From IMG/VR virus record IMGVR_UViG_3300037851_000102, positions 46,389 to 110,388 of that record: a DNA stretch of 64,000 nucleotides; one strand, 5' to 3'. Numbering within the stretch: position 1 is the first letter of the stretch; every line of letters starts with the position of its first letter. The translations under genes were made by a program, and so were the position numbers. Source of the stretch: a virus. This document shows positions 1 to 64,000 of this stretch, piece by piece. Under the pieces are notes generated by a model, which saw nothing but the letters and a program-made list of their open reading frames with translations, was not told the origin of the DNA and did not search any database.

Positions 1-15
1 CCGACATCATGGACT

Positions 16-408
16 ATGGCGGCCACAAGGTTCACGCCAGAAAAGCCGTGCGATATTATTGCTTGTTACGATGGGAAGTTTCTCGCAATTGAAGGCAAGC
101 AGATTAAGAAGTTCAAGGCGTTCGGCATGAGCGACATGAGACCAGCACAGATCAAAAACTTAACTGAAGTGATAGAGAGAGGCGGCAGGGCATTCATCTT
201 TCTGAATGTCAGGATACCAGCAATCAAGGGTAAGCAGAAGCGTGAGAACCGTCTTCTGATTTTTGATTGGGCAATGTGGAAGGATCGCTTAGAGCGCGAA
301 TCGATCAAAAAGGGGGAGCTTGAGATCTCTCCATACTACTCGACGATCAAGATCGGGGACGACAGGTATTATGATCTCAGAGTTTTTATAAAGAAGTTGA
401 GGGAATAG
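16..408 (+). CDS. RecU-like Holliday junction resolvase (PD-(D/E)XK nuclease), possibly 5'-truncated
   Basis: KPCDIIACYDGKFLAIEGKQ resembles the RecU D...E-x-K core, followed by Q...L..V..RGG.AFIF; frame is open back to base 1. Confidence 0.7.
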   Translation: MAATRFTPEKPCDIIACYDGKFLAIEGKQIKKFKAFGMSDMRPAQIKNLTEVIERGGRAFIFLNVRIPAIKGKQKRENRLLIFDWAMWKDRLERESIKKGELEISPYYSTIKIGDDRYYDLRVFIKKLRE

Positions 409-723
409 ATGAGTGACCAATTGCGAGATCAGCTTAATAACCTGACCAGCGGCATAGCAACTTCGATGGATATGAGCGAAATGCTTTCGTATTCAATTTG
501 GGGAGCGGCGGTCACGACAACAAGAGCCTTTGAGAAAGTGACTCTCAGGGTGGACACCAACAGCAACAGGATATTCGTATCAGTTAAGCTGCGTTGGTGG
601 GCGACGTTTGAAAAGTTTAAGAGGCTTCAGGATGCGTGGCTTTCACGGTGCGAGGATCGCGTGAAGGAGCATATTCCTGAAGGTTGGAAGGTTTTGGTTT
701 ATTACGAAAGGAGCAAGAAATGA
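409..723 (+). CDS. hypothetical protein
   Basis: ATG directly after previous stop, GAGGG upstream, ATGA overlap with next gene. Confidence 0.65.
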   Translation: MSDQLRDQLNNLTSGIATSMDMSEMLSYSIWGAAVTTTRAFEKVTLRVDTNSNRIFVSVKLRWWATFEKFKRLQDAWLSRCEDRVKEHIPEGWKVLVYYERSKK

Positions 724-950
724 AAGAGCAAATTCAGGCGATTGCAGAAGCAGTGGCGGCCTCAGAGGGCACACTCGATGTGAAATCAACGATCACAATG
801 ATGCTTGATGTGATGGCGCTTCAAGCATCAAAGATTGAGGATCTTGAAAAAGGCCAACAAAGGATGCGAGAAGCGTTCTCAACAATCTCAAGTGGCGGCA
901 AGATTCCAACACAAATGGGTGGTAGCAATGGCGGCTTCAGCATCGGGTAG
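720..950 (+). CDS. hypothetical coiled-coil protein
   Basis: AAGGAG RBS, ATG 720 overlapping previous stop. Confidence 0.6.
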   Translation: MKEQIQAIAEAVAASEGTLDVKSTITMMLDVMALQASKIEDLEKGQQRMREAFSTISSGGKIPTQMGGSNGGFSIG

Positions 951-1323
951 GTTCGTTAGAAACGAAGAGTCCAAGAGAGTTTTCAAGAAGTGGATGAACC
1001 TAATCGACAATGGGGAGAAATACTACTTTGCCAAAGCTGCGGATCTCTTCAGTGATCTTCCAGCGCGTCATCAATCAGCATTCATAAAATACTTTGCTGA
1101 TAAGGTGAACGTGAAGTTTTGGCTGGACAATTGGCACGATAGTACGCAGTATCGTGATGTATTACGTTCGATTCTGTTTTATTATTCTGGTCGCGAAAAA
1201 GCGAAAGATCCGAATAAGAAAGAGTTCAGAAATGAGCTTATGGAATTCATGAGGAGTGATGAGTTCAAATCTGGCGTAAAACATGAGGCAAAAGAATTTA
1301 AAGAAGGATTGGAAAGCTTATGA
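928..1323 (+). CDS. hypothetical protein with C-terminal FxxALxxL-type tag (FKEGLESL*)
   Basis: ATG 928 in the 835..1323 frame; shared C-terminal motif. Confidence 0.65.
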   Translation: MAASASGRFVRNEESKRVFKKWMNLIDNGEKYYFAKAADLFSDLPARHQSAFIKYFADKVNVKFWLDNWHDSTQYRDVLRSILFYYSGREKAKDPNKKEFRNELMEFMRSDEFKSGVKHEAKEFKEGLESL

Positions 1324-2324
1324 ACACAGAAGTACAACAACAGAAAGCGCCAGTGGCGAAAACTGCATATCAGATGGAGAAGGACATGAAGCACACTCAC
1401 TATCTTGAATGCAAAAAAGAAATCGAAAAACTCAAGGCAAAGACCGATTCGCAACACCGATTGCTTCAATCGATCCACGTTTTGATGAAGAACTATCTTG
1501 CCAAGCAAGAGGCAATCTCAGATGCGCTAATCGGCGCTGGAGTGATCTCTGAACAAGATCTCAACGCGAAGATCGATGCAAATTTGGGTCTTCGAGAGTT
1601 GTTTGGTGATGATGAAATCAAGATTGGTGACGTTGTTTGGGTGAAGTACACGGCAACAGTATCAGGAAGTGATCGCAAGTTTGAAGATGGCAATCTTCCC
1701 GTTCGAGTTGGCGCAAACGCAGTTGTGTTTGAACCAGCACTTGTCGGCAAGAAGGTCGGCATGAAGGGCGTTCATTTTACTGCAACACTAAAATCAGGCG
1801 AGTTCGCAGGCCAAGATATGATCTTTGATATCGAAATCTTGAAGGCAAAAACAAAACTCGCGCTCGCGACAGAAGGAGTTACGAATGGAGAACAATCAGG
1901 AGAACAACAGCAATCTGGATCTCAAGGGGGAGACGAATCTTCTTCTCACGCTGAAGGACAAGGACACGGAGAATCAGGTGCAAGTGGACATAGCACTGTT
2001 TCAGAAGCAGGACTCAGTGTCGTTGGTGAAGGAAGCAACGGAAGCGGTGAAAACGGCGCTGATCCGAATGGGGTTGGTGCAGGAGAGCGAAGTGAAGCTG
2101 GAGACACAGGTTCACACGATAGCGTACAGAGTGAACAATTAAACGAAGGAGCAGATATGAACGGCGAAGAGAAAAAACCAGAGCAGCAAGAACAAGATCT
2201 TACACACCACAAGACAGAAACCACAGATGTTCTTGTGAAAGCTGAACGTCCCGCTGAGGATTTTATGAGCCAACACGACTTGGACAAAGAGACTCACGGT
2301 AAAAAAGAAGAAGAAAAACAATAG
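1320..2324 (+). CDS. coiled coil plus trigger-factor/FKBP-type PPIase-like domain with long low-complexity tail
   Basis: IKIGDVVWVKYTATV...FEPALVGKKVG...AGQDMIFDIEILK matches the trigger-factor FKBP domain pattern. Confidence 0.65.
   Translation: MNTEVQQQKAPVAKTAYQMEKDMKHTHYLECKKEIEKLKAKTDSQHRLLQSIHVLMKNYLAKQEAISDALIGAGVISEQDLNAKIDANLGLRELFGDDEIKIGDVVWVKYTATVSGSDRKFEDGNLPVRVGANAVVFEPALVGKKVGMKGVHFTATLKSGEFAGQDMIFDIEILKAKTKLALATEGVTNGEQSGEQQQSGSQGGDESSSHAEGQGHGESGASGHSTVSEAGLSVVGEGSNGSGENGADPNGVGAGERSEAGDTGSHDSVQSEQLNEGADMNGEEKKPEQQEQDLTHHKTETTDVLVKAERPAEDFMSQHDLDKETHGKKEEEKQ
1885..2142 (+). CDS. hypothetical protein nested out of frame in 1320..2324
   Basis: AGAAGGAG RBS before ATG 1885; globular-looking sequence while the host frame here is G/S/E-rich. 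Confidence 0.6.
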   Translation: MENNQENNSNLDLKGETNLLLTLKDKDTENQVQVDIALFQKQDSVSLVKEATEAVKTALIRMGLVQESEVKLETQVHTIAYRVNN

Positions 2325-2330
2325 TTTACA

Positions 2331-2348
2331 AACTGAGACGTAGAAGTT
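2331..2348. repeat. intergenic copy of 18-bp quasi-palindrome (AACTGAGACGTAGAAGTT)
   Basis: reverse complement matches the 45252 copy at 16/18; 17-bp exact reverse-complement match to 31847-31863. Confidence 0.5.
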
Positions 2349-2351
2349 GAT

Positions 2352-2600
2352 ATGAAGAAGGTTGTCTATAAGTCAGATTTAAAGGGAGTTGAGGCTCGCG
2401 CAAAGGCGGCCAAAAACTCTCTCATCGTGATGGGAAGATCCAAAAAGAAATTGTGGGTCAAGAACTTGGAACTCGAAGGAGTGGAACTCAAGTTCGATCC
2501 CGAAACCGAAATGGTCACGATGAGCTTCCCTTTGCGGCAGGGTGAATTCCTTGCAATCCAAGACGAGCAGGCAATGGCTGAACAGAAGGAGCTTGGATGA
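2352..2600 (+). CDS. hypothetical protein
   Basis: ORF coupled to the ParB-like gene. Confidence 0.55.
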   Translation: MKKVVYKSDLKGVEARAKAAKNSLIVMGRSKKKLWVKNLELEGVELKFDPETEMVTMSFPLRQGEFLAIQDEQAMAEQKELG

Positions 2601-3499
2601 GCAACGTGATTGAGGTCTGCAAAGTAAACTCATACGCAGACATATCGAAACTGAAATTCCATCCTAAAAACCCGCGCACGATCAAGGTTGATCGCCTCGA
2701 GCAATTGAAGGATTCGATCATCAAGAAGGGCTTTTATCAGCCAATTCTTGTTTGGAAGAAGGGCGGGATCGTTCTTGCAGGCAATCACAGACTTCTTGCG
2801 GCTCAAGAGTTGGTTAAGGAAGGTTGGACGTTCAAATCGCCAGAGGGCAAGGAGAACGTGCTTCCTATCGTGATGGAAGATGTGAGCGATGAGGTCGCAG
2901 AGCAGATTCTTTTTGAAACCAACAACACCTATGCTGAATGGGTGGAAGATAAGCTGAGAGATGCGATCCAGAGCGCAGAGCAGAAGGGTCGTTCGATATC
3001 TTCATTTGGATTCACGACGGACTATGTGGACAACCTTTTGGCTTCGGCAATTGACGACGCTGAGAAGGCCACGAAGAAGATCCGTGATTCTATGGATGAA
3101 GAGGGCTCAGATGATCTTGATAAGCTCATGGCTGAAACGGCAGATGAAGAGGAGTTTGAGTCCTTAATTCTGCCAAAATCGGTTTACACCAAGCTCACAG
3201 CACTTTTGGCCGACATATCAGAGGCGTTGGTTCCAGAGTGGCATGAGGGTGATGGTTATAAAGAGGCGGTTCTTGCGCTTTTGCAGGCCGCTGACGAGAC
3301 CGAGATCACGGAGCATATCAAGAGCAGGCTTGCGAGCGAAGAGCTTGCTGACGCGCCTGTTATTGACGTTGAAACGGAATCAGACTCCATTGGGGAGCCT
3401 GAAGAAAACGAAGGAGAAGAAGATATGGCAAAAACTACAAAAGCCAAAACTAAGAAGACGGCTACAAAGAAAAACAAGAAGACAAAAGCAAAAGCATAA
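2597..3499 (+). CDS. ParB/Sulfiredoxin N-terminal domain protein with acidic linker and Lys-rich tail
   Basis: LKFHPKNPR...LKDSIIKKGFYQPILV...VLAGNHRLLAA is the ParBc signature. Confidence 0.85.
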   Translation: MSNVIEVCKVNSYADISKLKFHPKNPRTIKVDRLEQLKDSIIKKGFYQPILVWKKGGIVLAGNHRLLAAQELVKEGWTFKSPEGKENVLPIVMEDVSDEVAEQILFETNNTYAEWVEDKLRDAIQSAEQKGRSISSFGFTTDYVDNLLASAIDDAEKATKKIRDSMDEEGSDDLDKLMAETADEEEFESLILPKSVYTKLTALLADISEALVPEWHEGDGYKEAVLALLQAADETEITEHIKSRLASEELADAPVIDVETESDSIGEPEENEGEEDMAKTTKAKTKKTATKKNKKTKAKA

Positions 3500-3530
3500 T
3501 TTACATTATGCGGCAGACTGTGGGGCAGCT

Positions 3531-3842
3531 ATGGAATCCAAAATAAACGACGATAAGAGAAAACGACTCATGCGAGTGATGTTCGGGCCGATTGAGGTGC
3601 CCGCATGGGTCATTAAACAGGTCTTCGAGAAACTTCCTGAAGATGCGGTCATGATTACGCATATTCACGATCCACAAAGATTGCAATGGGGATGGATTAT
3701 TGCATCGATGGAATTCCCAGTTGTGGAAGAGGGAGCAGTGTTACCGCCAGCGGTTGTATCGGTGGACGGAGTGAAGAAGACGGTTGAAATTACGAGACCA
3801 GTGACAGTGGACTCATTTGAAGACGCATTGAAGGCACTATGA
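3531..3842 (+). CDS. hypothetical protein, C-terminal tag FEDALKAL*
   Basis: ATG 3531 after GGGG; shared motif. Confidence 0.7.
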   Translation: MESKINDDKRKRLMRVMFGPIEVPAWVIKQVFEKLPEDAVMITHIHDPQRLQWGWIIASMEFPVVEEGAVLPPAVVSVDGVKKTVEITRPVTVDSFEDALKAL

Positions 3843-4102
3843 GTGAGAATGAAACTGAAACAATAAAATTTCTGCGCGAGAAACTGGCTGAAGCGCAGGT
3901 TCAAAACGACAAACTTCAAGCGGCACTTGAATCGGCGAAATCTGATATTAAAAACGCTACAAATCTAATTATCGACTTCATTGCGGAGTATTCCACGCCG
4001 AACAATTCACTGAAGACAGAGGACGCATTGGGCGGTCTCAAGAACTTCATAAGAGAGCGGTGTGATAGTGGATCCGAAAAACAAGCTGCGCCAAACGCTT
4101 GA
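3839..4102 (+). CDS. hypothetical coiled-coil protein
   Basis: ATGA-coupled ORF. Confidence 0.6.
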   Translation: MSENETETIKFLREKLAEAQVQNDKLQAALESAKSDIKNATNLIIDFIAEYSTPNNSLKTEDALGGLKNFIRERCDSGSEKQAAPNA

Positions 4103-4337
4103 ACACGCGATAGAGCAAATCAACAGAGATCCGCATCTGGTTCGTTCACACACAGTTGATGCACTTGCAGAGCAAGTTGGGCTCAAACGACGACAAGGGG
4201 AGCCTGACAATGTTCTTTGGGCTCGAATTGAGGGCTCAGGTCGGCTTGATGATTTACGCAAAGAGCTTATGGATAAAATGAATTCGCTTGGCAATGATGA
4301 GGTACGAGACTTTGAATCAGCACTGAAAAACTTGTGA
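4062..4337 (+). CDS. hypothetical protein with baseplate-wedge-like motif, C-terminal tag FESALKNL*
   Basis: VDALAEQVGLKRRQGEPDNVLWARI; shared motif; start could be GTG 4062 or 4068. Confidence 0.65.
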   Translation: MIVDPKNKLRQTLEHAIEQINRDPHLVRSHTVDALAEQVGLKRRQGEPDNVLWARIEGSGRLDDLRKELMDKMNSLGNDEVRDFESALKNL

Positions 4338-4343
4338 GGATGT

Positions 4344-4661
4344 ATGAAGCTGAGGGCGAGAAGCAAATTAGAGGATTCAAAAGAGGTTGAACTTTCAATG
4401 GAATCACTCGGCAAATTGTTGGCGGATGGTCTGAATGGAGTCTTCGAGAAGATCCACACAGATGATTGGAAGAAGTTTTCGTTGAAACTTGAATTCTATG
4501 CCAAAACAGATAGCAACGGCGTGTCAATTGCAAATCTTACATTATCTGAAACGACAAGTGGAGAGAAACCCGCTAACATTAAAAAAGCAGGGAAGCGGGT
4601 TGAGGGCTCCACGGACGGGGCCGCTATTGTTGATTTTCTTGAGGGCTTGAAAAAGCTATGA
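4344..4661 (+). CDS. hypothetical protein, C-terminal tag FLEGLKKL*
   Basis: GAGG RBS; shared motif. Confidence 0.7.
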   Translation: MKLRARSKLEDSKEVELSMESLGKLLADGLNGVFEKIHTDDWKKFSLKLEFYAKTDSNGVSIANLTLSETTSGEKPANIKKAGKRVEGSTDGAAIVDFLEGLKKL

Positions 4662-5062
4662 GTGAATCGGTGAAGCGGCCTTTGTTGATGGTTAAGCCCG
4701 AACTCGTTGCAATGATCGACGATTGGGAGCGCATACGCGGCTCGAAGAGCGATGTAGAGCGCAGAAGACGGGAGCAAGAAGAGATTGCGAAGCTGCCCGT
4801 TTTAGATAGGCTCAAGCGCGAAATTTCAATTGGTGACAGAATAAAATTCGTCACAGCACAGAAGAACCGCAAAGCCGCGCTCGACAAGGAGTATGAGGTC
4901 TTATCAAAGCGGCGATACTGCACGAATCATGATGGTGGAGAGGTTGCGATCCTTTGTGATGATGGGAAGATTCGCGGATACTCGACCAGAAAAGTTGAAG
5001 TTATCAATCCACAAAAACTCAGCGAAATAGAGCAGTTTTCAAACGCATTGGAGCTTTTATGA
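4658..5062 (+). CDS. hypothetical protein (possible SH3-like barrel), C-terminal tag FSNALELL*
   Basis: DRLKREISIGDRIKF pattern; shared motif. Confidence 0.7.
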   Translation: MSESVKRPLLMVKPELVAMIDDWERIRGSKSDVERRRREQEEIAKLPVLDRLKREISIGDRIKFVTAQKNRKAALDKEYEVLSKRRYCTNHDGGEVAILCDDGKIRGYSTRKVEVINPQKLSEIEQFSNALELL

Positions 5063-5406
5063 GCGAAACCATGCGGATGTTCACGCTTTATGTGGTGGAG
5101 AAGGAGACTGGAGAGCGGATTGCGATCCGTCCAGGTCTCATTTTTGAAGAAGAGCCAACAGCGGGAATCGCAAATCGTTTCACGATCAAGGCACTGAACA
5201 CAGAGAAGCGCGAAGTGATTATTGAAGCACACGCATTCAAATCAGAGGTCACAGAATCGTGGGACAAGTTCGTTAAAATGGTCGCAGATGGCGAGTTAAA
5301 GCTCGTTAATTCAGAGAATGTGATCCGCGAGATGCGAGAGGCAAGAGAGCAGGGCAAGAGCGAGCAATCGGCCAAGGATTTTGAGGATGCGCTTAAAAAT
5401 TTATAG
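5059..5406 (+). CDS. hypothetical protein, C-terminal tag FEDALKNL*
   Basis: GGAG RBS, ATGA overlap; shared motif. Confidence 0.7.
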   Translation: MSETMRMFTLYVVEKETGERIAIRPGLIFEEEPTAGIANRFTIKALNTEKREVIIEAHAFKSEVTESWDKFVKMVADGELKLVNSENVIREMREAREQGKSEQSAKDFEDALKNL

Positions 5407-5415
5407 GGGACAGCG

Positions 5416-5892
5416 ATGTTTGATGAGTACAAGACAAGAGTGATGGGCAAGTTTGAAGAGCCAGAGATATCACACAGAGATATTGACAGGCTTGCAGAGT
5501 ATTTCATACGTCGATCATTAAGATACTACGCAGGCGGTGGAGCCAGACACGTTGGCGGTGCGAGAATGCCAATGGAGTTCTACCGAGATCTTGCAAAGCA
5601 GGTGATTGAGCTTGCCTATAAATTTCACGGCGACAAATCGCATTCACTCAAGTCACTCGTTGCAATCATAATCGGGCCCGAAATCGAAAAGATCTTTTCA
5701 CCCGATCCAAGAGAGGCGCGTCCACCTCAAGCAATCCTTGATGAGACCGATGAGAAGTTTTGGAAGATGATGGAAGAGCCAATGCTCACGAAAAAAGACA
5801 TAGAATCCTTTACAGAGAATGATTTTAAGCCAAAGAAGCCAAGGCCAAAGACAGAGATAGAAGAGTTCAACAAGGCACTTAAAAAGCTATGA
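5416..5892 (+). CDS. hypothetical protein, C-terminal tag FNKALKKL*
   Basis: AGGGG RBS; shared motif. Confidence 0.7.
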   Translation: MFDEYKTRVMGKFEEPEISHRDIDRLAEYFIRRSLRYYAGGGARHVGGARMPMEFYRDLAKQVIELAYKFHGDKSHSLKSLVAIIIGPEIEKIFSPDPREARPPQAILDETDEKFWKMMEEPMLTKKDIESFTENDFKPKKPRPKTEIEEFNKALKKL

Positions 5893-6191
5893 GCAAGCTC
5901 CCAAAGACCCGATCAATTTACGATGTCGATAGGCTCACTTCAAGCTCAGAGATAAAGCTCGACGGCAGGACAATCGGCACAATCACAGATATCAGAATCG
6001 AAGACGGCACAGCCCACGTCGAAGCGACAATCACACCGCCAAAGCCCATTGAATCAATCACCTTTGAAGGCACAATCACAGGCTTTGAATCCATTGAAGA
6101 GATCCCAAAACCGAAATCCAAACGCCTCAGACACACACCAAAAGAGAAATCAGAAATTGAAGCATTTGAAGAGGCACTCAAAAACCTATGA
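5889..6191 (+). CDS. hypothetical protein with sheath-C-terminus-like motif, C-terminal tag FEEALKNL*
   Basis: TAHVEATITPPKPIESI resembles this phage's sheath TALINVSITPVQGIDFI; shared motif. Confidence 0.7.
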   Translation: MSKLPKTRSIYDVDRLTSSSEIKLDGRTIGTITDIRIEDGTAHVEATITPPKPIESITFEGTITGFESIEEIPKPKSKRLRHTPKEKSEIEAFEEALKNL

Positions 6192-6514
6192 AGCCAGAAG
6201 GAATCACAATCACACAGTATATGCTTCCCGAAGGCCCAATACACTTTGATACGGCCTCAGCCGAACAGCTCGATAGAATCGGAGAGCTACACGCAATCAG
6301 AAGAGACGACGGAGAGCCAGACGCAAGTTACAGATCCAAGCTATTAAAGGCACTTCATTCAAGAACGTCATACATGACCACAGATGAAGTGAAACAGTTC
6401 TTCGATCCCGACACAGGCAAAGAGTTCGTACAGATAGACCCAAACGAAATTCAAGCCAAAATCCAACACACGCAACAAGTCCAAGACTTTTTGACGGCGC
6501 TCGACAAGCTCTAA
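6188..6514 (+). CDS. hypothetical protein with baseplate-wedge-like motif, C-terminal tag FLTALDKL*
   Basis: FDTASAEQLDRIGELHAIRRDDGEPDASYRSKL; shared motif. Confidence 0.7.
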   Translation: MKPEGITITQYMLPEGPIHFDTASAEQLDRIGELHAIRRDDGEPDASYRSKLLKALHSRTSYMTTDEVKQFFDPDTGKEFVQIDPNEIQAKIQHTQQVQDFLTALDKL

Positions 6515-6615
6515 AACAAACGCTCGACCAACATACTACAATGTAATACATTCAATTCCGTAGTCAGGGAGAATCTAATGTATTCGCCGATACAGACACC
6601 ATTGGAGTAACAACA

Positions 6616-7446
6616 GTGAGTAAATGGAAGCCCAGAAGAGATTTTAAAGCAGTAACAGATAAGCGCACTTCAAAGAAGTCGGCTTCAAAACAATCAGATC
6701 CAACACCACAAGAGTTCCAAAGAGACCTCGAAGATTTAGACGTGCCAGATTTATTTGAAAAGGGCACAAGAATCTTGAAGCGTGACATGGGTGGAGCAGA
6801 CAAGCTCAAGCACGATGGTCACATTCTTATGATGGAGTGGGCGATTAAGTATTCAGACATGATACCGCGCAAATTCTTAATGGAGCGCAGAGGTTATTCA
6901 CACGCACAAGCAGACGTGATTTTAGCGGTCACAGGTTCAACGTCAGAATGGGCGAATGCGCGAGAGCGCGTACTTGATTCAATGAGTGAATCAGTTATCA
7001 AGCGGCACATTGATAAGCTCGTTGAAGTGAACGATCAGCACATAGCGGCCTCAAAGCTCACGATGGCAAAAGCGATTGAGATGCTCACGAAATTGCCCGT
7101 GGATGTGGAATTAGATCCAAAGACAGGCAAATCAAAGAAGCGCACTATGAGATCAATTGATCTTGTGAATTGCGCAAACGCGATTGAGAAGGCGCAATCG
7201 ATCTATCGAAAGGCGATGGGCTTGCCAAACGAAGAGTCAGGTCTTGCGCAGATCTTGGAGAAGGTCGCGCAATTAAACGTGCAACAAAATGTTCAGATCA
7301 ACAACACGGTTGTCCAGCAACAGCCTGAGAAGAGTGAGCAACAGAAGAAGATAGAGGCATTAAGCTATGATGACATTATGGAGTTCGTTGAATTTAGAAG
7401 AGAGCAGAAGAGACTCGCGCAACAGCCAAAGGACACTGGATCTTGA
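6616..7446 (+). CDS. candidate terminase small subunit
   Basis: GGAG RBS plus GTG; helical body, Q/N/V beta-like segment (NVQQNVQINNTVV) then LSYDDIMEF, as in TerS C-termini; not adjacent to TerL. Confidence 0.45.
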   Translation: MSKWKPRRDFKAVTDKRTSKKSASKQSDPTPQEFQRDLEDLDVPDLFEKGTRILKRDMGGADKLKHDGHILMMEWAIKYSDMIPRKFLMERRGYSHAQADVILAVTGSTSEWANARERVLDSMSESVIKRHIDKLVEVNDQHIAASKLTMAKAIEMLTKLPVDVELDPKTGKSKKRTMRSIDLVNCANAIEKAQSIYRKAMGLPNEESGLAQILEKVAQLNVQQNVQINNTVVQQQPEKSEQQKKIEALSYDDIMEFVEFRREQKRLAQQPKDTGS

Positions 7447-7484
7447 GCGATTGTATGCGTATGGGGCAGAGGGTGAGGTTTTAG

Positions 7485-7724
7485 ATGTCACACATGATGG
7501 GTCAACAGAAGGCTCGGATGAGGGAAGAGAACAGGAATTGGCAGGAGAGAGATCGGGAGAACTTGAGCGGGAGAGCTTTGCGTAGGGAGCAGGAGCGCAA
7601 GGTCGCTGCATGGAATAGAGAGCAGGCGCGACTACGATCCGAAGAAGAGATTAGAGAACGGGCGCGGGAGCGAGAGCGATTGGTTTCGATTGAACGGTTC
7701 CAAGACGCGCTGGAGAACTTATGA
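7485..7724 (+). CDS. E/R-rich helical protein, C-terminal tag FQDALENL*
   Basis: GAGG RBS; shared motif. Confidence 0.6.
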   Translation: MSHMMGQQKARMREENRNWQERDRENLSGRALRREQERKVAAWNREQARLRSEEEIRERARERERLVSIERFQDALENL

Positions 7725-7876
7725 AGGATTTAATCAATTTTACGTTCGCGCTTATCGCATTTGTCGCACTATTCCTTGTGCTTCCATTCGTGGTCTATAG
7801 CATCAACAAGTATGTTCACCATGATCGCATCGAACAGATGATTGAATCAAAGGTAAAGGCGGAGTGTTTACGATGA
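7721..7876 (+). CDS. small membrane protein (51 aa)
   Basis: hand-translated MKDLINFTFALIAFVALFLVLPFVVYSINK...; GGAG RBS, ATGA overlap. Confidence 0.6.
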   Translation: MKDLINFTFALIAFVALFLVLPFVVYSINKYVHHDRIEQMIESKVKAECLR

Positions 7877-7980
7877 GTGAGCTTTTAGGATTCGCAGAGA
7901 GAAACCCAATACTCGCAGTGATCTTGGCTTATATCATCGTGCAGGGCTTGGTTTATATGATCCAAGCGATTAGGAGATGA
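7873..7980 (+). CDS. small membrane protein (35 aa)
   Basis: MSELLGFAERNPILAVILAYIIVQGLVYMIQAIRR; GGAG RBS, ATGA overlap. Confidence 0.55.
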   Translation: MSELLGFAERNPILAVILAYIIVQGLVYMIQAIRR

Positions 7981-8066
7981 GCGATTGGGAGTGGATACTT
8001 TTGATCGCGATGCCATTGATTGTAATGATCGCGATGAGTTTAGTTTTATGTAATTATTTTTGTTAG
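7977..8066 (+). CDS. small membrane protein (29 aa)
   Basis: MSDWEWILLIAMPLIVMIAMSLVLCNYFC; ATGA overlap. Confidence 0.45.
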   Translation: MSDWEWILLIAMPLIVMIAMSLVLCNYFC

Positions 8067-8074
8067 GAGATGAA

Positions 8075-8404
8075 GTGAAGCCAGAGCAAGTTTCAAACGA
8101 TGTACTTGAGTTTTTAAAAAATAAATATGGCGATGAGATCAACATTGAATCATTGAGGCTTGGTCTTGGTCTCACAGTTTCAGCGATTCATGCAACGCTG
8201 ATTCATTCGGCCAAAACAGATGATGAACGACAAGGGGCAGTTCACACAGCGATGGACACGGTGGAGCGCATGATTGGTTCGATCCAAAAAGATTGCGAAA
8301 TTTGTGGAATGCCTGGAATTGAATTCGTTAAGGGTATTGTGGATGAGAACGGCAACATGGTTGAAACTAAACAGGGGGAGAACGATGAAGGTCGGGTTCA
8401 TTGA
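8075..8404 (+). CDS. hypothetical protein
   Basis: AGGAG RBS before GTG 8075. Confidence 0.6.
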   Translation: MKPEQVSNDVLEFLKNKYGDEINIESLRLGLGLTVSAIHATLIHSAKTDDERQGAVHTAMDTVERMIGSIQKDCEICGMPGIEFVKGIVDENGNMVETKQGENDEGRVH

Positions 8405-8645
8405 TTTAGCAGAGAACGCATTCAAGATTGAAAAACAGATTGAACACGCGCTTAGAGATCGTTGGCTGGATGGAGACACAGCACACGAATTCAAAAACGA
8501 AATGTATAAGCGCAGAAAACAAAAGGGTGGATTGAAAGCCCTACTGAAAGAGATCAACACAGAGATTGAATTCAGAAAGAAAACATTCGGGGGGATGGAT
8601 GAGACAATTAAACAAAAGGCAAATAGAGTTAATACTGCCGTCTGA
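8385..8645 (+). CDS. hypothetical protein
   Basis: GGGGGAG RBS before ATG 8385. Confidence 0.6.
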   Translation: MKVGFIDLAENAFKIEKQIEHALRDRWLDGDTAHEFKNEMYKRRKQKGGLKALLKEINTEIEFRKKTFGGMDETIKQKANRVNTAV

Positions 8646-8841
8646 TATCACACTTGATATGCTCTATTCAGCGATGCACGAGGGGTTTTTGAATCACACA
8701 CTCAAGACCAGCATCGATGGCAAACCTTTTCATTTGGGAATTGAAATGGTCAGTGGGAATTCAGAGATCCAAACGATTTTGGTCACGAAGATTCCAGCGC
8801 ACCACAAACAAGGAGCAAACAATGAAACAGGGGAGCAATAA
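8599..8841 (+). CDS. hypothetical protein
   Basis: G-rich RBS before ATG 8599. Confidence 0.5.
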   Translation: MRQLNKRQIELILPSDITLDMLYSAMHEGFLNHTLKTSIDGKPFHLGIEMVSGNSEIQTILVTKIPAHHKQGANNETGEQ

Positions 8842-9319
8842 TATGGGGACATTCGCATTTTTAATGTTTTGCGCAGCGATATTCGCAGCGATGGGCATTT
8901 GGCATTATTCACAATCAGAGGACACGGCCTTTCACAAGACGCTCGGCCTATGTCGATCATGTGAAGCAGATGTAAAGCGCCACGAAGAGAAGTTAAAGAA
9001 GTATGATGAGGATTTTAAAGCGTTGAATGCGCGATTGGATGCAGCGGAAGCGGAAGTAAAGAAATTCACTGAACAGCTTGATATATTCCGCGATCAGGTC
9101 TCAGACACACGCGAGAAGCAGATCCAACTCAAGGATGATTTATCGAATAAGACTCAGCGATTGGTGATGCCAAAGGGCCCGATTCCAGTTGAGATCTATG
9201 TAGCACCAACGGTCAGAGCCACAGCACCGAAACAGCAAGCACCGCCTAAGATTCCAAAAGAGACACCACAGCAAACCATGAAGAAGATCAAAAAGCAGAT
9301 CGATGGGTTATCGAAATGA
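8822..9319 (+). CDS. membrane-anchored coiled-coil protein
   Basis: N-terminal TM (FAFLMFCAAIFAAMGIW) then coiled coil and Pro-rich tail; alternative start 8843. Confidence 0.65.
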   Translation: MKQGSNNMGTFAFLMFCAAIFAAMGIWHYSQSEDTAFHKTLGLCRSCEADVKRHEEKLKKYDEDFKALNARLDAAEAEVKKFTEQLDIFRDQVSDTREKQIQLKDDLSNKTQRLVMPKGPIPVEIYVAPTVRATAPKQQAPPKIPKETPQQTMKKIKKQIDGLSK

Positions 9320-9555
9320 AGATCCAAAGAATGCTCGAATACTTGAAGACGCTTGCGAAGATGAAGCGAAATTTCTTTGGTGAGCTTGCAGATGAAGCGA
9401 AATCAGAAATTGATAAGGCGAGACTTCAGGGCATGGCAGATGCCCACGCCGAACAGACAAACGAGCTTGAGCAGATCAGTGCGGCCATGATCGAAACGCC
9501 AGATCAGATGCCACAGCAAACCGAGAGCGCACCGATAGGAGTAACACTACAATGA
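9316..9555 (+). CDS. hypothetical protein
   Basis: ATGA-coupled. Confidence 0.55.
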   Translation: MKIQRMLEYLKTLAKMKRNFFGELADEAKSEIDKARLQGMADAHAEQTNELEQISAAMIETPDQMPQQTESAPIGVTLQ

Positions 9556-9758
9556 AGCAAGACGTGAATACGCAAAAGGCGAAATTCAATAAATTGTATA
9601 AAGAGATGGCCGAGATCGTTAATACTTTCGATGGGCACAACAGAGATCTTGCTATGCAGGGTCTCAGTAGTTGTGACTTGTGGGCAAATTCGTATTTTAC
9701 AAAAGAAGGAGCGAACGATGGAACGAGAGAAGAGACTATTCAACGGTCAGCCGATTGA
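9552..9758 (+). CDS. hypothetical protein
   Basis: AGGAG RBS, ATGA-coupled. Confidence 0.55.
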   Translation: MKQDVNTQKAKFNKLYKEMAEIVNTFDGHNRDLAMQGLSSCDLWANSYFTKEGANDGTREETIQRSAD

Positions 9759-10065
9759 ACTTGGACAGCAACGAGAGAAGCCAGCGGGGTTGATTCTGCC
9801 CGATCAGGATTTAAAGAAGCTGCATGAAGATCAACTCAAGGCAGAAGCAGAGAAGCGAGCGGCAGAAGAGAAGCGCGTATTCGATCAGATGGTTGAGAGC
9901 CCACAGGCGATGCGGGGAGTGATCCAAGAGTGCATCAATCGTGGCAAGGTCAGATTGAGTATGGATTTGGATTTACTTGATGATGAACAGGTGAAAAAGA
10001 CTTTCATTCATTTGTGGGGTCAAGCGGGAGCAGGCAAGCCGAGCGTTACCGAAATCAGTATTTAA
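9718..10065 (+). CDS. hypothetical protein
   Basis: GAAGGAG RBS before ATG 9718. Confidence 0.6.
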   Translation: MEREKRLFNGQPIELGQQREKPAGLILPDQDLKKLHEDQLKAEAEKRAAEEKRVFDQMVESPQAMRGVIQECINRGKVRLSMDLDLLDDEQVKKTFIHLWGQAGAGKPSVTEISI

Positions 10066-10334
10066 TGGGATGCTCATCTTGCGGTGGGGGAATTAAGAAG
10101 CCCACGAAGTTCCAACAGGTGAGATCCTTCGCATTAAGTCTTGCCAACGTGATTGAACACGCGATATCCACAGGACAGATCGTTGCAGATCGTGGGACAG
10201 TGGATAAGCGCATTCAGATATGTACTCAATGCAAATACAGAGAGCCCATTAGAAACCGCTGCAAGGCTTGTGGTTGTTTCTTGGCAGCTAAGAGTGGCCT
10301 TGCCAGCGAAACGTGCCCACAGGGGTATTGGTGA
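10065..10334 (+). CDS. Cys-rich metal-binding protein (DUF6171-like)
   Basis: RIQICTQC...RCKACGCFLAAK...CPQGYW. Confidence 0.65.
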   Translation: MGCSSCGGGIKKPTKFQQVRSFALSLANVIEHAISTGQIVADRGTVDKRIQICTQCKYREPIRNRCKACGCFLAAKSGLASETCPQGYW

Positions 10335-10340
10335 GGTTAT

Positions 10341-10667
10341 ATGGGGCATTTACCAACATTAGAGAGTGACGCAAGCGGGAGAGTGAGAATCACATGGCCT
10401 GATGGACGCAGGTCAGAGGGACATATCACCAAAATGAATGTTCAGATGGGGAGAGGTTCGCTTGGTGAGCATACTCAAACGCTGGACTTCACTTTGACGT
10501 GCTTTGAGCCCATGCTATCCGAAGAAGCCAGCACAATGAAGGCGGCAGCGGATGAAGCGAACAAAAGAGTCAGAGAAAATAAAGCCAAAAAAGAAGGCGT
10601 TAAAAAGATGGAAGAAGACCGTCTCAAGCCAGTCAGAGACTTCATCAAAGGCCTCGAACAGTTTTAG
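10341..10667 (+). CDS. hypothetical protein, C-terminal tag variant FIKGLEQF*
   Basis: GAGG RBS; shared motif. Confidence 0.65.
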   Translation: MGHLPTLESDASGRVRITWPDGRRSEGHITKMNVQMGRGSLGEHTQTLDFTLTCFEPMLSEEASTMKAAADEANKRVRENKAKKEGVKKMEEDRLKPVRDFIKGLEQF

Positions 10668-10727
10668 CGACGAAGAGCGCCAGTATCAGATCAAAAGGTT
10701 CTTAAAAGATTCAAAGGGTGCGAAAGT

Positions 10728-10970
10728 ATGGAAGTCGTAGTCTGCGGCTTTCATTTTAATTTAATCACGATTCGTTGCCACAACAAGAAGTGCAAGAACA
10801 AGTTCAAAGTTCTTGAGAGTTCAAAGCAGAAGTTTTGCTCATCTCACTGCGCAGGCATTGAATTGCCATTGCCCAACTACAACTACACTCAGCGAGTCCA
10901 GAAGATGAAAACGATGAAAGAGACGATCATCGACTTCTACAAGGATTCCGAAGACGACTACGGCGCGTAG
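10728..10970 (+). CDS. small zinc-finger protein
   Basis: CHNKKCKNKF...QKFCSSHC. Confidence 0.55.
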   Translation: MEVVVCGFHFNLITIRCHNKKCKNKFKVLESSKQKFCSSHCAGIELPLPNYNYTQRVQKMKTMKETIIDFYKDSEDDYGA

Positions 10971-11106
10971 TTTAAAACAAATAAAATAGCTCATTGATTC
11001 AAGACTCCAACGTGTTCAAGATGGGACTGCAATGGTTCTATCCGATTAAGGTCTTGCAACGAGAAGATGCGGGACGTGACCGCCGCGCCGCCTGAAGAGG
11101 AGATTT

Positions 11107-11379
11107 ATGGCTCGATCCAAGAAAAAAGAATTACGCGCAGAAAGTTCTCAAGACCTGGCGACACCTGGGCCCGAAATCGCGAACGTGGATTTTTCTAAAC
11201 CGTGGACTTTGGATCGCCAAGCCTATGACAAAGTGGCGTTTGCCGAGCTGGTCATGAAGCTCAAAACTTCTACGTCGAAGCTGGAATATCATCCAGACGG
11301 GAAGGTGACATTCCATTGGAAGGGAATGGCTAAATCCGCAGAATCACAGAGCTTTTCAAAAGCATTGGAGAATTTATGA
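11107..11379 (+). CDS. hypothetical protein, C-terminal tag FSKALENL*
   Basis: GAGGAG RBS; shared motif. Confidence 0.7.
   Translation: MARSKKKELRAESSQDLATPGPEIANVDFSKPWTLDRQAYDKVAFAELVMKLKTSTSKLEYHPDGKVTFHWKGMAKSAESQSFSKALENL
11265..11282. repeat. copy of 18-bp quasi-palindrome (AACTTCTACGTCGAAGCT)
   Basis: 14-bp core CTTCTACGTCGAAG identical at 45254 and 56527. Confidence 0.5.
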
Positions 11380-11915
11380 TGCCTTATCCAGTTATTATTG
11401 GGGCGATAATCGGAGCCGTTATTGGCGGCCTGATTGGGGCTTACATTGCCAGACGCAGGGTTCAGCCGAAGCTCGATTTATTGGCTCAGAAGAACAGCCA
11501 GCTCGAAGCCAGCCTGAACCAGATGATCTACAAGAAGCCAGGTCGCAGGGCTGAACCCAGCCGCAAACCAGGTGAGTTCGATCCAACTAAGCATAACAGT
11601 TTGCAGCCAGCCAACAGAAAGCCTCTTCCAGTTGAGTTCCAACAGGTGAAAGAGGGTGATGGAGAATTCAAAATTGAGTCTGCAAGTTTCGCGAAACAGA
11701 TGCCCAAGGGCGACTACACATACAGATTTTTCGGTTCACAGCTATCGTTGGGTGAGAATGTTTTGATCTCAGGACTTCAGCGAAAGATGCACCAACTCGA
11801 AATCACAAAGGACGACCAAGTTTACATTGGTGGAGTCGAGTACAGAATCAATCCAAGTGATGTCGAACAACTCAAAAGGGTAATCGCGAAAGCAGAGAAA
11901 ACCGCAGAGGTGTAA
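11376..11915 (+). CDS. membrane-anchored hypothetical protein
   Basis: N-terminal GxxxG-rich TM helix (IIGAIIGAVIGGLIGAYIA). Confidence 0.65.
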   Translation: MMPYPVIIGAIIGAVIGGLIGAYIARRRVQPKLDLLAQKNSQLEASLNQMIYKKPGRRAEPSRKPGEFDPTKHNSLQPANRKPLPVEFQQVKEGDGEFKIESASFAKQMPKGDYTYRFFGSQLSLGENVLISGLQRKMHQLEITKDDQVYIGGVEYRINPSDVEQLKRVIAKAEKTAEV

Positions 11916-11918
11916 TCG

Positions 11919-12443
11919 ATGGCGGTCAATTTCTCGACTCTGTTTGAGGATTTAGTTCGCAACGAGTCGCACAGATATGAATATGATCGCCTTTTGTCAG
12001 AGGCAATCCAAGTCCTCGCCCAAGGCGGCGGTGGAATTCAATGGATTGACGGTGTTCCCTATATTCCAGACCCAGGTCGCGCCAAAAACATATCGCTCAA
12101 TCGTCCAGTTTTTACGGCAGGGTATTATGGTCAGAATCAATCGAGCCGATACCTGAGAGTGGACGGTGTGACCACTTCGAGTGATTCGGGCATTTTGCTC
12201 CCAAGAGATGCAGTGATAACGAGCTTGTGGGGGAAGAGTCGTTCAAACAACAATTGGTCAATAGAAATAAGACGAAATGGCAATCCGATAACGCTTGTGT
12301 CAGTGAATGTGGTTGGTTCGGTTGGCAGTGATCCAGAACTTGATATCGATTTGGACGCTGGGGATTTTATTCAATTTTACATGGTCGGCAGTGGGGTCGA
12401 TCATCCAATCGCAGGCGTAGAAATCGCTTGGCGAGCCAATTAA
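11919..12443 (+). CDS. virion structural protein (fibre-tip-like beta domain)
   Basis: C-terminal domain paralogous to the C-terminus of 12453..13967. Confidence 0.6.
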   Translation: MAVNFSTLFEDLVRNESHRYEYDRLLSEAIQVLAQGGGGIQWIDGVPYIPDPGRAKNISLNRPVFTAGYYGQNQSSRYLRVDGVTTSSDSGILLPRDAVITSLWGKSRSNNNWSIEIRRNGNPITLVSVNVVGSVGSDPELDIDLDAGDFIQFYMVGSGVDHPIAGVEIAWRAN

Positions 12444-12452
12444 GGGGGGCAA

Positions 12453-13967
12453 ATGAGTTTTTTCAGAGTAACAGAACCGAATTCAGTCGCAGTTCCAATT
12501 GATGATTTAGGTATAGTGATCGCGGCGGATGCGGCAAACGTCGTTTTATCAAACCAGTTCTCAGTTCATGATTTGTATCTTTCAGCGGATCTCGAAGCTG
12601 CAATCATCAACGGGGACTTAGATGTAGAGATCAACTACGGCACGGGCTTCGCGGCAGTGGCGGCAGTGGATTATACAAACCGAGATGCACTTGCGGCATT
12701 TTTGAACGTATTTGAAATCACCAACGAAAACTCAAACGAGCGTTTGGTGAACAATACGGACGCTTCTTCGGGTTCACAGCTTCACCATCATGATACGCGA
12801 TACTTCACCAAGACAGAGCTTCAATCGACGGCCAATGGATCTTCGGGCGGCACCTTAATTGGTCTGAACGATGATGCGTGGGACACAGAGTATCCTTTCA
12901 CATTCACGACCTTGCAGGGCTTTGTTGATGGTCTTTACACGATTTTAACAACGGGTTTTGACCTTGACCAAGTTTACGACAACGATGCAGACGGCATTTT
13001 AAATGTCGATGGCACAACGAAGCCTTTGGACTTCAGATCAGACAACGTGAACGACATTATTATCAGTCGTTTCTCAACGCCAGATCTTCAGCAAGCATTG
13101 ATTTTTGATGTCAGCGCAGATGAGTTGATTCTTGGATCTCTTGCGGTTGGTGGACTCAACGACATCAATGTGAGAGTTCGATCAGATCTTATCGTTGATG
13201 GGGACATCGTATTTACAGGGACTATCACAGATACCACAGTCAACGAATTGAACGTGACCAACGCCAACATTCGCTTGCGTGATGGGGCGACAGCGGTTCC
13301 AGGCGCAGATGCTTACATTGAAGTTGAGCGCGGAACTTCGGGCAACGATGCAAGACTTCTTTGGAACGAGACTTCGGATCGTTGGCAGGCAGGCATTGTC
13401 GGCACACTTGGCACCATTGCACTCCTTGAGTTCGATGAGATTGTAACAGGCGTTTGGGAATTCCAAGGCGGAGCGGCCACAGAGCCTTCGATGTACTTGA
13501 CCGACAAGGCATCGGCACCGACCACAAACCTTGGGACTGCAACACAGATCCCAATTTCAATGATTAACAACACTCCTGCGTACTACGACAAATCGAATTC
13601 AAGAAATAAGTTCTTGTCGATGTATCGAATGCACCAAGCGTTCTCAGGTCGTGATAACGCCAACAACTCGAACGAATATCTTCGTGCGGGAGAGTTTACG
13701 TCAAATCAGTCGAGCTATCGCTTGATTAAAAACATGACTCTGATTGGAATCTCAGCACAGACAAACGGAGCGGAGACTTGGACAGCGCGTGTGAGAAAGA
13801 ATGGAGTAGTGACCAACTTGGCCTCTCTCGCTCTTTCAGCGGTCGCTGGAGCCCAAGATGCAACGCTAAACGTGGACTTCAATGCTGGAGATAAGATCGA
13901 AGTTTATTGCGATGGCACAGGCGTTGACAGACCTTTTGTGATGCTTGAGTTCGCTGAAAGGTTCTAA
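12453..13967 (+). CDS. fibre-like virion protein
   Basis: HHHDTRYFTKTEL fibre motif; IEVERGTSGNDARLLWNETSDRW fibre segment. Confidence 0.65.
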   Translation: MSFFRVTEPNSVAVPIDDLGIVIAADAANVVLSNQFSVHDLYLSADLEAAIINGDLDVEINYGTGFAAVAAVDYTNRDALAAFLNVFEITNENSNERLVNNTDASSGSQLHHHDTRYFTKTELQSTANGSSGGTLIGLNDDAWDTEYPFTFTTLQGFVDGLYTILTTGFDLDQVYDNDADGILNVDGTTKPLDFRSDNVNDIIISRFSTPDLQQALIFDVSADELILGSLAVGGLNDINVRVRSDLIVDGDIVFTGTITDTTVNELNVTNANIRLRDGATAVPGADAYIEVERGTSGNDARLLWNETSDRWQAGIVGTLGTIALLEFDEIVTGVWEFQGGAATEPSMYLTDKASAPTTNLGTATQIPISMINNTPAYYDKSNSRNKFLSMYRMHQAFSGRDNANNSNEYLRAGEFTSNQSSYRLIKNMTLIGISAQTNGAETWTARVRKNGVVTNLASLALSAVAGAQDATLNVDFNAGDKIEVYCDGTGVDRPFVMLEFAERF

Positions 13968-14950
13968 TGCCTAAGCTGTTTCTATCCACAACTGGAGCAG
14001 ATGTCGTGATCCCCGAATTGGGGATCTCGATTATTCATCCAGCAACGGATTATGAAATAGACGCGCAATTCTCTGCGGAAGATCTTGCGCTTGCATCGAG
14101 CTTAACGACAGCAATCAATAATGGTTCACTTGTATGGAAGAAGACTGCGGGCGGTTCAGCACAGCCGCCAACAGATTACGATCCAGATTATTTGGAAGCA
14201 GAAGAACTCTCAGGCGGTTCAGGCAATCTGAATCAACAGCTTGTCAAATCTCTTGGGAGTTCAATTCTAAGCCTCAAGGCGCAAGTTCAGGCGACAGTGG
14301 CGGGGACATTGGTTCTCACACGCGGGACTTCGACAGTTTTGATTTTTACAGGCACGACAGCGGGTCAGATCATTCAGCTACCAGGTGCGACGACACTGGA
14401 TAACGGCCATTATTTTGAAGTTTGGAACGTCAGCACAGAATCAATCGTTGTTAAGAATGCAGGCGGCGGGACACTCTTCACGATAGGTCAGACATCGACG
14501 GCGTATATTAAATTGCAAGACAACACGACATCGAATGGGTTGTGGGTGTACTGGCAGGTTTTCGTTTCAGCACTTGCAGCGGGAATTCTAAACTACACGC
14601 TCACTTCGGGCGTGAACTTCATAACAGCATCGACATCGGACACGATCATCACTGGATTTACAGTGACACCACAAGCGGGCTTGTATGCAGCGTGGTTCTC
14701 TTGTGATGTGACGATTGCGACCAACAACAGGCTTATGGACTCGGTTCTTTACATTGGCGGAGTCGAGAACGCCAACACGCGAAGGACAGTCCAAGGGGTC
14801 TCTTCAAACTTTAGAGCAACATCATCAGTCATCGGTCTTGCCAACGTGAACGGATCGCAAGCGGTGGATGTATGGGTGAAGAGTTCGGGCGGTAACATCA
14901 CCGTTGGTCAGCGTTCGCTCGTTCTAATTAGATTGGGGACAAACGTATGA
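13967..14950 (+). CDS. fibre-like virion protein
   Basis: N-terminus paralogous to 12453; FTGTTAGQIIQLPGATTL fibre motif; beta-rich C-terminal domain. Confidence 0.6.
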   Translation: MPKLFLSTTGADVVIPELGISIIHPATDYEIDAQFSAEDLALASSLTTAINNGSLVWKKTAGGSAQPPTDYDPDYLEAEELSGGSGNLNQQLVKSLGSSILSLKAQVQATVAGTLVLTRGTSTVLIFTGTTAGQIIQLPGATTLDNGHYFEVWNVSTESIVVKNAGGGTLFTIGQTSTAYIKLQDNTTSNGLWVYWQVFVSALAAGILNYTLTSGVNFITASTSDTIITGFTVTPQAGLYAAWFSCDVTIATNNRLMDSVLYIGGVENANTRRTVQGVSSNFRATSSVIGLANVNGSQAVDVWVKSSGGNITVGQRSLVLIRLGTNV

Positions 14951-15651
14951 TGGTATTTAATTTTACGAAATCACCGTGCAATCCTGCGCGATTAAAACTT
15001 GAGATCGAAGCATCTTCAATCACAGTGGCACTTGCATCGGTCTCTCTATTGGGTGCAGATGCGTTGACCGTTTCTTTTAAGGCAGATCTTTCTGCGGGCG
15101 AAGAGACGACTCTTAACGGTCTTGTGACCGCACACACGGGCGAAGATCTTCCAGATGATTATGTGGCGACAGTACAGCTTGAAGCACTTCCAGAGCCAGA
15201 GCCCTTTGCAAAGCCGAGCTTTAGAACAAAGCGAAACAAGACGGCAGCGTGGCAGACGATCACCGAAGGTCAGACAGTGGATCTCGATTTTCTTTTGACA
15301 GAAGAGCGATACGTTTCAGGTGGAGAGATCATTTACAAGGGAGCAAAAGAGGGCGACTACGTTAAAGCCTCAGTGATGGACGTATTCAATGGGGGAGTGA
15401 TACCAGCACCATATCGTCCAGCCAACGTCGGCATTTGCGAGAATTGGCCCCTTGTGAATGAGTATATTAACGGCGAGTGGATTGTTCCGAACAACACGAA
15501 TGAAGAGTACAAGAGCAAGATTATCAACACATATCCTTTGAACGCGAAGATCACTCCATATTTGGTTTTGCGAGTGACCTACACAGCATCGGCAGAAGCG
15601 GGTGAGAGACACGTCGCCGTGAACTATCATCTCACGAAAAAATTGTTATGA
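14947..15651 (+). CDS. probable virion structural protein
   Basis: context and beta-rich composition. Confidence 0.5.
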   Translation: MMVFNFTKSPCNPARLKLEIEASSITVALASVSLLGADALTVSFKADLSAGEETTLNGLVTAHTGEDLPDDYVATVQLEALPEPEPFAKPSFRTKRNKTAAWQTITEGQTVDLDFLLTEERYVSGGEIIYKGAKEGDYVKASVMDVFNGGVIPAPYRPANVGICENWPLVNEYINGEWIVPNNTNEEYKSKIINTYPLNAKITPYLVLRVTYTASAEAGERHVAVNYHLTKKLL

Positions 15652-15851
15652 TTATTTGTTGGCGTTTGGTCTCTCGAAACATCGGCGGATTCACAGTGGA
15701 GTTTTGGCCTGAAGATGATGAGAGCCAAAGACGCAAAGAGGATTTTGTTATTTTAGAAGAGCAGAGATTAAAGTTTAGATTCCAAAATGTTTTCAAGGCC
15801 AAAGAGATTCGCTTGAAAAAAGTGGAATCAAGGAAGAGCAGATGGGATTGA
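15648..15851 (+). CDS. hypothetical protein
   Basis: ORF fills gap, overlaps neighbours. Confidence 0.45.
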   Translation: MIICWRLVSRNIGGFTVEFWPEDDESQRRKEDFVILEEQRLKFRFQNVFKAKEIRLKKVESRKSRWD

Positions 15852-16399
15852 AGATTGGTTTTTCTAAATCGCGCAAGAAAGTTAAGTTGTTCAGTGATCT
15901 TATTATTTTTTGGGATCGCGTTCGCCACGGTTCAAATCTTCCGATTTCTCATTGCTATGGTCGTTTCACTTCTGCTTCTTGGGAGCGTGATTTTATTTAT
16001 CAGGCTTCAGGCCACGCGACGAACTTCATGGGCGAGAAGAACTTTGCAAACAGGCATGAGGTGATTGAGGAGTACACGCTTTCAATTCCACGCGATGTCG
16101 TTGAGAGAATTGGACGAGTCTGCGTTGATCGTGAGGGCAAGCCCTATGCAATCAAGCAGACAATTGGCATTGCGATATCAGCAATTATTTGGATCATTAC
16201 GTTTGGCAAAATAGAAATTAAAAATCCATTTGCAGATGGCGACGCTGAAACAAACTGCATTGAAGAGTGGGGGAGAATTCTCGCACAGGAGCTTAATGTA
16301 GAGCCGCCACAGTATTTGGATGGAATTTCTGTAAAGCCATTCCGAGATTGGATTGCAGGCTTGCCGATGGCAAGATTGACAGATGTAAAGTTAGATTGA
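15842..16399 (+). CDS. permuted NlpC/P60 (YiiX/YaeF-like) papain-fold enzyme
   Basis: ISHC...GKPYA...NCIE order with His before Cys. Confidence 0.7.
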   Translation: MGLKIGFSKSRKKVKLFSDLIIFWDRVRHGSNLPISHCYGRFTSASWERDFIYQASGHATNFMGEKNFANRHEVIEEYTLSIPRDVVERIGRVCVDREGKPYAIKQTIGIAISAIIWIITFGKIEIKNPFADGDAETNCIEEWGRILAQELNVEPPQYLDGISVKPFRDWIAGLPMARLTDVKLD

Positions 16400-16414
16400 A
16401 AGTTAGGTTGATAG

Positions 16415-17887
16415 ATGATGAGTTCGGTTGAAGATGAAAGATTGAAGTTCATAGCGTATTCTGCGCTTGATGAAGAGACGCTTCTAAGGACGGATCTCGC
16501 CTATTTTGCGGAAGAGATTCTTAACATGGAGATCTCAGATCACCACAAGTCTTGGTCAAGGCTTGTAGCAAAACACAAAAAACTTGCAATCGAAGCACCT
16601 CGAGATCACGGGAAGAGCTTCATGTTCTCATTCGCTTATGCGATATGGAGAGCGTACTTCAATTGGATTCCAAGCTCGCTTGCGGTCTCTTCAGATTTCA
16701 AATCGATTCCAAGAGTGAGTATTGGTTACATATTCTCGAACACTCAAGATCAGTCCATCAAACTTCTCGAACTCGTAAAGAGAGAGATTGAAGATAATCC
16801 AAAGCTCGAACACCTGATTCCAGCGGACAAAGACGTGTGGTCAAAGACAGAGATCAGGCTATCAAACGGAGCGGCCATTCGAGCAAGAGGTTGGGGTCAA
16901 TCAGTACGGGGAGCCCATCCAGTTTGGATCGTGGCGGATGACTGTTTGAACGATGAAACGATTTATTCTGAACTCACACGAAACAAGCAGATTGATTACT
17001 TCTTCTCAGCGGTGACACCGATGCTTGTGCCAGGTGGACAGTTGATTGTTGTGGGCACTCCATTCCACAGAGAAGATCTTTATCAAAGGCTTTCAGAAAA
17101 CCCTGCGTATCACTTCCACAGAAGCCCTGCGCTTGATGCGGGCGGGGCACCACTATGGCCGACACGTTACACGAAAGAAATGCTCGTACAGCGAAAGCAA
17201 GAGGTTGGTTCGGTTCGATTCTCAAGAGAGTATTTGTGCCTTCCAATTTCTGACGAATCGTCTCTCTTCCCTGAAAAGATTCTCGAACAGTGTTATGAGC
17301 CAGAGTTTGAAATGCCAACACAGGTCGAGCCAGAGTGGAGAAAAGAGCTTCGCATTTACACTGGAGTCGATTTCGCCATGTCTTCCACAGTTGGAGCCGA
17401 TTACACGGTTCTCACAACGATTGGCGTGGACAAGTATCAGAATCGCTGGATTCTGGACATACGTCGTAAAAAGGGTCTTTCATTTGGCGAACAGCTTAGA
17501 GAGATCCAAGATGTGGCAAGACAGTATAAGCCGCTTAAAATTCTGTGCGAGAACAACGGATTTCAAAAGATTTTCTCAGATACACTTGTCAGACACACGG
17601 ATCTTCCAGTTGAGGGCTACACTACGACAGCCAGCAAAAAGAACAGTTTTGAAGAAGGAGTGCCATCTCTTCAGATTTTGTTTGAGAATTGTAAGTTCAA
17701 GATTCCGAGAAGGACTGCAAGATGTCGCGAGAAAACGGATATTCTCATAAACGAATTAAAATGCTTCACATGGGCGGAAGGCAAGCTGCAAGGGCTTGGA
17801 GCGCACGACGACACGGTGATGTCCTTGTGGATAGCAAATCAGGCGATATCTGCCCACGATTTCAGTTTCAGTTTTGTCGGCGATTAA
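16415..17887 (+). CDS. terL: terminase large subunit
   Basis: Walker A APRDHGKS, RG..P..IVADD Walker B, VGTP, nuclease GVDFA and HDDTVMS. Confidence 0.95.
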   Translation: MMSSVEDERLKFIAYSALDEETLLRTDLAYFAEEILNMEISDHHKSWSRLVAKHKKLAIEAPRDHGKSFMFSFAYAIWRAYFNWIPSSLAVSSDFKSIPRVSIGYIFSNTQDQSIKLLELVKREIEDNPKLEHLIPADKDVWSKTEIRLSNGAAIRARGWGQSVRGAHPVWIVADDCLNDETIYSELTRNKQIDYFFSAVTPMLVPGGQLIVVGTPFHREDLYQRLSENPAYHFHRSPALDAGGAPLWPTRYTKEMLVQRKQEVGSVRFSREYLCLPISDESSLFPEKILEQCYEPEFEMPTQVEPEWRKELRIYTGVDFAMSSTVGADYTVLTTIGVDKYQNRWILDIRRKKGLSFGEQLREIQDVARQYKPLKILCENNGFQKIFSDTLVRHTDLPVEGYTTTASKKNSFEEGVPSLQILFENCKFKIPRRTARCREKTDILINELKCFTWAEGKLQGLGAHDDTVMSLWIANQAISAHDFSFSFVGD

Positions 17888-17914
17888 GAGCCGAAGTAAC
17901 CAAGGATAGTCAAT

Positions 17915-18103
17915 ATGTTCGTAATCAAAAGAGTGAATCTCTTTTTGTATCTGCGTGGAATTTCAGAATCAAATATCGAATGGACTCCCAAAATACGAGA
18001 GGCAATGCCATTCAAGACCTATGAGGCGGCTGAGAATTATATCGCCAAGTATGGTCTGGATGATGATGCAGAGGTGATGGTTGTCTTGGCGGAGGCCGCA
18101 TGA
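17915..18103 (+). CDS. hypothetical protein
   Basis: AAGGA RBS. Confidence 0.55.
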   Translation: MFVIKRVNLFLYLRGISESNIEWTPKIREAMPFKTYEAAENYIAKYGLDDDAEVMVVLAEAA

Positions 18104-18333
18104 TTGTTCAAAGTCTTATTTGCGTGATGTTCTTTTTCGTTGGTGGATGCGCTACAGATGGCAGGAAGCAGGCGGCACTGAGAGATAATCCAGGATGTGT
18201 GTGGGACGATGAGAACGAGGATCTTATCTGCCCGCTGCCTTGGGACTCGACAGGGGAGCTTGAGACCTTAAAGCCCGAAGAGATCGAAGAAATGATAAAG
18301 CCCAAGCCAAAGTCTAAGAAGAAGAAAAAGTGA
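18100..18333 (+). CDS. putative lipoprotein
   Basis: hydrophobic N-terminus ending VGG-C (lipobox-like); GGAGG RBS. Confidence 0.55.
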   Translation: MIVQSLICVMFFFVGGCATDGRKQAALRDNPGCVWDDENEDLICPLPWDSTGELETLKPEEIEEMIKPKPKSKKKKK

Positions 18334-18358
18334 TCCGAAGAGGGCGGCAGGAGACACT

Positions 18359-20005
18359 ATGCCGCTTTTCACAGGTGATGCGTACAAGCTGATTCGTAAA
18401 ATTCCAGATGGCAAAATTCATTGCGTGGTCACAAGTCCGCCTTATTGGGGCTTGAGAAACTACGGCAACGATGCACAGATAGGGCTTGAGCCGAGTCCCG
18501 AATTATTCGTTCGCAAGTTTGTTTTACTCTTTAGGGAGATCAGAAGGACTTTGCGAAAGGATGGAACGATTTGGCTTAATATGGGTGATTCGTACTACGG
18601 ATCGGGCAAAGGATATGGTCACAATTGGGAGAACTCCCCAAAGCAGAAGACCAATGAGGGCTCGCTATTCTCTCAAGACATGAGGCCGCCTTCGCTCAAT
18701 AAGCATCCATATTTAAAATCAAAAGATCTGATTGGCATTCCTTGGAGAATCGCATTCGCGCTTCAGGAAGACGGCTGGTATTTGAGATCTGACATCGTGT
18801 GGGCGAAGACAAACTCAATGCCCGAATCAGTCCTTGATCGACCTACGCGCTCGCATGAATACGTTTTTCTTCTTTCAAAGAGTCCCGATTATTATTTCAA
18901 CCACAAGGCCATTCAAGAGGATTGTGTTTCAAACGAGAGAGACAAGGCTCGAATGAAAAACCCTGAAGAGCGACCGAAGGACAAAAAATATCAAAGCATT
19001 GTGGATCCAAAGCTCGCAGGCACAGGCTCGAAGATCGGCAAGTTTAATTCCGTTGGCAATGGAGAGAAGCGAAACAAGAGAGACGTGTGGTCTCTTGCGA
19101 CTTCGCAATTCAAGGGCTCCGCAGAAATCGTTGAATATCGGGCCGTTCGCCGCGATGAAGCCCAAGATGACACGCTATACATAGCGTCACCAAGTTGTTT
19201 AATCTATGGGGGTCTTTTTGACCTTCTTGCCACGGCTCTATGTGATGAACGTGAAGTTGACGATGTGATCCACAGGCTTGACATTGGTTCTCGTCTCTCT
19301 CAAGAGCCAAGGAGCGGTTTCGTTCATATTGACCAGCTCCGCGCTTGGAGCTTTGGTGGACGAAGTTTGGATTTGATTCTTTCTGAATGTTCTGCTTTTG
19401 CCAAGTTCCGTAACAATGGAAGCCGCAAAACGGGCCTCTTTGTTTCGACCAGTCTTTCATGTAAGCCTTTCTCTGAAAGACTCTCTTGCATTGGGCGCAT
19501 TTTAGAGAAACACGGCTTGTCTGAGCGGAAGCTGAACAATCTCTTGAACAATACTTTGGAATCCGATTTTTACGAAGATCAGATGAAAGAAATTCTTTCG
19601 AGCAATTTTGGCAAACATATTTCAGTAAAGACATCGGGCGTGTTTTACAAAAAAACAATTAGAAACGCAAACCACTTCGCGACGATGCCTGAGAAGCTCG
19701 TAGAGCCGTGTATTCTTGCAGGATGTCCGAGAGGGGGAATAGTGCTTGATCCGTTCGCTGGAGCGGCCACGGTTGGCGTAGTGGCTGAGAGGCTTGGTCG
19801 CAAGTTCATCGGCTTCGAGTTGAATCCAGAGTACGCGAAGATCGCGGAGAAGAGGCTTCAAGATGAGCGAGAAAAAGGGTTATTGGGAGCTAAGAAGAGA
19901 CCTCGAGAAGAGGCTGTTCAAACATCTGGACGAGAAGCTGCCGTTGGAATTGAAGATGCAGTTGAAGGGATCGCAAATCAAAGAGATTTTGATGCTCATC
20001 TCTGA
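18359..20005 (+). CDS. N4-cytosine/N6-adenine DNA methyltransferase (beta class) with ~184-aa in-frame insertion
   Basis: VTSPPYW, WLNMGD, DIVWAK, RNKRDVW...FKG, HFATMPEKLVEPCI, VLDPFAG, FIGFELNPEY. Confidence 0.9.
   Translation: MPLFTGDAYKLIRKIPDGKIHCVVTSPPYWGLRNYGNDAQIGLEPSPELFVRKFVLLFREIRRTLRKDGTIWLNMGDSYYGSGKGYGHNWENSPKQKTNEGSLFSQDMRPPSLNKHPYLKSKDLIGIPWRIAFALQEDGWYLRSDIVWAKTNSMPESVLDRPTRSHEYVFLLSKSPDYYFNHKAIQEDCVSNERDKARMKNPEERPKDKKYQSIVDPKLAGTGSKIGKFNSVGNGEKRNKRDVWSLATSQFKGSAEIVEYRAVRRDEAQDDTLYIASPSCLIYGGLFDLLATALCDEREVDDVIHRLDIGSRLSQEPRSGFVHIDQLRAWSFGGRSLDLILSECSAFAKFRNNGSRKTGLFVSTSLSCKPFSERLSCIGRILEKHGLSERKLNNLLNNTLESDFYEDQMKEILSSNFGKHISVKTSGVFYKKTIRNANHFATMPEKLVEPCILAGCPRGGIVLDPFAGAATVGVVAERLGRKFIGFELNPEYAKIAEKRLQDEREKGLLGAKKRPREEAVQTSGREAAVGIEDAVEGIANQRDFDAHL
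19110..19634 (-). CDS. HNH endonuclease with N-terminal zinc fingers
   Basis: CQNC..F...KYCSRDC and CAQC..F...FCGFHC repeats; ALERDENQCQACG...LHVHHI...NNLVTLCIACHLGLH. Confidence 0.9.
   Translation of the reverse strand: MSLLKYVCQNCSKEFLSSDLRKNRIPKYCSRDCSASAQTSRVSLKCAQCKRVFQRKAYMKDWSKQRGPFCGFHCYGTWQKQNIQKESNPNFVHQSSKRGAGQYERNRSLALERDENQCQACGSHRQLHVHHIEPWQEGQKDPHRLNNLVTLCIACHLGLHRGERPDIQRFLRSP
19118..19669 (-). mobile_element. HNH-endonuclease-carrying insertion inside the methyltransferase (boundaries +/- a few codons)
   Basis: splits the normally contiguous FKG-x-HFAT motif; AT-rich promoter-like end; contains antisense HNH ORF. Confidence 0.75.
19642..19670 (-). promoter_or_regulatory. 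putative sigma70-like promoter for the HNH gene (leaderless)
   Basis: minus strand TTGCGT-N17-TAAAAC, 7 nt before ATG, no SD. Confidence 0.35.
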
Positions 20006-20141
20006 GTATGTTTATCAGGATACTAAACTAAAAGAGAAGGTGTCAGCGGCTCAAGATAAAAACTGGTCGAAGATCAGCGCCGTGCTGGACTCAAGCACAG
20101 AAGAACAGGACGAATTTCTCGCCGCGTTAAACAAATTGTAA
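19863..20141 (+). CDS. hypothetical protein, C-terminal tag FLAALNKL*
   Basis: GAGG upstream; overlaps last 143 nt of the MTase; shared motif. Confidence 0.65.
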
Positions 20142-20184
20142 AATTTCTCTGGGCAAACTGGATCGCTTGTGTTTCAATTTCTCT

Positions 20185-20490
20185 ATGGTTGGCAAGGTTC
20201 TATGGTTTGACATCAAAAAAGGTTTTGGATTCATCCGTTCTAATGGGGCGGACATATTCGTTCACTACTCAAAAATCGAGGCACCACTTGGTGAGTTTCG
20301 CGCTTTGACAGAAGGCGATTCAGTTGAGTTCGAGCTATTCGACGCGGATCGCGGAGATGGCAAGACCAAGCCCCAAGCCAAAAATGTAAAACTCATTGAA
20401 GGGGGGCAGCGCAATGCGATTCTACGAAAAGACCAAGATCACAATTTCAGAGGACACGACCAACGAGCCGAAACTGATTCGACTCTCTGA
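20185..20490 (+). CDS. cold-shock domain protein
   Basis: [15 protein letters not shown] (RNP1), DIFVHYSKI (RNP2), L.EGD.VEF, PQAKNV. Confidence 0.9.
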
Positions 20491-20770
20491 GGACATCGAA
20501 ACGACAGATGTCACTCTTTTAAAAGAGAGCATCTCCCGTCAAGAAACATTCCCAGTTGGCACTCACGCAATCTCTCTTGGCAACATTGCCCTTGGAAAAT
20601 TTCTTTATTTAAAACCGAAGCAAGACATGGAGTTCTCGATCAACGGCTCTACGCCAGTCCTCAAAGCAAGAGGCGGCAAAGCCACAAAAATGTGGGTTGA
20701 AATCACATCTTTAAGCATCACAATCTCAACTGACCCACAAGAGGTGTTGGTTTTCTGCGCAGGAGAATAG
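20414..20770 (+). CDS. hypothetical beta-rich protein, possibly virion-associated
   Basis: GGGGGG RBS before ATG 20414. Confidence 0.55.
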
Positions 20771-20771
20771 A

Positions 20772-21488
20772 ATGAATGCGCAGATCGTAAAGTGGATTAA
20801 AATCGTAGTTATGAGAACGCTGCGGGAGAAAGGGCTCACGCGGCTTGATGTCTCCACTCTGATCTCCGCAGGAATGCTCGGTTACTCTCAGGCGCTAAGA
20901 AGGTTCGACAAGGATCGCGGTGTAAAATTCAAAACATTCGCAGAATATCGAATCAAGGGCGCAGTTCTCGATGAAGTTCGTAAAATGATTGGCGATGAAC
21001 GCTGCAAGACCAAAAGACCACGAAAGGTCGATGATTTTGATTTTGATCTTATTGGCGATGATGGCAGGCAGTTCGAGTACGTCGAATCGGCCATGTCAAT
21101 CCAAAGTTTCATGGCAAGCGCGGCACTTGATGTCCGCGAAAAAGAGATTCTTGAATGCCGCTATGCTGGCATGAACCTTAGAGAAATATCTCAAAAATTT
21201 GGCTTCAGCGAATCAAGGGCTTCTCAGCTTTTGGTGAAGATCAAAAAAGAGGTGTACGCTCATTACTCAAAAGAAATGAAACTTGATTTTGGCCTCGCCA
21301 CTCATCAATGCCCGTCATGTCATGGGGATAATACGGTTTCGGATCGCGTGGATGGGTTCCGTTGCGACATTTGCGATGCGGATCTCAGGATCGTCGATGG
21401 TGTTCCGATATTGGCTGTGACAGACGACGGATTATCGGGAGAGGATATCGATGTTCAACGATTTGCAAAAATTGGCCTCAACGCTTGA
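20772..21488 (+). CDS. FliA/sigma28-like RNA polymerase sigma factor with C-terminal zinc ribbon
   Basis: region 2 LISAGMLG...RFDKDRGVKFKTFAEYRIKGAVLDEVRK; region 4 REKEIL...NLREISQKFGFSESRASQL; CPSC...CDIC. Confidence 0.85.
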   Translation: MNAQIVKWIKIVVMRTLREKGLTRLDVSTLISAGMLGYSQALRRFDKDRGVKFKTFAEYRIKGAVLDEVRKMIGDERCKTKRPRKVDDFDFDLIGDDGRQFEYVESAMSIQSFMASAALDVREKEILECRYAGMNLREISQKFGFSESRASQLLVKIKKEVYAHYSKEMKLDFGLATHQCPSCHGDNTVSDRVDGFRCDICDADLRIVDGVPILAVTDDGLSGEDIDVQRFAKIGLNA

Positions 21489-22977
21489 TGAACACATCGA
21501 GAAGGGTCAAAAATTAGAAAAGAAATCTCGAATTGAAGTCTATGAAGAGCAGATCGCAAAAGGCCTCTCGCACGATCCCTTCATGCCTCACGAAATGTCT
21601 TACGATTCGCCATATTACAATCCATATCGATTGGTTCCTGGAGAGGGCTTTTTGCCGTATCCAGCGGAGTATTGGGAATCGCAGGGCAAAAACAAGGAAG
21701 ACTATCGGCTGACGAGCGAACTCTATCAGCGGATCGCGCCAGTGCAGAAGGCTCTTGATGGACTTTTTGGCCTTGGACGACTTCTTGAGAAAGATCTTGA
21801 GAAGGGCGGAGCCGTTCCAATTGGAACGATTCATACCTATGCTGACGGACAGCGTTATAAGAAAGTTCAAGAAGGAGTGTGGACTCCAGTCGCAGGCCTC
21901 GAAGACAAATCACACGCGAAGTGGCTTCAGCATAAAGATCCGAAAGTTCGACAGAAGGCTTCGGGCATGATCGAAGAACACGCTGGTAAGGCTGATAAGG
22001 TCAAACAATTGATCGAACAGCGCACACGCGAACAGAAGCATGGCGATGAGATCAAGCGACAAACGATGAAGGAAGCCATTGGGCACGTCCGAACGGCGAT
22101 GTCCAAGCTCTACGATGGCGATGTCCCTGAAGGCATGGAAGATCATTTTAAGAAGGTCGAAGATCAGGCTGGTATTCCGTCTGAACTCCAAAGAAAAATC
22201 GGTAAGCGTGGCAAAGGCCAAGGCCGTGAAATCAAGCTCTCAAAAGATGAGCTTCAGACTCTTTTGAAGTCTGGCAAGTACGCGCTCATCTCCGCTGGTC
22301 GAAATCCAGCGCACGAAGAGGATGTAAAGCTCGGCGATGATAAGATTCAAGAGCGTTATGATTCTTTAAAGAATGAACTTGTTGAGGGCGGATACGCATT
22401 CTCGAATGTCAAAGGTCACTACGGCGGCCAAGAAGACAGCTTCCTTGTGATGGTTCACGAAGCAGACAAAGAGTATATCAAAAAGCTCGGCACCAAGTTT
22501 AATCAGGATTCGATCATTTACTCTGAGAAGGGTAAACACGAAATGCACTTCACGACTGGCGAAAAAAAGGGCAAGCACCATAAAGGTGAAGGTCTTGATC
22601 CAAAGGCCGAAGGCGCAGAAGATTATTATTCTGAGGCCGAGACTGCGGATGGTGAGAAGGTGAAGTTCGCGCTCAATTTTGATTTTGCGAAAGAGTATGG
22701 TGAGGGTGGAGCGGAGAAGGTCGATCCTAAGAAGAACTTGAAAGAGATTGGCGACACGTTAAGCGGGTCGAAGAAGCATCATGTGACAGTGGACTTCACT
22801 CACGGCGGGCAGAAGTACAGTCACAAGTTTGAGAATGTATCTGCGACAACACATTCGGAAGCGACGGACAAGGTTCATGCGGCCTTGAGATCTAAACTTC
22901 CAGGTGCGCAGGTGTCGAGAGTGAAAGTTGAACAACAAAGATCGCCGAAGGGTGCAGAGGCACAGGGGGAAGTATGA
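21451..22977 (+). CDS. probable head-packaged multidomain protein with DUF3293-like domain
   Basis: ALISAGRNP...LKNEL..GGY....KGHYGGQEDSFLV...LGTKFNQDSII; several EK|G/S sites. Confidence 0.6.
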   Translation: MFNDLQKLASTLDEHIEKGQKLEKKSRIEVYEEQIAKGLSHDPFMPHEMSYDSPYYNPYRLVPGEGFLPYPAEYWESQGKNKEDYRLTSELYQRIAPVQKALDGLFGLGRLLEKDLEKGGAVPIGTIHTYADGQRYKKVQEGVWTPVAGLEDKSHAKWLQHKDPKVRQKASGMIEEHAGKADKVKQLIEQRTREQKHGDEIKRQTMKEAIGHVRTAMSKLYDGDVPEGMEDHFKKVEDQAGIPSELQRKIGKRGKGQGREIKLSKDELQTLLKSGKYALISAGRNPAHEEDVKLGDDKIQERYDSLKNELVEGGYAFSNVKGHYGGQEDSFLVMVHEADKEYIKKLGTKFNQDSIIYSEKGKHEMHFTTGEKKGKHHKGEGLDPKAEGAEDYYSEAETADGEKVKFALNFDFAKEYGEGGAEKVDPKKNLKEIGDTLSGSKKHHVTVDFTHGGQKYSHKFENVSATTHSEATDKVHAALRSKLPGAQVSRVKVEQQRSPKGAEAQGEV

Positions 22978-24371
22978 ATCAGTTAAAAAATCTTGGTATC
23001 ACTATCGGTGAAAAGAGCCTTGTCGAGCAGACAGACTTTTCTATTCACACGACAACGCAGCAAACGCATCTTCAGCCGATTCGTAAAGGTCTCGGCACAT
23101 CTGCATCTGATCGATTGAACGATCAGCTTAATAAGGGTGTGGCACTTGCAATGGGCAAGATGGAGTGGAAGGAGCCGCAATTAAAGCGCGATTCTCCTCA
23201 CGCTCCTGAAGAGCGCGATGGATGGGAGAAGAAACAAATCGCCAACAGAATGAAGGCGGATAAAAGGTTCAAGGAGAGAACAAAGGATGATTACGAAGGC
23301 ACACTTCGCAATACGCACGGTGAAGACTGGCATGATGATAACGATAAACAAGTTGAAGAGATGGTATCTTCAGCACACGAAGTTGATCGTGAGTTCGACG
23401 GTGAATCCCGTCCTGTACGCAGAAATCCTCGCGAATGGCAGCGCACAGGAGACGGAGAGAAAAACTACTCATACGAAGTGGAAGAAAAATCACTTTCACG
23501 CGAAGAACTCTTTCTCAAAGCAACGTCGTCGGATGGGTCAGATGAGAGCCCCGTAAAAAAGGGTCATCCATTCCCTAAAGTTGGAAGCAAAAAAGCCCCT
23601 CATCTTGAAAAAGATCCAGAGCAAACAAGAGAAGAGCGAGCAGAGAAAAAGCGTCTTATGGGTAAGGGCTGTGGAGTTAAGAAGGGCGCATTCAAAGAAA
23701 TGGATATCGAAAACGCTCTTGATTCTTTGGTTGAAATGGTGAGCGATCCTTATGCTGACAAGGCGGAAGAGCTTGCAAATCTTCATGAGAATTCAGAAGG
23801 AATCATCGAGCGTAGAGTTGAAAAATCTGCACCTATGAAGCGTTCTTTAAACAATCCGTTCTTAAAGGCCGTTGGGCCTGGTGGAATGGTTTTCGATTTT
23901 GGATATCGAACAGGCAATGCAATTGCAGATCGCGCATCTGATCTTTTGAATCAGCATGGTGATCCAGTTCAATCAAGCAACGCCAACTATCAGCGAAACT
24001 CTTATCAAGAGGCGATCACAGAATATGCCGTGAAGGGTGAGCAAAACTTTGAAGGCAAAATGTTCGGCAACATCGACAAGGGTTGGGACGAACAGCTTGG
24101 TAAATCGACAGATCAACAGGTGAAAGAAGCCTACGAGAAAGGCTTGCTCGATAACACTGGCCCTGCGGTTATCAATAAGCATAACGAAACACAAATTCAA
24201 ATGGGCGGAGAAGTTATCAAGGCGACATCTGAAACTGACGCCGCATTGATTAAGATGATGCTCGAAGAACAAGCGGCACAACGTCCAAACGAAGGCGGTG
24301 TTACAGTTGATGCTTCATTTGGTGGAGCGCAAACGGTGGCGATTGATACATCTGGCAACGTCTTAGAATAA
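22974..24371 (+). CDS. acidic head-assembly/core protein rich in K|[AGS] sites
   Basis: charged composition, next to portal, at least 12 hydrophobic-x-K-[AGS] sites. Confidence 0.55.
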   Translation: MNQLKNLGITIGEKSLVEQTDFSIHTTTQQTHLQPIRKGLGTSASDRLNDQLNKGVALAMGKMEWKEPQLKRDSPHAPEERDGWEKKQIANRMKADKRFKERTKDDYEGTLRNTHGEDWHDDNDKQVEEMVSSAHEVDREFDGESRPVRRNPREWQRTGDGEKNYSYEVEEKSLSREELFLKATSSDGSDESPVKKGHPFPKVGSKKAPHLEKDPEQTREERAEKKRLMGKGCGVKKGAFKEMDIENALDSLVEMVSDPYADKAEELANLHENSEGIIERRVEKSAPMKRSLNNPFLKAVGPGGMVFDFGYRTGNAIADRASDLLNQHGDPVQSSNANYQRNSYQEAITEYAVKGEQNFEGKMFGNIDKGWDEQLGKSTDQQVKEAYEKGLLDNTGPAVINKHNETQIQMGGEVIKATSETDAALIKMMLEEQAAQRPNEGGVTVDASFGGAQTVAIDTSGNVLE

Positions 24372-24382
24372 GGAAGATTGAA

Positions 24383-26185
24383 ATGGGTTTGGTTAAAGAT
24401 ACGCTGTCAAAGGCGATTGATTTTTACAAAGAGGAGCTTGCGCCACTGCGCTCTGATCTCCTCAAGGCTGGTATTTTAAAGCCAGATCCAAGCGCGTATG
24501 ATCCCAAGGCATCACTCGTTGACCCTTGGTCGTATGCAAACACGGCCTATGGATATAAAGAGAAGTATTCGATTCTTGATTATCCGAAGTGCCGACAAAT
24601 CACTTATGCAGATCCAGTTGTGGCGGCGGTTCTTCAAACTCGCGTAAATCAAGTGGCAGCATTCGCTCAACCTCAGCGCGACAAGTACAAGATGGGTTTT
24701 AGAATCCGTCTTCGTGATACTGAGAAAGAGGCGAGCGACGCCGAACGTGATCGTGCAAAAGAAATTGAAATGTTCATGCTTAATGCTGGAGTTCCAGAGA
24801 ATTTTGATGATACTCCAGAGCTTCGTCGTCGAGACAACTTTGAAACTTTCTTGAGAAAGATCACACGCGACACTCTCACGTTCGATCAAGTGAACTTCGA
24901 GATCGTTCCAAGAGTTGACGGCAAGCCTTATGCGTTCCAAGCGATTGATGCGGCAACGATCAGAATCATTCCAGACAAAAAAGAAAACATCGAGCAATTC
25001 GGCGCACCGAACGCGGGCGCAGGAAGAGTTTTCGTTCAATCGACTGGCACAGAAAGAGCGTTCAAAGAGTTCAGACCGAAGCATCCAAGATTCGCGCAAG
25101 TGATTCAGGGCACAGTCAGACACGTCTTTGATGAGTGGGAGCTTGCGCATGGCATACGAAATCCTCGTACTGACATCGCAGCGTATGGTTATGGGTTCTC
25201 TGAGATTGAGATGCTAATCACAACGATTACATCACACATGAATGCAGAGACCTACAACAGAAAGTTCTTCTCTCAGGGCTCTACAATCAAAGGTGTTATC
25301 ACATTTGAAGGCTCAGTCCCGCCAGACCAACTCGAAGCGTTTCGTCGTCAATGGTATCAACAAGTGACAGGAGTGAATAACTCTTGGAGAACTCCAATCA
25401 TGGCTCTTGGCAAAGAGAACAAGATGAATTGGACTTCTTTGCATTCTACAAACAGAGAGATGGAATTTGGTAAATGGCTTGAATACTGTATCAAGACAAT
25501 TTGCGGTGTCTTCCAGATGGATCCAATCGAAATTGGATTCGACATTGCGAAGATGGGCGCAGGCCAGCAATCATCTTCAGGTGGACTCGGTAACGGCAAT
25601 CAGGCAGAGCGTTTCGCATTCTCACAGGATAAGGGTCTTCGACCGCTTCTTGTTTTCTTGCAAACCATGATTAACGATTACATCGTTTATCGAATCGATC
25701 CAAACTATGAATTCGAGTTCGTCGGCCTCAACGTAAACTCTGAGAAGGACGATCTCGACAAATCAATTCAACAGGTGAAGGCTTTTAAAACGATCAATGA
25801 AATTCGTTCAGAGCATGATCTTGATGAATTGAGCTTAGAAAAAATCAAAAAGAATCCAGGCGAACTGATTCTTGATTCGTCTTTCATTCAGTACATCACT
25901 GGTCAAATTCAAGCAGAGCAAGACCCAATGGGCGGCATGGGCGGTGGAGATCCATCGCAGATGGGCGCAGGCATGGGCGGAGATCAGGGCGGCGAAGGCG
26001 GAGAAGATCAACAGGCTGAACCTGATTATGAGAACATGAGTCTTGAAGAGCTTCAGGCCGAGTACGACAAGCTGTCTGGCGGCGGAGATCAAGGTCAACA
26101 AGGTCAGCCACAACAGGCGCAGAAGCCTCAACAGCAAGCACAGAAGAGCTTCAGAAAGTCCTTCTTTAAGGAGATCAAGCTATGA
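24383..26185 (+). CDS. portal protein
   Basis: FETFLRKITRDTLTFDQVNFE, YGFSEIE, YNRKFFSQG, REMEF..W, IC.VF..DP.EIGF, SQDKGLRPLL, TINEIR. Confidence 0.93.
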   Translation: MGLVKDTLSKAIDFYKEELAPLRSDLLKAGILKPDPSAYDPKASLVDPWSYANTAYGYKEKYSILDYPKCRQITYADPVVAAVLQTRVNQVAAFAQPQRDKYKMGFRIRLRDTEKEASDAERDRAKEIEMFMLNAGVPENFDDTPELRRRDNFETFLRKITRDTLTFDQVNFEIVPRVDGKPYAFQAIDAATIRIIPDKKENIEQFGAPNAGAGRVFVQSTGTERAFKEFRPKHPRFAQVIQGTVRHVFDEWELAHGIRNPRTDIAAYGYGFSEIEMLITTITSHMNAETYNRKFFSQGSTIKGVITFEGSVPPDQLEAFRRQWYQQVTGVNNSWRTPIMALGKENKMNWTSLHSTNREMEFGKWLEYCIKTICGVFQMDPIEIGFDIAKMGAGQQSSSGGLGNGNQAERFAFSQDKGLRPLLVFLQTMINDYIVYRIDPNYEFEFVGLNVNSEKDDLDKSIQQVKAFKTINEIRSEHDLDELSLEKIKKNPGELILDSSFIQYITGQIQAEQDPMGGMGGGDPSQMGAGMGGDQGGEGGEDQQAEPDYENMSLEELQAEYDKLSGGGDQGQQGQPQQAQKPQQQAQKSFRKSFFKEIKL

Positions 26186-26418
26186 AGATTCACATTGAGT
26201 CTTCATCGCAAGAAGAGTTCGATCAGAAGCGCGAAGATCTTATCAAGGCGATTGCTGGTTCAAAGCTCAAAGTAAAAATTGAGAAGAAGGGTCAAAGGCT
26301 TGCGACAGATGCGCGTGAGCCTTATTACGAATCTCAAAAGACCGTTCTTAATCATTGGGACAAGAAATTCAAAAAGATGATCTCTGACATCAAGGCGGAC
26401 ATCGATGAAATCATTTAG
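26182..26418 (+). CDS. hypothetical protein
   Basis: AAGGAG RBS, ATGA overlap. Confidence 0.55.
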   Translation: MKIHIESSSQEEFDQKREDLIKAIAGSKLKVKIEKKGQRLATDAREPYYESQKTVLNHWDKKFKKMISDIKADIDEII

Positions 26419-29400
26419 TTTCTTCATCGACATTGCCAAGGGTAAAGAGGTCGCTTCAATCGCCGTTATGGATGGCTCAAAGCTCTTAATGGGCAAGCGC
26501 AGAGATAACGGCAGATGGACTCTTCCAGGTGGGCACTTGGATGAGGGAGAAGATAAGCATGAGGCCGCGATTCGTGAATTGTACGAAGAGGCTGGCATCA
26601 AGGCTGAGAAGAAGGAATTGAAACTTCTTGGAACTAGAAAACTAAAAACATTCACAGGCAAAGATTATAAAATTCACGCATTCAGGATGGATGGTGCATC
26701 TATTAAGAGACTTTCTCATGGAACAAAAGATCCAGATGAAGAGATCGAGAAGTGGGAATGGATTGAAACAAAAGATGGCCTTCCAAAAGATGTCGCAGAG
26801 AATTTGCATTCGCCAAAGAATGTTGTGCTTCAGAAGATTGGTCTCCAGAAGTCTTTTGCGGATGATCTGAATTTTAATCTTCAGATTTGGAAGGGTGTTA
26901 TGAATTTACAAAAAGCAGACCGCATTCACGGCGGATTGGCAGACAAAAAGAAGAGATCAAACTTTGATTCTAAACAGCTTGCGGCTGGCAAAAAAGTTGA
27001 GATGGAGCATACGAATGATTCAAAAGTCGCAGAAGAAATTGCGATGGATCATTTGACCGAAGACCCAAAGTATTATGTGAAGTTGAAAAAGATCGAAAAA
27101 AGTGGAGAGGGCTCGCGTGGCGGCAAGATCATTGGGCACACGAAGTCTGGCAAGCCGATTTACCAATCTGGTTTTTCTCATGAGTCTGTGAAGCACTTTA
27201 CAAAGCAAGATCACAAAGATGCCAAGAAAAAGCACTATGAGGTCGGCGGCAATCATTATGAAAACTATGTGAACGAGCTTGAGGTCGCAAATGGTGAAGA
27301 AAGGTCTCCACACCCTTCGGCTTATGAAAACGAAAAACTTGCGAATCATCATGCAGATCAGGCGATGGCTCATGATGAAGCCTCTAAAAAGATCGATAAG
27401 TCTTTCTTCATCATGGATATGGTGAAGGCTCTTGGACACAAATACCTTCGCAAGTATCAGCGAAACGGCAAGTGGATTTACGTTTACCATGAGGGCGAAG
27501 GTCACGGCAGACGTTTGAGCGAAGAGCATTTGGAACACATGAGTTGGCTCGCAGAGCATGGTGAAGGTAACGTCCGACAAAAGATGCGCGAACTTATAGA
27601 GAATGCCAAGGCTCACAATGAAGAGCATTTGGAGAATCTTCGTCACGTTGCTGACAAGCATGAAGATGAGAACGTGCGAAGACGCGCTCATGAGCATTTG
27701 AAAAAGTTTGGAATTGATCGAGACATTGAGAAACTTGAAGATCAGGCTCACGCGGCGGCGAATGCAGATGACCTTAATAAGCAATTGGCTCCCGCAGATC
27801 AGCGAAAGTGGATGGAAGAAATTAAGGGAATTCTGAATTCAAAGGTCTTTGGACATTTGGCTTCACACATGGATTCGCCGTGGTCTCAATCTGTTGTCAG
27901 AGCGAGAATCACTCTTGAATCTGTGATGAGAGATGTTCAGACCAAGCAGAATCCAAAAGATATTTTGGATGCTCTTCATGCAGAAATGAAGAAGATCGAT
28001 CAGGCGCAAGCTGGATCTCCGCCATCTGCGAACAGCGAAGTCAATCGAGTCGGCGGATACGGCTCAATGGCTTACAACGAAGTGATGAAAAAGCTCGAAG
28101 AGAAGGGGCTTGTTCCAACAAAGTATTCTCGCACACACAAGATGGAGCGTTCAGAAAGAACAGCGATGCCCAAGTTTAAAGAACATTTGGATCAGCTTTC
28201 TGAGCAAGAGCGCAGAGAGGCCGCAGAAAGAGCGGAGCGCGAAAGACGTGAGGCCGCAGAGAAGGCAGAGCGAGAAAGACGCGAAGCTGAGGCATTGGCT
28301 GTCGCACATAGGACTCACGCTGAATCTGTTGAGAAGATGTCTAACTACTTCGGTGTCACTCTGAGCGACATTGAGAAGAGAAGGCTGTCTGGCAACATTG
28401 AGAAGTTCTTTGGATCAGATTTCAAATTCCAAAGAATGTTCGATCATCTCCAAGGGCATAAGGATGTTGAGATTAGAATCGGCGAAGGTTTCATGCAGGG
28501 ACTTCAGCGCGGAAGCAATTCACTTTCTGTTGGATTCACGTTCCACGCTCCAGATGGACGAAAGATCACTTCTGCAAGCAGGACGATTACAAAGAATTCA
28601 GATGGATCTATTGATTGGCACAACGGAGTTTTTTCGCGAGCAGCGAATCAGGATTTAAAGAGATACGATGGAATGGCTTCGGGTCTTTATGGTGGAGTTG
28701 AAAACTTCCTTCGTGAGATCTCAAAGAACTGGACTGGATCGGCCAAGGAGAACACTCGCGTATCAATCGGAACTGCCGCAAACGGTGGATTCGGGGACTC
28801 TTATAAGGGCTCAAACGTATGGGCGAAGCACTACTTTGAATGGGAGAGCAATCGCAAATCTGGCTTTCAATCTCGTTGGAAGTCTAAGGCGAGCGAGATG
28901 ATGGCTCGAATCGGTCGTGAATCAGAGCTTGCGGATTTCAATCGTCACATCGATGGTGCAGAATATCTGTATCAATTCTTGAGAACTCCAATCCAATTGA
29001 CCAAGCAAGAGGCTGAACGCGCTCTTGGAAGATCTTTGGATTTTGACTTTAATCAGATCATTGAGAAAAAGGGCAAGATCGACATTGGCGATCTAATCAT
29101 GACTTCGACTGGCGCAAGCTATGGCGGAGCAGTCGCCTACATCAATAAAACTTCAGGAAGACACGGGCACTTGAATGAGAAGCGCCGTCGAATGTACGAT
29201 GCGGTTCTTCCAGAAAGTCGTTCGTTCCCAGCAAGACCTATGCGAAGTGCTGCGGATGCAGATCGGGCAGCAAGAACAGCACAACAAGAGGCGGATCGAA
29301 GAAGATCCGAAACAGCTTCAAGACATGGAATTTCGGGTGGAGAAAGAGATCACGTTGACAGATACAATCGATACTGGACTCGCGGAGATGCAAATATCCG

Positions 29401-29527
29401 CTTGACCGAGAGCAGGCTGAGAACCATCGGGCGATGGACGCAAGGCCAAAGAGATTACTTCTTATCAACGGCACGATTGACTCCACAAGCGAAAGCAAGA
29501 ATAAGAGCATTAGGGAGAGCGACATGA
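26405..29527 (+). CDS. multidomain head-packaged protein: Nudix hydrolase, DUF5661-like, short repeats and GNAT-like domain
   Basis: complete Nudix box GHLDEGEDKHEAAIRELYEEAGI; GKKVEMEH...IAMDHLTEDPKYY; GMASGL...AAN...GSNVWAKHYF. Confidence 0.8.
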   Translation: MKSFSFFIDIAKGKEVASIAVMDGSKLLMGKRRDNGRWTLPGGHLDEGEDKHEAAIRELYEEAGIKAEKKELKLLGTRKLKTFTGKDYKIHAFRMDGASIKRLSHGTKDPDEEIEKWEWIETKDGLPKDVAENLHSPKNVVLQKIGLQKSFADDLNFNLQIWKGVMNLQKADRIHGGLADKKKRSNFDSKQLAAGKKVEMEHTNDSKVAEEIAMDHLTEDPKYYVKLKKIEKSGEGSRGGKIIGHTKSGKPIYQSGFSHESVKHFTKQDHKDAKKKHYEVGGNHYENYVNELEVANGEERSPHPSAYENEKLANHHADQAMAHDEASKKIDKSFFIMDMVKALGHKYLRKYQRNGKWIYVYHEGEGHGRRLSEEHLEHMSWLAEHGEGNVRQKMRELIENAKAHNEEHLENLRHVADKHEDENVRRRAHEHLKKFGIDRDIEKLEDQAHAAANADDLNKQLAPADQRKWMEEIKGILNSKVFGHLASHMDSPWSQSVVRARITLESVMRDVQTKQNPKDILDALHAEMKKIDQAQAGSPPSANSEVNRVGGYGSMAYNEVMKKLEEKGLVPTKYSRTHKMERSERTAMPKFKEHLDQLSEQERREAAERAERERREAAEKAERERREAEALAVAHRTHAESVEKMSNYFGVTLSDIEKRRLSGNIEKFFGSDFKFQRMFDHLQGHKDVEIRIGEGFMQGLQRGSNSLSVGFTFHAPDGRKITSASRTITKNSDGSIDWHNGVFSRAANQDLKRYDGMASGLYGGVENFLREISKNWTGSAKENTRVSIGTAANGGFGDSYKGSNVWAKHYFEWESNRKSGFQSRWKSKASEMMARIGRESELADFNRHIDGAEYLYQFLRTPIQLTKQEAERALGRSLDFDFNQIIEKKGKIDIGDLIMTSTGASYGGAVAYINKTSGRHGHLNEKRRRMYDAVLPESRSFPARPMRSAADADRAARTAQQEADRRRSETASRHGISGGERDHVDRYNRYWTRGDANIRLTESRLRTIGRWTQGQRDYFLSTARLTPQAKARIRALGRAT

Positions 29528-29748
29528 TTGACGATCAAGGCGAACTGACTTTAGAAGACGACATCATTGAATATGTTGAAATGGCGAGAGACAGCAGGAT
29601 CTCTGGCGACACGTTTGTAAGAAACATGGTTCTTATCGTGGGCGGCAAAGATTGGGAAGAAGTGGCTCGCGATGTTTTGAAAGAGAAGCCTGAACTTTTA
29701 AAGGTTTTTGAGAGCTATGTTGACGAAGCGCCAACTCAAGCAAATTGA
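29524..29748 (+). CDS. hypothetical acidic protein
   Basis: GGGAG RBS, ATGA overlap; possible partner of the upstream protein. Confidence 0.55.
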   Translation: MIDDQGELTLEDDIIEYVEMARDSRISGDTFVRNMVLIVGGKDWEEVARDVLKEKPELLKVFESYVDEAPTQAN

Positions 29749-30727
29749 GGAGATCATTCGTCGAAGATTCCTTGCGTTCACATACGAAGCCCTTGGTGAG
29801 AGGGCTTTATCAGAAGAAGAAATCGCCGAACTCAAAAGAATTGGACTTCTAAGAGGGTCTGTCAGATCGATGGTCGCCGATGGATATACCATTGGCAAAG
29901 TTGTATCTGCGCTTGAGCATGAAGATGCAAGGGCGATGGGTTTCGATGAGATTCTGGCAGCGGCCAAAAAGATTCCAACGACAGCGGTTGAGAAGCAGAT
30001 GATCGAATGGTCGAGTTCTCACGCGGGCGAGTACATCAAGGGAATTTCTGACAGCATGGTGAAAGAGATTCGTGGAACAGCGGCAAGAGGAGCCCTTCAA
30101 GCTATCCGCGAAAAGGTCGAGGAAGGAATCAAAGATCGGCTGACTCCATCGCAATTAAAGACCGCTCTTTTCGATACTATCGACGACAAGGCAAGAGATT
30201 GGGGTCGAATCGCATCGACCGAACTCACAAATTCAATTCAAAATGGAATCGCTAACGAAATCAGAAGGATTCATGGATCCGAACAACTGGTCTATAAAAG
30301 GCCGAATCCAGACGCTTGCAAATACTGTAAAGCCGCCTTTCTTGAGGATGATGGAATCACGCCAAAGGTGTTCAAGCTCTCGGACATGGAAGATCATAAC
30401 TTTGGGAAGCGCGTGGCCGATTGGGAGCCAACAATCTCGGCGGTTCATCCGTGGTGTCAGTGCCAGCTTATGATGATTCCAGAGGGTTACGACTTTGTTC
30501 AAAAAAGGACTGTAAAGGCTCCTTTCGCGCACGATGGCAAGAACTATAAGCGTGGACAGGTCGTTGCCGATGAGGTGTTCGACGCGCTTTCAGAGGACAG
30601 CAAACAGAAGACTAAGTTGGACGCAATACTTGAGTACACAGGGGAGACGGCAACGCCCTCAGTTAAAAAGAGTCTCGGCTCCGATATGGGGCATGAACAC
30701 GGCGAAGACTGCACCTGTGGATATTAG
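29717..30727 (+). CDS. MuF-like (SPP1 gp7-like) minor head protein
   Basis: DWGRIASTE, ACKYC, HPWCQC (HPxCxC) motif; located between portal and protease. Confidence 0.8.
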   Translation: MLTKRQLKQIEEIIRRRFLAFTYEALGERALSEEEIAELKRIGLLRGSVRSMVADGYTIGKVVSALEHEDARAMGFDEILAAAKKIPTTAVEKQMIEWSSSHAGEYIKGISDSMVKEIRGTAARGALQAIREKVEEGIKDRLTPSQLKTALFDTIDDKARDWGRIASTELTNSIQNGIANEIRRIHGSEQLVYKRPNPDACKYCKAAFLEDDGITPKVFKLSDMEDHNFGKRVADWEPTISAVHPWCQCQLMMIPEGYDFVQKRTVKAPFAHDGKNYKRGQVVADEVFDALSEDSKQKTKLDAILEYTGETATPSVKKSLGSDMGHEHGEDCTCGY

Positions 30728-30735
30728 GAGAGAAT

Positions 30736-33237
30736 ATGGATTTAATCGGCCAAAGATTCGTAATTGATATCGAAAAGGCAAGAACTCACAAATATGTTAA
30801 ACGCACAGGTAGTCCTGGCAATTACAAATACTGGTACAAGCTGCCAAACGGTGAGCTTGTGGCAGAAGACGACAAGCAAGAGATGGGCAAGCTCGACCAC
30901 ATCAAGCGGCTCATCGTCGCAAGATCTAAAGGCCATCATGAGATGGACAATGATGCCATTGCACGACACGTCGGCATCGACAAAAAGAAGGTCGGCAGTG
31001 CAGAAAGAAATCTGCGTCGTGCAGGCCGACAGTGGCAGCATGGAACTACAGGAGCGCAACGACAGTTCTCGGCAGGCCACGACTACACTGACGAGCATTT
31101 GGCCGAAGCAAAGGCAGATCTTATTGCCAGAATCAGAGAAGCAAGAGGCTCATCGGCCACGCCTGCGGCACCTGCTCCTGCGGCGGCAGAGCCAGCAAGG
31201 ACTGAAGCTGCGCCAGCACCAAGAAGAAGGGCACCAAGAGCCCGTGCAGAGGCTCCAGCCACGCCATCTGCGGTCGCAACAATATCTTCTTTAGGCACCG
31301 ATCACGGCTTTACTGCGGACACTCATAGAAAGCTCGTTCATGCTGGACTTTCAGATGAAATGATTAAGGAGTTCGGCAAGGGTATTAAGATTGATACTGA
31401 AGGCGAAATGCAAGGGGAGATGACAGTTCCTTTTGATAGGTATCGTGACGAACATAGAGATGAGCTTTTGAATCATGTGATTGAGAATGCTCGAAACAAT
31501 AAATTTGAAGTTGGTTTTAAATATCTCCAATTAAAGGGAGATGATGATAAGTTGGACGAAGGTCTTCAGGCACTTGGATTTAATAAGATCGCAAATGCTC
31601 CAGACAGCACTGGAAGAACATCTGAAAGATGGGTTCATCCAGATGGAATGGTCTTCACAAGAACAGGTGGATATTCAAACCTGACTGGTAAAATGGTCAA
31701 AACCCACAGAATGATGAAGATGATTCTTGAAGAGGCGACCTATGTTAAGGACGTTTCTCCATTCGCAGATGGACTTCATGGAAGTTTGAAAGACGAGCAA
31801 TACCGATCCGCACTTGGATCAGAATCCTCTTCAGGAACTACTTCTACAACTTCTACGTCTCAGACAGAGGCTTCAACGCCAAGCGCAAGACAAACGTCCA
31901 GCCCCCGCGCTGGGAGAGGGACAGCCGACTCAGAGACTCAAAGAAGGCTTCAGGCTCTTAAAGATGCAGGATTTGATTTTGGAGAAGGGTCTCAGGAGAC
32001 AGAAGTCGCTCCAGAAGAGGCTTCTCGCGTTCAAGAGCAAGCACAAAGAGCCCAAGAAGCTGCGCAAGCTGCGAGAAGGCAGCGAGAAGTCGAACCAGCA
32101 TCTCCAGCCGCAAGAGAACTTCATGCGGTCGCTCCAGACTTAGCGGAAGCAGATGCTCCGATCCAAGCAATGCTCGAAGCTCAACGACGTGGTGAGAACC
32201 CGTATTTGAATCGAGCAAAGGATATTTATCACAACATCCAGGCCGATTTGAAACCAGAGCGCAAAGATGTGGTCAGACACTTGTTGTCTGCGATTGATGC
32301 GGTAAAGGATTCGTCTGGTAAAGTCGATCAGGCGGCTCTCCTTCAAAAGTACAAAGAGCTTTCTGGCAAAAATGTCAGAGGTCTTTCTGGCGTTGCAGAA
32401 GAATTTGAAAAGGGCACGTTCATGACTCTCGATGAGGTCACTGGCAATGCTCCTATCGATGTTGAAATGGAGCGTATGAAGCGCGGTTATGCTGCGAAAC
32501 AGTTCGCTCGAATGAAGCCATTCTTGAAACAAAGTTGGGTGAACGCAAATCCATCGGCTCCGCCGCCAATGCCTACGTTCGGAGATGTTAAGTCTTGGAC
32601 TGAGCATGGTGGATCAAAACCAAGTTGGGCTGGAACAACTCGTTTGGCGATGCCAAGAGAAGTTTACGATGCGGCTCACAAGATTGGCGGCAAGCCAAAA
32701 TATCCGCCAGCATGGATGCCGATTCACATGATGCCCGTTTGGAATTATGTGATGGCGAAAACTGGCGATGATTCTGCTTACCAAGCTCGAGGCGGCGGCC
32801 TTTCTCAAGGAAGCAGTCCGACTGGTTGGAAGATGAACATGGGATCACAAGCTGGATATCAAGAAGGCATTGTGATGAACGCGATGAGAAAGTACGTTCA
32901 GATGCGTGGCGGTCACGATCAATTGACCGACATTCCTGCACACAAGCTCGCGGAAGTGAATTTGAGCCATTCAGATATCTTCAAAGCCCTTGACCCTCAT
33001 GATATGAGCGACAAGGCTATGAGAAGTTTGATGACTACAAAGGTTGTGGATCCAGTGGCACTCTTGCCATTCATTAAAGAAGAAATGAAAAATAAGCCCG
33101 TGAAAAAGTCGATTGAACTTGTTGTGGACGCAGATCTTAAGCCGTTCACATTCAAGAAATCTTTTGTCGTCGATGAGAAGATGGCAAAGGCTGAACTGAT
33201 CGCTAAAATCAGGGCGGCCAAACACACGGGGAGATGA
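30736..33237 (+). CDS. large probable head-packaged protein
   Basis: N-terminal FVIDIEK|ARTHKY...YKYWY module shared with 26405; HTH-like segment; Ala/Pro and Ser/Thr linkers; KK|S sites at C-terminus. Confidence 0.65.
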   Translation: MDLIGQRFVIDIEKARTHKYVKRTGSPGNYKYWYKLPNGELVAEDDKQEMGKLDHIKRLIVARSKGHHEMDNDAIARHVGIDKKKVGSAERNLRRAGRQWQHGTTGAQRQFSAGHDYTDEHLAEAKADLIARIREARGSSATPAAPAPAAAEPARTEAAPAPRRRAPRARAEAPATPSAVATISSLGTDHGFTADTHRKLVHAGLSDEMIKEFGKGIKIDTEGEMQGEMTVPFDRYRDEHRDELLNHVIENARNNKFEVGFKYLQLKGDDDKLDEGLQALGFNKIANAPDSTGRTSERWVHPDGMVFTRTGGYSNLTGKMVKTHRMMKMILEEATYVKDVSPFADGLHGSLKDEQYRSALGSESSSGTTSTTSTSQTEASTPSARQTSSPRAGRGTADSETQRRLQALKDAGFDFGEGSQETEVAPEEASRVQEQAQRAQEAAQAARRQREVEPASPAARELHAVAPDLAEADAPIQAMLEAQRRGENPYLNRAKDIYHNIQADLKPERKDVVRHLLSAIDAVKDSSGKVDQAALLQKYKELSGKNVRGLSGVAEEFEKGTFMTLDEVTGNAPIDVEMERMKRGYAAKQFARMKPFLKQSWVNANPSAPPPMPTFGDVKSWTEHGGSKPSWAGTTRLAMPREVYDAAHKIGGKPKYPPAWMPIHMMPVWNYVMAKTGDDSAYQARGGGLSQGSSPTGWKMNMGSQAGYQEGIVMNAMRKYVQMRGGHDQLTDIPAHKLAEVNLSHSDIFKALDPHDMSDKAMRSLMTTKVVDPVALLPFIKEEMKNKPVKKSIELVVDADLKPFTFKKSFVVDEKMAKAELIAKIRAAKHTGR
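31848..31865. repeat. partial copy of the quasi-palindrome (AACTTCTACGTCTCAG)
   Basis: reverse complement of the 2331 copy. Confidence 0.4.
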
Positions 33238-33240
33238 TTG

Positions 33241-33462
33241 ATGAGTCAAAAGATTGACGTTGACTGTCCCGAATGTGGGGCGAACATGATAAAATCGTAT
33301 GCTGAAGAGGCGAAGTTTCGTTGCAAGTTAATCAAGTGGGACAAGGAAGGCATGAAGGCAATCTGTAAAAGCTGCGATCATGAGGTTCCAATTTCTGTTG
33401 ATGTACTAAAGTCGGTCGAATCGACCTTCGTCTTTGAGGCCGACAAAAACTTAAAGAAATAA
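33241..33462 (+). CDS. small zinc-ribbon protein
   Basis: CPECG...CKSC; GGGGAG RBS. Confidence 0.65.
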   Translation: MSQKIDVDCPECGANMIKSYAEEAKFRCKLIKWDKEGMKAICKSCDHEVPISVDVLKSVESTFVFEADKNLKK

Positions 33463-33510
33463 CTTGCGACTCCGATAATACGGTGTAACACTATAGAAGC
33501 CAACATAAGA

Positions 33511-33545
33511 CTCAAGTTTGACGGAGTAGTACGGCTGAACTTGAG
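33511..33545 (+). promoter_or_regulatory. 5' UTR hairpin overlapping the prohead-protease RBS
   Basis: CTCAAGTT...AACTTGAG inverted repeat whose 3' arm runs into GAGGAG. Confidence 0.4.
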
Positions 33546-33551
33546 GAGCTT

Positions 33552-34373
33552 ATGGATAAACCCTTCTACATTGGTGAGAACGACTTTCGCGTTTGGCTTC
33601 CAGACATTCAACTCATCGAAAAATCCGAAGACTCTGAAAAATACAATTCTCGTAAAATTTTTGGCATTATGTCCACTGATCGTAAAGATCGGCAGGGCGA
33701 AGTTGTAGAGGCTAAGGGCCTCGATTTTGATGAATTTTTATCTCACGGACACTTCAACGATAACCATTCACAGGATACCAGCGCAATCGTCGGCTATCCA
33801 GAGAGCGTGAAGTATCATGCTTCTTTGGCGCAGTTCGATCCCAAACTGAAGAACGCTTCAGGATGGACTTGCGAAGGATTCGTCTTAAAGGGCACCAAGC
33901 GTTCCGAAGCAATTTGGGAACTTGCGAAGGCTCTCACATCTGTTCCAGGCCGAAGTCTCGGCTTCTCAATTGAAGGTAAAGTGAGTCGAAGAGAGGACAA
34001 GACAATCAAATCTGCAAAGATTCGTAACGTGGCAATCACAAATTGTCCCGTGAACACTGATTGTTCTTGGAGCGTTCTCGAAAAATCCTTCCACCAACCA
34101 GACATGGCAATCAAGGCGATGACCGCTGGATACGGCGTTTCGCCTGCCACACAGTCTGGCGGTGGAGCAATTAGAGCAGAATCTTTGGATCATGATCCGA
34201 AGAAGGTGTCTGAGGTTCTCGATAAAAAGAAAAAACGAGAAGAGGCTCTGAAGAGAGCGTTAGGATTTGAAGACATGGTTAAAGCAATGGAATTGGTTTT
34301 GGAGCGTCGGCCTGACTTCGATGATGAAGCGGCGGCAGCGTTCATTAACTTCATTTTTAAGAAAGGGGGGTGA
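33552..34373 (+). CDS. prohead protease
   Basis: GIMST..KDRQGE, GHFNDNH, LGFSIEG, NVAIT.CPVN; position before scaffold and MCP. Confidence 0.9.
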   Translation: MDKPFYIGENDFRVWLPDIQLIEKSEDSEKYNSRKIFGIMSTDRKDRQGEVVEAKGLDFDEFLSHGHFNDNHSQDTSAIVGYPESVKYHASLAQFDPKLKNASGWTCEGFVLKGTKRSEAIWELAKALTSVPGRSLGFSIEGKVSRREDKTIKSAKIRNVAITNCPVNTDCSWSVLEKSFHQPDMAIKAMTAGYGVSPATQSGGGAIRAESLDHDPKKVSEVLDKKKKREEALKRALGFEDMVKAMELVLERRPDFDDEAAAAFINFIFKKGG

Positions 34374-34377
34374 AAGC

Positions 34378-34602
34378 ATGGATGGATTCCAATTGGGTCG
34401 ATTGTCGGCAGATGAATTGGGCAAAAAAGTGCTTCACGATGCTCCTGAGAAACAAGTCGCGGCCTTGATGTCCAAGGTCGATGAGCTTACCACCGCGCTC
34501 GCAGCGTTGTGTGCAAAGCTCGATGCGGATGCAGGTGTCACCGACACTGACTACGCGGCGACCATCTCAGATAGCGTCGCGAAAATTGAACTTTATATTT
34601 AA
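34378..34602 (+). CDS. small head-associated protein
   Basis: GGGGGG RBS; KLDADAGVTDTDY motif. Confidence 0.55.
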   Translation: MDGFQLGRLSADELGKKVLHDAPEKQVAALMSKVDELTTALAALCAKLDADAGVTDTDYAATISDSVAKIELYI

Positions 34603-34622
34603 ACTTAAAAGGAGAAAACGAA

Positions 34623-35420
34623 ATGAGCAAAAAGGTATCGCAAGAGCAAGTAGAAAAAGCTCTCGCTTCGCTTGAGGCTCAGTTGGCAGAAGATACGGTT
34701 GTCAAAGCGTCTGAAGACGATCTTGACCAGCCTGAAGGTGCCGACATGGGTAATCCAGCTAAAGACAAAATGTCTGACGCTGCGAAGGCGAAAAAGGGAG
34801 TGAAAAAAGGAGACCTCAAAATCGAGCATGAAGGTGACGAGGATGAGGATGAGGGTATGGAGATGGAGAAGAAAAAGGCTTATCAAAAAGCTAAAAAATC
34901 TTTCTCTGACGAAATGCCAGAAGAAGTTCAGACCAAGATTGATGTTTCTGAATTCTTGAAGTCGCTTGTGGATCACACAGGCAACACAATCGAGACTCTT
35001 CGTGTAGCTGTCGTTAAGAGCGAAGCGCACAATGATGCTCGATATGGACAGCTTGCTGAAGCTGTTGAAGATGTTCAGAAGTCTCAGGCCAAAATCGGTG
35101 TTGTTCTCAAAGCAATTTGCGAACGTATCGGTGTTATTTCTGCCGCGCCTGCTCGTCCTGCAAAGGCCGACACTGTGGCGAAATCCGAAGGTGCAGCGCC
35201 AGCCGCTCGCAAATTCGATTCTGGTCTCGAACAAGAAGGTCAGGAGAAGGTTTTCAAATCTCTCTCTGACAATCCACAAGTCGCCAAGTCACAAATGAGC
35301 AATGCTCTATGTGATTTAGTGAAAAAGGGCGAAGCAACGGATCTTGATGTAATCGGCTTTGAAAGCGGCGGTTATATCAGACCTGAGCTAGTGGGTAAAC
35401 TTAAACAGGTCTTGAACTAA
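34623..35420 (+). CDS. capsid scaffolding protein
   Basis: acidic/coiled-coil, many [VFL]xK|[AGS] sites, directly before MCP. Confidence 0.75.
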   Translation: MSKKVSQEQVEKALASLEAQLAEDTVVKASEDDLDQPEGADMGNPAKDKMSDAAKAKKGVKKGDLKIEHEGDEDEDEGMEMEKKKAYQKAKKSFSDEMPEEVQTKIDVSEFLKSLVDHTGNTIETLRVAVVKSEAHNDARYGQLAEAVEDVQKSQAKIGVVLKAICERIGVISAAPARPAKADTVAKSEGAAPAARKFDSGLEQEGQEKVFKSLSDNPQVAKSQMSNALCDLVKKGEATDLDVIGFESGGYIRPELVGKLKQVLN

Positions 35421-35435
35421 CAAGGGGGAAGAACA

Positions 35436-36896
35436 ATGTATCCAATGCTTGACGTAAAACAATTCGAGCAGCATGGCGAAGGGTTCGGACTTTCAGATGC
35501 TCAGACCGTTGCCGACTTGAACAAGGCATTGACAGCGGGCTACGCTGTTGACCCTGGAACTCAGTCGAACGGCGGCGCACTGCGAGTTGAGAGCTTAGAC
35601 TCCACGCTAAAAATCGTGTCGTTCATGGAGAAAAATATCATTTTCTACAACGACATTCCAAAAACCAAAGCCTACAACACTGTCGAAGAGTACAACCTAC
35701 TCTCAAAATACGGCGGTCGTGGTGGGTTCTTCATCGATGAAGGCGGATTGCCTCGTACTGAAGACAGCCAATATCAACGTAAGGCAGCTTTCGTGAAGTT
35801 CATGGGAACTACTCGCGAAATCTCTCACCCTATGTTGTTGGTTCGTCCTGCTCATGGCAACGTCGTTGCTCTTGAGACTAAAAACGGTGCGAAGTGGATG
35901 CTTCAGCGAATGGAAGAAAGTCTGTTCGGTGCAGATTCATCGATCATTTCTCAGTCTTTCGACGGCTTGAAAAAGCAGTTGTTGACTGGATACGCAGATC
36001 CTACGACTGCGGGTGATGGTCGTCCTTCAGTGTCGAATGAACACGTTATCGATCTTCGCGGCCAAGTGTTGAGCGAAGCTGTATTCGAGGAGATTTCTCG
36101 AATCCTGCAAGATAACTATATGTATCCAACACACTGTTATCTGAACAACACCAACCACAGTGATTTCTCGAAATCGTTCTTCTCAAAAGGACGCTATCAG
36201 ATTCCTGTTGGTGCTGACGCTTCTGTTGGCTTTGTCGTTGACAAAGTTAAGACTGGCGCAGGCGTAGTTCAGTTACGTCCAGACGTATTCTTGCGAGTGA
36301 ACCAAACTGCTCCTGCTTCTGCGGACAATGCTGCGGCTCCAACCGCTCCTGCATCTGTTGGCGTTGCTGTTGGTGCGGTTTCTACTTCTCGCGGTTTCAA
36401 AACTGGAGAGTACGCGACTTATGCTTATGAAGTTACTGCGATTTCAAAATCGGGTGAATCTGCGGCTACAGTCGGCGGTGCGAGTGCCATCGTTACTTCT
36501 GTGAACAACGAAGTTACTTTGACAATCAACCGTGGTGCCGTGTCTGGTAACGATCTCACAACTGGTTACAAAATCTATCGTACTCGTCAAGCTGACGGTG
36601 CGGCTGGAACCAAGTATCTTGTTGCTGAAATCGCTTCTGCGGGTGCCGTTACTACTTTCAAAGATGGTAACGAGAGCCTTCCTGGATATGGAACAGCGTT
36701 CATGGGTCAAATGGATGAATCGGTTCTTACTCTTCGCGAGTTGAGCCCGATGCTGAAATTCCCTCTGGCAACTGTGGCTTCAAGCATCCGTTGGATGCAG
36801 TTGTACTACAACGTGCCAATCGTGTTCCGTCCTCGTGGATGGGTCATCATCAAGAACATCGGTTTCTTGGAACAACCTAAGCTCGGCTTAGTGTAA
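35436..36896 (+). CDS. major capsid protein (Twort/SPO1/A511-like)
   Basis: LNK|ALTAGY..DP.TQ..GGALRVESLD N-terminus, FYNDIPK.KAYNTVEEY, E..LF.AD, IDLRG, FN3-like insert Y.VTA....GES. Confidence 0.92.
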   Translation: MYPMLDVKQFEQHGEGFGLSDAQTVADLNKALTAGYAVDPGTQSNGGALRVESLDSTLKIVSFMEKNIIFYNDIPKTKAYNTVEEYNLLSKYGGRGGFFIDEGGLPRTEDSQYQRKAAFVKFMGTTREISHPMLLVRPAHGNVVALETKNGAKWMLQRMEESLFGADSSIISQSFDGLKKQLLTGYADPTTAGDGRPSVSNEHVIDLRGQVLSEAVFEEISRILQDNYMYPTHCYLNNTNHSDFSKSFFSKGRYQIPVGADASVGFVVDKVKTGAGVVQLRPDVFLRVNQTAPASADNAAAPTAPASVGVAVGAVSTSRGFKTGEYATYAYEVTAISKSGESAATVGGASAIVTSVNNEVTLTINRGAVSGNDLTTGYKIYRTRQADGAAGTKYLVAEIASAGAVTTFKDGNESLPGYGTAFMGQMDESVLTLRELSPMLKFPLATVASSIRWMQLYYNVPIVFRPRGWVIIKNIGFLEQPKLGLV

Positions 36897-36912
36897 TCTG
36901 AAATTTTGGACG

Positions 36913-36942
36913 GGGGAGCCTAAAGCTCCCCTGTACTTTCTT
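36913..36942 (+). terminator. putative intrinsic terminator after MCP
   Basis: GGGGAGC-ctaaa-GCTCCCC followed by a weak T-rich tract. Confidence 0.55.
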
Positions 36943-36968
36943 ATTGAATTAGATTGAAAGGGGTTAAG

Positions 36969-37262
36969 ATGATTCTCGTTAATGAAAAAATGCCGAATAT
37001 GAAGTTCGCTCTCGGCAAAGAAGTTGTGTCCACAGATGAAAAAGGACAAATCGAAATTTCTGATAAGGATGCAATCGAATCTTTGAAAGCATCTGGATTT
37101 GTCGAAACGAAGACACGATTCAAATCTGCAAAAAAAGAAGAGGCTCCTGCGCCTGAGTCAGAAGTGGCTCCAGAGACGGCACCTGTAATGGAAGCAGAAG
37201 TTGAAGCAGAAGAGGCGAAAAAAGAAGAAGAGCCGTTCTATAAGAAAAATAAAAAGAGGTAA
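36969..37262 (+). CDS. hypothetical protein
   Basis: AAGGGG RBS. Confidence 0.6.
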   Translation: MILVNEKMPNMKFALGKEVVSTDEKGQIEISDKDAIESLKASGFVETKTRFKSAKKEEAPAPESEVAPETAPVMEAEVEAEEAKKEEEPFYKKNKKR

Positions 37263-37265
37263 TTT

Positions 37266-37673
37266 ATGGTTCAAGAGTGGACACCTGAAACAAAGCCCTT
37301 TAGTCAGGGCGAAGTTGATTACGCCGAACATTCTGCTTTTGCGAAAGCGAAGAAGGTTATCGATGGCCCTCTGAACATTCCGCAACATGAGTCTGTGGCT
37401 GGCCGTCAAGCGGCAGCGATCCACAAGGCGATGGCTGGAGCAATTACTGTTGGAAGCGCCGATGGATTGAAGCAAGGCAAAGCATATCGAATGATATCGA
37501 ATATCGCCTTTCACTTTGTCCAAGCGGCTGAAGAGTTCGCTGGCCCTGCAACAGTCAGTGACACATACGTTCCAGCAAATACTCCTGTTGTAATCCAAAT
37601 GATTCAGTATGATCGCGTTTACGCGATTCCAAATTCTGGATCAGGATTTTTACAACTGGTTGAGGTGCGATAA
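37266..37673 (+). CDS. hypothetical (possibly virion) protein
   Basis: GAGG RBS. Confidence 0.6.
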   Translation: MVQEWTPETKPFSQGEVDYAEHSAFAKAKKVIDGPLNIPQHESVAGRQAAAIHKAMAGAITVGSADGLKQGKAYRMISNIAFHFVQAAEEFAGPATVSDTYVPANTPVVIQMIQYDRVYAIPNSGSGFLQLVEVR

Positions 37674-38152
37674 TGTTTGAAACGGGCAATTCTCTTGCGA
37701 AAAGGCACGGCATGGCTGGCAAGCCAATATACGTCGTGTGGCAGAGGATGAAAGAGCGTTGCCTGAAATCAGATCACAAAGACTTCAAAAATTATGGCGG
37801 CAGAGGCATTCAGCTTTGCAAAGAGTGGAACTCTTTTGTTCCGTTTTTTGAATGGGCAAAGGCCGCTGGATACGAGCGCGGATTGACATTGGATCGAATA
37901 GACAATGATGGAGACTATTCTCCATCCAACTGTCGTTGGGTCACAAAAGCTGAAAACAATAAGAATAAAAGAAAAAGAATGATTAAGGTTGGCGGATTGA
38001 GCGGTGACTATCAGTTTTGGGCAAAAAGACTTGGATGTGATCCAAGAAGGATTTCTCTTAGAATATCTTCTGGATGGAGTCCCGAAAGAGCCGTGACTCA
38101 ACCAGTTCTGCCTGTCGGGAAGGGTAAAACTTATGAGTCTTCCTTTATTTGA
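37673..38152 (+). CDS. free-standing HNH homing endonuclease
   Basis: WQRMKERC...YGGRGI.LC.EW..F..F..W...GY...LTLDRIDNDGDYSPSNCRWVT...N. Confidence 0.88.
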   Translation: MFETGNSLAKRHGMAGKPIYVVWQRMKERCLKSDHKDFKNYGGRGIQLCKEWNSFVPFFEWAKAAGYERGLTLDRIDNDGDYSPSNCRWVTKAENNKNKRKRMIKVGGLSGDYQFWAKRLGCDPRRISLRISSGWSPERAVTQPVLPVGKGKTYESSFI

Positions 38153-38363
38153 AACTGTTAACTACTTGTTCGCCGCTTATTTGCAAACCAATGAAGGCGG
38201 CAGACACAAGGTCGTGAAAGTCGAAAAGCTCAGACCTGGCAAGGCAAAGTTCTTTTTTGAACTGACACCTGAGCAGGCTGAGGATCTTCAATTCAAATTC
38301 CATCAATCAATTTGTTTGGAGTTTGAGCAGAAGCGAAGAGCGACAATGGATTTAGCATACTAA
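38133..38363 (+). CDS. hypothetical protein (DUF5659-like)
   Basis: FETVNYLFAAYL...GKAKFFF. Confidence 0.5.
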   Translation: MSLPLFETVNYLFAAYLQTNEGGRHKVVKVEKLRPGKAKFFFELTPEQAEDLQFKFHQSICLEFEQKRRATMDLAY

Positions 38364-38375
38364 AAGGGGGAGACA

Positions 38376-38495
38376 GTGCTTGAGGCTTTAGTCGTGGAGA
38401 ATGATATGATTGAAGCCGTCGCAGTCGAATCCGATAGCGTAGAGGCAATCGCCAGCGAGAACTCTCGCTTAGAAGCTATCGTCGAGGAGATCTGA
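38376..38495 (+). CDS. 39-aa acidic peptide with 10-residue periodicity
   Basis: AGGGGGAG RBS, GTG start, stop abuts next ATG; LEALVVENDM/IEAVAVESDS/VEAIASENSR/LEAIVEEI. Confidence 0.6.
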   Translation: MLEALVVENDMIEAVAVESDSVEAIASENSRLEAIVEEI

Positions 38496-39185
38496 ATGGG
38501 CTGTTTCTCAAGATATTTTGAATTTTACGCAAATGAGTCCAAGCGACTCGAACTTCAAGTAAATGTTGATAAGAACGACTGCAAAGAGCCAATCGGCATG
38601 GTTGTGCCTTTGGCATCTGCATCTTTGATCGTTCAAGATTTGACCTACACTGCGCTCTTAAAGCGTGGTGATACTGGCAATCTGATCGCAATCGAATATG
38701 TCGGCGGTGGAACCGCAGGCAGCGAAGTCGTCACTCTTTCTGGAACTCTTGTTCATGTCGGCCAAGGTGTTCACATCGGATCAAAGATCACGGTGCAAAT
38801 CGAAGCTGGAGTTTCAACTGCAACGCAAATCAAAGCGAAGATTGATGCGAACGCTGATATCGCCAAACTTTTGACTGTTGCGGTTTCAGGGGTTGGATCG
38901 AACGCGCAAATCGTTGCAGCATTGCAATCGTTGAGCGGCGGCACTGGAACTCAAGTTGAAATCGAACTTCCTGCTTCTCCAGATAATTTGTTTGTCGATC
39001 AGGGGACATCTCCACAGGTTGTGATTGATGATGCTCCGTTATCAAAAATTCATGTTGATCTCACAAGTGTTGAAACTTCTCAAATGGTTGACGGTGCGAT
39101 CATCGTGCGAGTTACAAAGCAGGGCAAAATGAGTCTTGCTGTTGTAGAAGGTGGATCGAAAAAATTAACGATCCCGAATTGTTGA
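38496..39185 (+). CDS. virion structural protein with sheath-like insertion domain
   Basis: LTYTA...GNLIAIEY...ITVQI....STATQIKAKI...LSGG. Confidence 0.55.
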   Translation: MGCFSRYFEFYANESKRLELQVNVDKNDCKEPIGMVVPLASASLIVQDLTYTALLKRGDTGNLIAIEYVGGGTAGSEVVTLSGTLVHVGQGVHIGSKITVQIEAGVSTATQIKAKIDANADIAKLLTVAVSGVGSNAQIVAALQSLSGGTGTQVEIELPASPDNLFVDQGTSPQVVIDDAPLSKIHVDLTSVETSQMVDGAIIVRVTKQGKMSLAVVEGGSKKLTIPNC

Positions 39186-39192
39186 GGTATGA

Positions 39193-39978
39193 ATGACAGC
39201 AACGCCAGCGTACAACAAGAGGCCATATTCTAAGAATCTGATTATCACTCCTCAAGAGCTTAAAGATATTTTTCTTTTTGGCGTGGATTTGACCAATGAT
39301 GATGGTGATCCATATCCAGAGGAGATGTTTGAATTTTATATTTTATCCGCGCAACAGTGGCTTGAAACCCAAATGGGCGGACTCATGCTTTGTGAAAAGA
39401 AGATTGAGGCCGAAGTTCACGATTACTGGATTGCGGATTATATGTCGTACAGCTTTATCAAGCTGTTTCGATATCCCGTTCAAAGTGTTGAGAAGGTCGA
39501 GATCCAATTCCCGCTCGCGCAAAATGTTTTGCAATTTGATCCCGCATGGTATCGGGCTGAGAGTGTGAATGGAATTGTAAATCTCGTTCCAACTCAGGGG
39601 ACTTTTTCTTCGATTCTGCTTTCTCAAGGCGGCAATTTCTTGCCACTTCTTTATCAAGGTCTTTCATACGTTCCATCGCTCTTTCGAGTGACGTACACGG
39701 CTGGATTTAAGAAAGACGAAATTCCTGTGCAGTTGAAAGAGATCGTCGGCATGAAGGCGGCAATGGGCCCACTCAACATCGCGGGTGACTTGATCGCGGG
39801 CGCTGGTATCGCAACGAAGTCAATCGGCTTGGATGGATTGAGCCAATCTATTTCAACGACATCTTCTGCGACCAACGCTGGTTATGGCGCAAGAATTTTA
39901 CAATACAATAAAGAAATCGAAGAAAGGATGAAGGGGCTCCGCGAATACTATGGCGGAATCAACTTCACTGTTGCATGA
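39193..39978 (+). CDS. head-tail adaptor/neck protein
   Basis: LFGVDL, LFRYPVQSVE, VTYTAGF, GAGIA.KSIGLDGLSQSI.TT.SA..AGYGARI. Confidence 0.8.
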   Translation: MTATPAYNKRPYSKNLIITPQELKDIFLFGVDLTNDDGDPYPEEMFEFYILSAQQWLETQMGGLMLCEKKIEAEVHDYWIADYMSYSFIKLFRYPVQSVEKVEIQFPLAQNVLQFDPAWYRAESVNGIVNLVPTQGTFSSILLSQGGNFLPLLYQGLSYVPSLFRVTYTAGFKKDEIPVQLKEIVGMKAAMGPLNIAGDLIAGAGIATKSIGLDGLSQSISTTSSATNAGYGARILQYNKEIEERMKGLREYYGGINFTVA

Positions 39979-40751
39979 GTGATTCGATACCTATCAAACC
40001 AGCTTCAGATGTTACGAGACCGAAGCGAGCGGGCGCGAAGCCTGGACGTGTCGATCTTGTGCCCGAAGAGTTTGAAGCACTGATTGAAGATCAGGGCACA
40101 CTCGTTCGCATCACGCCTTCAATTCTTTGTCCAAACCGAACCTCTCTTGAAGACACGAATCACGTTCTTGATTGCCCAATTTGTTTTGGGACAGAGGTCG
40201 TGGATCTCGATGATAAGTGCATTGAAGATTGGGCATTTATTCAGGGAATCGATTTCGAGAAGATGCTCAACGTGCAGGGAATTTACGATCAGAAGGACGC
40301 TCGAATCACTGTAAAGCAGGGGATTCGCCTTTATTACTGGTACAAAATTGAAGTTATAGATTTCGCATCTGTTTACAATCAGCTTCTTAAAAGAGGCGGT
40401 GGAGAGCGAGATCGTCTTAGATATAAACCAACAGGGAATTGCGATACTCCCTATTATTGTATCGCCAAAGATGGAACGCAGTTCACTCTCAACGAAGATT
40501 ACAAGATCGTTGACGATAGATACATCAAATGGATTTCGGCCAAACGTCCACTTGCAGGAGAACTGTACTCTTTTGTTTATCCAATTCTGCCGACATTTCG
40601 TGTGATGGAGATGATGCACGAAAACCGATATTACTACACTGGTTTCAAACAAAAGGTGAAGACTCCAGTGAATCTTCCGCAACAAGCGCACATCCGTTGG
40701 GATTACGCCGCGAAGAGATCGGGAACGCAGATTGAGATAGAGAATGGCTGA
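39975..40751 (+). CDS. head completion/neck protein
   Basis: CP...CPICFG motif; neck-module position. Confidence 0.65.
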   Translation: MSDSIPIKPASDVTRPKRAGAKPGRVDLVPEEFEALIEDQGTLVRITPSILCPNRTSLEDTNHVLDCPICFGTEVVDLDDKCIEDWAFIQGIDFEKMLNVQGIYDQKDARITVKQGIRLYYWYKIEVIDFASVYNQLLKRGGGERDRLRYKPTGNCDTPYYCIAKDGTQFTLNEDYKIVDDRYIKWISAKRPLAGELYSFVYPILPTFRVMEMMHENRYYYTGFKQKVKTPVNLPQQAHIRWDYAAKRSGTQIEIENG

Positions 40752-41544
40752 TTTTTCACTTAAAGCAAAATTGACAGACATGGGTTACGACGTTGATGCC
40801 TTCGATCTCGGCATGGTGTCGGCTTTTGAAACTGGACTTGCTGGCATCGCCAAGGGTGCGCAGAATGAATGGATCAGGCTCGCTCAAGAGCGCCTTGGAA
40901 CTTCAAGAGAAATTTACATCAATGGATTGAGGCAGGCCGAGTCTTTCACGGTCAAGGGCTCTCCAACTTCTCCAATTTTTGAAATTCAACTCGTTGGGAA
41001 TATGCCAAACAACTTTGAGTTCGGCATGGCTTCATTTGACATGAAGTCGGTTCGTCCAGGCTGGCTTGGTGGAGCGAAGGCAAAGACCGCAGCGGATGGC
41101 TCCAAGTATGTCGTGATTCCGTTCAGGCATTCAACAGGCGATTCGGCTCGCATGGCGTACACGGGCAAAGCTGCCGCTGTCGATCCAAATCTGAAAGATC
41201 AGCTTCGCAAAGCCGTCAGAGATTACGGCCTTGATCGCATGGTTCGCACGGCCAGTGGCAAAGTTGTCGAAGGAGCGGTCTCAAGAATTCCGAATAAGGC
41301 TCCAGTGCATTCATATTTGAAGGGCATGGTGAGAACTCAAAAAGGCATGGATGGGACAACCAAAACAGGTCTTCAAAAGGGCTCATCGACGCTGACCACG
41401 TTTAGGGTGATGTCTGAAAAGAGCAGACCTGATTCGTGGATCCATCCAGGCCTTGATGCAGCGAACTTGCTTCCTGAAGTCGAATCGTGGGTGGACAATC
41501 AGCTTGGGAACATAATTGAAACAGTTTTATCAGGAGATTTTTGA
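40744..41544 (+). CDS. neck/tail completion protein
   Basis: YVVIPFRH, TFRVMSEKS.PDSWIHPG; position. Confidence 0.65.
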   Translation: MADFSLKAKLTDMGYDVDAFDLGMVSAFETGLAGIAKGAQNEWIRLAQERLGTSREIYINGLRQAESFTVKGSPTSPIFEIQLVGNMPNNFEFGMASFDMKSVRPGWLGGAKAKTAADGSKYVVIPFRHSTGDSARMAYTGKAAAVDPNLKDQLRKAVRDYGLDRMVRTASGKVVEGAVSRIPNKAPVHSYLKGMVRTQKGMDGTTKTGLQKGSSTLTTFRVMSEKSRPDSWIHPGLDAANLLPEVESWVDNQLGNIIETVLSGDF

Positions 41545-42347
41545 TGCAAACTTTAGGAGCAGGTGCATATCAGTATCCACCGCCAGAATTTAAGGAAGAT
41601 CAGCACTTCGGGCTTCATCCTGTCGATTTCATTTTGGAGTCAATCCTTCGCGGCGGCCTTGAATGGTTTCGCACGACAGAGGGTGCTGGCAAGCGAGTTT
41701 TTGGTCACTTGGAAGATCCGTGGCTTTCAAAATACGGTGAAGCCAAGATCATTGAGATCACGAATTTCATCAAGAAGTACGAGATCAAGATTGTTCAGCA
41801 TTTTGCTCTTATCGATGCCACTTATCCAACCATTTCGATCCAGCTTCTTGATGGCTCAGAGATGACCGAGAGGGCTGGACTTGCAGATTTCAGGACTCAG
41901 ATCGACGTGCTGGATGCTGACAACATGGTGAAAGGAAGAACTGAGGTCGGTTACGCTCCAGTCTTCGACAACATTCAAATCGGCATTCATAACTCGAACA
42001 CGCCAGACCTGACAAAATACCTGTACTATTTGACCATTTACATTTTAAGCGCATTTAAGCCAGAGATGGAGCGCAGAGGTCTTCACCTTGGAACCTTCAG
42101 GGCAACAGATCTCTCGCGAATGAACGAGTTTCTCCCATCCAATATCTATTCGCGTTTTATCAATTTCTCTATTTTTACAATCGCATCGTTCGACAAAGGC
42201 ATGGTGCCAATAGTCGAGCAAATCATTGGCGCATCGTATCCAAGTTCTTCTTTAGGTGGAGAGGCGGTCGAATCGTCCGATAATGCGATTGAGAACGTAG
42301 AAACTGGATTGAGATTAAGCGATACGAATCAATCGAGTGGAGGTTAA
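41544..42347 (+). CDS. tail terminator/completion protein
   Basis: PTISIQL...E motif; position before sheath. Confidence 0.55.
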   Translation: MQTLGAGAYQYPPPEFKEDQHFGLHPVDFILESILRGGLEWFRTTEGAGKRVFGHLEDPWLSKYGEAKIIEITNFIKKYEIKIVQHFALIDATYPTISIQLLDGSEMTERAGLADFRTQIDVLDADNMVKGRTEVGYAPVFDNIQIGIHNSNTPDLTKYLYYLTIYILSAFKPEMERRGLHLGTFRATDLSRMNEFLPSNIYSRFINFSIFTIASFDKGMVPIVEQIIGASYPSSSLGGEAVESSDNAIENVETGLRLSDTNQSSGG

Positions 42348-42349
42348 GT

Positions 42350-42676
42350 ATGGCTGAAGATAAAGAAAAGGCTCGATTTGGACGGAAGGAAGTGCGTGAA
42401 GAACGTGCTGAACCCGTTGCAGAGTCAAGCTGGCTTGAAAAGAAGATCAAAGCGATCAACGAATCGGCCATGCCTGAAGCTCAAAAGAAAGCCTTGCTGA
42501 AAGAGATTGGGGCGATCCACGATGAATCTGCGGATGGTAAAATTCCGTTCAACGTGTACGCCAGAATAAGAAAAATCGAGATTGGTCGGCAAAAGGCAAT
42601 GATGGCCTATCCGAAAGCAAGGCTTAAAAACATGAACTCACTCGAAGAGTGGGATCAAATCTTTAAAGAATTTTAA
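42350..42676 (+). CDS. hypothetical protein
   Basis: GGAGG RBS; small gene before sheath. Confidence 0.6.
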   Translation: MAEDKEKARFGRKEVREERAEPVAESSWLEKKIKAINESAMPEAQKKALLKEIGAIHDESADGKIPFNVYARIRKIEIGRQKAMMAYPKARLKNMNSLEEWDQIFKEF

Positions 42677-42686
42677 GGGGGATTAA

Positions 42687-44819
42687 ATGGCAATTAAGCG
42701 CACATTCAATGGAGCGACGATTATCAAGCCAGGTGCGTACTCGAAAATCGTCGTCGAGAATCTTACTGGCTTCCCTCTACAGCCCACAGGTGTCGTTGGC
42801 ATCGTTGGTGAAGCTGTAGGTGGAGAACCGCACGTTTTGGATTTCTTGAGCAAAGAAGGCATTCAAGATGCCAAGGCTCGATATAAAGAAGGCCCAATCG
42901 CAGATGCTCTTGAGCTTCTTGCGAATCCTTCTTTCGATCCACGAATTCCAAACGGCGCAAGTCAAATCGTTGTTTACAAGACCAATGCAGGCACACAATC
43001 TGCGCGGGCTCTTGCAAACGACCACGGCACACCCGTAACGGCTTTGAATCTAACCTCAAAGAATTGGGGCGATGATGAGAACCAGTTATCGGTCGCTGTA
43101 AACGCTGGAGCAATCTTGGATGCACACGCATTCATTGGTGGATCTGTAGCAGGCCCGTACACACTGGCTGGCGCAGAGACTCTGATCGTGATTGCAAATG
43201 GCGTTTCTTATACGTTCACGAATACTCTGACAGGTTCAACAACCGCTGCGGCTTTAATCGCAGAGTTGAACACTCCTGCACGATGGGCTCCTTCTAAGCC
43301 TGTGATCGCTGCCGCTCACAACACAACTGCAATCAAGATCACTCTTGATCCAACAGTTGTTACTGGCGGTCAATACGATTACGGATGCTTGAAGATCAAT
43401 GCAGCATCGACCATCGACACAATCGTAGGTATCACTGGCGAAGCTCGCGGTGTGAAAGGTTCTCGAATCTTCACATTCACAAAGGGCACGTTCAGCGAAA
43501 CTTCGTTGGATCTTGGCGGTGTGAAAGAGCTTCAAGTGAAGTATGTTGGAGCGGGAACTGCGGCGACCTTAGACATCCAAGATGTTTCAGGCGAAAAAGT
43601 TCTTTCAACAGTAATCACTGGAACTCCAGCGGACAACTTGAGCATCGTTCTTGTGGACGACCAAGGTCGAAACAAGTACACGATGAAAGCTCTCGCAGAT
43701 CTTATCAACTCTCACGCAGCATACGAAGCAAGCGCAGTTGGGCCGAACCCACTCGCAAATGCTGGTTTGCTTGATTACGTTGATGATCTTGAGATCATGA
43801 CTGTCGCTGCGACAATCACCAAAGATATGTATGAAATCGAAAGCTACATCAACACGTTCACAACTCTTGCGAACGCTGCGAAGGTGTCAAACGTAGAGCG
43901 CGGTCTTGCGATTGTTGCAAGTCCAGTGTTCTTCTCTGGCGGTTCAGATGGAGTGAGTGCGAACAGCGATTTCGCGGATGGATTTGAGGCTTTCAAAGAA
44001 GCTCGAATCAACGTGGTTGTTCCATTGATTTCAAAAGATATCGGTGCATTGACTATCGATTCGATCAACGCTCTTGCCGCTTCACACGCAGCATGGGGCT
44101 GGTCAACGACTGGTAAGAGTGAGCGAGCAGGATTTATTTCAATCGAAGGCTCTAAGACAGCGTTCAAGGATGCTGCGAAGGCCATCAATTCTGGATACGT
44201 TTCAATCGTCGGCCAACAGGTTCGAGTTCTTGATAAGTTCGGGAATTTGAACTGGAAGGATCCTTGGGCTCTTGCTTGTATCCTTGCGGGTATGAGAGCG
44301 GGTGCTGAGGTTGGTGAACCTTTGACGAGCAAGACCATCAACGTGAACGATGTTCGCGTGACAGATGGATCTTGGCAGCCTCGTAAAGATTACGCCGAGA
44401 TGATCGAAGCTGGATGTACGATTGTTGAGCCTCTGGACACTGGCGGATTCCGCTGCGTTCTTGGCAACACGACGTATGTTACCGATGGCAGTTTCGTGTG
44501 GAACCGAGAATCAGTTGTTCAAGCGGCAGGCTATGTGGCCTACGACCTTCGATTCAACTTGGATCTTCAGTTCACAGGAAGCAAGGCAAGGACTGGAACC
44601 GCAGAAGCAATTGCGAACTTCGTTAAGAATCGCATGAGCTTGTATCTTGATGCAGACATCATCGTTGGAGACGACGACAATGAAGGTATCGGTTACAAAA
44701 ACTTGAGCGTGGTCGTTCAAGGGAATACGGCTCTAATCAATGTGTCGATCACTCCTGTTCAGGGAATCGACTTTATCTTGCCAACAATCTATCTCGCCGA
44801 CATTAGGCAGAGTGCATAA
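42687..44819 (+). CDS. tail sheath protein
   Basis: IIKPGAYS, VGIVGEA.GG, FSGGSDG, GEPLTSK, C-terminal ITPVQGIDFI. Confidence 0.93.
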   Translation: MAIKRTFNGATIIKPGAYSKIVVENLTGFPLQPTGVVGIVGEAVGGEPHVLDFLSKEGIQDAKARYKEGPIADALELLANPSFDPRIPNGASQIVVYKTNAGTQSARALANDHGTPVTALNLTSKNWGDDENQLSVAVNAGAILDAHAFIGGSVAGPYTLAGAETLIVIANGVSYTFTNTLTGSTTAAALIAELNTPARWAPSKPVIAAAHNTTAIKITLDPTVVTGGQYDYGCLKINAASTIDTIVGITGEARGVKGSRIFTFTKGTFSETSLDLGGVKELQVKYVGAGTAATLDIQDVSGEKVLSTVITGTPADNLSIVLVDDQGRNKYTMKALADLINSHAAYEASAVGPNPLANAGLLDYVDDLEIMTVAATITKDMYEIESYINTFTTLANAAKVSNVERGLAIVASPVFFSGGSDGVSANSDFADGFEAFKEARINVVVPLISKDIGALTIDSINALAASHAAWGWSTTGKSERAGFISIEGSKTAFKDAAKAINSGYVSIVGQQVRVLDKFGNLNWKDPWALACILAGMRAGAEVGEPLTSKTINVNDVRVTDGSWQPRKDYAEMIEAGCTIVEPLDTGGFRCVLGNTTYVTDGSFVWNRESVVQAAGYVAYDLRFNLDLQFTGSKARTGTAEAIANFVKNRMSLYLDADIIVGDDDNEGIGYKNLSVVVQGNTALINVSITPVQGIDFILPTIYLADIRQSA

Positions 44820-44832
44820 GGAGAGGTGAACT

Positions 44833-45246
44833 ATGTCACAAGTAATGACAGGTGCGAAGGCGATCTTCAGATTGAACGGCAATCAAGTCGCATTCGCTTC
44901 CAGTGTAACGTACAACGAGAACATTCAACTTGAAGAAGTGAATGTCCTCGACAATTTGGCAGTCGTAGAACACGCAGAGGTAGGATATCGAGTTGATATG
45001 TCCTGCCAAAACTTCCGCGTGGCGAATCAATCGGTCAAACAGCTTGGCATTATGTCCAAGCTCAATGCGATCCTCACTCAAGGTGAGTTGACCGCAGAGA
45101 TCATTGATCGCACGACCAACGCAGTTATCCTTCTCATGGAAGGTGTCAAACTTGAGAGTCGTCAGACTTCAGTTGATGCCCGTGGGATCATGACTGAAAC
45201 GTGGTCGTTCAAGGGACGCAAGTCCTCAGATGAAGCTGGTCAATAA
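44833..45246 (+). CDS. tail tube protein
   Basis: 137 aa beta-rich protein directly after sheath; TGAKA..RLNG, VEH.EVGY. Confidence 0.85.
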   Translation: MSQVMTGAKAIFRLNGNQVAFASSVTYNENIQLEEVNVLDNLAVVEHAEVGYRVDMSCQNFRVANQSVKQLGIMSKLNAILTQGELTAEIIDRTTNAVILLMEGVKLESRQTSVDARGIMTETWSFKGRKSSDEAGQ

Positions 45247-45251
45247 CGACC

Positions 45252-45269
45252 AACTTCTACGTCGAAGTT
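45252..45269. repeat. intergenic quasi-palindrome AACTTCTACGTCGAAGTT
   Basis: self-complementary except one base pair; between tube and chaperone genes. Confidence 0.6.
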
Positions 45270-45303
45270 TGAATTTGTAGTGAAATTAAGAGGTTAGGTT
45301 GAC

Positions 45304-45729
45304 ATGAAAAAAGAATATAAACTCCCCAACATGGAACACAAATTCCATGTTGAGGTTACAGGTGAAGAATCCAAAATCGTGTGGGTCGGTGACTTTTTGT
45401 ATCGCCGACCTACGCTTCGTGAACGAGCCATGTCCGATGTTATGCGAGCCCGATTAAACGGCGACTTGATGACAATCGATGAGGACATCCGAGCATACAA
45501 TGAGGCCATCTCATTCTTGCGATTCACTCTCAAAGAATACCCTGATTGGTGGAAGGACACTGATTTCGGGGCGAATATGTACGATGCGAACGTCGTTATC
45601 GAAGTTCACAACAAGTGCATGGAATTTGAGGCGAAGTGGCGTGAGAAGGTTTATGGCGGCAAGCCAGAGGATGTAAAGGATGGCTCAGTACAAGGGGCTG
45701 AATTGGCTTCTCAGGGACAAGAGCCTTGA
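45304..45729 (+). CDS. tail assembly chaperone
   Basis: GDF.YRRPTL, PDWW; position between tube and TMP. Confidence 0.7.
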   Translation: MKKEYKLPNMEHKFHVEVTGEESKIVWVGDFLYRRPTLRERAMSDVMRARLNGDLMTIDEDIRAYNEAISFLRFTLKEYPDWWKDTDFGANMYDANVVIEVHNKCMEFEAKWREKVYGGKPEDVKDGSVQGAELASQGQEP

Positions 45730-46189
45730 TGATTCCAGCAATCTCCACAGAATTGCGATAGCAAGTCTTCAGGACTCGAACAGAGTCCTTGAGCGTTGGT
45801 GGACGAAGAAGTATCAGCGGCCTCTTAAAGATTGGGAAGATCATGTGAGCGAAGAGCTTGTGATCGAGATGCTGGAAGATTTCTATGAAGCACAGCCAGC
45901 CGAAGTTCACAAATTCCTTCTCACAGAAGATGCGAAACAGTCTGGCGAATGGGATGGCCGCGTTTCTCCAGAGCATGAAGATCGAATGAAGAAGGTCTGG
46001 AGCAAGAAGAAACAGGTCGATATCTCAAAATACCAGTCGAAAGATGAGCTAACGCCAGAGCAAGAAGAAGAGATTTTGGCAAACCTTGGAAGAGGATTGC
46101 CTGGATCAAGAGTTGTGACGAAGAAGGGTAACGAAGTGACTCTCGGCAAAGACGATGAATTTGAAGAGAAGTTCGATACTCTCGGCTAA
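45680..46189 (+). CDS. second tail assembly chaperone-like protein
   Basis: RWW.KKY..P; position before TMP. Confidence 0.6.
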   Translation: MAQYKGLNWLLRDKSLDDSSNLHRIAIASLQDSNRVLERWWTKKYQRPLKDWEDHVSEELVIEMLEDFYEAQPAEVHKFLLTEDAKQSGEWDGRVSPEHEDRMKKVWSKKKQVDISKYQSKDELTPEQEEEILANLGRGLPGSRVVTKKGNEVTLGKDDEFEEKFDTLG

Positions 46190-46198
46190 GGAGATGAG

Positions 46199-48508
46199 AT
46201 GGCAAGGACGGCAAAGGTATCGTTGACAGCGGATGTGAGAGGCTTCAAGGGCGCAGTTGATGATGCCAGAAAGTCTCTCGCCTCACTAAAAGATATCGAT
46301 GTCGCGCCAGAGTCGGCCAAGAAGCTCAAAGATTTAATTTCAAAAGATTTAATCAAACAAGCTGATACCGTCAAAACTAAGATGGAAGAGATCTCTGTCA
46401 ATCTTGAGAAGATTGCCAGCGGTCAAGAGGCGTTTGATTCTCGAAAAGTCGTCAACTACACAGCGGCTTTAAAAAATCTCAAGCAACAATTGAAAGACAT
46501 CAATACCGAGCAGGCCAATGTTGATAAGGGCGCGTTCGGCGATTTCAAAGATAAATTCATGGGCTCTCAGATTCCTGGAATGGGTGGAGCCAAGGGCGGC
46601 GGCGGTAAAGGCATTATGGGATCGCTTGGCGGTCTCAAGAGCTTGATTGCTCCTGTTCTTGGTGCGCTTGGTGTGCGAGCCATGTTTGGCCGTGCAACGG
46701 GAATTGCAGATGAGAGATTGGCTCAAAGAGCTTTGACGAGAGATGCAGGATACGTTGGCGAAGATTCAAAGTATGGATATTTGCCAAGCGAGCGCCGTCA
46801 ATCAGCGGCCATGTTCGCTTCTCAGGCGGGCGCTATTGATTCAGGAAGATTGACTGGCCTTGTTGATATGGGCGAGCAGATTGAACGCGCCTACGGGGTT
46901 AAGAGAGAGGATTCTGCATCATTTACTGGAGCGGCTCGAAGAGCGGGTGTGAGTGACACTGGTAAGGCTCTTTCAAACTCAATCGGTGCAGCGGTCGCCG
47001 CAGGATTAGAGGGCTCGAAGATCGGCGAATACTTGAATGGTATGCGCGGATTTATGGAAGAGATGTCTCAAGGAATCAATGTTGATAATGATTCTTTGAA
47101 CGGTTTCGCAGCGGCGATGGGCACACTTCCGTTTTTCAAAAACGATCCAAGCAGAATTTTTTCTGCATTGAGATCAATGGATCAAACATTTAAAGGCGGA
47201 GATCGATTCCAGCAAGCGATGGGCACAAGAGCGATTCTTGCGTCAGCACCTGGAGCTTCTGCATCTGCAACAGAATTCCGTCGCAGCATGGGCTTATTTG
47301 GTGAGCTTGATGAAGGCACACTGAAACAGCTTGATGCCGCAGGCGTTGATACTCGCGCAATGAGAGTTGGCGGCGCAGATGTCGTGAGCAATATGTTCAA
47401 AGACATCATGTCTTCAACAGAGGGCATGAGTCCAGATGACCAATTGTACGCATTCCAACAAAGAACAGGATTGGAAGCTGGGCCCGCAGCGGAGATCTTT
47501 GCACAATTGAAATCTGGAAGACCTGATATGAAGGGCATTTCAGACAAGCTCAAAGAAGCTGCGATGAGCCCTGAAGAAAGATTGAATAAAACATTTAAGA
47601 ACGCTGAGGGCTCAATCAAAGATCTCGAGGCAAAAATTGATCGATTGATCGAAGTTATTTCGATGGAACTTGTTCCGCCACTTGTAAAGTTTGTTCAATG
47701 GATCACAAGCAAGATGGGACAGGCTGAAGGACTTTTTGATACCGTTCAAAATACTGGAGAAACTGTCGCGACAGGCGCGATGATGGCTGGCGGATTGTAC
47801 GCTGGATCGAAAGCGATGGGTGCGGCTGGAGCCGTTGCGAAATCTGCTCCTGGCAAAGCCGTTGGCAGAGGATTACAGAAATTTGGCGGCAAAGCGGCTC
47901 AAAAAGTTTTACCAAAAACTTTGGCAAAAGGTGGAGCGAAAGCTGTTGGTCAAGCGATCCCATTTGTGGGCAACGCGATCAACGCTGTGGCCGCTTATCA
48001 AAAATATCAAGAGATTGAAGATAAGGGTGGATGGGACAAGGCAAGCAAGGCTGATAAAGCCGCATTGATGGCCTATGGCGGTGGAACGCTATTCCCTTGG
48101 CTTGGATGGGCTGGTCTTGGTGCAGATGTTTATTCTGACTTCCAAGGCGGCGGAGACGCTGGGCCTCAAGCCCCTGCGGGCGGCGGAGCAATGATGCCGA
48201 CTCCTTCTGACAAGATGGCGACTGGCGGATTCGATATCAACAACATTACAAATCCAACGAGTGCTTTAAGCTCTCCTCTTTCTCCTCAAGTTGGATCTCC
48301 GATGATTCCGCCATCGATTGCGGCACCGAGAGCATCGGCTCCATCACTTCCTTCTGTTTCTCTTGAGGACACAATCACTCGCGAAAACACCATTGCGATT
48401 CAAGGTCTCACGCAGGCGATTATTCGCACAAAGCCAAACGCATACACGCCGAATCCTTCATACGCGAACCCAACAAGGATGAATGAGCGGGCAGTGGGCA
48501 AGAGGTAA
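46199..48508 (+). CDS. tape measure protein
   Basis: Ala/Gly-rich helical protein; position after chaperones. Confidence 0.8.
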   Translation: MARTAKVSLTADVRGFKGAVDDARKSLASLKDIDVAPESAKKLKDLISKDLIKQADTVKTKMEEISVNLEKIASGQEAFDSRKVVNYTAALKNLKQQLKDINTEQANVDKGAFGDFKDKFMGSQIPGMGGAKGGGGKGIMGSLGGLKSLIAPVLGALGVRAMFGRATGIADERLAQRALTRDAGYVGEDSKYGYLPSERRQSAAMFASQAGAIDSGRLTGLVDMGEQIERAYGVKREDSASFTGAARRAGVSDTGKALSNSIGAAVAAGLEGSKIGEYLNGMRGFMEEMSQGINVDNDSLNGFAAAMGTLPFFKNDPSRIFSALRSMDQTFKGGDRFQQAMGTRAILASAPGASASATEFRRSMGLFGELDEGTLKQLDAAGVDTRAMRVGGADVVSNMFKDIMSSTEGMSPDDQLYAFQQRTGLEAGPAAEIFAQLKSGRPDMKGISDKLKEAAMSPEERLNKTFKNAEGSIKDLEAKIDRLIEVISMELVPPLVKFVQWITSKMGQAEGLFDTVQNTGETVATGAMMAGGLYAGSKAMGAAGAVAKSAPGKAVGRGLQKFGGKAAQKVLPKTLAKGGAKAVGQAIPFVGNAINAVAAYQKYQEIEDKGGWDKASKADKAALMAYGGGTLFPWLGWAGLGADVYSDFQGGGDAGPQAPAGGGAMMPTPSDKMATGGFDINNITNPTSALSSPLSPQVGSPMIPPSIAAPRASAPSLPSVSLEDTITRENTIAIQGLTQAIIRTKPNAYTPNPSYANPTRMNERAVGKR

Positions 48509-48511
48509 CGA

Positions 48512-50440
48512 GTGGCAATTTCAAAATCTCTTGATAGAAGACAGAGCGACAAGACAACAGTGTTCAGAGGATTCCCTCTTGCAGATCGCGCAATCGCGAC
48601 AAGAACATCGTATGCAAAGATCGTTTATTATCACTACAAGAAACAAAACTTCGGCAAGCCAACAAATCTTCGAGATGGCGGAGAGCCGTTTCTTGGCGTC
48701 GAAGTCGGCGTGATCGATAACGACATTGATTCAATTCAGGTTTCAAAATCAATCCAAGCTGCGAGTGGAACTTTTGAGTTCTCTCTCCTTCCAAGTCAAA
48801 ACTGGAAGGGAGTTTTATCTCCTGGCGATTGGGTTTTAATTTATTTGTTCAACGAATTCCAAGCCGAAGGCGAGCCGCAAGACACTCGAAACTGCCTTAT
48901 GATCGGCAACATTGATCGCGTTTCTCGCTCGCTACAAAGAGATGAAGATGAGGACAAAGTTTCACTTCGTTATCGTGTGGCAGGAAGAAACTTCGGCAAA
49001 GTGTTTGAAGAAACTGATCTCTGGTATGATCCATACGCAGAGCAGGTGAACACTCTTGATGTTGCTTTGAGAAATGCAGGATTAGAAATTCTCGGCAATC
49101 CAACAGATCTCGTTTCAAACCTTGTGGACATATTCTTGGGCTCTGGCGGACAAACGGCAAGCGGAGCGACTTCAGACTTGAAGCCGTGGAGAATTCCATC
49201 TCTTCTTGCTGGCAAACTTGGAGCGACTATCGCAGGTGTTTTGAATAGTAATTCTCCCGAACTCTTGAGCCTCTTGGGGACTACGGTCAGCGGAGCGGGC
49301 TCAATAAGCTCTGAAGACAAGTTTTATGATATTTTAAAAACAGACATTCAAGATGAGCTTCCTGGATTCAAAGCTCGCGAAATGCTCACAGTGGATTCAA
49401 ACGGATCTCTGTGGGACATGATTAAGCGAAATTCAAATGAGCTTGTGAACGAAGTTTATCTTGAAGAAGTTCGCAACACGGATGGAACGATCAATCCAAC
49501 GCTGGTATTGAAGCCGCGTCCAATTCAAACTCCTTTCTTTGAAGATCTCTTCACAGTTGGTGAACCGCCAAGGACTCCGCCTGTCGAGAAAGATGTTACT
49601 TATCGAATCAAGCAGGGAGACACACTTGGCAGGATCGCCAAGCAATACGGCACAACAGTAAAAGAAATCGTGAAGCTCAATCCAAGCATCACGAATCCAG
49701 ATCTTATTTATCCGAACACAACGATTGTTGTGAAAAAAGAAAAAGAGATTCCAAAGAAGCAAAAGGTTGAGGATGCAAAATTATCGAAGCTCAACGGTGC
49801 TTATAAATCTTTACAAGATCTTGCGAAAGAAAACTTCGTTGAAATATCTCAAGCAGAAATCAAGTACGAAGATATCGGTAAAGATGACCATTCAAGAATG
49901 AATCTTTTTTGGATGAGAACTCCTGAAAGCAGAGAGAAAAACATTTCTCACATGGCGAATCAGGGTCAACCAAAGACGATTTCAAATCCAGTATTCGTGC
50001 GCGAATCAATTCAAAGACACGGCCTGAAGAGATTGGATCAGGTTCTTGAGTTTTGTTACGCAAAAGAACAGGGCGTGACAGGTTCAACAGAGATCGAGCT
50101 TTGGAAGGCATTCATGGCGCAGCTTTATGATATGCACTTCGCAAATCATCTTTACGATGCTGGCACATTGGTCTGCACTGGCGTTCTTGAAGCAGAGCTT
50201 GGCAAAGCATTGATCGTAAAATCTGCGCAAGATCAAACTCCTGATAAGGTTTATTTCATTGAAGGATATCAGCACGAATGGAGATTGAGAGAGGGCTGGT
50301 CAACGACTTTCACAGTGACTCATGGTCAGTGGAAGACCGAAGGCAAAGATATTTTTATTGATATTGCTCCAGAGGACTTCGGCTATCCAGACATCTTGCT
50401 TGCGAATTCTTATATCGCGCAGACTGGAGTATCGAGATGA
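48512..50440 (+). CDS. baseplate hub protein with inserted LysM domain
   Basis: SKSI....GTF.F.L, GNIDRV, GRNFGK; LysM YRIKQGDTLGRIAKQYGTTVKEIVKLNPSITNPDLIYP. Confidence 0.8.
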   Translation: MAISKSLDRRQSDKTTVFRGFPLADRAIATRTSYAKIVYYHYKKQNFGKPTNLRDGGEPFLGVEVGVIDNDIDSIQVSKSIQAASGTFEFSLLPSQNWKGVLSPGDWVLIYLFNEFQAEGEPQDTRNCLMIGNIDRVSRSLQRDEDEDKVSLRYRVAGRNFGKVFEETDLWYDPYAEQVNTLDVALRNAGLEILGNPTDLVSNLVDIFLGSGGQTASGATSDLKPWRIPSLLAGKLGATIAGVLNSNSPELLSLLGTTVSGAGSISSEDKFYDILKTDIQDELPGFKAREMLTVDSNGSLWDMIKRNSNELVNEVYLEEVRNTDGTINPTLVLKPRPIQTPFFEDLFTVGEPPRTPPVEKDVTYRIKQGDTLGRIAKQYGTTVKEIVKLNPSITNPDLIYPNTTIVVKKEKEIPKKQKVEDAKLSKLNGAYKSLQDLAKENFVEISQAEIKYEDIGKDDHSRMNLFWMRTPESREKNISHMANQGQPKTISNPVFVRESIQRHGLKRLDQVLEFCYAKEQGVTGSTEIELWKAFMAQLYDMHFANHLYDAGTLVCTGVLEAELGKALIVKSAQDQTPDKVYFIEGYQHEWRLREGWSTTFTVTHGQWKTEGKDIFIDIAPEDFGYPDILLANSYIAQTGVSR

Positions 50441-51528
50441 CGAGATATCTTCCAGATGGCACACCGATACCGAGTTCAGTTCCAACTTCACTAAGAAGAG
50501 AGCGCGAGCATGAAAAGATGTTCGGCATTTATCGCGGCGTAATTGTTCGCGCAGTTTATCCAGATGATCCAAAAAATACGACCAAAGATCGCATGGAGTA
50601 TGTGGTCAAGGTGCGCGGGCAAGAGTATCCGAATGCAATTAACATCCGTGAAGCTGGCGGCCAGTACAACTATCAAGAAAGAGTTCGCAAAGGTATTGAG
50701 AAATCGAAATCCAATAAAATCTCAAAGGGAACATTCGATGAGCTTGTGGATGGAGAACACGTCTTCGTTGCGTTTCTCGAAGGATACGGCAATTCTCCCT
50801 TGATACTTGGTGGATCAGAGCATCCACTTCATTCTGCGTACAAGAAGCCAAAGAAAGAAGATGGACTCTTCGACATTGAAGAGTTCAACGGTGTTGAATT
50901 TTTAATTGATAAAGATTCAAACTACATCATCAAACAGGTCGGAAGAAAAGATCCTGCGGGCAAAGTTTTAAACGAAGCCGCAGTTGGCGCGTTCATCAAG
51001 ATGTTCGGCATAGGCGATATTGAGTTGAACACTCATGGAACTGAGGGCACTGCCGATCTGCGAATGAAATTCAACAAAGAGACCAAAAAGTTTGAACTCT
51101 ACGCGCAGGACAACAAAATCATCATCGATGAAAACGGAATCATCATCGAAGATAAGTTTACAAATAAAGTCGAAATGAAAGATGGCATGGTCAACGTGAC
51201 GGTCGCTGGAGATGCGAACATCAATGTTGACGGCAATACAACTGTGAACTCGAAAGATGTGACTGTGAATGCCGATGGAGCCGCTACTATTAACGCCACT
51301 GGCGATGTAACGGTATCTGGCGACGGCAAAGGCACCTTTAAAGGCACTGGCGGCACAGATGTCGGCGATGGTGGATCACCAACAAAGGTTGATGGTGTGA
51401 CTGTTGCTCTGGCTGGCGGCGGTTCGCCTGTCGCTCGATTGGGCGATATGGTCGTGGGCACTGGTAACTTGGGCGCTCCAGTCGTTTCACAAATCCTTCA
51501 GGGTTCACCAAAGGTAACGAGCGGATAA
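50437..51528 (+). CDS. baseplate central spike (gpV/gp5-like)
   Basis: OB fold (GEHVFVAFLEG...PLILG), beta-helix repeats, PAAR-like PVARLGD...GSPKV end. Confidence 0.8.
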   Translation: MTRYLPDGTPIPSSVPTSLRREREHEKMFGIYRGVIVRAVYPDDPKNTTKDRMEYVVKVRGQEYPNAINIREAGGQYNYQERVRKGIEKSKSNKISKGTFDELVDGEHVFVAFLEGYGNSPLILGGSEHPLHSAYKKPKKEDGLFDIEEFNGVEFLIDKDSNYIIKQVGRKDPAGKVLNEAAVGAFIKMFGIGDIELNTHGTEGTADLRMKFNKETKKFELYAQDNKIIIDENGIIIEDKFTNKVEMKDGMVNVTVAGDANINVDGNTTVNSKDVTVNADGAATINATGDVTVSGDGKGTFKGTGGTDVGDGGSPTKVDGVTVALAGGGSPVARLGDMVVGTGNLGAPVVSQILQGSPKVTSG

Positions 51529-52961
51529 TGGCATTAACTTTTACAGATCCACAGATTGTTGAACTTACGCAGGCGATGGTTGATTATCCAGTCAATCTCG
51601 CTTCTGCAAATTCTGATTTGGCAAACGCGAATGCGAATCAGGCGAAGATTCTTTCAAAAGATCAATCCAACACTGTTTTTACAAACAACTGGATAAACAT
51701 CATCGCTCAGTATCACGCAGAGCTAAAATATCTGAATGGAATCCTGCGAACTGATTATAATCCTGCGGACATTGATCCCGCTGGAAGATTGACCGATCCA
51801 AACATTCACTTCATCACTTCGCCGATTTGGGTGAACTTCCAGCCTGGAGTCGCAGCTTCAAATCTTGGCAATCCAACTTCTGCGTGGACTCAGACAGAGA
51901 ACGCTGCGATTACGACTGCAAATACGAATATCACGCTTTTGAAAGCTGGCTTCACAGATGGAGCGGCTAACACGACAACGACCGCCGCATTTATCGTGGA
52001 CACTGTTGCAGTAACTTCTGCGGCAGGCTTTTCAATTGGCAATCGTGTGATCTTCATTTCTGGCTCAAACTATCTGTATGGAACGATCACCAACATTGCT
52101 GGTCTGAACGTCACGGTCACAATAATTTCTGCCAACGCCTCTTATGCTGGAATCGCAAGCGGCGCGACAATGAAGAACTTTGACGATGGCTGGACGCTTG
52201 CTGAACGAGAATCTGGAGTTGGATCTTCGGCTGGAGATTCGGCTTTCATGGCGGCAATAAAAACAATCATCGATACGAATGTCGGCGATTGGGAGACTCG
52301 ATTAAACGCCGAGCTTGCAGCTTTGAATTTAAACGATGCCACAGGTGCAGAGGCCACGCAGATAACCGCTGCGAAGGGTCTTGTAAACGGTCACAAAACG
52401 ACGATTGATACTTGGCAGGCATTCCCTTCAACTGGCGTGGGCACAAGCAGATTTGGAACGAATTTGCCAGCACTGGAGACGGCTCTTGGTGCGAGACCTG
52501 CACAGATCACAGCAAGGATTCCAGAAATCACAGGAGCCCTTGGAACGCTATCGCAAGCGGGCGATGGATCTTTCTCAGGAGCAGGACAGTATTTTAATTT
52601 ATTTGATAATTTGAACACTCGTTTGAACAAGGCGGGTGGAACATTGAGGACGTATTACGATTCAGGTCTTGCGGTCACTCTTTTCAGTCAAATGATAACG
52701 AACCTGACAAATCAGTACAACCGAGATTCGGCAATCTGGCTTGTTCAGGTCTTTAGTGCGGATGCGACTGGAACGAACACGGTCACACTTACAAGCGTCA
52801 CTGGCTTGGCGGTGTCCGATACGGTCAAGGTCTGCTCGAAGACACAGCCTGTTATTGATGCAACAATCACAGGAATTTCAGGGCTGGATGTCACTCTGAG
52901 TGTGACGATCCCGAGTACATATAAATCTGGAGAGAGTGCGCGGATTGTGAAGGAATTGTAA
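51528..52961 (+). CDS. virion structural protein
   Basis: Thr/Ala/Asn-rich, baseplate context. Confidence 0.55.
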   Translation: MALTFTDPQIVELTQAMVDYPVNLASANSDLANANANQAKILSKDQSNTVFTNNWINIIAQYHAELKYLNGILRTDYNPADIDPAGRLTDPNIHFITSPIWVNFQPGVAASNLGNPTSAWTQTENAAITTANTNITLLKAGFTDGAANTTTTAAFIVDTVAVTSAAGFSIGNRVIFISGSNYLYGTITNIAGLNVTVTIISANASYAGIASGATMKNFDDGWTLAERESGVGSSAGDSAFMAAIKTIIDTNVGDWETRLNAELAALNLNDATGAEATQITAAKGLVNGHKTTIDTWQAFPSTGVGTSRFGTNLPALETALGARPAQITARIPEITGALGTLSQAGDGSFSGAGQYFNLFDNLNTRLNKAGGTLRTYYDSGLAVTLFSQMITNLTNQYNRDSAIWLVQVFSADATGTNTVTLTSVTGLAVSDTVKVCSKTQPVIDATITGISGLDVTLSVTIPSTYKSGESARIVKEL

Positions 52962-52978
52962 TCCGATGAGGGTGGAGA

Positions 52979-54826
52979 ATGGGATTTACTGATTTAATCA
53001 AAAGCATTGAAAAGAGCTTCACAGGTGCGGTGGATTCTCTGCTTGGCAGGACTAAGGGCGCAAGAAAGTGGCCGAATGAGTTCAAGCCAGTCACCAACGA
53101 TCCTGGATACAACGATGGTTCTTGGCGAACGGCCAAGAGCTATTCTTTCAATGTGGTTCAGGTGAAGGGTTCGACGATCATCAATTCTCCAGCACAGGGC
53201 TGGCAAGAGTTTGAGCTTCAGATCAATCCGCAAGAGCTTCAGCAAGATGAAGTCTTCGCCATTCAAGTGACTCCGACATTGCGTGGGGTTTTGGTGGAGC
53301 ATCAAGGTGTTCTCATCAAAGATATCACCGTGTCTGGAACCACAGGCGTTTCTCCGCTTCGTAAAGAAGGTGGAGCGAAATCGCAATCAGGCAATCCAGT
53401 CCTTGCAAGCGGACATTCTGGTTATGAAGAGTTTCATGAGCTTCGCTCTTATTTCAGAGCGTATGCAGAAGCAAAGAGACAAGATGCCGCTGGCGAACTG
53501 AGAATGGTTTTTACGAATCGAAAAGATTCTGAATCAATCTTTGTTGAGCCTCAAAAGTTTACGATGAAGAGATCGGCATCAAAGCCGTTCATGTACGATT
53601 ACACGATTGTTCTTAAAGGCATCGGGAATGCTGAGTTTAAAAAACAAAACTCTGCCGCGTTTCTTCCTGCGCTTGAGGCGATTGATAAGGCTCTTGATTA
53701 CATCGCGTATGGAACTCAGGTTATCAATGGCTCAATCGGCTTGATCCGAAGAACTGAGCGAGACATCACTTCAACGCTCCTTGATCCATTGAAGCAAATC
53801 AATCTCGCTCTGATCGCAATCAAGGGCGGTAAAGCTGTTGATCTTTCTCCTTTTGGAATCACACGAAGATTCATGGAGAACTTTGAAAAAGAATGTAGAA
53901 GGATTGAGGCCAACTTCAACGATGTCCTTGGAAGAGATACTGCATCCTACAACGCGGCCACTGGTCGCGTTTCGACGTTGAGAGGCTCATCTGGCCGTCA
54001 ATCAACATATCAAGAATTGAAAGTTTTAAATGCACTCAACATTTTGAAGAAGATGAGCAACACGATCATCGCACAGCCAAAGCTATTTGCGAATGATCCA
54101 AACAAGCAATCAAAAGCTGCCGAAGCTGTTTACCAGAGTAGGACTCTTGGAACAGATGGAACTTTGAAATATGTGAACGAAGGCAATCTCTCTCTTTCAC
54201 GTCCATCAAACGTAAAGTCCATCGCAGTTGGCGGTGGAGACACGCTTCAGGTGATTGCGGCAAGAGAGCTTGGAGATCCAGATCGCTTCAAAGAAATCGT
54301 TCTTTTGAACAATCTGAAGCCGCCATACATTTCTGAAACTGGCGGGCCTGGAGTTTTGAAACCTGGCGATCCTCTTTTGATTCCAAAAGCAGGCGAAGGC
54401 GGTGGAGACACTGGCGTTCGCATGAACAAGGATTACGAAATCGCTCGCGATCTTGAATTCTCAAAGAAGTCTCTCGGTGTAGATATTCGTCTTGATGATG
54501 AATATGACATCGTGTTTGCAAACTTCGGAGATTACGATTTGGTCGCTGGAATTGAGAATATGGCTCAGGCAATTTTACTTAAAATCTTGTACGAGAATGG
54601 ATCTTTGAAGAGGCATCCGCAAATTGGTGCTTCACTTGGAATCGGCGGCAAGGTGAGAGATTTGAACATCACAAGAGCAAATCTTTTGGCTTCTTTAAAT
54701 TCAGATACTCGCGTTGATAGCGTTCCATATCTGTCTTTGAAGCAAGAAGGAAGCACAACAATTATTGAAGCGGCGATCAAGGTTGTCGGAACTGCACAGC
54801 CTGTCCCTGTAACTGTAGAGGTGTAA
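52979..54826 (+). CDS. tube-initiator/LysM plus gp25-like baseplate fusion protein
   Basis: INPQE, ITVSGTTG; GDTLQVIAARELGD...IVLLNNL (LysM-like); G.ENMAQAI...G.LKRHP.IG, DTRV (gp25-like). Confidence 0.7.
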   Translation: MGFTDLIKSIEKSFTGAVDSLLGRTKGARKWPNEFKPVTNDPGYNDGSWRTAKSYSFNVVQVKGSTIINSPAQGWQEFELQINPQELQQDEVFAIQVTPTLRGVLVEHQGVLIKDITVSGTTGVSPLRKEGGAKSQSGNPVLASGHSGYEEFHELRSYFRAYAEAKRQDAAGELRMVFTNRKDSESIFVEPQKFTMKRSASKPFMYDYTIVLKGIGNAEFKKQNSAAFLPALEAIDKALDYIAYGTQVINGSIGLIRRTERDITSTLLDPLKQINLALIAIKGGKAVDLSPFGITRRFMENFEKECRRIEANFNDVLGRDTASYNAATGRVSTLRGSSGRQSTYQELKVLNALNILKKMSNTIIAQPKLFANDPNKQSKAAEAVYQSRTLGTDGTLKYVNEGNLSLSRPSNVKSIAVGGGDTLQVIAARELGDPDRFKEIVLLNNLKPPYISETGGPGVLKPGDPLLIPKAGEGGGDTGVRMNKDYEIARDLEFSKKSLGVDIRLDDEYDIVFANFGDYDLVAGIENMAQAILLKILYENGSLKRHPQIGASLGIGGKVRDLNITRANLLASLNSDTRVDSVPYLSLKQEGSTTIIEAAIKVVGTAQPVPVTVEV

Positions 54827-54827
54827 T

Positions 54828-57800
54828 ATGAGTTTGTTTGTACCAAGGACGTTCCCAGAGATTGTTGGAGAGATGCAAGAGCGATTGATCTCTGTGACTC
54901 CGATCACCGATTTAAACTTTGGTGCCGTCGCGTTCACAATGCTCGAAGCTGCGGCTCAAGAAGATGATGAACAATACTTCCAGATGCTCGAAATTATCCG
55001 TGGATATTCTCTTGATACCACGACAGGAAGCGATCTTGATAACCGAGCGTTTGAATATGGTCTTGAAAGATTGCAGGCTCAGGTCGCATCAACGAATGTG
55101 ACTCTTGGAGATTCTGCGGTAACAAAAGTTTCAACTGGAGTTTACTCTGGTCTTCCTGGAGCGTCGGCTGGTTCAACAAGTGTGAACGGCGATAGCTCAA
55201 CAGGATTCCCTGTGAGTGGATCGATCATTGTTGGTCGTGGCACTCCGAATGCTGAAACAATCACATACGTTTCGATCACAGATAACGGCAATTATGTGAC
55301 GTTTAATCTTGGTGGAGCGTTGGCGTTCGATCATGGAACCGATGAGACGATTATTCTTTCTCAAGCAGGCAACAGAGTTGTTCCTGCGGGCACAGTCGTA
55401 AAAGTTCCAGCGAGCGATGTAAATCCTGAAATCACTTTTACACTGGATGCGATTGCAACGATTCTCGATGGAGAATCTGAACTCACAGGTGTCGCGGTCA
55501 CTGCGGCTGAAGCGGGTTCAAAAGCCAACGTGCCAGTTGGATCGATCATTCAGTATGATTCTCCGCCATTCTCAACGGCGACAGTGACGAATCCTTCGCG
55601 TGTGACAAACGGTCGAGATATCGAAAGCGATCAAGAGCTTCGCGATAGAATCAAAGATCGAATTCAATCTCTTTCGCGTGGAACTGGCGTTTCAATTATT
55701 ACAAACGTGATTGGTGTTATTTCTGACACTGAAAACAAGCGTGTCGTTTCAGCTTCTCTCGTTGAGCCGACAATCCCTGCGGATGTTGTGAGACTTTTCA
55801 TCGATGATGGAACTGGTTTCGTGGCGACCTTCGCGGGCGTGGGTTATGAAGAAGTTGTTCCATCTGCAACAGGTGGAGAGGTATTTTTAAATATCAACAA
55901 CTTCCCTATCACAAAAGCATTTGTCGAGACTCAGAACCAAGAGCCGTACAATTTGGTTGGCGGAGAAACCTTGATCGTCGATGTAGGCGGGAAGATTGAA
56001 ACCATCACCTTTGAGTCAACGGATTTTGCCATAGCGGGACAAGCGACTGCGCAAGAGGTTTTGAAACGAATCAATGGTGCTGCCCAAGGTTTTGAGTCTC
56101 GCGTTTCTTCTGGCGGTGTGAAGATTCGTATCTTTGCACGACAAAACTTTGATGAAGCAATCAGAGTGACAGGTGGAACAGCGAACACGGCTTTGAACTT
56201 TGTTACTGATAAGAAATTTACAACTAAGGTTTATCTTGAAAGAGATCTTGGAATTTCTCTTTTGAACAAGGATGGATCAACGGCAACGATGGAATCTGGC
56301 AATGCTCAGGTTTACGATTTCTCTGCCTTGGATCGAGTCCTTTCTTTCGTGGTGGATGGTAAAAAGAACGTGCAGCTTGCTTGGTTCAGGCCAGCCGATT
56401 TCTTGAATCCACCAAGCGCGACGGCTCTTGAGGTCGTTCAGCTTATCAACGAACAGATTTCTGGTCTTATCGCGTCAAGAAGCTCGAACAATACCCGCGT
56501 TTCTTTGACCTCGAACACGATCAGATCTTCTACGTCGAAGTTACAGATCGTTGAGAATTTCACGCGAGTCTTAAAATTCAATGGAGCATTCACTAATATC
56601 ACCGCTCAGGCGATTGCTACAGCGGCAGATGCTCAGATTTTTGATGCCAATGGCGACATCCTTTACCTTGGACATTCAACTGTTCAGTTTAGAACGGCCT
56701 TCTTTTCGCCTCAAATTCCTGCCAGTGCGCCAATGGGTTACGATGCTGAATACTGGAACGGATCCTCTTGGACGGCTTTGCCAGTGTTTGATGGAACCCT
56801 TGGATTCACGGTCGCAGGACATTTTGAATTCCAAGCTCCGCACGATTGGGAGATCAACACGGTTGATTCTTTCGATGCGTACTGGATTCGATTTGTGCGA
56901 AACGATGCGGGTCTTGTGACTCCGCCAACTGAGGATCGCATTAGGATTTCTTCAGCCAATGAACTTTTGGCATTCCCTGAGATTGCGGCTGAGGGTTCAA
57001 ACCGTGATTACACGCTGAACAGATTCCTTGGACAAATTGAGCTTATTGAGCCTTTAAATCCAGGGGACTTCGTAACGATTGGCTCGTTCAATACGCGAGC
57101 CTTTGTGGTTACAGCGGCGCAGACGTTCAATCTTGTTGGCGGTGAAACGCTGAACATTTCAGTCGATGGCGTTCCGCAAGTGGTGACATTCCAGATTGCA
57201 GACTTTGGAACTCCGAGTGCTGCGGTCGCATCTGAGGTGCTTTCAAGAATCAACAAAGATCTCAAGGGCGCAACAGCGACTCTTGTTGAGTTGAATACGA
57301 AAGTAAAGATCGCATCGAACAAGTGGAACGGTGGAACGATCCAAGTCACAGGTGGAACCGCAGTGGCGACTCTTGGCCTTGATACAGATCTTCATGAGAG
57401 CTTTTCTCCTCACGTTCCAGCCGTTGAGTCTGGCAACGCTGAACCTTATGTTTTCAATGCTGACGATCAGGTGATTGTGATTGTTGATGGCAATTTGGCT
57501 AACAACTTCACAGTGCCTCTTTACACTCAGAGAACTACGGGCGCAGGCTCGTCTGCTTCTCAGATTGTCGATGCAACATTGAACACGGTCTTCCCGCTTA
57601 ACGCTGATTTGACTGATTACGATGTTGAAATGATTTCGGGCCCTGAAGCTGGCAACAGAAGAAACATTCTTTCGTACAACGCTGGCACAGGCACGATCAT
57701 CTTTGATTCGGCCTTTGGAAGCTCTGTTGGAACGGGTCAGGCTTATCAAATCATTCCAACAAATGCAGATCAGGTCGTTCGCTTCTGGAATAACACGAAG

Positions 57801-58352
57801 ATCACGCTTCTTTCTACTCGCGCAGAAGTGAAAACTTCTTCGGGTGGAGTGAAGGTTCAAATTGCCTCATTGAGTTCAGGAGACGCTTCTTCGATTCAAG
57901 TTTCAGGTGGAACGGGCAACACTGTTCTCAACTTCTCAACAGCAACAAGGCTTGGTGTGGATGGATACCGCCATTACACGGGTCTTGCGCAGATTGCACA
58001 GTGGACGATTGATGGAAGACAGGACGATCAAGAAACATATCCAGGCTATCGCGCAGCGGGAGTTCAGATTGAAGTTCTTGAGCCTGTGAGAATTCCGATC
58101 CGAGTTGAGCTTGACGTTACAACTCGCGAAGGCATCACGCTTTCTTCGATCTCAAACGATATCAAATCCGCAGTTTCGACCTACATCAATACTTTGCCTG
58201 TGGGTGAAGACGTGATCGTGAGTTCGATTACTTGTGCAGTGAAGGAAGTTGATGGCGTGTTTGATGTGACTGTGGCCGCACCGACAGCGAACATTGCGAT
58301 TGCAGACAACGAGCTTGCAAGGATTAGCGACTCAGAGATCATCGTCGGCTAA
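54828..58352 (+). CDS. baseplate J-like wedge protein with repeated inserted domains
   Basis: LDTTTGSDLD, AAEAGSKANV, GRDIESDQELRDRI, GYRAAGVQIEV, YINTLPVGEDV. Confidence 0.85.
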   Translation: MSLFVPRTFPEIVGEMQERLISVTPITDLNFGAVAFTMLEAAAQEDDEQYFQMLEIIRGYSLDTTTGSDLDNRAFEYGLERLQAQVASTNVTLGDSAVTKVSTGVYSGLPGASAGSTSVNGDSSTGFPVSGSIIVGRGTPNAETITYVSITDNGNYVTFNLGGALAFDHGTDETIILSQAGNRVVPAGTVVKVPASDVNPEITFTLDAIATILDGESELTGVAVTAAEAGSKANVPVGSIIQYDSPPFSTATVTNPSRVTNGRDIESDQELRDRIKDRIQSLSRGTGVSIITNVIGVISDTENKRVVSASLVEPTIPADVVRLFIDDGTGFVATFAGVGYEEVVPSATGGEVFLNINNFPITKAFVETQNQEPYNLVGGETLIVDVGGKIETITFESTDFAIAGQATAQEVLKRINGAAQGFESRVSSGGVKIRIFARQNFDEAIRVTGGTANTALNFVTDKKFTTKVYLERDLGISLLNKDGSTATMESGNAQVYDFSALDRVLSFVVDGKKNVQLAWFRPADFLNPPSATALEVVQLINEQISGLIASRSSNNTRVSLTSNTIRSSTSKLQIVENFTRVLKFNGAFTNITAQAIATAADAQIFDANGDILYLGHSTVQFRTAFFSPQIPASAPMGYDAEYWNGSSWTALPVFDGTLGFTVAGHFEFQAPHDWEINTVDSFDAYWIRFVRNDAGLVTPPTEDRIRISSANELLAFPEIAAEGSNRDYTLNRFLGQIELIEPLNPGDFVTIGSFNTRAFVVTAAQTFNLVGGETLNISVDGVPQVVTFQIADFGTPSAAVASEVLSRINKDLKGATATLVELNTKVKIASNKWNGGTIQVTGGTAVATLGLDTDLHESFSPHVPAVESGNAEPYVFNADDQVIVIVDGNLANNFTVPLYTQRTTGAGSSASQIVDATLNTVFPLNADLTDYDVEMISGPEAGNRRNILSYNAGTGTIIFDSAFGSSVGTGQAYQIIPTNADQVVRFWNNTKITLLSTRAEVKTSSGGVKVQIASLSSGDASSIQVSGGTGNTVLNFSTATRLGVDGYRHYTGLAQIAQWTIDGRQDDQETYPGYRAAGVQIEVLEPVRIPIRVELDVTTREGITLSSISNDIKSAVSTYINTLPVGEDVIVSSITCAVKEVDGVFDVTVAAPTANIAIADNELARISDSEIIVG
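56525..56542. repeat. copy of quasi-palindrome (ATCTTCTACGTCGAAGTT)
   Basis: 17/18 identical to the 45252 copy. Confidence 0.5.
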
Positions 58353-58364
58353 GGAAGGGGAGAC

Positions 58365-59486
58365 ATGAGCAAATTAAATAGTATGTCGCGTTTCGTTCCA
58401 GGCCTTTATAGGCCGACGACGAACGTCCATGTCAAAGGTCTCCTTTACGCATGGTCAGGTGAAGACGATCAGATTGTTCAGGCGATTCAAGATGCCAAAG
58501 AGCAGATTTATGTGAAGCTCGCAAAGCTCCAGTATCTCGACTCTCTTGGCTCGAATGTCGGCGTGTTCAGACCTTCTTCAATTGGCCTTGCAGATGAGCA
58601 ATATCGCGAACTGATTCCAGCGCTTTCTTTTTATCCAAAGCAGGTCGTTCCAACGATCAAAAAGGTTCTCGAGGTATTCTTTGGAGCAGGCAATCCAAGG
58701 GTCGCTGTTTTTGAGGTTAATCCAAATGAAATAGTGATCCAAATTCCAAGCTCTGTTCCAGCCTTGCGAAGAACCCTGAAGGGCTCAAATCACTTCCATT
58801 CTTATGCTGGAACCATAACCGCCATCGATAACATCGTAAAAACCCTTACGGTCAACTTCCATTCATCCACTCAGAATTTGATTGTGGATGAGCTTGCGGG
58901 TGCGACCTTTGGTGTTGGGGCGATCACAAGGCCGATACTCTCGAATCAGGCTGGTTATTCAGGAGTTGTGATTCAATTCGCCGCAAGCTCGAATCTTTTG
59001 GACTACACAGTTGGAGACAGCTTCAACATTGCGGATGTGACCAACTACCCTGGATCGTTTGTTCCAGACATTCGCAAGACCTACACGGTCACAAAGCAAA
59101 GAGGCATTCTTGGTCAAAGTATTACGGCAGGCAACATCTATCCAACTTTGACCATGCAAGATGCTTCGGGAATTCCAGATGGAAGCGGTCGATTGATCTT
59201 CTCGTATGGCCGTGGAGCCGAAGAGGTGGATATCAAGTATTTTGGCCGTCCAAATAACACGACGCTTCTACTTGATCCAAGTTACACGTTTTTGAAAAAT
59301 CATTCGATAGGGGAAGTCGTGAACGTGATCGTAAAGCCATATCAAGAGCCAGCACAGGACGGAACTGATCTGAGTGTGTTCTTGGTCGGGGTTGAGGCGG
59401 CTCGAATTTTGGCTCAACAAATCGTTGAGAGTGTGGTCGCAGCGGGAGTCGTAGTCAGATGGATTGTTTTAGATCCAGAGTGTTAA
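58365..59486 (+). CDS. baseplate wedge subunit (gpI-like)
   Basis: YLDSLGSNVGVFRP...DEQYRELI; VAAGVVV end. Confidence 0.7.
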   Translation: MSKLNSMSRFVPGLYRPTTNVHVKGLLYAWSGEDDQIVQAIQDAKEQIYVKLAKLQYLDSLGSNVGVFRPSSIGLADEQYRELIPALSFYPKQVVPTIKKVLEVFFGAGNPRVAVFEVNPNEIVIQIPSSVPALRRTLKGSNHFHSYAGTITAIDNIVKTLTVNFHSSTQNLIVDELAGATFGVGAITRPILSNQAGYSGVVIQFAASSNLLDYTVGDSFNIADVTNYPGSFVPDIRKTYTVTKQRGILGQSITAGNIYPTLTMQDASGIPDGSGRLIFSYGRGAEEVDIKYFGRPNNTTLLLDPSYTFLKNHSIGEVVNVIVKPYQEPAQDGTDLSVFLVGVEAARILAQQIVESVVAAGVVVRWIVLDPEC

Positions 59487-59499
59487 TGAGAGGTGCAGC

Positions 59500-62400
59500 T
59501 TGCAAAAAAAGCAAAGATTTGTAGCAGATCAACGATATGATCTCCCTCAGCATGAGCGAATGCTCAACTTCATTGATGCTGAGTTTTACACATACAATAA
59601 AAACTTCATTTATCCTTTGAACAGAATTGTTAAGGGCTGGACGCTGATAAACAACGGCGGTCTTCAGGTTAAGGTCAACAAGACCATTGATTCTTTGTTG
59701 ATAAATCCTGAGAGAGCAGATCACGAAACGGTTGTCCTTAGAAAGACGACTGACGATGATTTACTTTTGGATCTTGACGACAATGCGACAAATTACGTTG
59801 AAGTTCAAATCGTTACTGGAACGGGTGCGCCTGATACAGTGGCAATTTGGGATCCGACTGCAAACGCTGGTCAGGGTGAAGAGTTCACGCAAACGGTGGA
59901 CACTTGCGTTCAAGAGACTCCTGTACTGGTCTCAAACACAGTTTCTTTCTCTGGCGATCCAGATAAGCTGCCACTCGCAATCGTCACAACTTCTGGCGGC
60001 AACATTTCTACTATTACAGATGCTCGCGAGCTTATGTTCCATGTGGACTCTTATTGGAACTTTGGTTCTCCGCGATCAGATAAGGGCATTGGCAATCTGA
60101 TTGAGGCTTATCAGGCTTTGGCGACTGCGATCAAAGAGATCAAGGGAACGCCTGAGTGGACAGATGCTCCGTGGCCTTCTGTCGCTGTTCTTAAAGAATT
60201 TCAAAATATGTTCATCACTGGCGGTGGGAATATCGAATGGGAAGGCACTCAGGGAGCAAACACTCTCGGATGGTCTTCTTCGATGCTCATCGAAATCGCA
60301 GATCGCGCAAATTCATACACGATCAATGCTGGAAGCGTAATTTTAGCTGAAGGCGAAGCGATGTATGTGGTGATTCCAGCGGATGTCCCATCTCCTGCGC
60401 TCACGCCGATTGTTGCAGCGATTGAAGATGTGCCTATCGATCCAACGAGCGTTGGCTTTGATCCTGGAATTCAAATTATCTTCTTCCGTCGAAACAATAA
60501 GATCAACGGTCTTCTTGATATGCCAGAGCTTGATTCTGGCGAAGTGGCCGTTGTTGGTGTTGATCTTCCTTCTGCAATTAGAACGAAACTTGGAATCACT
60601 TCTGAAACTGCGACAGAGGCTTATTCAGCCGCTCTGATCGATCAGGGCTTTGGAATCTTGGCTGGCTCTTCTTATCCAACTGCGATCAATCGCATTGGTG
60701 AAAGAACTGGAACGCTTCTCAAGGCTGATTACATCGATCTTGAAGCGACAGTGCTGCCTTCAGGAGTTTCGGCCACGATTGATGGAGCTTCGCTTGTAAA
60801 CGGCAATCGAGTTCTTTTTGCGAACGCGGCTTTGAATGGAATTTATGAAATCGCAGGCGTAGGCGTTGCGATCACATGGGACAAGAAAGACGTTTTCTCT
60901 GGTTCAGATGTCCCAACAAACGGCGATACCGTTTCGATCAAATCTGGAACTTCATACTTTAAAACTGTTTGGCGCTATCGTGATTCAACAATTGGTTGGA
61001 GACCGATGGAGTCTGCGGACATTTCAAGCGAGCCGACAGGATTCCCGAATCGTGATGATTCTGAAATCTCTTTCGATGATGGAACGCGAACATTCACGAT
61101 CCAGCCTTTGGCTCCAGCAACACATTTTGATTACATGACTCAGGGAAGGATTCACAGAAAGTCGTCTGCACAGACGGTTGTGATTCCAAATACCGAAGGC
61201 ATTCACTTTATTTATTTTGATGGCGCGACACTTATCACGTCACAAGTATGGTCTTATGAGATCATCAAAGAATACGCTTTTGTTGCATCGGTTTATTGGG
61301 ATGCCACAAATAGCGTTGGCGTGTTGATTGGTGATGAGCGACACGGATTAACTCTTGATGGAGCGACTCACAAGTATCTTCACAACACTGTTGGATGCCG
61401 ATGGGTGAGCGGTCTTTCGCTTGGCAATTTCACCACAGGTGGAACAGGTGCCGCGAACGCAGATGCTCAAATGAGCGTTTCAAACGGCTTGATGTACGAT
61501 GAAGATATTGAGCTTCTGCCAGTACACAACGCAGCTCCATCAAGTCCTTTTGAACAGATTCTTGATCCAATCGCAGAGATTCCAGTTTTATATCGAGATG
61601 GTGCTGCGGGTGATTGGAGAAAGGCGGGAGCTTCTCAATATCCAGTTTCAACTGGAGTGAATCGAATCCAGTACAACAATCCAGCGGGGCCGTGGACACA
61701 GCCTGAAGCGACAAGCGATGGTAATTTCGTTGCCATGTGGATCTTTGGAACGAATAGCATCACTGAACCGATCATTGCGATCATGGGTCAACGAGAAGAT
61801 ACGACTCTTGCAAATGCGCAAGCGAACAACTCGTATGAGTCTTTGAGCTTTGGAGTTTTACCTTCAAATGAGATGAAGGTTCTTTACAGATTGATTTTTG
61901 AAACTTCGAGCGCGTTTACGAATGCACCGAAGGCATCGTTAAGAGATGTCAGAGATTTAAGACAAGCGATTGATACTTCGATTGCTGCGTTCTCTGCGAG
62001 CGATCACGGATTGCTCACTGGATTGAATGATCCAGATCATCCTGCTTTTGCAATCTTCACAGGAAGTGCGGCAGCGACTCCGCCGACTTATAATGGGGCT
62101 CTTTCGCCTTCTGATACTCGCGTATCAGATGCTCTTGAGACTTTGAACAAGCTCTTGGGACAGATGCGAATCAAGCCTCATCCGAGTGATCCGAATCGCG
62201 TGGTCGTGCGCGGAGCAGAGAGAACTCTAAACTCTGGCACGAAGCTCATTCAAGAGATTAAAAATCTTGTGATGAAGTTTGATGGAGCGGAGATTGAGTT
62301 TACAACTGGATTGGTATTCAAGGACGATGGCGTAACTCCATTGGGTCAAAACTTTGCTCCAGTTGTTGTGCCTGCGGGCAATTATCAATGGTATTCTGTC

Positions 62401-64000
62401 CAAGCAACGCCTGGAACTTCAAATCTTGATAATAGCTTGAACGTGCAATTATTGATTCTTGCAGGATCATCAAATAACGCTGTTCTTGCGAATGCTCCCT
62501 ATGCCGCATTTGCATCAAACGCCACAAAGATTGGTCAGGTTTACGTTCAATCAACTGGCGGCGGAATTCAGGCGATCACAGCCGCAAATATCAGGCAGCT
62601 TGGTGTTGGATCTGGAAGTGGCTCTGGCAGCGTTGGCCCTGGACAGCTTTTCATTGAGGAGCTTCGCAGAAGGCTTGAGGATGATGGGTTCACGCTTAAC
62701 TGGCTGACTCCAAACGTCCCAGAGGTTCACGAAAACGACCGCGTTGATGTTTCTTCTACTGGATTTTACGACATCGCCAACGGCGAGTATGACCTAAACA
62801 ACACTGAATTTTTACTCACCACTCAGCACTACGGCTCACAGTTCTTATTGAGCGAGCAGGAGAACTTGCAAGCCGAACTTCATGCCCTATGGAGCGATGG
62901 AGCGATAGACGATGCAGCCACTTACGAGCTGTCTAAGGACGGTGGTGCAAACTTTGAAACTGTCACGATGGAGAGAGTTGGCGAGTCCAACAAATTTCGT
63001 GGCGTTCATGTGTTCGCAGAGCCTCCAGGGACAACGCAGTATGAGTATGATGTCATAAACGCCAACGCGATTGCAGAGCTAAACGACAACAACAGCCAAT
63101 CATACGCCGTGAAACTTTCTAGTCTTGCGGCTGGAGTTAAGAAAAAAATTCTTTCTGGCAATGTGTATATCAACAAGGTTGGATCGCCGACTGGCGATCT
63201 GTCTGTAAAGATTGTAAAGGATGATGCCAATGCCCCAGGCGATACAGTTGTAGGACAAAATTCGGACACCATCTCGATCTCATCTTTGAGTGCTGGTAAC
63301 AACATTGTTGCGATTGATATTCCAGCAATCTTAGTTGAGGGCGACTATTGGCTGGTTATTGAAACTACACAAGCCTACAAAGATAATTTCAATACAGGCG
63401 TTGATGCTGTTTCGGTTCGTGTCGATTCAACTAGCGGAACATATCCAGAGGGTGATTCTGTCAAGTTTAATGGAACAGCTTGGTTTACCGATGCTGGCAA
63501 TCAGGCAGTGTTCGATCTTGATGGTTACACTTACGATCTGCGAGTCAAAATTACAGCGTCGCAAACTGCAAGCCTGCTTGGACTTGGCGTGTTTTATGGC
63601 GAGCAAAATCCGCTGGTGTACGACGAACATCAAGCGATCCAGAGATTTGATTTAGACGGCGATGATGACGAAACAGAACTGACGGTCACGAAGTTTGTTC
63701 CTGACCCGCTGACCTGTAAGGTTTATCTCGTCAATACAGGTCAGGTTATTCGTTGGCCAGCGTTTGCGGTCGATGGACGAAAACTTGTGTTTGCCGCAGG
63801 TCAATTTTTGATTCCAGGCGAAACAGTTTATGTGTTGGTCGATCAGTCAGAGGCTCAGGTCTTTGACAACTCGGACATGAACGCAAACTTATTAGCGAGC
63901 AACCATCTTGGTTCAACGGATGCGACGATTGATCGGTCACAGCCAGGACGAGGCATCATTGTACAAAGGCCAGATGGGACAAAGAGAGAGATCACGCTCG
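59500..64000 (+). CDS. large tail fibre/receptor-binding protein, 3'-truncated (>1500 aa)
   Basis: absent from ORF track because no stop is reached; GAGAGG RBS plus TTG 59500; MQKKQRFVADQRYDLP...; fibre motifs TIDGASLVNGNRVL, EPTGFPNR, DHGLLTGLNDPDH. Confidence 0.8.
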   Translation, partial: MQKKQRFVADQRYDLPQHERMLNFIDAEFYTYNKNFIYPLNRIVKGWTLINNGGLQVKVNKTIDSLLINPERADHETVVLRKTTDDDLLLDLDDNATNYVEVQIVTGTGAPDTVAIWDPTANAGQGEEFTQTVDTCVQETPVLVSNTVSFSGDPDKLPLAIVTTSGGNISTITDARELMFHVDSYWNFGSPRSDKGIGNLIEAYQALATAIKEIKGTPEWTDAPWPSVAVLKEFQNMFITGGGNIEWEGTQGANTLGWSSSMLIEIADRANSYTINAGSVILAEGEAMYVVIPADVPSPALTPIVAAIEDVPIDPTSVGFDPGIQIIFFRRNNKINGLLDMPELDSGEVAVVGVDLPSAIRTKLGITSETATEAYSAALIDQGFGILAGSSYPTAINRIGERTGTLLKADYIDLEATVLPSGVSATIDGASLVNGNRVLFANAALNGIYEIAGVGVAITWDKKDVFSGSDVPTNGDTVSIKSGTSYFKTVWRYRDSTIGWRPMESADISSEPTGFPNRDDSEISFDDGTRTFTIQPLAPATHFDYMTQGRIHRKSSAQTVVIPNTEGIHFIYFDGATLITSQVWSYEIIKEYAFVASVYWDATNSVGVLIGDERHGLTLDGATHKYLHNTVGCRWVSGLSLGNFTTGGTGAANADAQMSVSNGLMYDEDIELLPVHNAAPSSPFEQILDPIAEIPVLYRDGAAGDWRKAGASQYPVSTGVNRIQYNNPAGPWTQPEATSDGNFVAMWIFGTNSITEPIIAIMGQREDTTLANAQANNSYESLSFGVLPSNEMKVLYRLIFETSSAFTNAPKASLRDVRDLRQAIDTSIAAFSASDHGLLTGLNDPDHPAFAIFTGSAAATPPTYNGALSPSDTRVSDALETLNKLLGQMRIKPHPSDPNRVVVRGAERTLNSGTKLIQEIKNLVMKFDGAEIEFTTGLVFKDDGVTPLGQNFAPVVVPAGNYQWYSVQATPGTSNLDNSLNVQLLILAGSSNNAVLANAPYAAFASNATKIGQVYVQSTGGGIQAITAANIRQLGVGSGSGSGSVGPGQLFIEELRRRLEDDGFTLNWLTPNVPEVHENDRVDVSSTGFYDIANGEYDLNNTEFLLTTQHYGSQFLLSEQENLQAELHALWSDGAIDDAATYELSKDGGANFETVTMERVGESNKFRGVHVFAEPPGTTQYEYDVINANAIAELNDNNSQSYAVKLSSLAAGVKKKILSGNVYINKVGSPTGDLSVKIVKDDANAPGDTVVGQNSDTISISSLSAGNNIVAIDIPAILVEGDYWLVIETTQAYKDNFNTGVDAVSVRVDSTSGTYPEGDSVKFNGTAWFTDAGNQAVFDLDGYTYDLRVKITASQTASLLGLGVFYGEQNPLVYDEHQAIQRFDLDGDDDETELTVTKFVPDPLTCKVYLVNTGQVIRWPAFAVDGRKLVFAAGQFLIPGETVYVLVDQSEAQVFDNSDMNANLLASNHLGSTDATIDRSQPGRGIIVQRPDGTKREITL

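What the first reader, a model, noticed from the sequence alone, without database searches (positions are those of the whole stretch)
928..20141. Thirteen unrelated small proteins share one C-terminal tag, F-x-x-[AG]-L-x-x-[LF]-stop
Seen: final 8 residues are FKEGLESL (928-1323), FEDALKAL (3531-3842), FESALKNL (4062-4337), FLEGLKKL (4344-4661), FSNALELL (4658-5062), FEDALKNL (5059-5406), FNKALKKL (5416-5892), FEEALKNL (5889-6191), FLTALDKL (6188-6514), FQDALENL (7485-7724), FIKGLEQF (10341-10667), FSKALENL (11107-11379) and FLAALNKL (19863-20141). F is always at -8, A/G at -5, L at -4 and L/F at -1; I/V/A is usual at -11 and D/E common at -9/-10. The N-terminal parts look unrelated and are often joined to the tag by a charged or Pro linker. 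Codons vary synonymously and all three stop codons are used, so this is neither a DNA repeat nor just an ATGA-coupling artefact. No structural gene in the window carries it. Inference: an amphipathic terminal helix that needs a free C-terminus and docks a library of variable domains onto one partner, such as a protease/unfoldase (degron or adaptor), a packaging/export apparatus, or a phage hub. The hydrophobic spacing resembles the MIT-binding MIM1 helix, by analogy only. I know of no described phage system with this tag.
Basis: partly seen in the sequence, partly recalled or inferred. Interest (0 to 1): 0.92.

Follow-up and report, generated by a model that had tools for sequence, protein, structure and literature searches.

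The report
Portable C-terminal tag on phage proteins
About one protein in eight of this 110-kb freshwater phage, and of several relatives, ends in the same short helix (F-x-x-x-L-x-x-L/I, then the stop). It behaves like an address label read by one partner that is still unidentified. I found no description of such a system in print.

Summary
All 13 ORFs end in F-x-x-[AG]-L-x-x-[LF]. The whole 110,388-bp virus record has 15 strict and 5 variant cases, against about 0.01 expected. Third codon positions are free, so selection acts on the peptide.

- **Bodies are unrelated.** One is DUF6744, one is a WGR domain, and most are ORFans.
- **The tag is conserved.** Thirty DUF6744 orthologues (33-85% identity) all keep F(-8), L(-4) and L/I(-1) exactly at the terminus. 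Two distant homologues lack it.
- **Relatives.** G001, G002 and G004 carry the tag on 8-11 proteins each, with genome-specific flavours (for example A/G versus E/D at -5, p=1e-6). This points to one co-evolving reader.
- **Loss.** G003, which nests among them, has lost the tags, and G005 also lacks them. Both also lack exactly two genes: the tagged WGR protein and an untagged 86-aa gene beside dnaE.

Best reading: a portable docking helix for one hub, with p86 as the best phage candidate. CobS/CobT (a MoxR plus zincin-vWA pair) is present in tag-less relatives too. The scan has noted analogous, differently spelled tags in other phages.

The parts
928..1323 (+). Tagged ORF ending FKEGLESL. Orthologues in G002 and G004 also carry the tag, in their own flavour.
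3531..3842 (+). Tagged ORF ending FEDALKAL, the first of the cassette that follows the ParB-N-like gene (2597-3499).
4062..4337 (+). Tagged ORF ending FESALKNL.
4344..4661 (+). Tagged ORF ending FLEGLKKL.
4658..5062 (+). Tagged ORF ending FSNALELL.
5059..5406 (+). Tagged ORF ending FEDALKNL.
5416..5892 (+). Tagged ORF ending FNKALKKL. Its body is an ORFan: the only hit among 1.84 billion representatives is itself.
5889..6191 (+). Tagged ORF ending FEEALKNL, with a Pro/Lys-rich linker before the tag.
6188..6514 (+). Tagged ORF ending FLTALDKL. The body shows a weak likeness to a piece of baseplate proteins (PHROG E 7e-5).
7485..7724 (+). Tagged ORF ending FQDALENL, with an Arg/Glu-rich helical body.
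10341..10667 (+). Tagged ORF ending FIKGLEQF, the only case with F at -1.
11107..11379 (+). Tagged ORF ending FSKALENL.
19863..20141 (+). Tagged ORF ending FLAALNKL, lying between the DNA methyltransferase and the cold-shock/sigma-factor genes.

Best explanation
The octapeptide is a portable short linear motif. It is a two- to three-turn amphipathic helix at the extreme C-terminus, held on a flexible polar linker. Its hydrophobic face is F(-8), position -5, L(-4) and L/I(-1). It docks about 20 otherwise unrelated early or middle proteins of this phage onto one common partner, the 'reader'.

**Shown**
- The motif is under peptide-level selection and is tied to the terminus.
- It is conserved across orthologues.
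- It is carried on unrelated bodies.
- Its spelling changes in concert across many proteins within each genome.
- It has been lost as a set.

**Inferred**
- That it binds anything at all.

The best phage-encoded candidate is an untagged 84-92-aa protein, p86 (genome 34745-35005, outside the window). Its model is a beta-hairpin plus a 40-residue helix. Its gene is translationally coupled between a thymidylate-kinase-like gene and dnaE. It is the only untagged gene present in every tag-bearing genome and absent from every tag-less relative. The tagged WGR-domain protein upstream of the ligase shows the same distribution and is the second candidate.

Several tagged genes flank DNA enzymes (primase, RNase H, ligase, SbcC), and p86 is coupled to dnaE. 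The most likely use is therefore a 'toolbelt' that recruits accessory and host-takeover proteins to the phage replication or DNA-processing machinery. This would be analogous to the C-terminal clamp-binding tails of T4 gp43, gp33 and gp55.
For: **Enrichment**
- 15 strict plus 5 variant tags are seen against about 0.012 expected.
- The genome has 41 similar tail pairs against a null mean of 4.0.

**Peptide-level selection**
- Third codon positions vary freely and Leu uses two codon families.

**Bodies are unrelated**
- No BLASTP similarity among bodies.
- One body is an ORFan, one is DUF6744 and one is WGR.

**Conservation and portability**
- 30 DUF6744 orthologues at 33-85% identity all end F-x-x-x-L-x-x-[LI]. 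The 30-40 residues before the tag vary.
- Two distant DUF6744 proteins lack the tag, and one carries a HARE-HTH domain instead.

**Helix on a linker**
- In the AF2 model the tag is a helix at 279-287 after a loop, with low pLDDT.
- The linker is polar.

**Relatives and concerted flavours**
- Relatives G001, G002 and G004 carry 8-11 tags each.
- Position -5 is A/G/S in 19/20 tags of G000 against 0/9 in G002 (p=1e-6).
- Met at -7 occurs in 7/9 tags of G002.
- F at -8 occurs in 19/20 tags of G000 against 4/11 in G004.
- L at -4 occurs in 48/48 tags.

**Loss as a unit**
- G003 shares 66 genes with G000 and nests inside the tag-bearing clade (100% support), yet has no tags.
- By tblastn, only the WGR-tag gene and p86 are present in G001, G002 and G004 and absent from G003, G005 and G006.
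- Both genes are cleanly missing in situ in G003 and G005.

**Published principle**
- In T4, the hydrophobic-acidic C-termini of gp43, gp55 and gp33 are interchangeable, sit on divergent flexible linkers and bind one clamp (PMC2988020).
Against:
- The link between p86 and the tags rests on four tag-bearing and three tag-less genomes. Two are fragments and one is very distant. That amounts to about two loss events.
- p86 has no annotation and no structural match.
- A host-encoded reader would leave the same pattern if G003 and G005 changed host.
- No sliding clamp or other classical hub was found in the phage, and DnaE itself lacks the tag.
- Ten adjacent ORFan cassette genes are hard to picture as replisome parts.
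- Tagged genes are enriched for 4-nt stop/start overlaps (8/15 vs 20/145). A role at the translation level is therefore not fully excluded.
Confidence: 0.6

Rival explanations
1. The tag is a degradation signal, or a tether to a protease adaptor. A host AAA+ protease (ClpXP, ClpAP, Lon or FtsH) or an adaptor reads the free hydrophobic C-terminus. Early proteins are then removed on schedule, or tagged proteins deliver their bound host targets for degradation.
For: - The tag sits exactly at the terminus in 30/30 orthologues.
- The carriers are small early ORFans in sigma-70-type operons.
- G001 tags end in basic-basic-Ile. From my own knowledge this recalls the MuA-type ClpX class.
- Variable domain plus linker plus short tethering peptide is the design of SspB-type adaptors (own knowledge).
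Against: - The conserved residues lie 4 and 8 positions from the end on one helical face, whereas positions -2 and -3 vary freely. That fits groove docking better than pore recognition of the last 3 residues.
- About half of the G000 tags have E/D at -3.
- DUF6744 and the WGR protein are conserved proteins that look functional, not timers.
- The host is unknown, so nothing could be tested.
Confidence: 0.15
2. The tag is the client signal of the phage's own MoxR-type AAA+ ATPase ('CobS') and zincin-peptidase-vWA protein ('CobT'). The MIDAS site captures the tail or its carboxylate. The motor remodels the client and the peptidase may clip it.
For: - The pair is encoded at genome 10388-13357, minus strand.
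- HExxH plus E-D and the MIDAS D-x-S-x-S are conserved in 52 homologues.
- This phage pair is described in PMC7824862, and peptide capture by vWA domains is the general model in PMC7159879.
- The DUF6744-tag gene is syntenic with the pair.
- Pseudomonas phage nickie and Rhizobium phage RHEph10 also have the pair and their own C-terminal tags.
Against: - The pair is equally present and conserved in the tag-less relatives G003 (44-46% identity), G005 and G006.
- It is also present in SSU5, ICP2 and CRP-810, where no shared tail was found.
- The pair is therefore not sufficient for tags and does not depend on them.
- vWA sites are thought to bind extended acidic peptides, not amphipathic helices.
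Confidence: 0.1
3. The tag is a capsid-targeting or cargo-loading peptide. It would load the tagged proteins into the procapsid for injection, like encapsulin cargo-loading peptides, microcompartment encapsulation peptides, the HK97 protease tail or the T4 capsid-targeting sequence.
For: - A terminal amphipathic helix on a linker, carried by unrelated cargo, is exactly the design of those systems (own knowledge).
- A reader with hundreds of copies would suit 20 competing clients.
Against: - The protease, the putative scaffold and all head genes lack the tag.
- Tagged genes lie in replication/recombination operons behind sigma-70-like promoters.
- Tag-less G003 keeps a capsid protein 78% identical, a protease 69% identical and the putative scaffold (265 aa) 64% identical to G000's.
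Confidence: 0.05
4. There is no common reader. The tails would be a remnant of common ancestry in a fast-diverging paralogue family. Alternatively they would be a by-product of translation: stop/start coupling or a nascent-peptide effect at termination.
For: - Seven tagged genes are adjacent.
- Tagged genes are enriched for 4-nt overlaps with the next gene (8/15 vs 20/145).
Against: - Bodies range from 61 to 289 aa and include unrelated families (DUF6744, WGR) whose distant members lack the tag.
- Tags at operon ends are just as conserved.
- ATGA coupling needs only a final codon ending in A. It does not explain F(-8) or L(-4).
- Variants with 1-2 extra residues keep the motif.
- Concerted genome-specific flavours are not expected from ancestry alone.
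Confidence: 0.04

Closest known systems
Sliding-clamp-binding C-terminal tails of phage T4 gp43, gp55 and gp33 (and PIP-box or clamp-binding motifs generally)
   Same: A short hydrophobic/acidic motif sits at the extreme C-terminus of unrelated proteins. It is interchangeable, is joined by a divergent flexible linker, and all copies are read by one hub (PMC2988020).
   Different: - About 20 carriers per genome here, against three in T4.
- The spelling is different and helical (F-x-x-x-L-x-x-L/I).
- No clamp gene was found in the phage.
- The polymerase (DnaE) does not carry the tag.
- Most carriers are ORFans, not replication or transcription factors.
Encapsulation peptides of bacterial microcompartments and cargo-loading peptides of encapsulins (also the HK97 protease tail and the T4 capsid-targeting sequence)
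   Same: A terminal amphipathic helix on a flexible linker is carried by unrelated proteins as an address label. The hydrophobic spacing is similar (own knowledge).
   Different: The carriers are early or middle genes. Head proteins lack the tag. The tag system is lost in a relative that keeps the capsid genes.
MoxR AAA+ / (zincin-)vWA chaperone pairs of phages ('CobS/CobT'; Iyer et al. 2021, PMC7824862; Kaur et al. 2020, PMC7159879)
   Same: The pair is encoded here with intact motifs. The vWA domain is proposed to capture a substrate peptide.
   Different: The pair's distribution does not follow the tags, since it is present in tag-less relatives. No clients are known in any phage.
MIM1 helix of ESCRT-III proteins bound by MIT domains
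   Same: A C-terminal amphipathic helix with hydrophobic residues at i, i+4 and i+7.
   Different: No MIT domain or Vps4-like ATPase was found. This is an analogy of spacing only.
Shared C-terminal tags noted by this scan in other phages (e1-173140, e1-4772764, e1-831089, e1-6034486)
   Same: I re-found the tag of Pseudomonas phage nickie ([FYM]-G-x-[WF]-[AGS], 9-10 proteins).
   Different: The spelling is different, the tag here is helical, and the phage clade is different. Here a tag-less nested relative points to two co-lost genes.

Membership tests
T4-type clamp-binding tails / PIP-like motifs | The same short motif at the extreme C-terminus of several unrelated proteins, on a variable linker | tested here: met
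   Pfam and PHROG scans of about 70 proteins found no clamp or clamp loader. The 223-, 278- and 347-aa unknowns gave no clamp signal. The proteome was not scanned exhaustively, and a host clamp remains possible.
T4-type clamp-binding tails / PIP-like motifs | The replicative polymerase carries the motif | tested here: not met
   The DnaE C-terminus has no tag in G000 or G001.
MoxR / vWA client peptide | A MoxR ATPase and a vWA protein with intact MIDAS are encoded | tested here: met
MoxR / vWA client peptide | The tag and the pair occur together across genomes | tested here: not met
   The pair is present in tag-less G003, G005, G006, SSU5, ICP2 and CRP-810.
MoxR / vWA client peptide | Physical capture of the tail by the vWA or peptidase domain | not testable with these tools
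C-terminal degron (ssrA-like or MuA-like) | Recognition determinants lie in the last 3-5 residues with a free carboxylate | tested here: inconclusive
   The terminal position is strict. However, the conserved residues are at -8, -4 and -1, and positions -2 and -3 vary.
C-terminal degron (ssrA-like or MuA-like) | The tag confers instability | not testable with these tools
   This needs an experiment in the unknown host.
Capsid or shell cargo-targeting peptide | A terminal amphipathic helix on a linker, carried by unrelated cargo | tested here: met
Capsid or shell cargo-targeting peptide | Known internal head proteins (protease, scaffold) share the signal, and the signal follows the shell gene | tested here: not met
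MIT-MIM1 | A MIT-domain reader is present | tested here: not met
   None was found among the proteins scanned with Pfam. The scan was not exhaustive.
Paralogous gene family | Detectable similarity outside the tail | tested here: not met

The most novel reading that the evidence does not exclude
A self-contained viral tag-and-reader network. A dedicated small phage protein reads a portable C-terminal helix carried by about a tenth of the proteome. New genes join the network by acquiring eight residues. Tag and reader co-evolve genome by genome, and the whole network can be discarded at once, as in G003.
Probability: 0.25. Interest if true: 0.88.

Novelty: new variant of a known kind. Interest (0 to 1): 0.78.

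Why it matters
- **Handle on phage 'dark matter'.** If one reader binds about 20 ORFans, a single pull-down with an 8-12-residue peptide would assign a shared context to a tenth of a phage's unknown genes. It would also give a portable, minimal targeting tag.
- **Evolution.** It would show how phages wire newly acquired genes into an existing machine by adding a few codons.
- **Generality.** The scan has noted analogous tags with other spellings in unrelated phages, and I re-found one of them in Pseudomonas phage nickie. The principle may therefore be general and overlooked.
- **Testable lead.** This clade has a nested relative that lost the tags together with only two genes.

Tried and rejected
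The long Logan/ENA/JGI contigs of further relatives could not be fetched.
The planned test was CobT-like protein plus DUF6744 tail plus Mg/Zn, and no binding test of any kind was run.

**Searches for relatives that gave little or nothing**
- The TerL scan found only 34%-identical relatives without tags.
- The DUF6744 protein has no match in isolated phages.
- P0019 and P0026 are not in IMG/VR.
- The metagenome scan gave only short contigs.
- p86 is not in genome contigs, and the IMG/VR scan for it returned no new genome.

**Clamp hypothesis**
- The 223-aa conserved protein is not a clamp. Its model is weak, with only a faint PD-(D/E)XK-like likeness.
- The 278- and 347-aa unknowns gave no PDB sequence hits.

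**Other negative results**
- DUF6744 and p86 models have no Foldseek match in the PDB.
- The Rad51/BRC-type FxxA idea was dropped, because -5 is E, D, M or L in relatives.
- An integron-like DNA recombination site was dropped, because the third codon positions vary.
- There is no body homology between tagged proteins of G000 and those of nickie or RHEph10. 'Same body, swapped tag' could therefore not be shown across those lineages.
- Literature searches for DUF6744 and for shared C-terminal motifs on phage early proteins found nothing relevant.
- Sequencing runs: no RNA holder is listed. The only full holder is a freshwater metagenome that may be the source.

Full report
**1. The observation**

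The window is bases 46389-110388 of a single-contig virus record of 110,388 bp. The only run that holds it in full is a freshwater metagenome.

The strict regex hits 13 of 202 plus-strand ORFs and 0 of 290 minus-strand ORFs in the window. In the 24 tag nucleotides, codon positions 1 and 2 are conserved while third positions carry almost no information. Leu is written with both TTR and CTN, and TGA, TAG and TAA all occur. Selection therefore acts on the peptide.

Over the whole genome there are 15 strict cases and 5 variants:
- L at -8.
- S or D at -5.
- One or two extra residues (+R, +GE).

About 0.012 are expected by composition. Internal occurrences are at chance (3 against 2.3). The bodies are 61-289 aa and share no similarity. 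One is an ORFan among 1.84 billion representatives.

**2. What the carriers are**

Most carriers have no family. Two do:
- A 289-aa DUF6744 protein (genome 15326-16195, minus strand).
- A 148-aa WGR-domain protein just upstream of the ATP-dependent ligase (18321-18767, minus strand).

Other tagged genes directly follow primase, RNase H and SbcC. Ten more lie between the ParB-N-like gene (2597-3499) and the tail-fibre-like genes (from 11919). Seven of these, at 4062-6514, are strictly adjacent.

The phage is a roughly 110-kb myovirus. Its annotated genes include:
- Replication and repair: DnaE, DnaB, DnaG, UvsW, a gp32-like SSB, RecA, SbcCD, a RecU-like protein and ligase.
- Transcription: two sigma factors.
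- Others: an HDAC-like enzyme and a 'CobS/CobT' pair.

The 'CobT' protein carries a conserved zincin HExxH motif, an acidic linker and a vWA domain with intact MIDAS. This matches the MoxR plus metallopeptidase-vWA pair described for phages in PMC7824862.

**3. Conservation elsewhere**

Thirty DUF6744 orthologues (33-85% identity, many on 93-119-kb contigs) all end in F-x-x-x-L-x-x-[LI] exactly at the terminus. The preceding 30-40 residues are free to vary. Two distant DUF6744 proteins lack the tail. The tag is therefore an add-on specific to this clade.

An AF2 model of the family (pLDDT 88.5) places the tag as a separate short helix (279-287). It follows a 5-residue loop and has low local confidence, as expected for a tethered docking element. 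Upstream linkers of tagged proteins are more polar than those of other proteins.

**4. Relatives**

I fetched six related IMG/VR records whole or as far as they go.

| Genome | Status | Tags |
|---|---|---|
| G001 | 50-kb fragment | 8 tagged proteins |
| G002 | 108 kb, complete | 9 |
| G004 | 115 kb, complete | 11 |
| G003 | 104 kb, complete | no enrichment |
| G005 | 41-kb fragment | no enrichment |
| G006 | 109 kb, distant | no enrichment |

L(-4) is invariant (48/48). The other positions have genome-specific flavours:
- Position -5 is A/G/S in 19/20 tags of G000, 0/9 in G002 (p=1e-6) and 1/11 in G004.
- Met at -7 occurs in 7/9 tags of G002.
- F at -8 occurs in 19/20 tags of G000 against 4/11 in G004.
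- The last residue is mostly L in G000 and mostly I in G002.

Many unrelated proteins changing the same way within a genome is what one co-evolving reader predicts.

**5. A natural deletion experiment**

A tree of five replication proteins (2,264 columns) places tag-less G003 inside the clade of G000, G001 and G002 (100% support). Tag-bearing G004 lies outside that clade. G003 therefore lost the tags.

G003 shares 66 genes with G000, at identities equal to or higher than G004's. A tblastn phyletic profile finds only two G000 genes that are present in G001, G002 and G004 and absent from G003, G005 and G006:
- The tagged WGR protein.
- An untagged 86-aa ORF, p86 (genome 34745-35005).

The synteny is clean:
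- **p86.** In tag-bearing genomes the order is tmk-like, p86, dnaE, with overlapping stops and starts. In G003 the tmk-like gene abuts dnaE, and in G005 an unrelated ORF sits there.
- **WGR.** In tag-bearing genomes the order is p223, WGR, ligase. In G003 and G005, p223 abuts the ligase.

The p86 model is a beta-hairpin followed by a 40-residue helix (pLDDT 84 from four sequences). It has no annotation and no structural match. A sigma-70-like promoter precedes the tmk-p86-dnaE operon.

**6. Weighing the readers**

- **CobS/CobT.** The pair is present and similarly conserved in the tag-less relatives. It is also present in SSU5, ICP2 and CRP-810, where I found no shared tails. Nickie and RHEph10, which also have the pair, carry tags of a different spelling. 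The pair is thus neither sufficient for tags nor dependent on them.
- **Capsid.** The capsid protein is 78% identical in tag-less G003, and the head proteins are untagged. This argues against packaging.
- **Host.** A host reader cannot be excluded, because the host is unknown.
- **p86 and WGR.** These are the only phage genes whose distribution follows the tags. This rests on few genomes and on no binding data.

**7. Comparison with known systems, and verdict**

The principle of one C-terminal motif on unrelated proteins read by one hub is established for T4 gp43, gp55 and gp33 with the gp45 clamp (PMC2988020). From my own knowledge it also holds for PIP boxes, SSB tails, encapsulation peptides and degrons.

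The following features are new here:
- The scale, about 12% of genes.
- The helical F-x-x-x-L-x-x-L/I spelling.
- The tag's portability onto ORFans.
- The concerted genome-specific flavours.
- The loss as a unit together with two genes.

I found no description in the searched literature. Notes from this scan report analogous tags with other spellings in other phages. I verified one of them, in phage nickie. I rate this a new variant of a known kind.

Noticed in passing
window 19110-19658 (minus strand), inside the methyltransferase ORF 18359-20005: A 182-aa HNH-type zinc-finger nuclease ORF lies antisense within the N6/N4 DNA methyltransferase. The methyltransferase's Pfam match spans residues 20-498 for a 221-position profile, so the enzyme carries a roughly 550-nt insert that keeps its own frame open.
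   Followed up: no
genome 34070-34180 and 38580-38690 (upstream of the window): An identical stretch of about 40 nt precedes the tmk-like gene and the 154-aa gene. It reads as a sigma-70-type promoter (TGACA-N18-TATAAT). It makes ORF listing give both genes the same spurious 9-residue N-terminus.
   Followed up: partly
genome 20677, 26134, 27571, 31796 and, in reverse, 37986, 57655 (window 11267), 91642 (window 45254), 102915 (window 56527): A roughly 16-nt near-palindrome (ACTTCGACGTAGAAGT) occurs eight times in the genome. Its function is unknown. It could be a terminator stem, an operator or a nuclease site.
   Followed up: no
genome 12191, 13363, 16200, 16851, 19612, 20866 (minus-strand genes, upstream of the window): A stereotyped leader (GGCTAACAAGGAGA) lies in front of CobT, CobS, the DUF6744-tag gene, the 182-aa tagged gene and others. 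This suggests co-regulated translation or RNA processing of that module.
   Followed up: no
window 26405-29527: A 1040-aa protein directly after the portal combines NUDIX, DUF5661 and HEAT repeats. It is probably an internal virion protein with an enzymatic head.
   Followed up: no
Pseudomonas phage nickie NC_042091.1 (L020-L025) and Rhizobium phage RHEph10 NC_034248.1 (L026-L031): Nickie has 9-10 proteins ending [FYM]-G-x-[WF]-[AGS] (17 similar tail pairs against a null of 2.9). RHEph10 has three ending P-N/M-F-G-R-F. As in G000, the genes just after primase and SbcC are tagged in nickie.
   Followed up: partly
G005 (L102) 23896-25005: In this tag-less relative the DUF6744 orthologue ends differently. 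It has a long acidic PEDA-repeat linker tipped by an aromatic/hydrophobic pentapeptide (F-D-W-L-M), as if a different tail had replaced the tag.
   Followed up: no
genome 18769-19440 (minus strand) and its orthologues in G001, G002, G003 and G005: The 223-aa conserved unknown protein keeps its own C-terminal motif, D-[DE]-L-x-x-I-L-G-[EDK], in both tag-bearing and tag-less genomes. This is a second, family-specific terminal motif.
   Followed up: no

Follow-up and report, generated by a model that had tools for sequence, protein, structure and literature searches.

In a myophage genome, the 108-amino-acid protein encoded at 6188-6514 appears to carry, in its N-terminal part, a truncated and diverged copy of domain I of a baseplate wedge protein of the gp7/gpI type, joined to a C-terminal tag that it shares with its neighbours. 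The protein encoded at 4062-4337, together with its orthologues, would probably bear the same helix-loop-helix in a form reduced still further, and a third tagged protein, encoded at 5889-6191, appears unrelated to sheath and tube. In functional terms, we picture the tagged mini-wedge proteins as adaptors, in which the mini-wedge domain would bind a wedge surface of the gp6 or gp7 type, and the tag would couple it to a partner recognising all of the tagged proteins. We hold this account as a whole, including the adaptor role, with somewhat better than even confidence.

Genome setting and the tagged gene array

The stretch analysed here (the window, 64,000 nucleotides, whose numbering is used throughout) comprises bases 46389-110388 of a virus record of 110,388 bp that is rated complete. 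The encoded gene set is that of a myophage. Namely, genes for the large terminase and portal are present, the head protease, a T4-like major head protein, the sheath, the tube-initiator, Baseplate_J (54828) and the next wedge protein (58365) are also encoded, and the early half of the genome holds a DnaE-type polymerase, helicase, primase, ligase, SSB, a RecA-like protein and SbcCD. The features relevant to the argument are the following.

4062..4337, plus strand: 91-aa tagged protein with a GTG start and AGAGAG upstream; motif V-D-A-L-A..G-L-K-R..G-E-P-D..W-A-R-I; tag at nt 4302-4334; possible relative of the wedge motif
4344-4661, 4658-5062, 5059-5406 and 5416-5892, plus strand: four more tagged genes of the same coupled array
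5889..6191, plus strand: 100-aa tagged protein; N-terminal part probably a small beta-barrel (MlaD-like, below threshold); tag at nt 6156-6188
6188..6514, plus strand: 108-aa tagged protein; residues ~16-93 (nt 6233-6466) a putative truncated wedge N-terminal (DI) domain, followed by a linker and the tag V-Q-D-F-L-T-A-L-D-K-L (nt 6479-6511)
42687..44819, plus strand: tail sheath, source of the C-terminal peptide compared with 5889-6191
54828..58352, plus strand: Baseplate_J (gp6-like) wedge protein, with the wedge motif in two pieces, residues 62-81 and 266-275
58365..59486, plus strand: wedge protein of the phage itself, occupying the gp7/gpI position; 6188-6514 resembles its N-terminal domain of ~135 residues (nt 58365-58769)

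The motifs that an earlier, sequence-only reading of this DNA had quoted from 6188-6514 and 4062-4337, as well as both of its peptides from 5889-6191, lie where it had placed them, and the same is true of the motifs in Baseplate_J (residues 62 and 266) and in 58365 (residues 57 and 77), and of the sheath C-terminus (residue 681). The seven genes of 4062-6514 run consecutively and tightly packed on the plus strand, with four-base overlaps (ATGA) at four of the six junctions, and every one of them ends in the common C-terminal tag. They are best explained as an array of translationally coupled accessory genes, in whose products a small N-terminal domain that differs from gene to gene is combined with a charged linker and a common docking helix at the C-terminus. 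The four genes at 4344-5892 show no likeness to structural proteins and have no orthologue among eight relatives; in general, most tagged neighbours in the array are unique to the phage under study. This scarcity of orthologues agrees with an alternative to our account, in which the resemblances of all three proteins to tail components come from chance or helical composition, and the array consists of unrelated, fast-evolving accessory proteins that share only the tag. We return to this alternative below, together with the comparisons that bear on it.

The shared C-terminal tag

The tag has the form h-x-x-F-x-x-[AG]-L-x-x-[LF]-COOH and ends all seven open reading frames of 4062-6514. That a common tag is real, as had been claimed from the letters alone, is borne out by its frequency: in the 110-kb genome, the strict form F-x-x-[AG]-L-x-x-[LFIM] stands at the very C-terminus of 15 real-looking ORFs, with approximately 0.25 expected, and if 0-3 trailing residues are permitted, the count is 18 versus 1.9 in shuffles. 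The Leu, Ala and Phe codons differ synonymously between copies of the tag, which argues for selection on the peptide rather than on the DNA and rules out a DNA-level signal. Tag positions -11, -8, -5/-4 and -1 are hydrophobic or small and would therefore line up on one side of a helix; an AlphaFold2 model of the 6188 protein has a helix at residues 85-107. The wedge protein has over 150 relatives, and related phages were located via this similarity and then scanned for tags. The tag takes the form F-M-x-[ED]-L-x-x-I in relative G002, F-L-x-A-[LIV]-x-x-L, plus 0-2 extra residues, in G003, and F-x-x-[EAL]-L-x-x-[LI] in G007, and it is absent from the complete relatives G001 and G005.

Only two of the tagged proteins have recognisable domains, WGR (PF05406, in the gene adjoining the ligase) and DUF6744, and since these are unrelated to tail components, the tag is not reserved for structural mimics. 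None of the phage's structural proteins terminates in the tag. Across the compared relatives, no gene confined to tag-bearing genomes, and as such a candidate for the receptor, was found; a five-gene block at 11376-15651 was considered for this role and dropped, as it is also found in G004, a fragment that is nearly tag-free. A scan of IMG/VR with the back-translated tag returned two matches, both spurious, and nothing relevant to such a tag was found in the literature. In more general terms, the encapsulation peptides of bacterial microcompartments and the cargo-loading peptides of encapsulins are terminal targeting helices of cargo proteins. The phage tag is similar to these in its arrangement, with a domain, a flexible linker and a short amphipathic terminal peptide found on many unrelated proteins, but it has no sequence similarity to them and varies between related phages, and no compartment or receptor is known for it.

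Relation of the 6188-6514 protein to the wedge domain

The sequence-only reading had also noted that 6188-6514 and 4062-4337 echo the wedge motif in the phage's own baseplate genes. For 6188-6514, this echo holds. Of the seven PHROGs that match it best, five are baseplate families, namely phrog_1160 (E 7e-5), 5857, 7378, 4017 and 4056, all of them at profile positions ~55-125 and irrespective of whether the tag is included, and the phage's own 58365 protein matches phrog_1160 (7e-6) and 7378 over the same positions. The same comparison gave no baseplate-family match for nine other tagged proteins. Against 58365, BLASTP aligns residues 18-92 of the 6188 protein with residues 48-127 (E 0.063); hhalign against 47 family members reproduces this alignment (P 0.035), with the family-invariant L58, D59, G62, R69, D77, R81 and N121 all matched. 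A broad profile, built from the best 150 family representatives and run over 10,501 ORFs from nine genomes, ranks nine wedge proteins first, then Baseplate_J proteins, and directly after these 6188-6514, ahead of all other real genes (E 0.67). Across BLASTP, hhalign and this profile, the register is one and the same, with 6188 residues 18-98 on wedge positions 48-127. Moreover, in a shuffle test pairing 12 tagged proteins with four structural targets, 6188-6514 and the phage's own wedge N-domain (z 3.7, p 0.005) are the best of the 48 pairings. In the reverse direction, a profile of two sequences, 6188-6514 and a counterpart from G003 that lies at a contig end, was run over 10,651 sequences (the 10,501 ORFs plus the 150 representatives). 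It matches the wedge representative P0269 with an E of 7e-5 over 6188 residues 16-93, the final Q-I-x-P-x-E-I strand included, and wedge representatives, 1.4% of the database, account for some 17 of its top 25 matches. Finally, the predicted helices of the 6188 protein (25-33, 46-59, 65-70) coincide with the aligned helices in an AlphaFold2 model of 58365 (21-62, 77-89, 94-106). Several significant scores in one register, along with a consistent order of helices, thus support the view that 6188 residues ~16-93 are remotely homologous, in truncated form, to the conserved domain at the N-terminus of the wedge protein whose gene follows Baseplate_J. The same concordance of independent scores speaks against chance as the source of this particular resemblance.

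What can be said on the side of chance is that, in Pfam, Baseplate_J, Tail_P2_I and DUF2612 are all unmatched at E<=1 by ten tagged proteins, and that a narrow profile of the phage's own clade scores 6188-6514 at an E of 11 only, i.e. does not detect it. The similarities are weak, with approximately 30% identity and at most 23 bits. A word-based homologue search with 6188-6514 returned only the protein itself, a PDB sequence search returned no match, and no protein of the 6188 type turned up in a metagenome scan. Single-sequence AlphaFold2 modelling of 6188-6514 gave a pLDDT of 46, too poor for a structure search, and agreement with the family model is limited to the order of helices. A protein language-model Atlas provided weak leads, including two baseplate rows with a TM of ~0.4, and hhalign with a mixed four-sequence alignment brought no gain over the single sequence. 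What is more, phmmer with the 6188 protein puts P0269 first (E 0.005) and gives the phage's own wedge protein 2.3 bits; its similarity to the foreign wedge subfamily of P0269 and P0264 exceeds that to the wedge protein of its own phage and, judging from these comparisons, it did not arise by recent copying of that phage's wedge gene.

An exhaustive profile search with the wedge N-domain yielded 875 representatives at E<=0.001, with lengths of 79-1558 aa, and the domain is a conserved N-terminal docking domain attached to variable C-terminal parts. Its role is known from phage XM1, in which domains I of gp16 and gp17 are homologous, that of gp16 having an inserted domain, and form the (gp16)2-gp17 core bundle; in gp6/gp7 terms, domain I connects a pair of gp6-like subunits within the (gp6)2-gp7 core bundle (PMC10457771). 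The wedge motif of our phage is contiguous in 58365 and split in Baseplate_J, and a profile of the motif matches Baseplate_J proteins in two parts, which fits the inserted domain in domain I of XM1 gp16 (PMC10457771). The best match in a PDB sequence search with the family profile was Phi92_gp146 (weak, E 0.066), and Foldseek with the 58365 model against the PDB found no wedge match. In common with domain I of both the gp7/gpI and the gp6 type (gp7 and gp6 in T4; gp17 and gp16 in XM1, PMC10457771), 6188-6514 has the helix-loop-helix L-D..G....R...D..[YL]R..[LI], two more helices and a P-N-E-I beta-hairpin.

That said, it is not a complete domain. The protein aligns to profile positions 49-126 only, i.e. 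~78 of the ~130 residues in domain I of the gp7/gpI type, and is without the domain's first ~45 residues and all downstream domains. The first helix, which spans residues 21-62 of the family model and is one half of the helix-turn-helix, is missing, and for this reason the protein may be incapable of entering the core bundle. Its genomic position also differs from that of gp7/gpI-type proteins: rather than directly following Baseplate_J, the gene lies approximately 52 kb upstream in the accessory array, and in place of variable C-terminal domains its product has a linker and the C-terminal docking tag.

The 4062-4337 protein and its relatives

For 4062-4337, the claimed echo of the wedge motif is not above chance when this protein is taken alone. 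It has no baseplate match in Pfam and no match in PHROGs at E<=1; hhalign against the wedge family gives a P of 0.33, with a control equally good; and its p of 0.026 in the shuffle test is equalled by control p928 at 0.024, which is again in line with chance. The register found by HMMER differs from the one proposed earlier. A BLASTP comparison with 6188-6514 gives an E of 3e-4, in an alignment that consists partly of tag-like sequence.

Its relatives give a somewhat different picture. An orthologue in G002 (95514-95783) is tagged and occupies the same array position (E 0.012 in 10,501 ORFs), a second one is found in G003 (1042-1422), and R-x-x-G-E-x-D-x-x-L-x-A-R-[ILM] is common to all three. 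The profile of these three sequences ranks wedge representatives and 6188-type proteins at the top, all with an E >0.3. In addition, the metagenome contig L078 encodes (~672-968) a tagged protein of ~98 aa with A-S-G-A-D-L-D-K-L-A..Y-G-M-A-R...E-S-D-D-G-L-R-K-R-M, which matches the broad wedge profile in the register proposed earlier. A six-sequence profile of the motif retrieves almost exclusively Baseplate_J (best E 3.6e-4) and gp7-type proteins, and with the L078 sequence taken out, wedge proteins remain on top (best E 0.0097). Small motif-plus-tag proteins are, in other words, also present in G002, G003 and L078, and the occurrence of this architecture in four phages argues against the view that the resemblances are due to chance. 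As the link of 4062-4337 to the wedge motif comes from the ranking of matches and not from a significant score, it is suggestive only, and we consider a true origin of the 4062 type from the wedge motif a little more likely than not. We regard a purely fortuitous or compositional origin of all the resemblances as improbable.

The 5889-6191 protein

One of the three resemblances does come down to chance, namely that of 5889-6191, which the sequence-only reading had likened to the sheath C-terminus and credited with a tube-like strand. Neither Pfam nor PHROGs places a sheath or tube family on this protein, BLASTP aligns it with another part of the sheath (E 0.12) and not with the C-terminus, and Smith-Waterman shuffles give a p of 0.13 for the sheath and 0.43 for the tube. 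The 17-mer in question shares 7/17 identities with the sheath, and when the protein was shuffled 12 times, every shuffled version found 7 or 8 identities at some place in the structural proteome. As a sheath or tube mimic, 5889-6191 was consequently rejected. The idea of tail-protein mimicry was to stand or fall with a significant similarity, at the profile level, to the domains of wedge or sheath; such similarity exists for 6188-6514, whereas the sheath and tube part of the idea has none and falls.

The N-terminal part of this protein is probably a small MlaD-like beta-barrel, below the threshold of detection. Residues 12-49 match Pfam MlaD (PF02470) with an E of 4.8e-4 and 20.8 bits, versus a gathering cut-off of 25.1, and the nearest neighbours of a low-confidence Atlas model include MlaD (three clusters) and the GcvT-C barrel, with a TM <0.5. 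The protein thus resembles the MlaD/MCE barrel in its Pfam match and nearest Atlas models, and departs from it in the sub-cut-off score, the low confidence of the model and the lack of a membrane anchor.

Possible roles of the mini-wedge proteins

Which wedge surface would the mini-wedge domain bind? The genes of the 6188 and 4062 types are kept in some relatives and missing from others. Because 6188-6514 resembles another wedge subfamily more than it does the wedge protein of its own phage, and because it is located in an accessory array, we slightly favour, on these genomic grounds, a foreign surface, i.e. one belonging to another contractile system, over the phage's own.

The same two observations, with the array being hypervariable, can be taken further, to the view that the mini-wedge proteins are decoys or poison subunits, which would enter the baseplates of competing phages, tailocins or T6SS, or would occupy immune sensors that recognise wedges, the tag then routing the captive to a hub. 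Set against this is the absence of one half of the bundle-forming helix-turn-helix from 6188-6514, the presence of unrelated domains (WGR, DUF6744) on other tagged proteins, and the fact that target, sensor and hub are all hypothetical, and we find this role unlikely. In its most far-reaching form, the tagged mini-wedge family would exploit the universal interface of the (gp6)2-gp7 core bundle, sabotaging the baseplates of competitors (phages, tailocins, T6SS) or blinding a host wedge sensor, with the docking helix bringing the captured partner to a common hub; this we consider distinctly unlikely.

Alternatively, the mini-wedge proteins could serve the phage's own tail, either as an assembly factor holding Baseplate_J until the true wedge partner comes, or as a minor virion component. 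Their homology to a domain that pairs with gp6-like subunits would agree with such a role, as would the retention of 6188- and 4062-type genes in relatives with the same tail module, but the genes lie 36-52 kb from the tail genes in an accessory region, are missing from the complete relative G001, whose baseplate genes match at 58-59% identity, and score poorly against the phage's own wedge protein, all of which makes a service to the own tail very doubtful.

Returning to the tagged adaptor reading that we prefer, its importance lies in the origin of the 6188 piece: the module from which it would derive is the one that keeps baseplate wedges attached to each other, and the piece comes with a tag found on approximately 18 proteins. 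If 6188-6514 does bind wedge subunits, it would amount to a dominant-negative or adaptor tool of natural origin, directed at contractile machines, and would also offer a handle on the tag receptor. If it does not, it would be an example of how fragments of structural genes are recycled into accessory proteins.

Tagged proteins outside the array

Members of the tagged set (C-terminal h-x-x-F-x-x-[AG]-L-x-x-L-COOH) are also encoded outside the array at 4062-6514, namely at two further loci of the window phage genome and within the window at 928-1323:

L002:18321-18767 (genome coordinates), minus strand: WGR-domain protein (PF05406) with the C-terminal tag
L003:2315-2860 (genome 20312-20860), minus strand: 182-aa protein with a tag variant, ending S-F-S-E-A-L-K-A-I-G-E

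The WGR-domain protein, whose gene adjoins that of an ATP-dependent DNA ligase, is kept together with its tag in the related phages G002 and G007, and is absent from the tag-less relative G001. In the 182-aa protein two residues trail the tag, while in its G007 homologue the tag is the exact C-terminal end. Finally, the tagged protein at 928-1323 has an orthologue in G001 (57015-57497), which retains a tag-like helix (A-F-K-E-E-L-E-E-V); this helix is not terminal, because 13 extra residues come after it.

Other genes of the window phage

Several further features of the window concern genes other than the tagged ones:

11376-15651: five-gene block encoding, in order, a 179-aa glycine-zipper membrane protein and proteins of 174, 504, 327 and 234 aa
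33552-34373: head maturation protease, ending A-A-F-I-N-F-I-F-K-K-G-G
37673-38152: HNH endonuclease gene (phrog_3377, E 1e-50)
59500-63999: open frame exceeding 1500 aa, located 3' of the wedge genes and continuing past the record end

None of the five proteins of the block matched Pfam, nor did either of the two searched against PHROG (504 and 327 aa). The block is found in the window phage, G002 and the fragment G004, and is missing in G001. In G004, the gene preceding the 504-aa homologue is the counterpart of that for the window's 174-aa protein, and its product is similar to the C-terminal part (residues 367-503) of the 504-aa protein.

The amphipathic C-terminal tail of the head protease is distinct from the tag. 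The portal and head-protease ORFs are much longer in G002 than in the window phage. Also in G002, a DnaE-type polymerase (78345-82625; L050/L051) is interrupted by a large, intein-like insertion with edges C-L-H-P... and ...V-H-N-S. The HNH endonuclease gene lies between the major head protein gene and the next structural genes, a position at which it is missing in relatives. As for the >1500-aa gene, the record may be cut inside it, or may be circularly permuted.

Versions of the tag across related phages

Among the related phages, the versions of the tag are lineage-specific. Namely, it reads F-M-x-[ED]-L-x-x-I in G002 (L047-L052) and F-L-x-A-[LIV]-x-x-L, followed by 0-2 residues, in G003 (L059-L062), with a third version in G007 (L072-L074); no tag was found in the complete relatives G001 and G005. 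Such co-variation of the tag between lineages could aid in locating its receptor.

Follow-up and report, generated by a model that had tools for sequence, protein, structure and literature searches.

The window analysed here, a stretch of 64,000 nucleotides of viral DNA, contains a phage DNA methyltransferase gene whose reading frame stays open through a 552-nt insert, and the opposite strand of this insert encodes a complete HNH nuclease. The insert is very probably a mobile, homing-type antisense HNH cassette, with the host methylase being translated through it as a tolerated excursion. Direct observations concern the anatomy of the locus, the avoidance of stop codons, the pattern of mobility, the promoter motifs of relatives and the selection acting on host-frame Cys and His codons.

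The cassette sits backwards at one conserved site of phage beta-class N6/N4 methyltransferases, between F-x-x and x-HFAT, directly before the helix leading into the AdoMet motif. In relatives, its promoter part comprises a -35 element abutting the host His codon, followed by a 17-nt spacer, an extended -10 element, an optional Shine-Dalgarno sequence and an ATG. Its coding part consists of the HNH domain preceded by two zinc fingers of the FCS type, and its stop codon is formed by the host Phe codon plus the next base. In the proposed mechanism, with neither a ribozyme nor an intein involved, the host gene would be translated straight through the cassette, so that about 184 residues would be added to the methylase, forming a poorly ordered excursion with its ends brought together. 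Cassette variants with a stop in the methylase frame are purged by selection. Both proteins are presumably made, and the long methylase would be active. The positions of the features are collected in Table 1.

Table 1. Methylase gene, inserted cassette and cassette elements in the window.
Feature	Position	Strand	Details
MTase 5' part (M1-G253)	18359..19117	+	Motif IV TSPPYW (residues 25-30), then RNKRDVW....FKG; PF01555
Inserted cassette, 552 nt, 184 codons (S254-A437 in the MTase frame)	19118..19669	.	P0001 vs P0002; stop-free on + in the MTase frame
HNH endonuclease ORF, 2 zinc fingers	19110..19634	-	ATG 19634; stop TGA 19112-19110 in host F-K codons; PF01844
C280-L-I-Y283, remnant of the family's C-P-x-H knuckle	19196..19207	+	Tyr for His; C-x-C before HFAT absent, T-S-G instead
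-10-like hexamer TAAAAC	19642..19647	-	17 nt after the -35-like hexamer, 7 nt before ATG 19634; leaderless-like, no Shine-Dalgarno
-35-like hexamer TTGCGT	19665..19670	-	Family's fixed +5 position, positional homologue of TTGACT; 3/6 match to TTGACA
MTase 3' part	19670..20005	+	N438, HFATMPEKL, motif I LDPFAGAAT, C-terminal tail, stop; PF01555

The methylase ORF (18359-20005, 548 aa) is covered by the Pfam family PF01555 (N6_N4_Mtase) in one stretch from residue 20 to residue 498 (164.8 bits). As this match is continuous, the profile spans the insert. An earlier note on this DNA, made from the letters alone, had described a methylase motif split by about 552 nt, and alignment with the insert-free allele P0002 (363 aa, 96% identical) bears this out. 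The alignment places the insertion point between F-K-G and x-HFAT, where x is N in the window methylase and A in P0002; the borders are set from protein comparison and are uncertain by about one codon at the nucleotide level. Residues 1-253 are 96% identical to P0002, and residues 439-502 show a single difference. In the AF2 model, the methylase core has pLDDT values mostly above 90, with 85-97 for residues 440-510. Confidence over the insert is low (mean about 56), and its two ends pair as strands (residues 254-263 and 427-438). A Foldseek search with the methylase model matched M.BceJIV, CcrM, M.PvuII and M.RsrI (E 1e-12 to 1e-9), and an ESM Atlas search returned methylase clusters only. Comparison of the gene with phage records by blastn gave nothing beyond short matches to methylase motifs.

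The claim of an intact zinc-finger HNH nuclease on the minus strand, ending within the host F-K codons, is likewise confirmed. The window HNH matches PF01844 over residues 126-169 with 39.4 bits (cut-off 21.4, E 6.6e-10), and its longest reading extends over 19110..19658 (182 aa), from an in-frame TTG at 19658 upstream of the ATG. The stop codon is the complement of TCA within TTC-AAG. Consequently, the last two sense codons of the nuclease and its stop belong to host exon sequence; the position of the stop relative to the host F codon is identical in 61 of 75 loci. Residues H139, N155, H164, H168, C126, C129, C160 and C163 are invariant or nearly so in the alignment of the family (A2), and the window HNH retains all 37 columns whose conservation reaches 93% or more among 100 family members. 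Its AF2 model has a mean pLDDT of 85. The best Foldseek matches of this model are HNH nucleases (McrA 6ghc, GVE2 HNH 5h0m and Cap5), with E values of 0.05-0.1 and none at or below 0.001. Among 50,697 phage records searched by tblastn with the window HNH, no family member was found, the best match having 35% identity.

Across the insert, the methylase frame has no stop, while the other two plus-strand frames have 9 and 16. The open frame of about 184 codons reported in the earlier note is therefore real, but the chance of about 1e-4 attached to it was too small. After synonymous shuffling of the window HNH codons, the methylase frame contains 4.0 stops on average, and the probability of none is roughly 1-2%; none of 300 shuffles was stop-free. 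Such a chance at one locus, together with the unusual Ala in motif I, would be consistent with the methylase being a dead gene, broken by the insertion of the nuclease and open only by coincidence. The single-locus chance is not negligible; it is the family that settles the question of stop avoidance.

Relatives were found through the HNH, using alignment A2, and not through the methylase, which makes the survey independent of the methylase frame. The alignment was needed because a scan of viral contigs with the window HNH as a single protein gave nothing. At all 103 unique HNH loci, the cassette lies antisense at the same methylase site, with the methylase halves flanking it on the opposite strand, and the length of the insert is divisible by 3 throughout. 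A survey of phage methylases for antisense HNH genes, as the earlier note had suggested, thus yields the same site and an insert that is always in frame. No stop interrupts the methylase frame in 102 of the 103 loci: one stop is seen, against about 265 expected from synonymous shuffling, and the other two antisense frames contain 367 and 1075 stops. The only locus with a methylase-frame stop, L039, is a decaying copy, because its HNH itself carries two stops.

The forbidden codon contexts give the same picture, with 0 of 2759 in the cassettes versus 15.9% elsewhere. NTT, NCT and NTC are barred before codons starting with A, and the nuclease consequently contains no Phe-Ile, Phe-Met, Phe-Thr, Phe-Asn or Phe-Lys dipeptides (0 cases versus 81.8 expected). 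Both methylase halves are conserved and in one frame in relatives; a regular-expression count of motif I (22 loci) is an undercount, owing to further insertions and short flanks, and was left unused. Selection keeps the methylase frame open across the cassette in about 100 diverged relatives. The notion of a dead methylase is already contradicted at the family level by the missing stops, the absent contexts and the conserved halves, with the sole stop confined to a decaying copy, and it is extremely improbable.

The same family-level figures bear on whether the insert is removed before the methylase is complete, as a group I- or group II-like intron with an antisense endonuclease gene, as a non-canonical intein or by ribosomal bypass. 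Antisense endonuclease genes are known from nuclear rDNA group I introns, as one account describes (PMC9548176), and the location in a conserved motif is shared with introns and inteins. However, an intron needs neither a length divisible by 3 nor the avoidance of stops, and the family has both. A scan of positions 18300-20100 on both strands found no Rfam family at E values up to 1, and no space is left for a ribozyme core because the HNH ORF and the promoter fill the insert; the earlier note was right that little room remains. The insert therefore lacks what defines a group I or group II intron. It likewise lacks the marks of an intein: Pfam found no Hint domain in the methylase ORF, the HNH ORF or the in-frame insert peptide, the first residue of the insert varies among S, W, F and R across the family, and the residue after it is His instead of Cys, Ser or Thr (the window insert ends in A-N, then His). 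The in-frame peptide also folds with low confidence only. Removal is thus very unlikely. The earlier note had pictured a homing element sparing its host by overprinting, with the insert either tolerated as a loop or taken out through non-canonical splicing or bypassing. The first form agrees with the survey, while the second finds no counterpart in Rfam families, Hint domains or junction residues.

The preferred reading, a mobile cassette that is tolerated in the host frame, also rests on evidence for mobility. HNH identity and methylase-flank identity are uncorrelated (r = 0.03 over 1891 pairs); for instance, loci L063 and L123 share 75% identity in the HNH and 29% in the methylase. The methylase P0003 equals P0009 plus 185 residues, with flanks that are 100% identical. 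The empty site PFKGAHFAT occurs in 22 of 22 loci ascertained through the methylase, and most methylases of the family carry an empty site. Scans of contigs with P0009 and P0002 returned distant methylases only, all with an empty site, and no near-identical empty allele. Contigs of two sequencing runs, one of them the probable source of this DNA, showed no junction across the insert, the second run containing mere fragments. Judged from these comparisons, the cassette is mobile, because the identities of nuclease and methylase are uncorrelated and insert-free alleles exist with flanks that are 96% and 100% identical. As expected of a homing endonuclease gene, the cassette is present or absent at a single site in host genes that are otherwise nearly identical, and by pairwise identities its history differs from that of the host gene. 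The HNH nuclease would be expected to cleave the empty site.

The earlier note had also considered a nested pair of nuclease and methylase on opposite strands, co-adapted as a restriction-modification or addiction module. The strict physical association, with 103 of 103 HNH relatives inside the methylase family, is what such a pair would produce. However, the lack of correlation between the two similarities speaks against co-adaptation, the cassette may be present in one methylase and missing from another that is nearly identical, and insertion into the host's own conserved motif is typical of homing. The probability of a co-adapted pair is consequently very small.

The part of the cassette outside the HNH gene is a promoter, degenerate in the window, which had escaped the first reading of the sequence. 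In most relatives, the 35-70 nt preceding the HNH start contain a sigma-70-type promoter belonging to the cassette, accompanied in some cases by a Shine-Dalgarno sequence. Of 94 loci, 61 have a -10 hexamer, versus 5.2 expected from the HNH interior and 23.7 from shuffles, and the family -35 (TTGACT) lies at a fixed offset of +5 relative to the triplet complementary to the host His codon. One form of the promoter in relatives is TTGACT-17-TGGTAGAAT, and the counterpart in the window reads TTGCGT-17-TAAAAC. Because the final T of TATAAT is missing, the window -10 is degenerate in comparison with the TAGAAT (as in L069/L070-type cassettes), TATAAT or TAAAAT of relatives. A promoter scan of the window called none at the family's promoter position; its two minus-strand matches elsewhere (20046-20017 and 19404-19376) do not exceed the shuffled expectation. 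Due to the weak promoter homologue, which has no Shine-Dalgarno sequence and was missed by the scan, the HNH of the window copy may be poorly expressed.

A second feature passed over in the first reading concerns the host-frame peptide itself. In most relatives, L069 and L070 among them, the methylase-frame peptide contains a C-P-x-H knuckle and a C-x-C pair, which selection maintains at synonymous sites of the HNH gene and in its 5'-UTR. Near-zero synonymous entropy is found in just 2 of 73 conserved HNH columns (CAT 94:2 and GAC 80:0), and it is these two columns that determine the middle base of the His codon and of the Cys codon in the methylase frame. Where CAC replaces CAT, in two cases, the methylase frame reads Cys, and no other bases of the HNH 5' region are as well conserved as those of the C-x-C codons. 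Selection acts on the host-frame codons for Cys and His in most relatives. What is new here is that the methylase-frame peptide is not junk in most relatives, and both strands are shaped by selection, because the host-frame peptide of most members carries these selected residues.

Selected host-frame codons would also be expected if the in-frame peptide were the main product, a real methylase domain such as a new DNA-recognition module, and the HNH ORF a relic. Outside those codons, however, variability follows the nuclease. In every block, variability peaks at the third HNH codon position (0.59 versus 0.36 and 0.34), which identifies the HNH as the primary coding frame; the most variable position in the host frame is therefore the second, a sign of purifying selection in the HNH frame. 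In addition, the HNH keeps 37 of 37 conserved residues and folds confidently, whereas the host-frame peptide has low pLDDT and matched no Pfam family in the window, and insert-free methylases are the majority. There is little prospect, then, that the peptide is a methylase domain with a relic nuclease opposite.

In most relatives, the four Cys/His residues probably form a zinc clasp at the foot of the excursion, the binding of zinc being suggested by the residue pattern; Pfam found no family in six host-frame insert peptides from clasp-bearing relatives. It is quite possible, if still tentative, that the cassette is a two-strand element. One strand would encode the nuclease, and opposite to it a host-frame zinc clasp (C-P-x-H/C plus C-x-C) would tie together the ends of an excursion of 170-230 residues so that the methylase can fold, the clasp having later been lost in the window's clade. 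If this is true, it would represent a third way, beside those of introns and inteins, in which a homing endonuclease gene avoids harming its host, one that needs no splicing and has measurable costs for the nuclease's own sequence.

The degenerate state of the knuckle in the window is common to L001, P0003, P0007, P0010 and P0012, and on this comparison the window's clade has lost the Cys/His residues of knuckle and pair. Motif I (FxGxG) reads F-A-G-A-A in both the window methylase and P0002, with Ala in place of the last Gly; Gly occupies this position (470) in at least 90% of 90 homologues. Due to this Ala and the degenerate host-frame Cys/His site, the activity of the window's long methylase is less certain than that of typical family members.

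The general view is that homing endonuclease genes in essential or useful genes persist only via self-splicing introns, inteins or the splitting of the host gene. The antisense family, like the ShiLan insertions, shows another route, which is to remain translatable in the host frame, and the evidence for stop avoidance is unusually clean. The antisense layout adds a promoter belonging to the element and a limit set by the host frame on the nuclease sequence, which excludes Phe before Ile, Met, Thr, Asn and Lys. The antisense HNH genes never appear in the output of gene callers, being masked by the longer methylase ORF. The site itself is a point at which beta-class methylases naturally tolerate insertions, and the family provides a large natural data set for antisense overlapping genes.

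Several known systems resemble the cassette in part. Free-standing endonuclease insertions split phage genes in the case of T4 mobA (between genes 39 and 60) and Aeh1 mobE (in nrdA). In these cases, a mobile gene of the HNH or GIY-YIG type has entered without any intron or intein and host function is retained, with the host made as two separately translated pieces. The window methylase, in contrast, stays one ORF through the cassette. Inteins with homing endonuclease domains are likewise in-frame, stop-free, located at a conserved site of the host protein and spread by homing. They differ in that the window insert has no detected Hint domain or splicing residues and its nuclease lies outside the host-frame polypeptide.

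In nuclear rDNA group I introns at position L2066, homing endonuclease genes are described in antisense orientation (PMC9548176). As in the window, the endonuclease is encoded on the other strand from the gene it has invaded and depends on expression signals of its own, but there it is carried by a self-splicing ribozyme in a non-coding rRNA gene, with no host frame at stake. The window insert, in contrast, has no detected ribozyme, and the host frame is read through.

The closest parallel is the ShiLan domain (Gosselin et al. 2023, PMC9957025; Arsenault, Gosselin & Gogarten 2025, PMC11855218), in which an HNH is hidden within DNA methylases of actinobacteriophages; about ten mycobacteriophages are known to carry it. 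Both are zinc-finger HNH nucleases hidden in a phage methylase, with a stop-free host frame, no intron or intein found, a disjunct distribution among close relatives and an insert predicted as a loop or hairpin off the methylase core. In ShiLan, the HNH occupies the +3 frame of the methylase strand, from a GTG 18 bp into the insert to a TAA in its last four bases; a ribosome-binding site is absent, and the transcript of the host gene has been proposed to serve for leaderless translation (PMC11855218). That paper never mentions the opposite strand. A hidden HNH on the methylase strand is also present in the methylase of BUCT618, a cultured E. coli phage (L124). The HNH of the window family, in contrast, is antisense, with its own promoter and Shine-Dalgarno sequence in relatives. 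The methylase site also appears distinct, with Pro or Thr/Ser after the ShiLan site and His after that of the window family. The antisense family occurs in more than 100 uncultured phage contigs and in no cultured phage record by tblastn, whereas ShiLan comes from mycobacteriophages; no Mycobacterium phage was among the top organisms listed in the tblastn search with the window HNH. In its layout, the antisense HNH cassette is a variant of the hidden-HNH insertions published as ShiLan, with the nuclease on the opposite strand.

In the window, a methyltransferase of the PF01555 family and an HNH nuclease are encoded on opposite strands of the same DNA. The Pfam match of the methylase ORF forms one unbroken stretch (residues 20-498), while the methylase-frame peptide of the insert matched no Pfam family. 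On the minus strand, the HNH ORF encodes two CxxC...FCxxxC zinc fingers and an HNH domain, and its TGA stop is the complement of the TCA within the host codons TTC-AAG. The methylase frame contains no stops across the insert, compared with 9 and 16 in the other two plus-strand frames. The earlier note's account of an intact antisense zinc-finger nuclease, ending in the F-K codons of the junction beneath a host frame open for about 184 codons, was therefore correct. All large ORFs in the 64 kb lie on the plus strand, with the terminase large subunit directly upstream of the methylase; consequently, this is a phage region in which the HNH gene is the lone antisense gene. At the position of the last Gly in methylase motif FxGxG, conserved in 90% or more of 90 homologues, the window and its insert-free relative P0002 have Ala. 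The hairpin listed in the table lies within host codons R-D-V-W-S-L and was rated terminator-like by a consensus scan.

Features of the window locus and of hidden nuclease ORFs elsewhere
Feature	Sequence	Position	Strand or frame	Remarks
Beta-class N6/N4 DNA methyltransferase ORF, 548 aa	Window	18359-20005	+	PF01555, 164.8 bits
Insert, 184 extra codons between F251-K-G253 and N438-H439-FATMP	Window	19118-19669	Methylase frame	
HNH ORF	Window	19658 (TTG) or 19634 (ATG) to stop 19112-19110	Minus	PF01844, 39.4 bits
Motif I LDPFAGAAT	Window	19745-19760		Reads F-A-G-A-A
6-bp hairpin AGAGAC...GTCTCT, T-rich tail	Window	19079-19095	Minus	15 nt past HNH stop
Stop-containing locus	L039	2501-2977		
Second antisense ORF	L028	2237-2845	Antisense (+ coordinates of locus)	NUMOD3
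Second antisense ORF	L100	3404-3973	As above	
Second antisense ORF	L107	3422-3955	As above	
Second antisense ORF	L011	1725-2186	As above	
Second antisense ORF	L029	3443-3994	As above	
LAGLIDADG-like antisense ORF	L048	4368-4868	As above	Methylase ORF 1126 aa; PF00961 E 0.0017, below cut-off
LAGLIDADG-like antisense ORF	L062	3237-3716	As above	Methylase ORF 734 aa; no Pfam match
HNH ORF, 201 aa	BUCT618 (L124)	1417-2022	Methylase's strand, out of frame	Within methylase CDS 1004-2866
Distant HNH match, 27% identity	KJ410740.1	55062-55535		Under 'putative terminase large subunit'

A first survey by protein search hinted at more than chance but was biased, as long proteins can only come from read-through ORFs. 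Because searching from the methylase side favours such ORFs, relatives were ascertained through the nuclease. An alignment of 25 HNH homologues, searched against metagenome, viral and genome collections, returned 123 loci, corresponding to 103 unique loci. In all 103, the HNH gene lies antisense between two halves of a same-family methylase at the same place (...RNxRxVW......PF-x-x / insert / x-HFATFP...), and in 102 the methylase-sense frame is stop-free over it, which is the pattern the earlier note had proposed to look for. Over all loci, 367 and 1075 stops fall in the two remaining antisense frames, and synonymous codon shuffling within each HNH predicts about 265 methylase-frame stops, against one observed. 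The single exception, L039, carries two stops inside its own HNH and no HNH start codon, and seems to be decaying; the closely related L029 is intact. For the host frame to acquire a stop, an HNH codon NTT, NCT or NTC must be followed by one that begins with A. None of the 2759 positions before A-starting codons shows such a context, compared with 15.9% before other codons. As a result, Phe never precedes any of Ile, Met, Thr, Asn and Lys (81.8 such pairs expected, none observed), so the host frame limits even the amino-acid sequence of the nuclease. The open methylase frame is a real feature, far beyond chance.

This avoidance of stops would be unnecessary if the insert were removed by non-canonical splicing or bypassed by the ribosome, as the earlier note had allowed. 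In addition, no Rfam family was found on either strand of the locus. The insert contains neither a Hint domain nor intein junction residues, in line with its having been judged not to be a canonical intein. Intron and bypass readings are consequently very unlikely.

HNH codons vary most at the third position (0.59 vs 0.36 and 0.34), in every 8-codon block, so ordinary purifying selection acts on the nuclease frame but not on most of the host-frame peptide. The window HNH retains all 37 columns conserved at 93% or more among 100 relatives. Its AF2 model has a mean pLDDT of 85, and the nearest solved folds are HNH nucleases, with weak E-values only. For the full-length methylase, the modelled core exceeds pLDDT 90 and matches M.BceJIV, CcrM, M.PvuII and M.RsrI, while residues 254-438 average about 56 and the insert ends pair as strands 254-263 and 427-438.

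Two readings of the arrangement had been offered: a homing element that spares its host gene, and a nested methylase/nuclease pair. Insert-free alleles exist. The methylase P0003 differs from P0009 only by 185 additional residues between G249 and Y250, its flanks being 100% identical, and the insert-free P0002 is 96% identical to the window's methylase. The empty site, with 12 residues from VW to HFAT, was found in 22 of 22 methylases fetched regardless of insert. HNH and methylase-flank identities are uncorrelated (r = 0.03, 62 loci); L063 and L123, for example, share 75% of the HNH and only 29% of the flanks. A co-inherited pair is contradicted by this lack of correlation and by the near-identical empty alleles, both of which, along with the stop-free host frame, fit a homing element.

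Not all of the host-frame peptide is free to vary. Among 73 HNH columns with a conserved residue, near-zero synonymous variation occurs in two, His column 136 (CAT 94, CAC 2) and Asp column 139 (GAC 80, GAT 0); the others are near the pooled codon entropy. In the host frame, the wobble bases of these columns fall at the second position of the His and Cys codons of the motif S-P-x-C-P-x-H-G (Cys in 98 of 98 sequences, His in 93). Both CAC cases precede an A-starting codon, which makes the host-frame residue Cys, completing the classical zinc knuckle C-P-x-C-G, and in neither case Arg. In 68 loci, a second motif, C-x-C, precedes HFAT by 14 residues. No other bases of the 5' region are as conserved as those encoding it, which read [A/G]CA...[A/G]CA on the HNH strand and vary only at the host-frame wobble, regardless of whether the differing HNH ATG offset makes them 5'-UTR or codons. 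Codon conservation thus shows selection on the host-frame Cys/His codons of the relatives. Both motifs are present in 67 of the 75 loci having both junctions, and probably form a zinc clasp with four ligands at the base of the excursion, for which we infer metal binding and fold. Tyr replaces His only in the window and L001 of these 75, both also lacking C-x-C, and the window's protein relatives P0003, P0007, P0010 and P0012 share this state; the clasp was probably lost once, in the window's clade.

In many relatives, the stretch of 35-70 nt that separates the HNH start from the host His codon holds a near-consensus promoter on the HNH strand, typically GTG-GC-TTGACT-(17 nt)-TGG-TAGAAT-...-AGGAGG-(7-9 nt)-ATG. 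The -35 hexamer keeps a constant offset of +5, and 61 of 94 loci have a -10 hexamer in which five or more of the six positions match, where HNH-interior windows would give 5.2 and shuffles 23.7. A Shine-Dalgarno-like site is present in 54 loci, and a leaderless-like layout (ATG 5-9 nt past the -10) in 14; in 61 of 75 loci, the host Phe codon and the base following it supply the HNH stop. The promoter spacer also contains a conserved TCGGT (+13 to +17 from the complement of the host His codon) that includes a host-frame wobble base and is explained neither by the hexamers nor by host-frame residues. The window's positional homologues are TTGCGT-17-TAAAAC, followed after 7 nt by the ATG, where the consensus scan called no promoter. 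Given this degenerate homologue and the lack of a Shine-Dalgarno site, expression of the window's HNH copy is uncertain. Judged by sequence, the window's copy retains an intact nuclease ORF, with promoter and clasp both degenerate.

Other hidden nucleases were observed in passing. Second antisense ORFs at another site of the same methylase ORFs, which stay open for 750-980 aa, encode a zinc ribbon with HNH/HNH_3 and are a second family of backwards cassettes. Antisense ORFs with a LAGLIDADG-like N-terminus also lie in stop-free methylase ORFs. In the cultured Escherichia phage BUCT618 (OM735461.1), a gene annotated 'site-specific DNA-methyltransferase' contains an HNH ORF that has three FCS-type zinc fingers and shares 27% identity with the window's HNH. 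The match in Synechococcus phage S-EIVl (KJ410740.1) may be another hidden or fused HNH.

No member of the window's HNH family was found among 50,697 phage records, and a literature search for HNH insertions in methylases, whether antisense or hidden, returned nothing beyond two kinds of case. Group I introns of rDNA carry antisense endonuclease genes (PMC9548176); there, these genes lie in ribozymes, whereas Rfam matched nothing at the window's locus. Among published cases, the ShiLan domain comes closest: it is a hidden HNH of mycobacteriophage methylases with an open host frame, no intron or intein, and a predicted loop (PMC11855218; PMC9957025). BUCT618 shows its layout outside actinophages. 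The ShiLan HNH is on the methylase's strand, in the +3 frame, and the opposite strand is unmentioned in PMC11855218; in contrast, the HNH of the window family is antisense. The description that best fits the cassette is that of a self-promoted, opposite-strand variant among the hidden-HNH (ShiLan-type) homing insertions.
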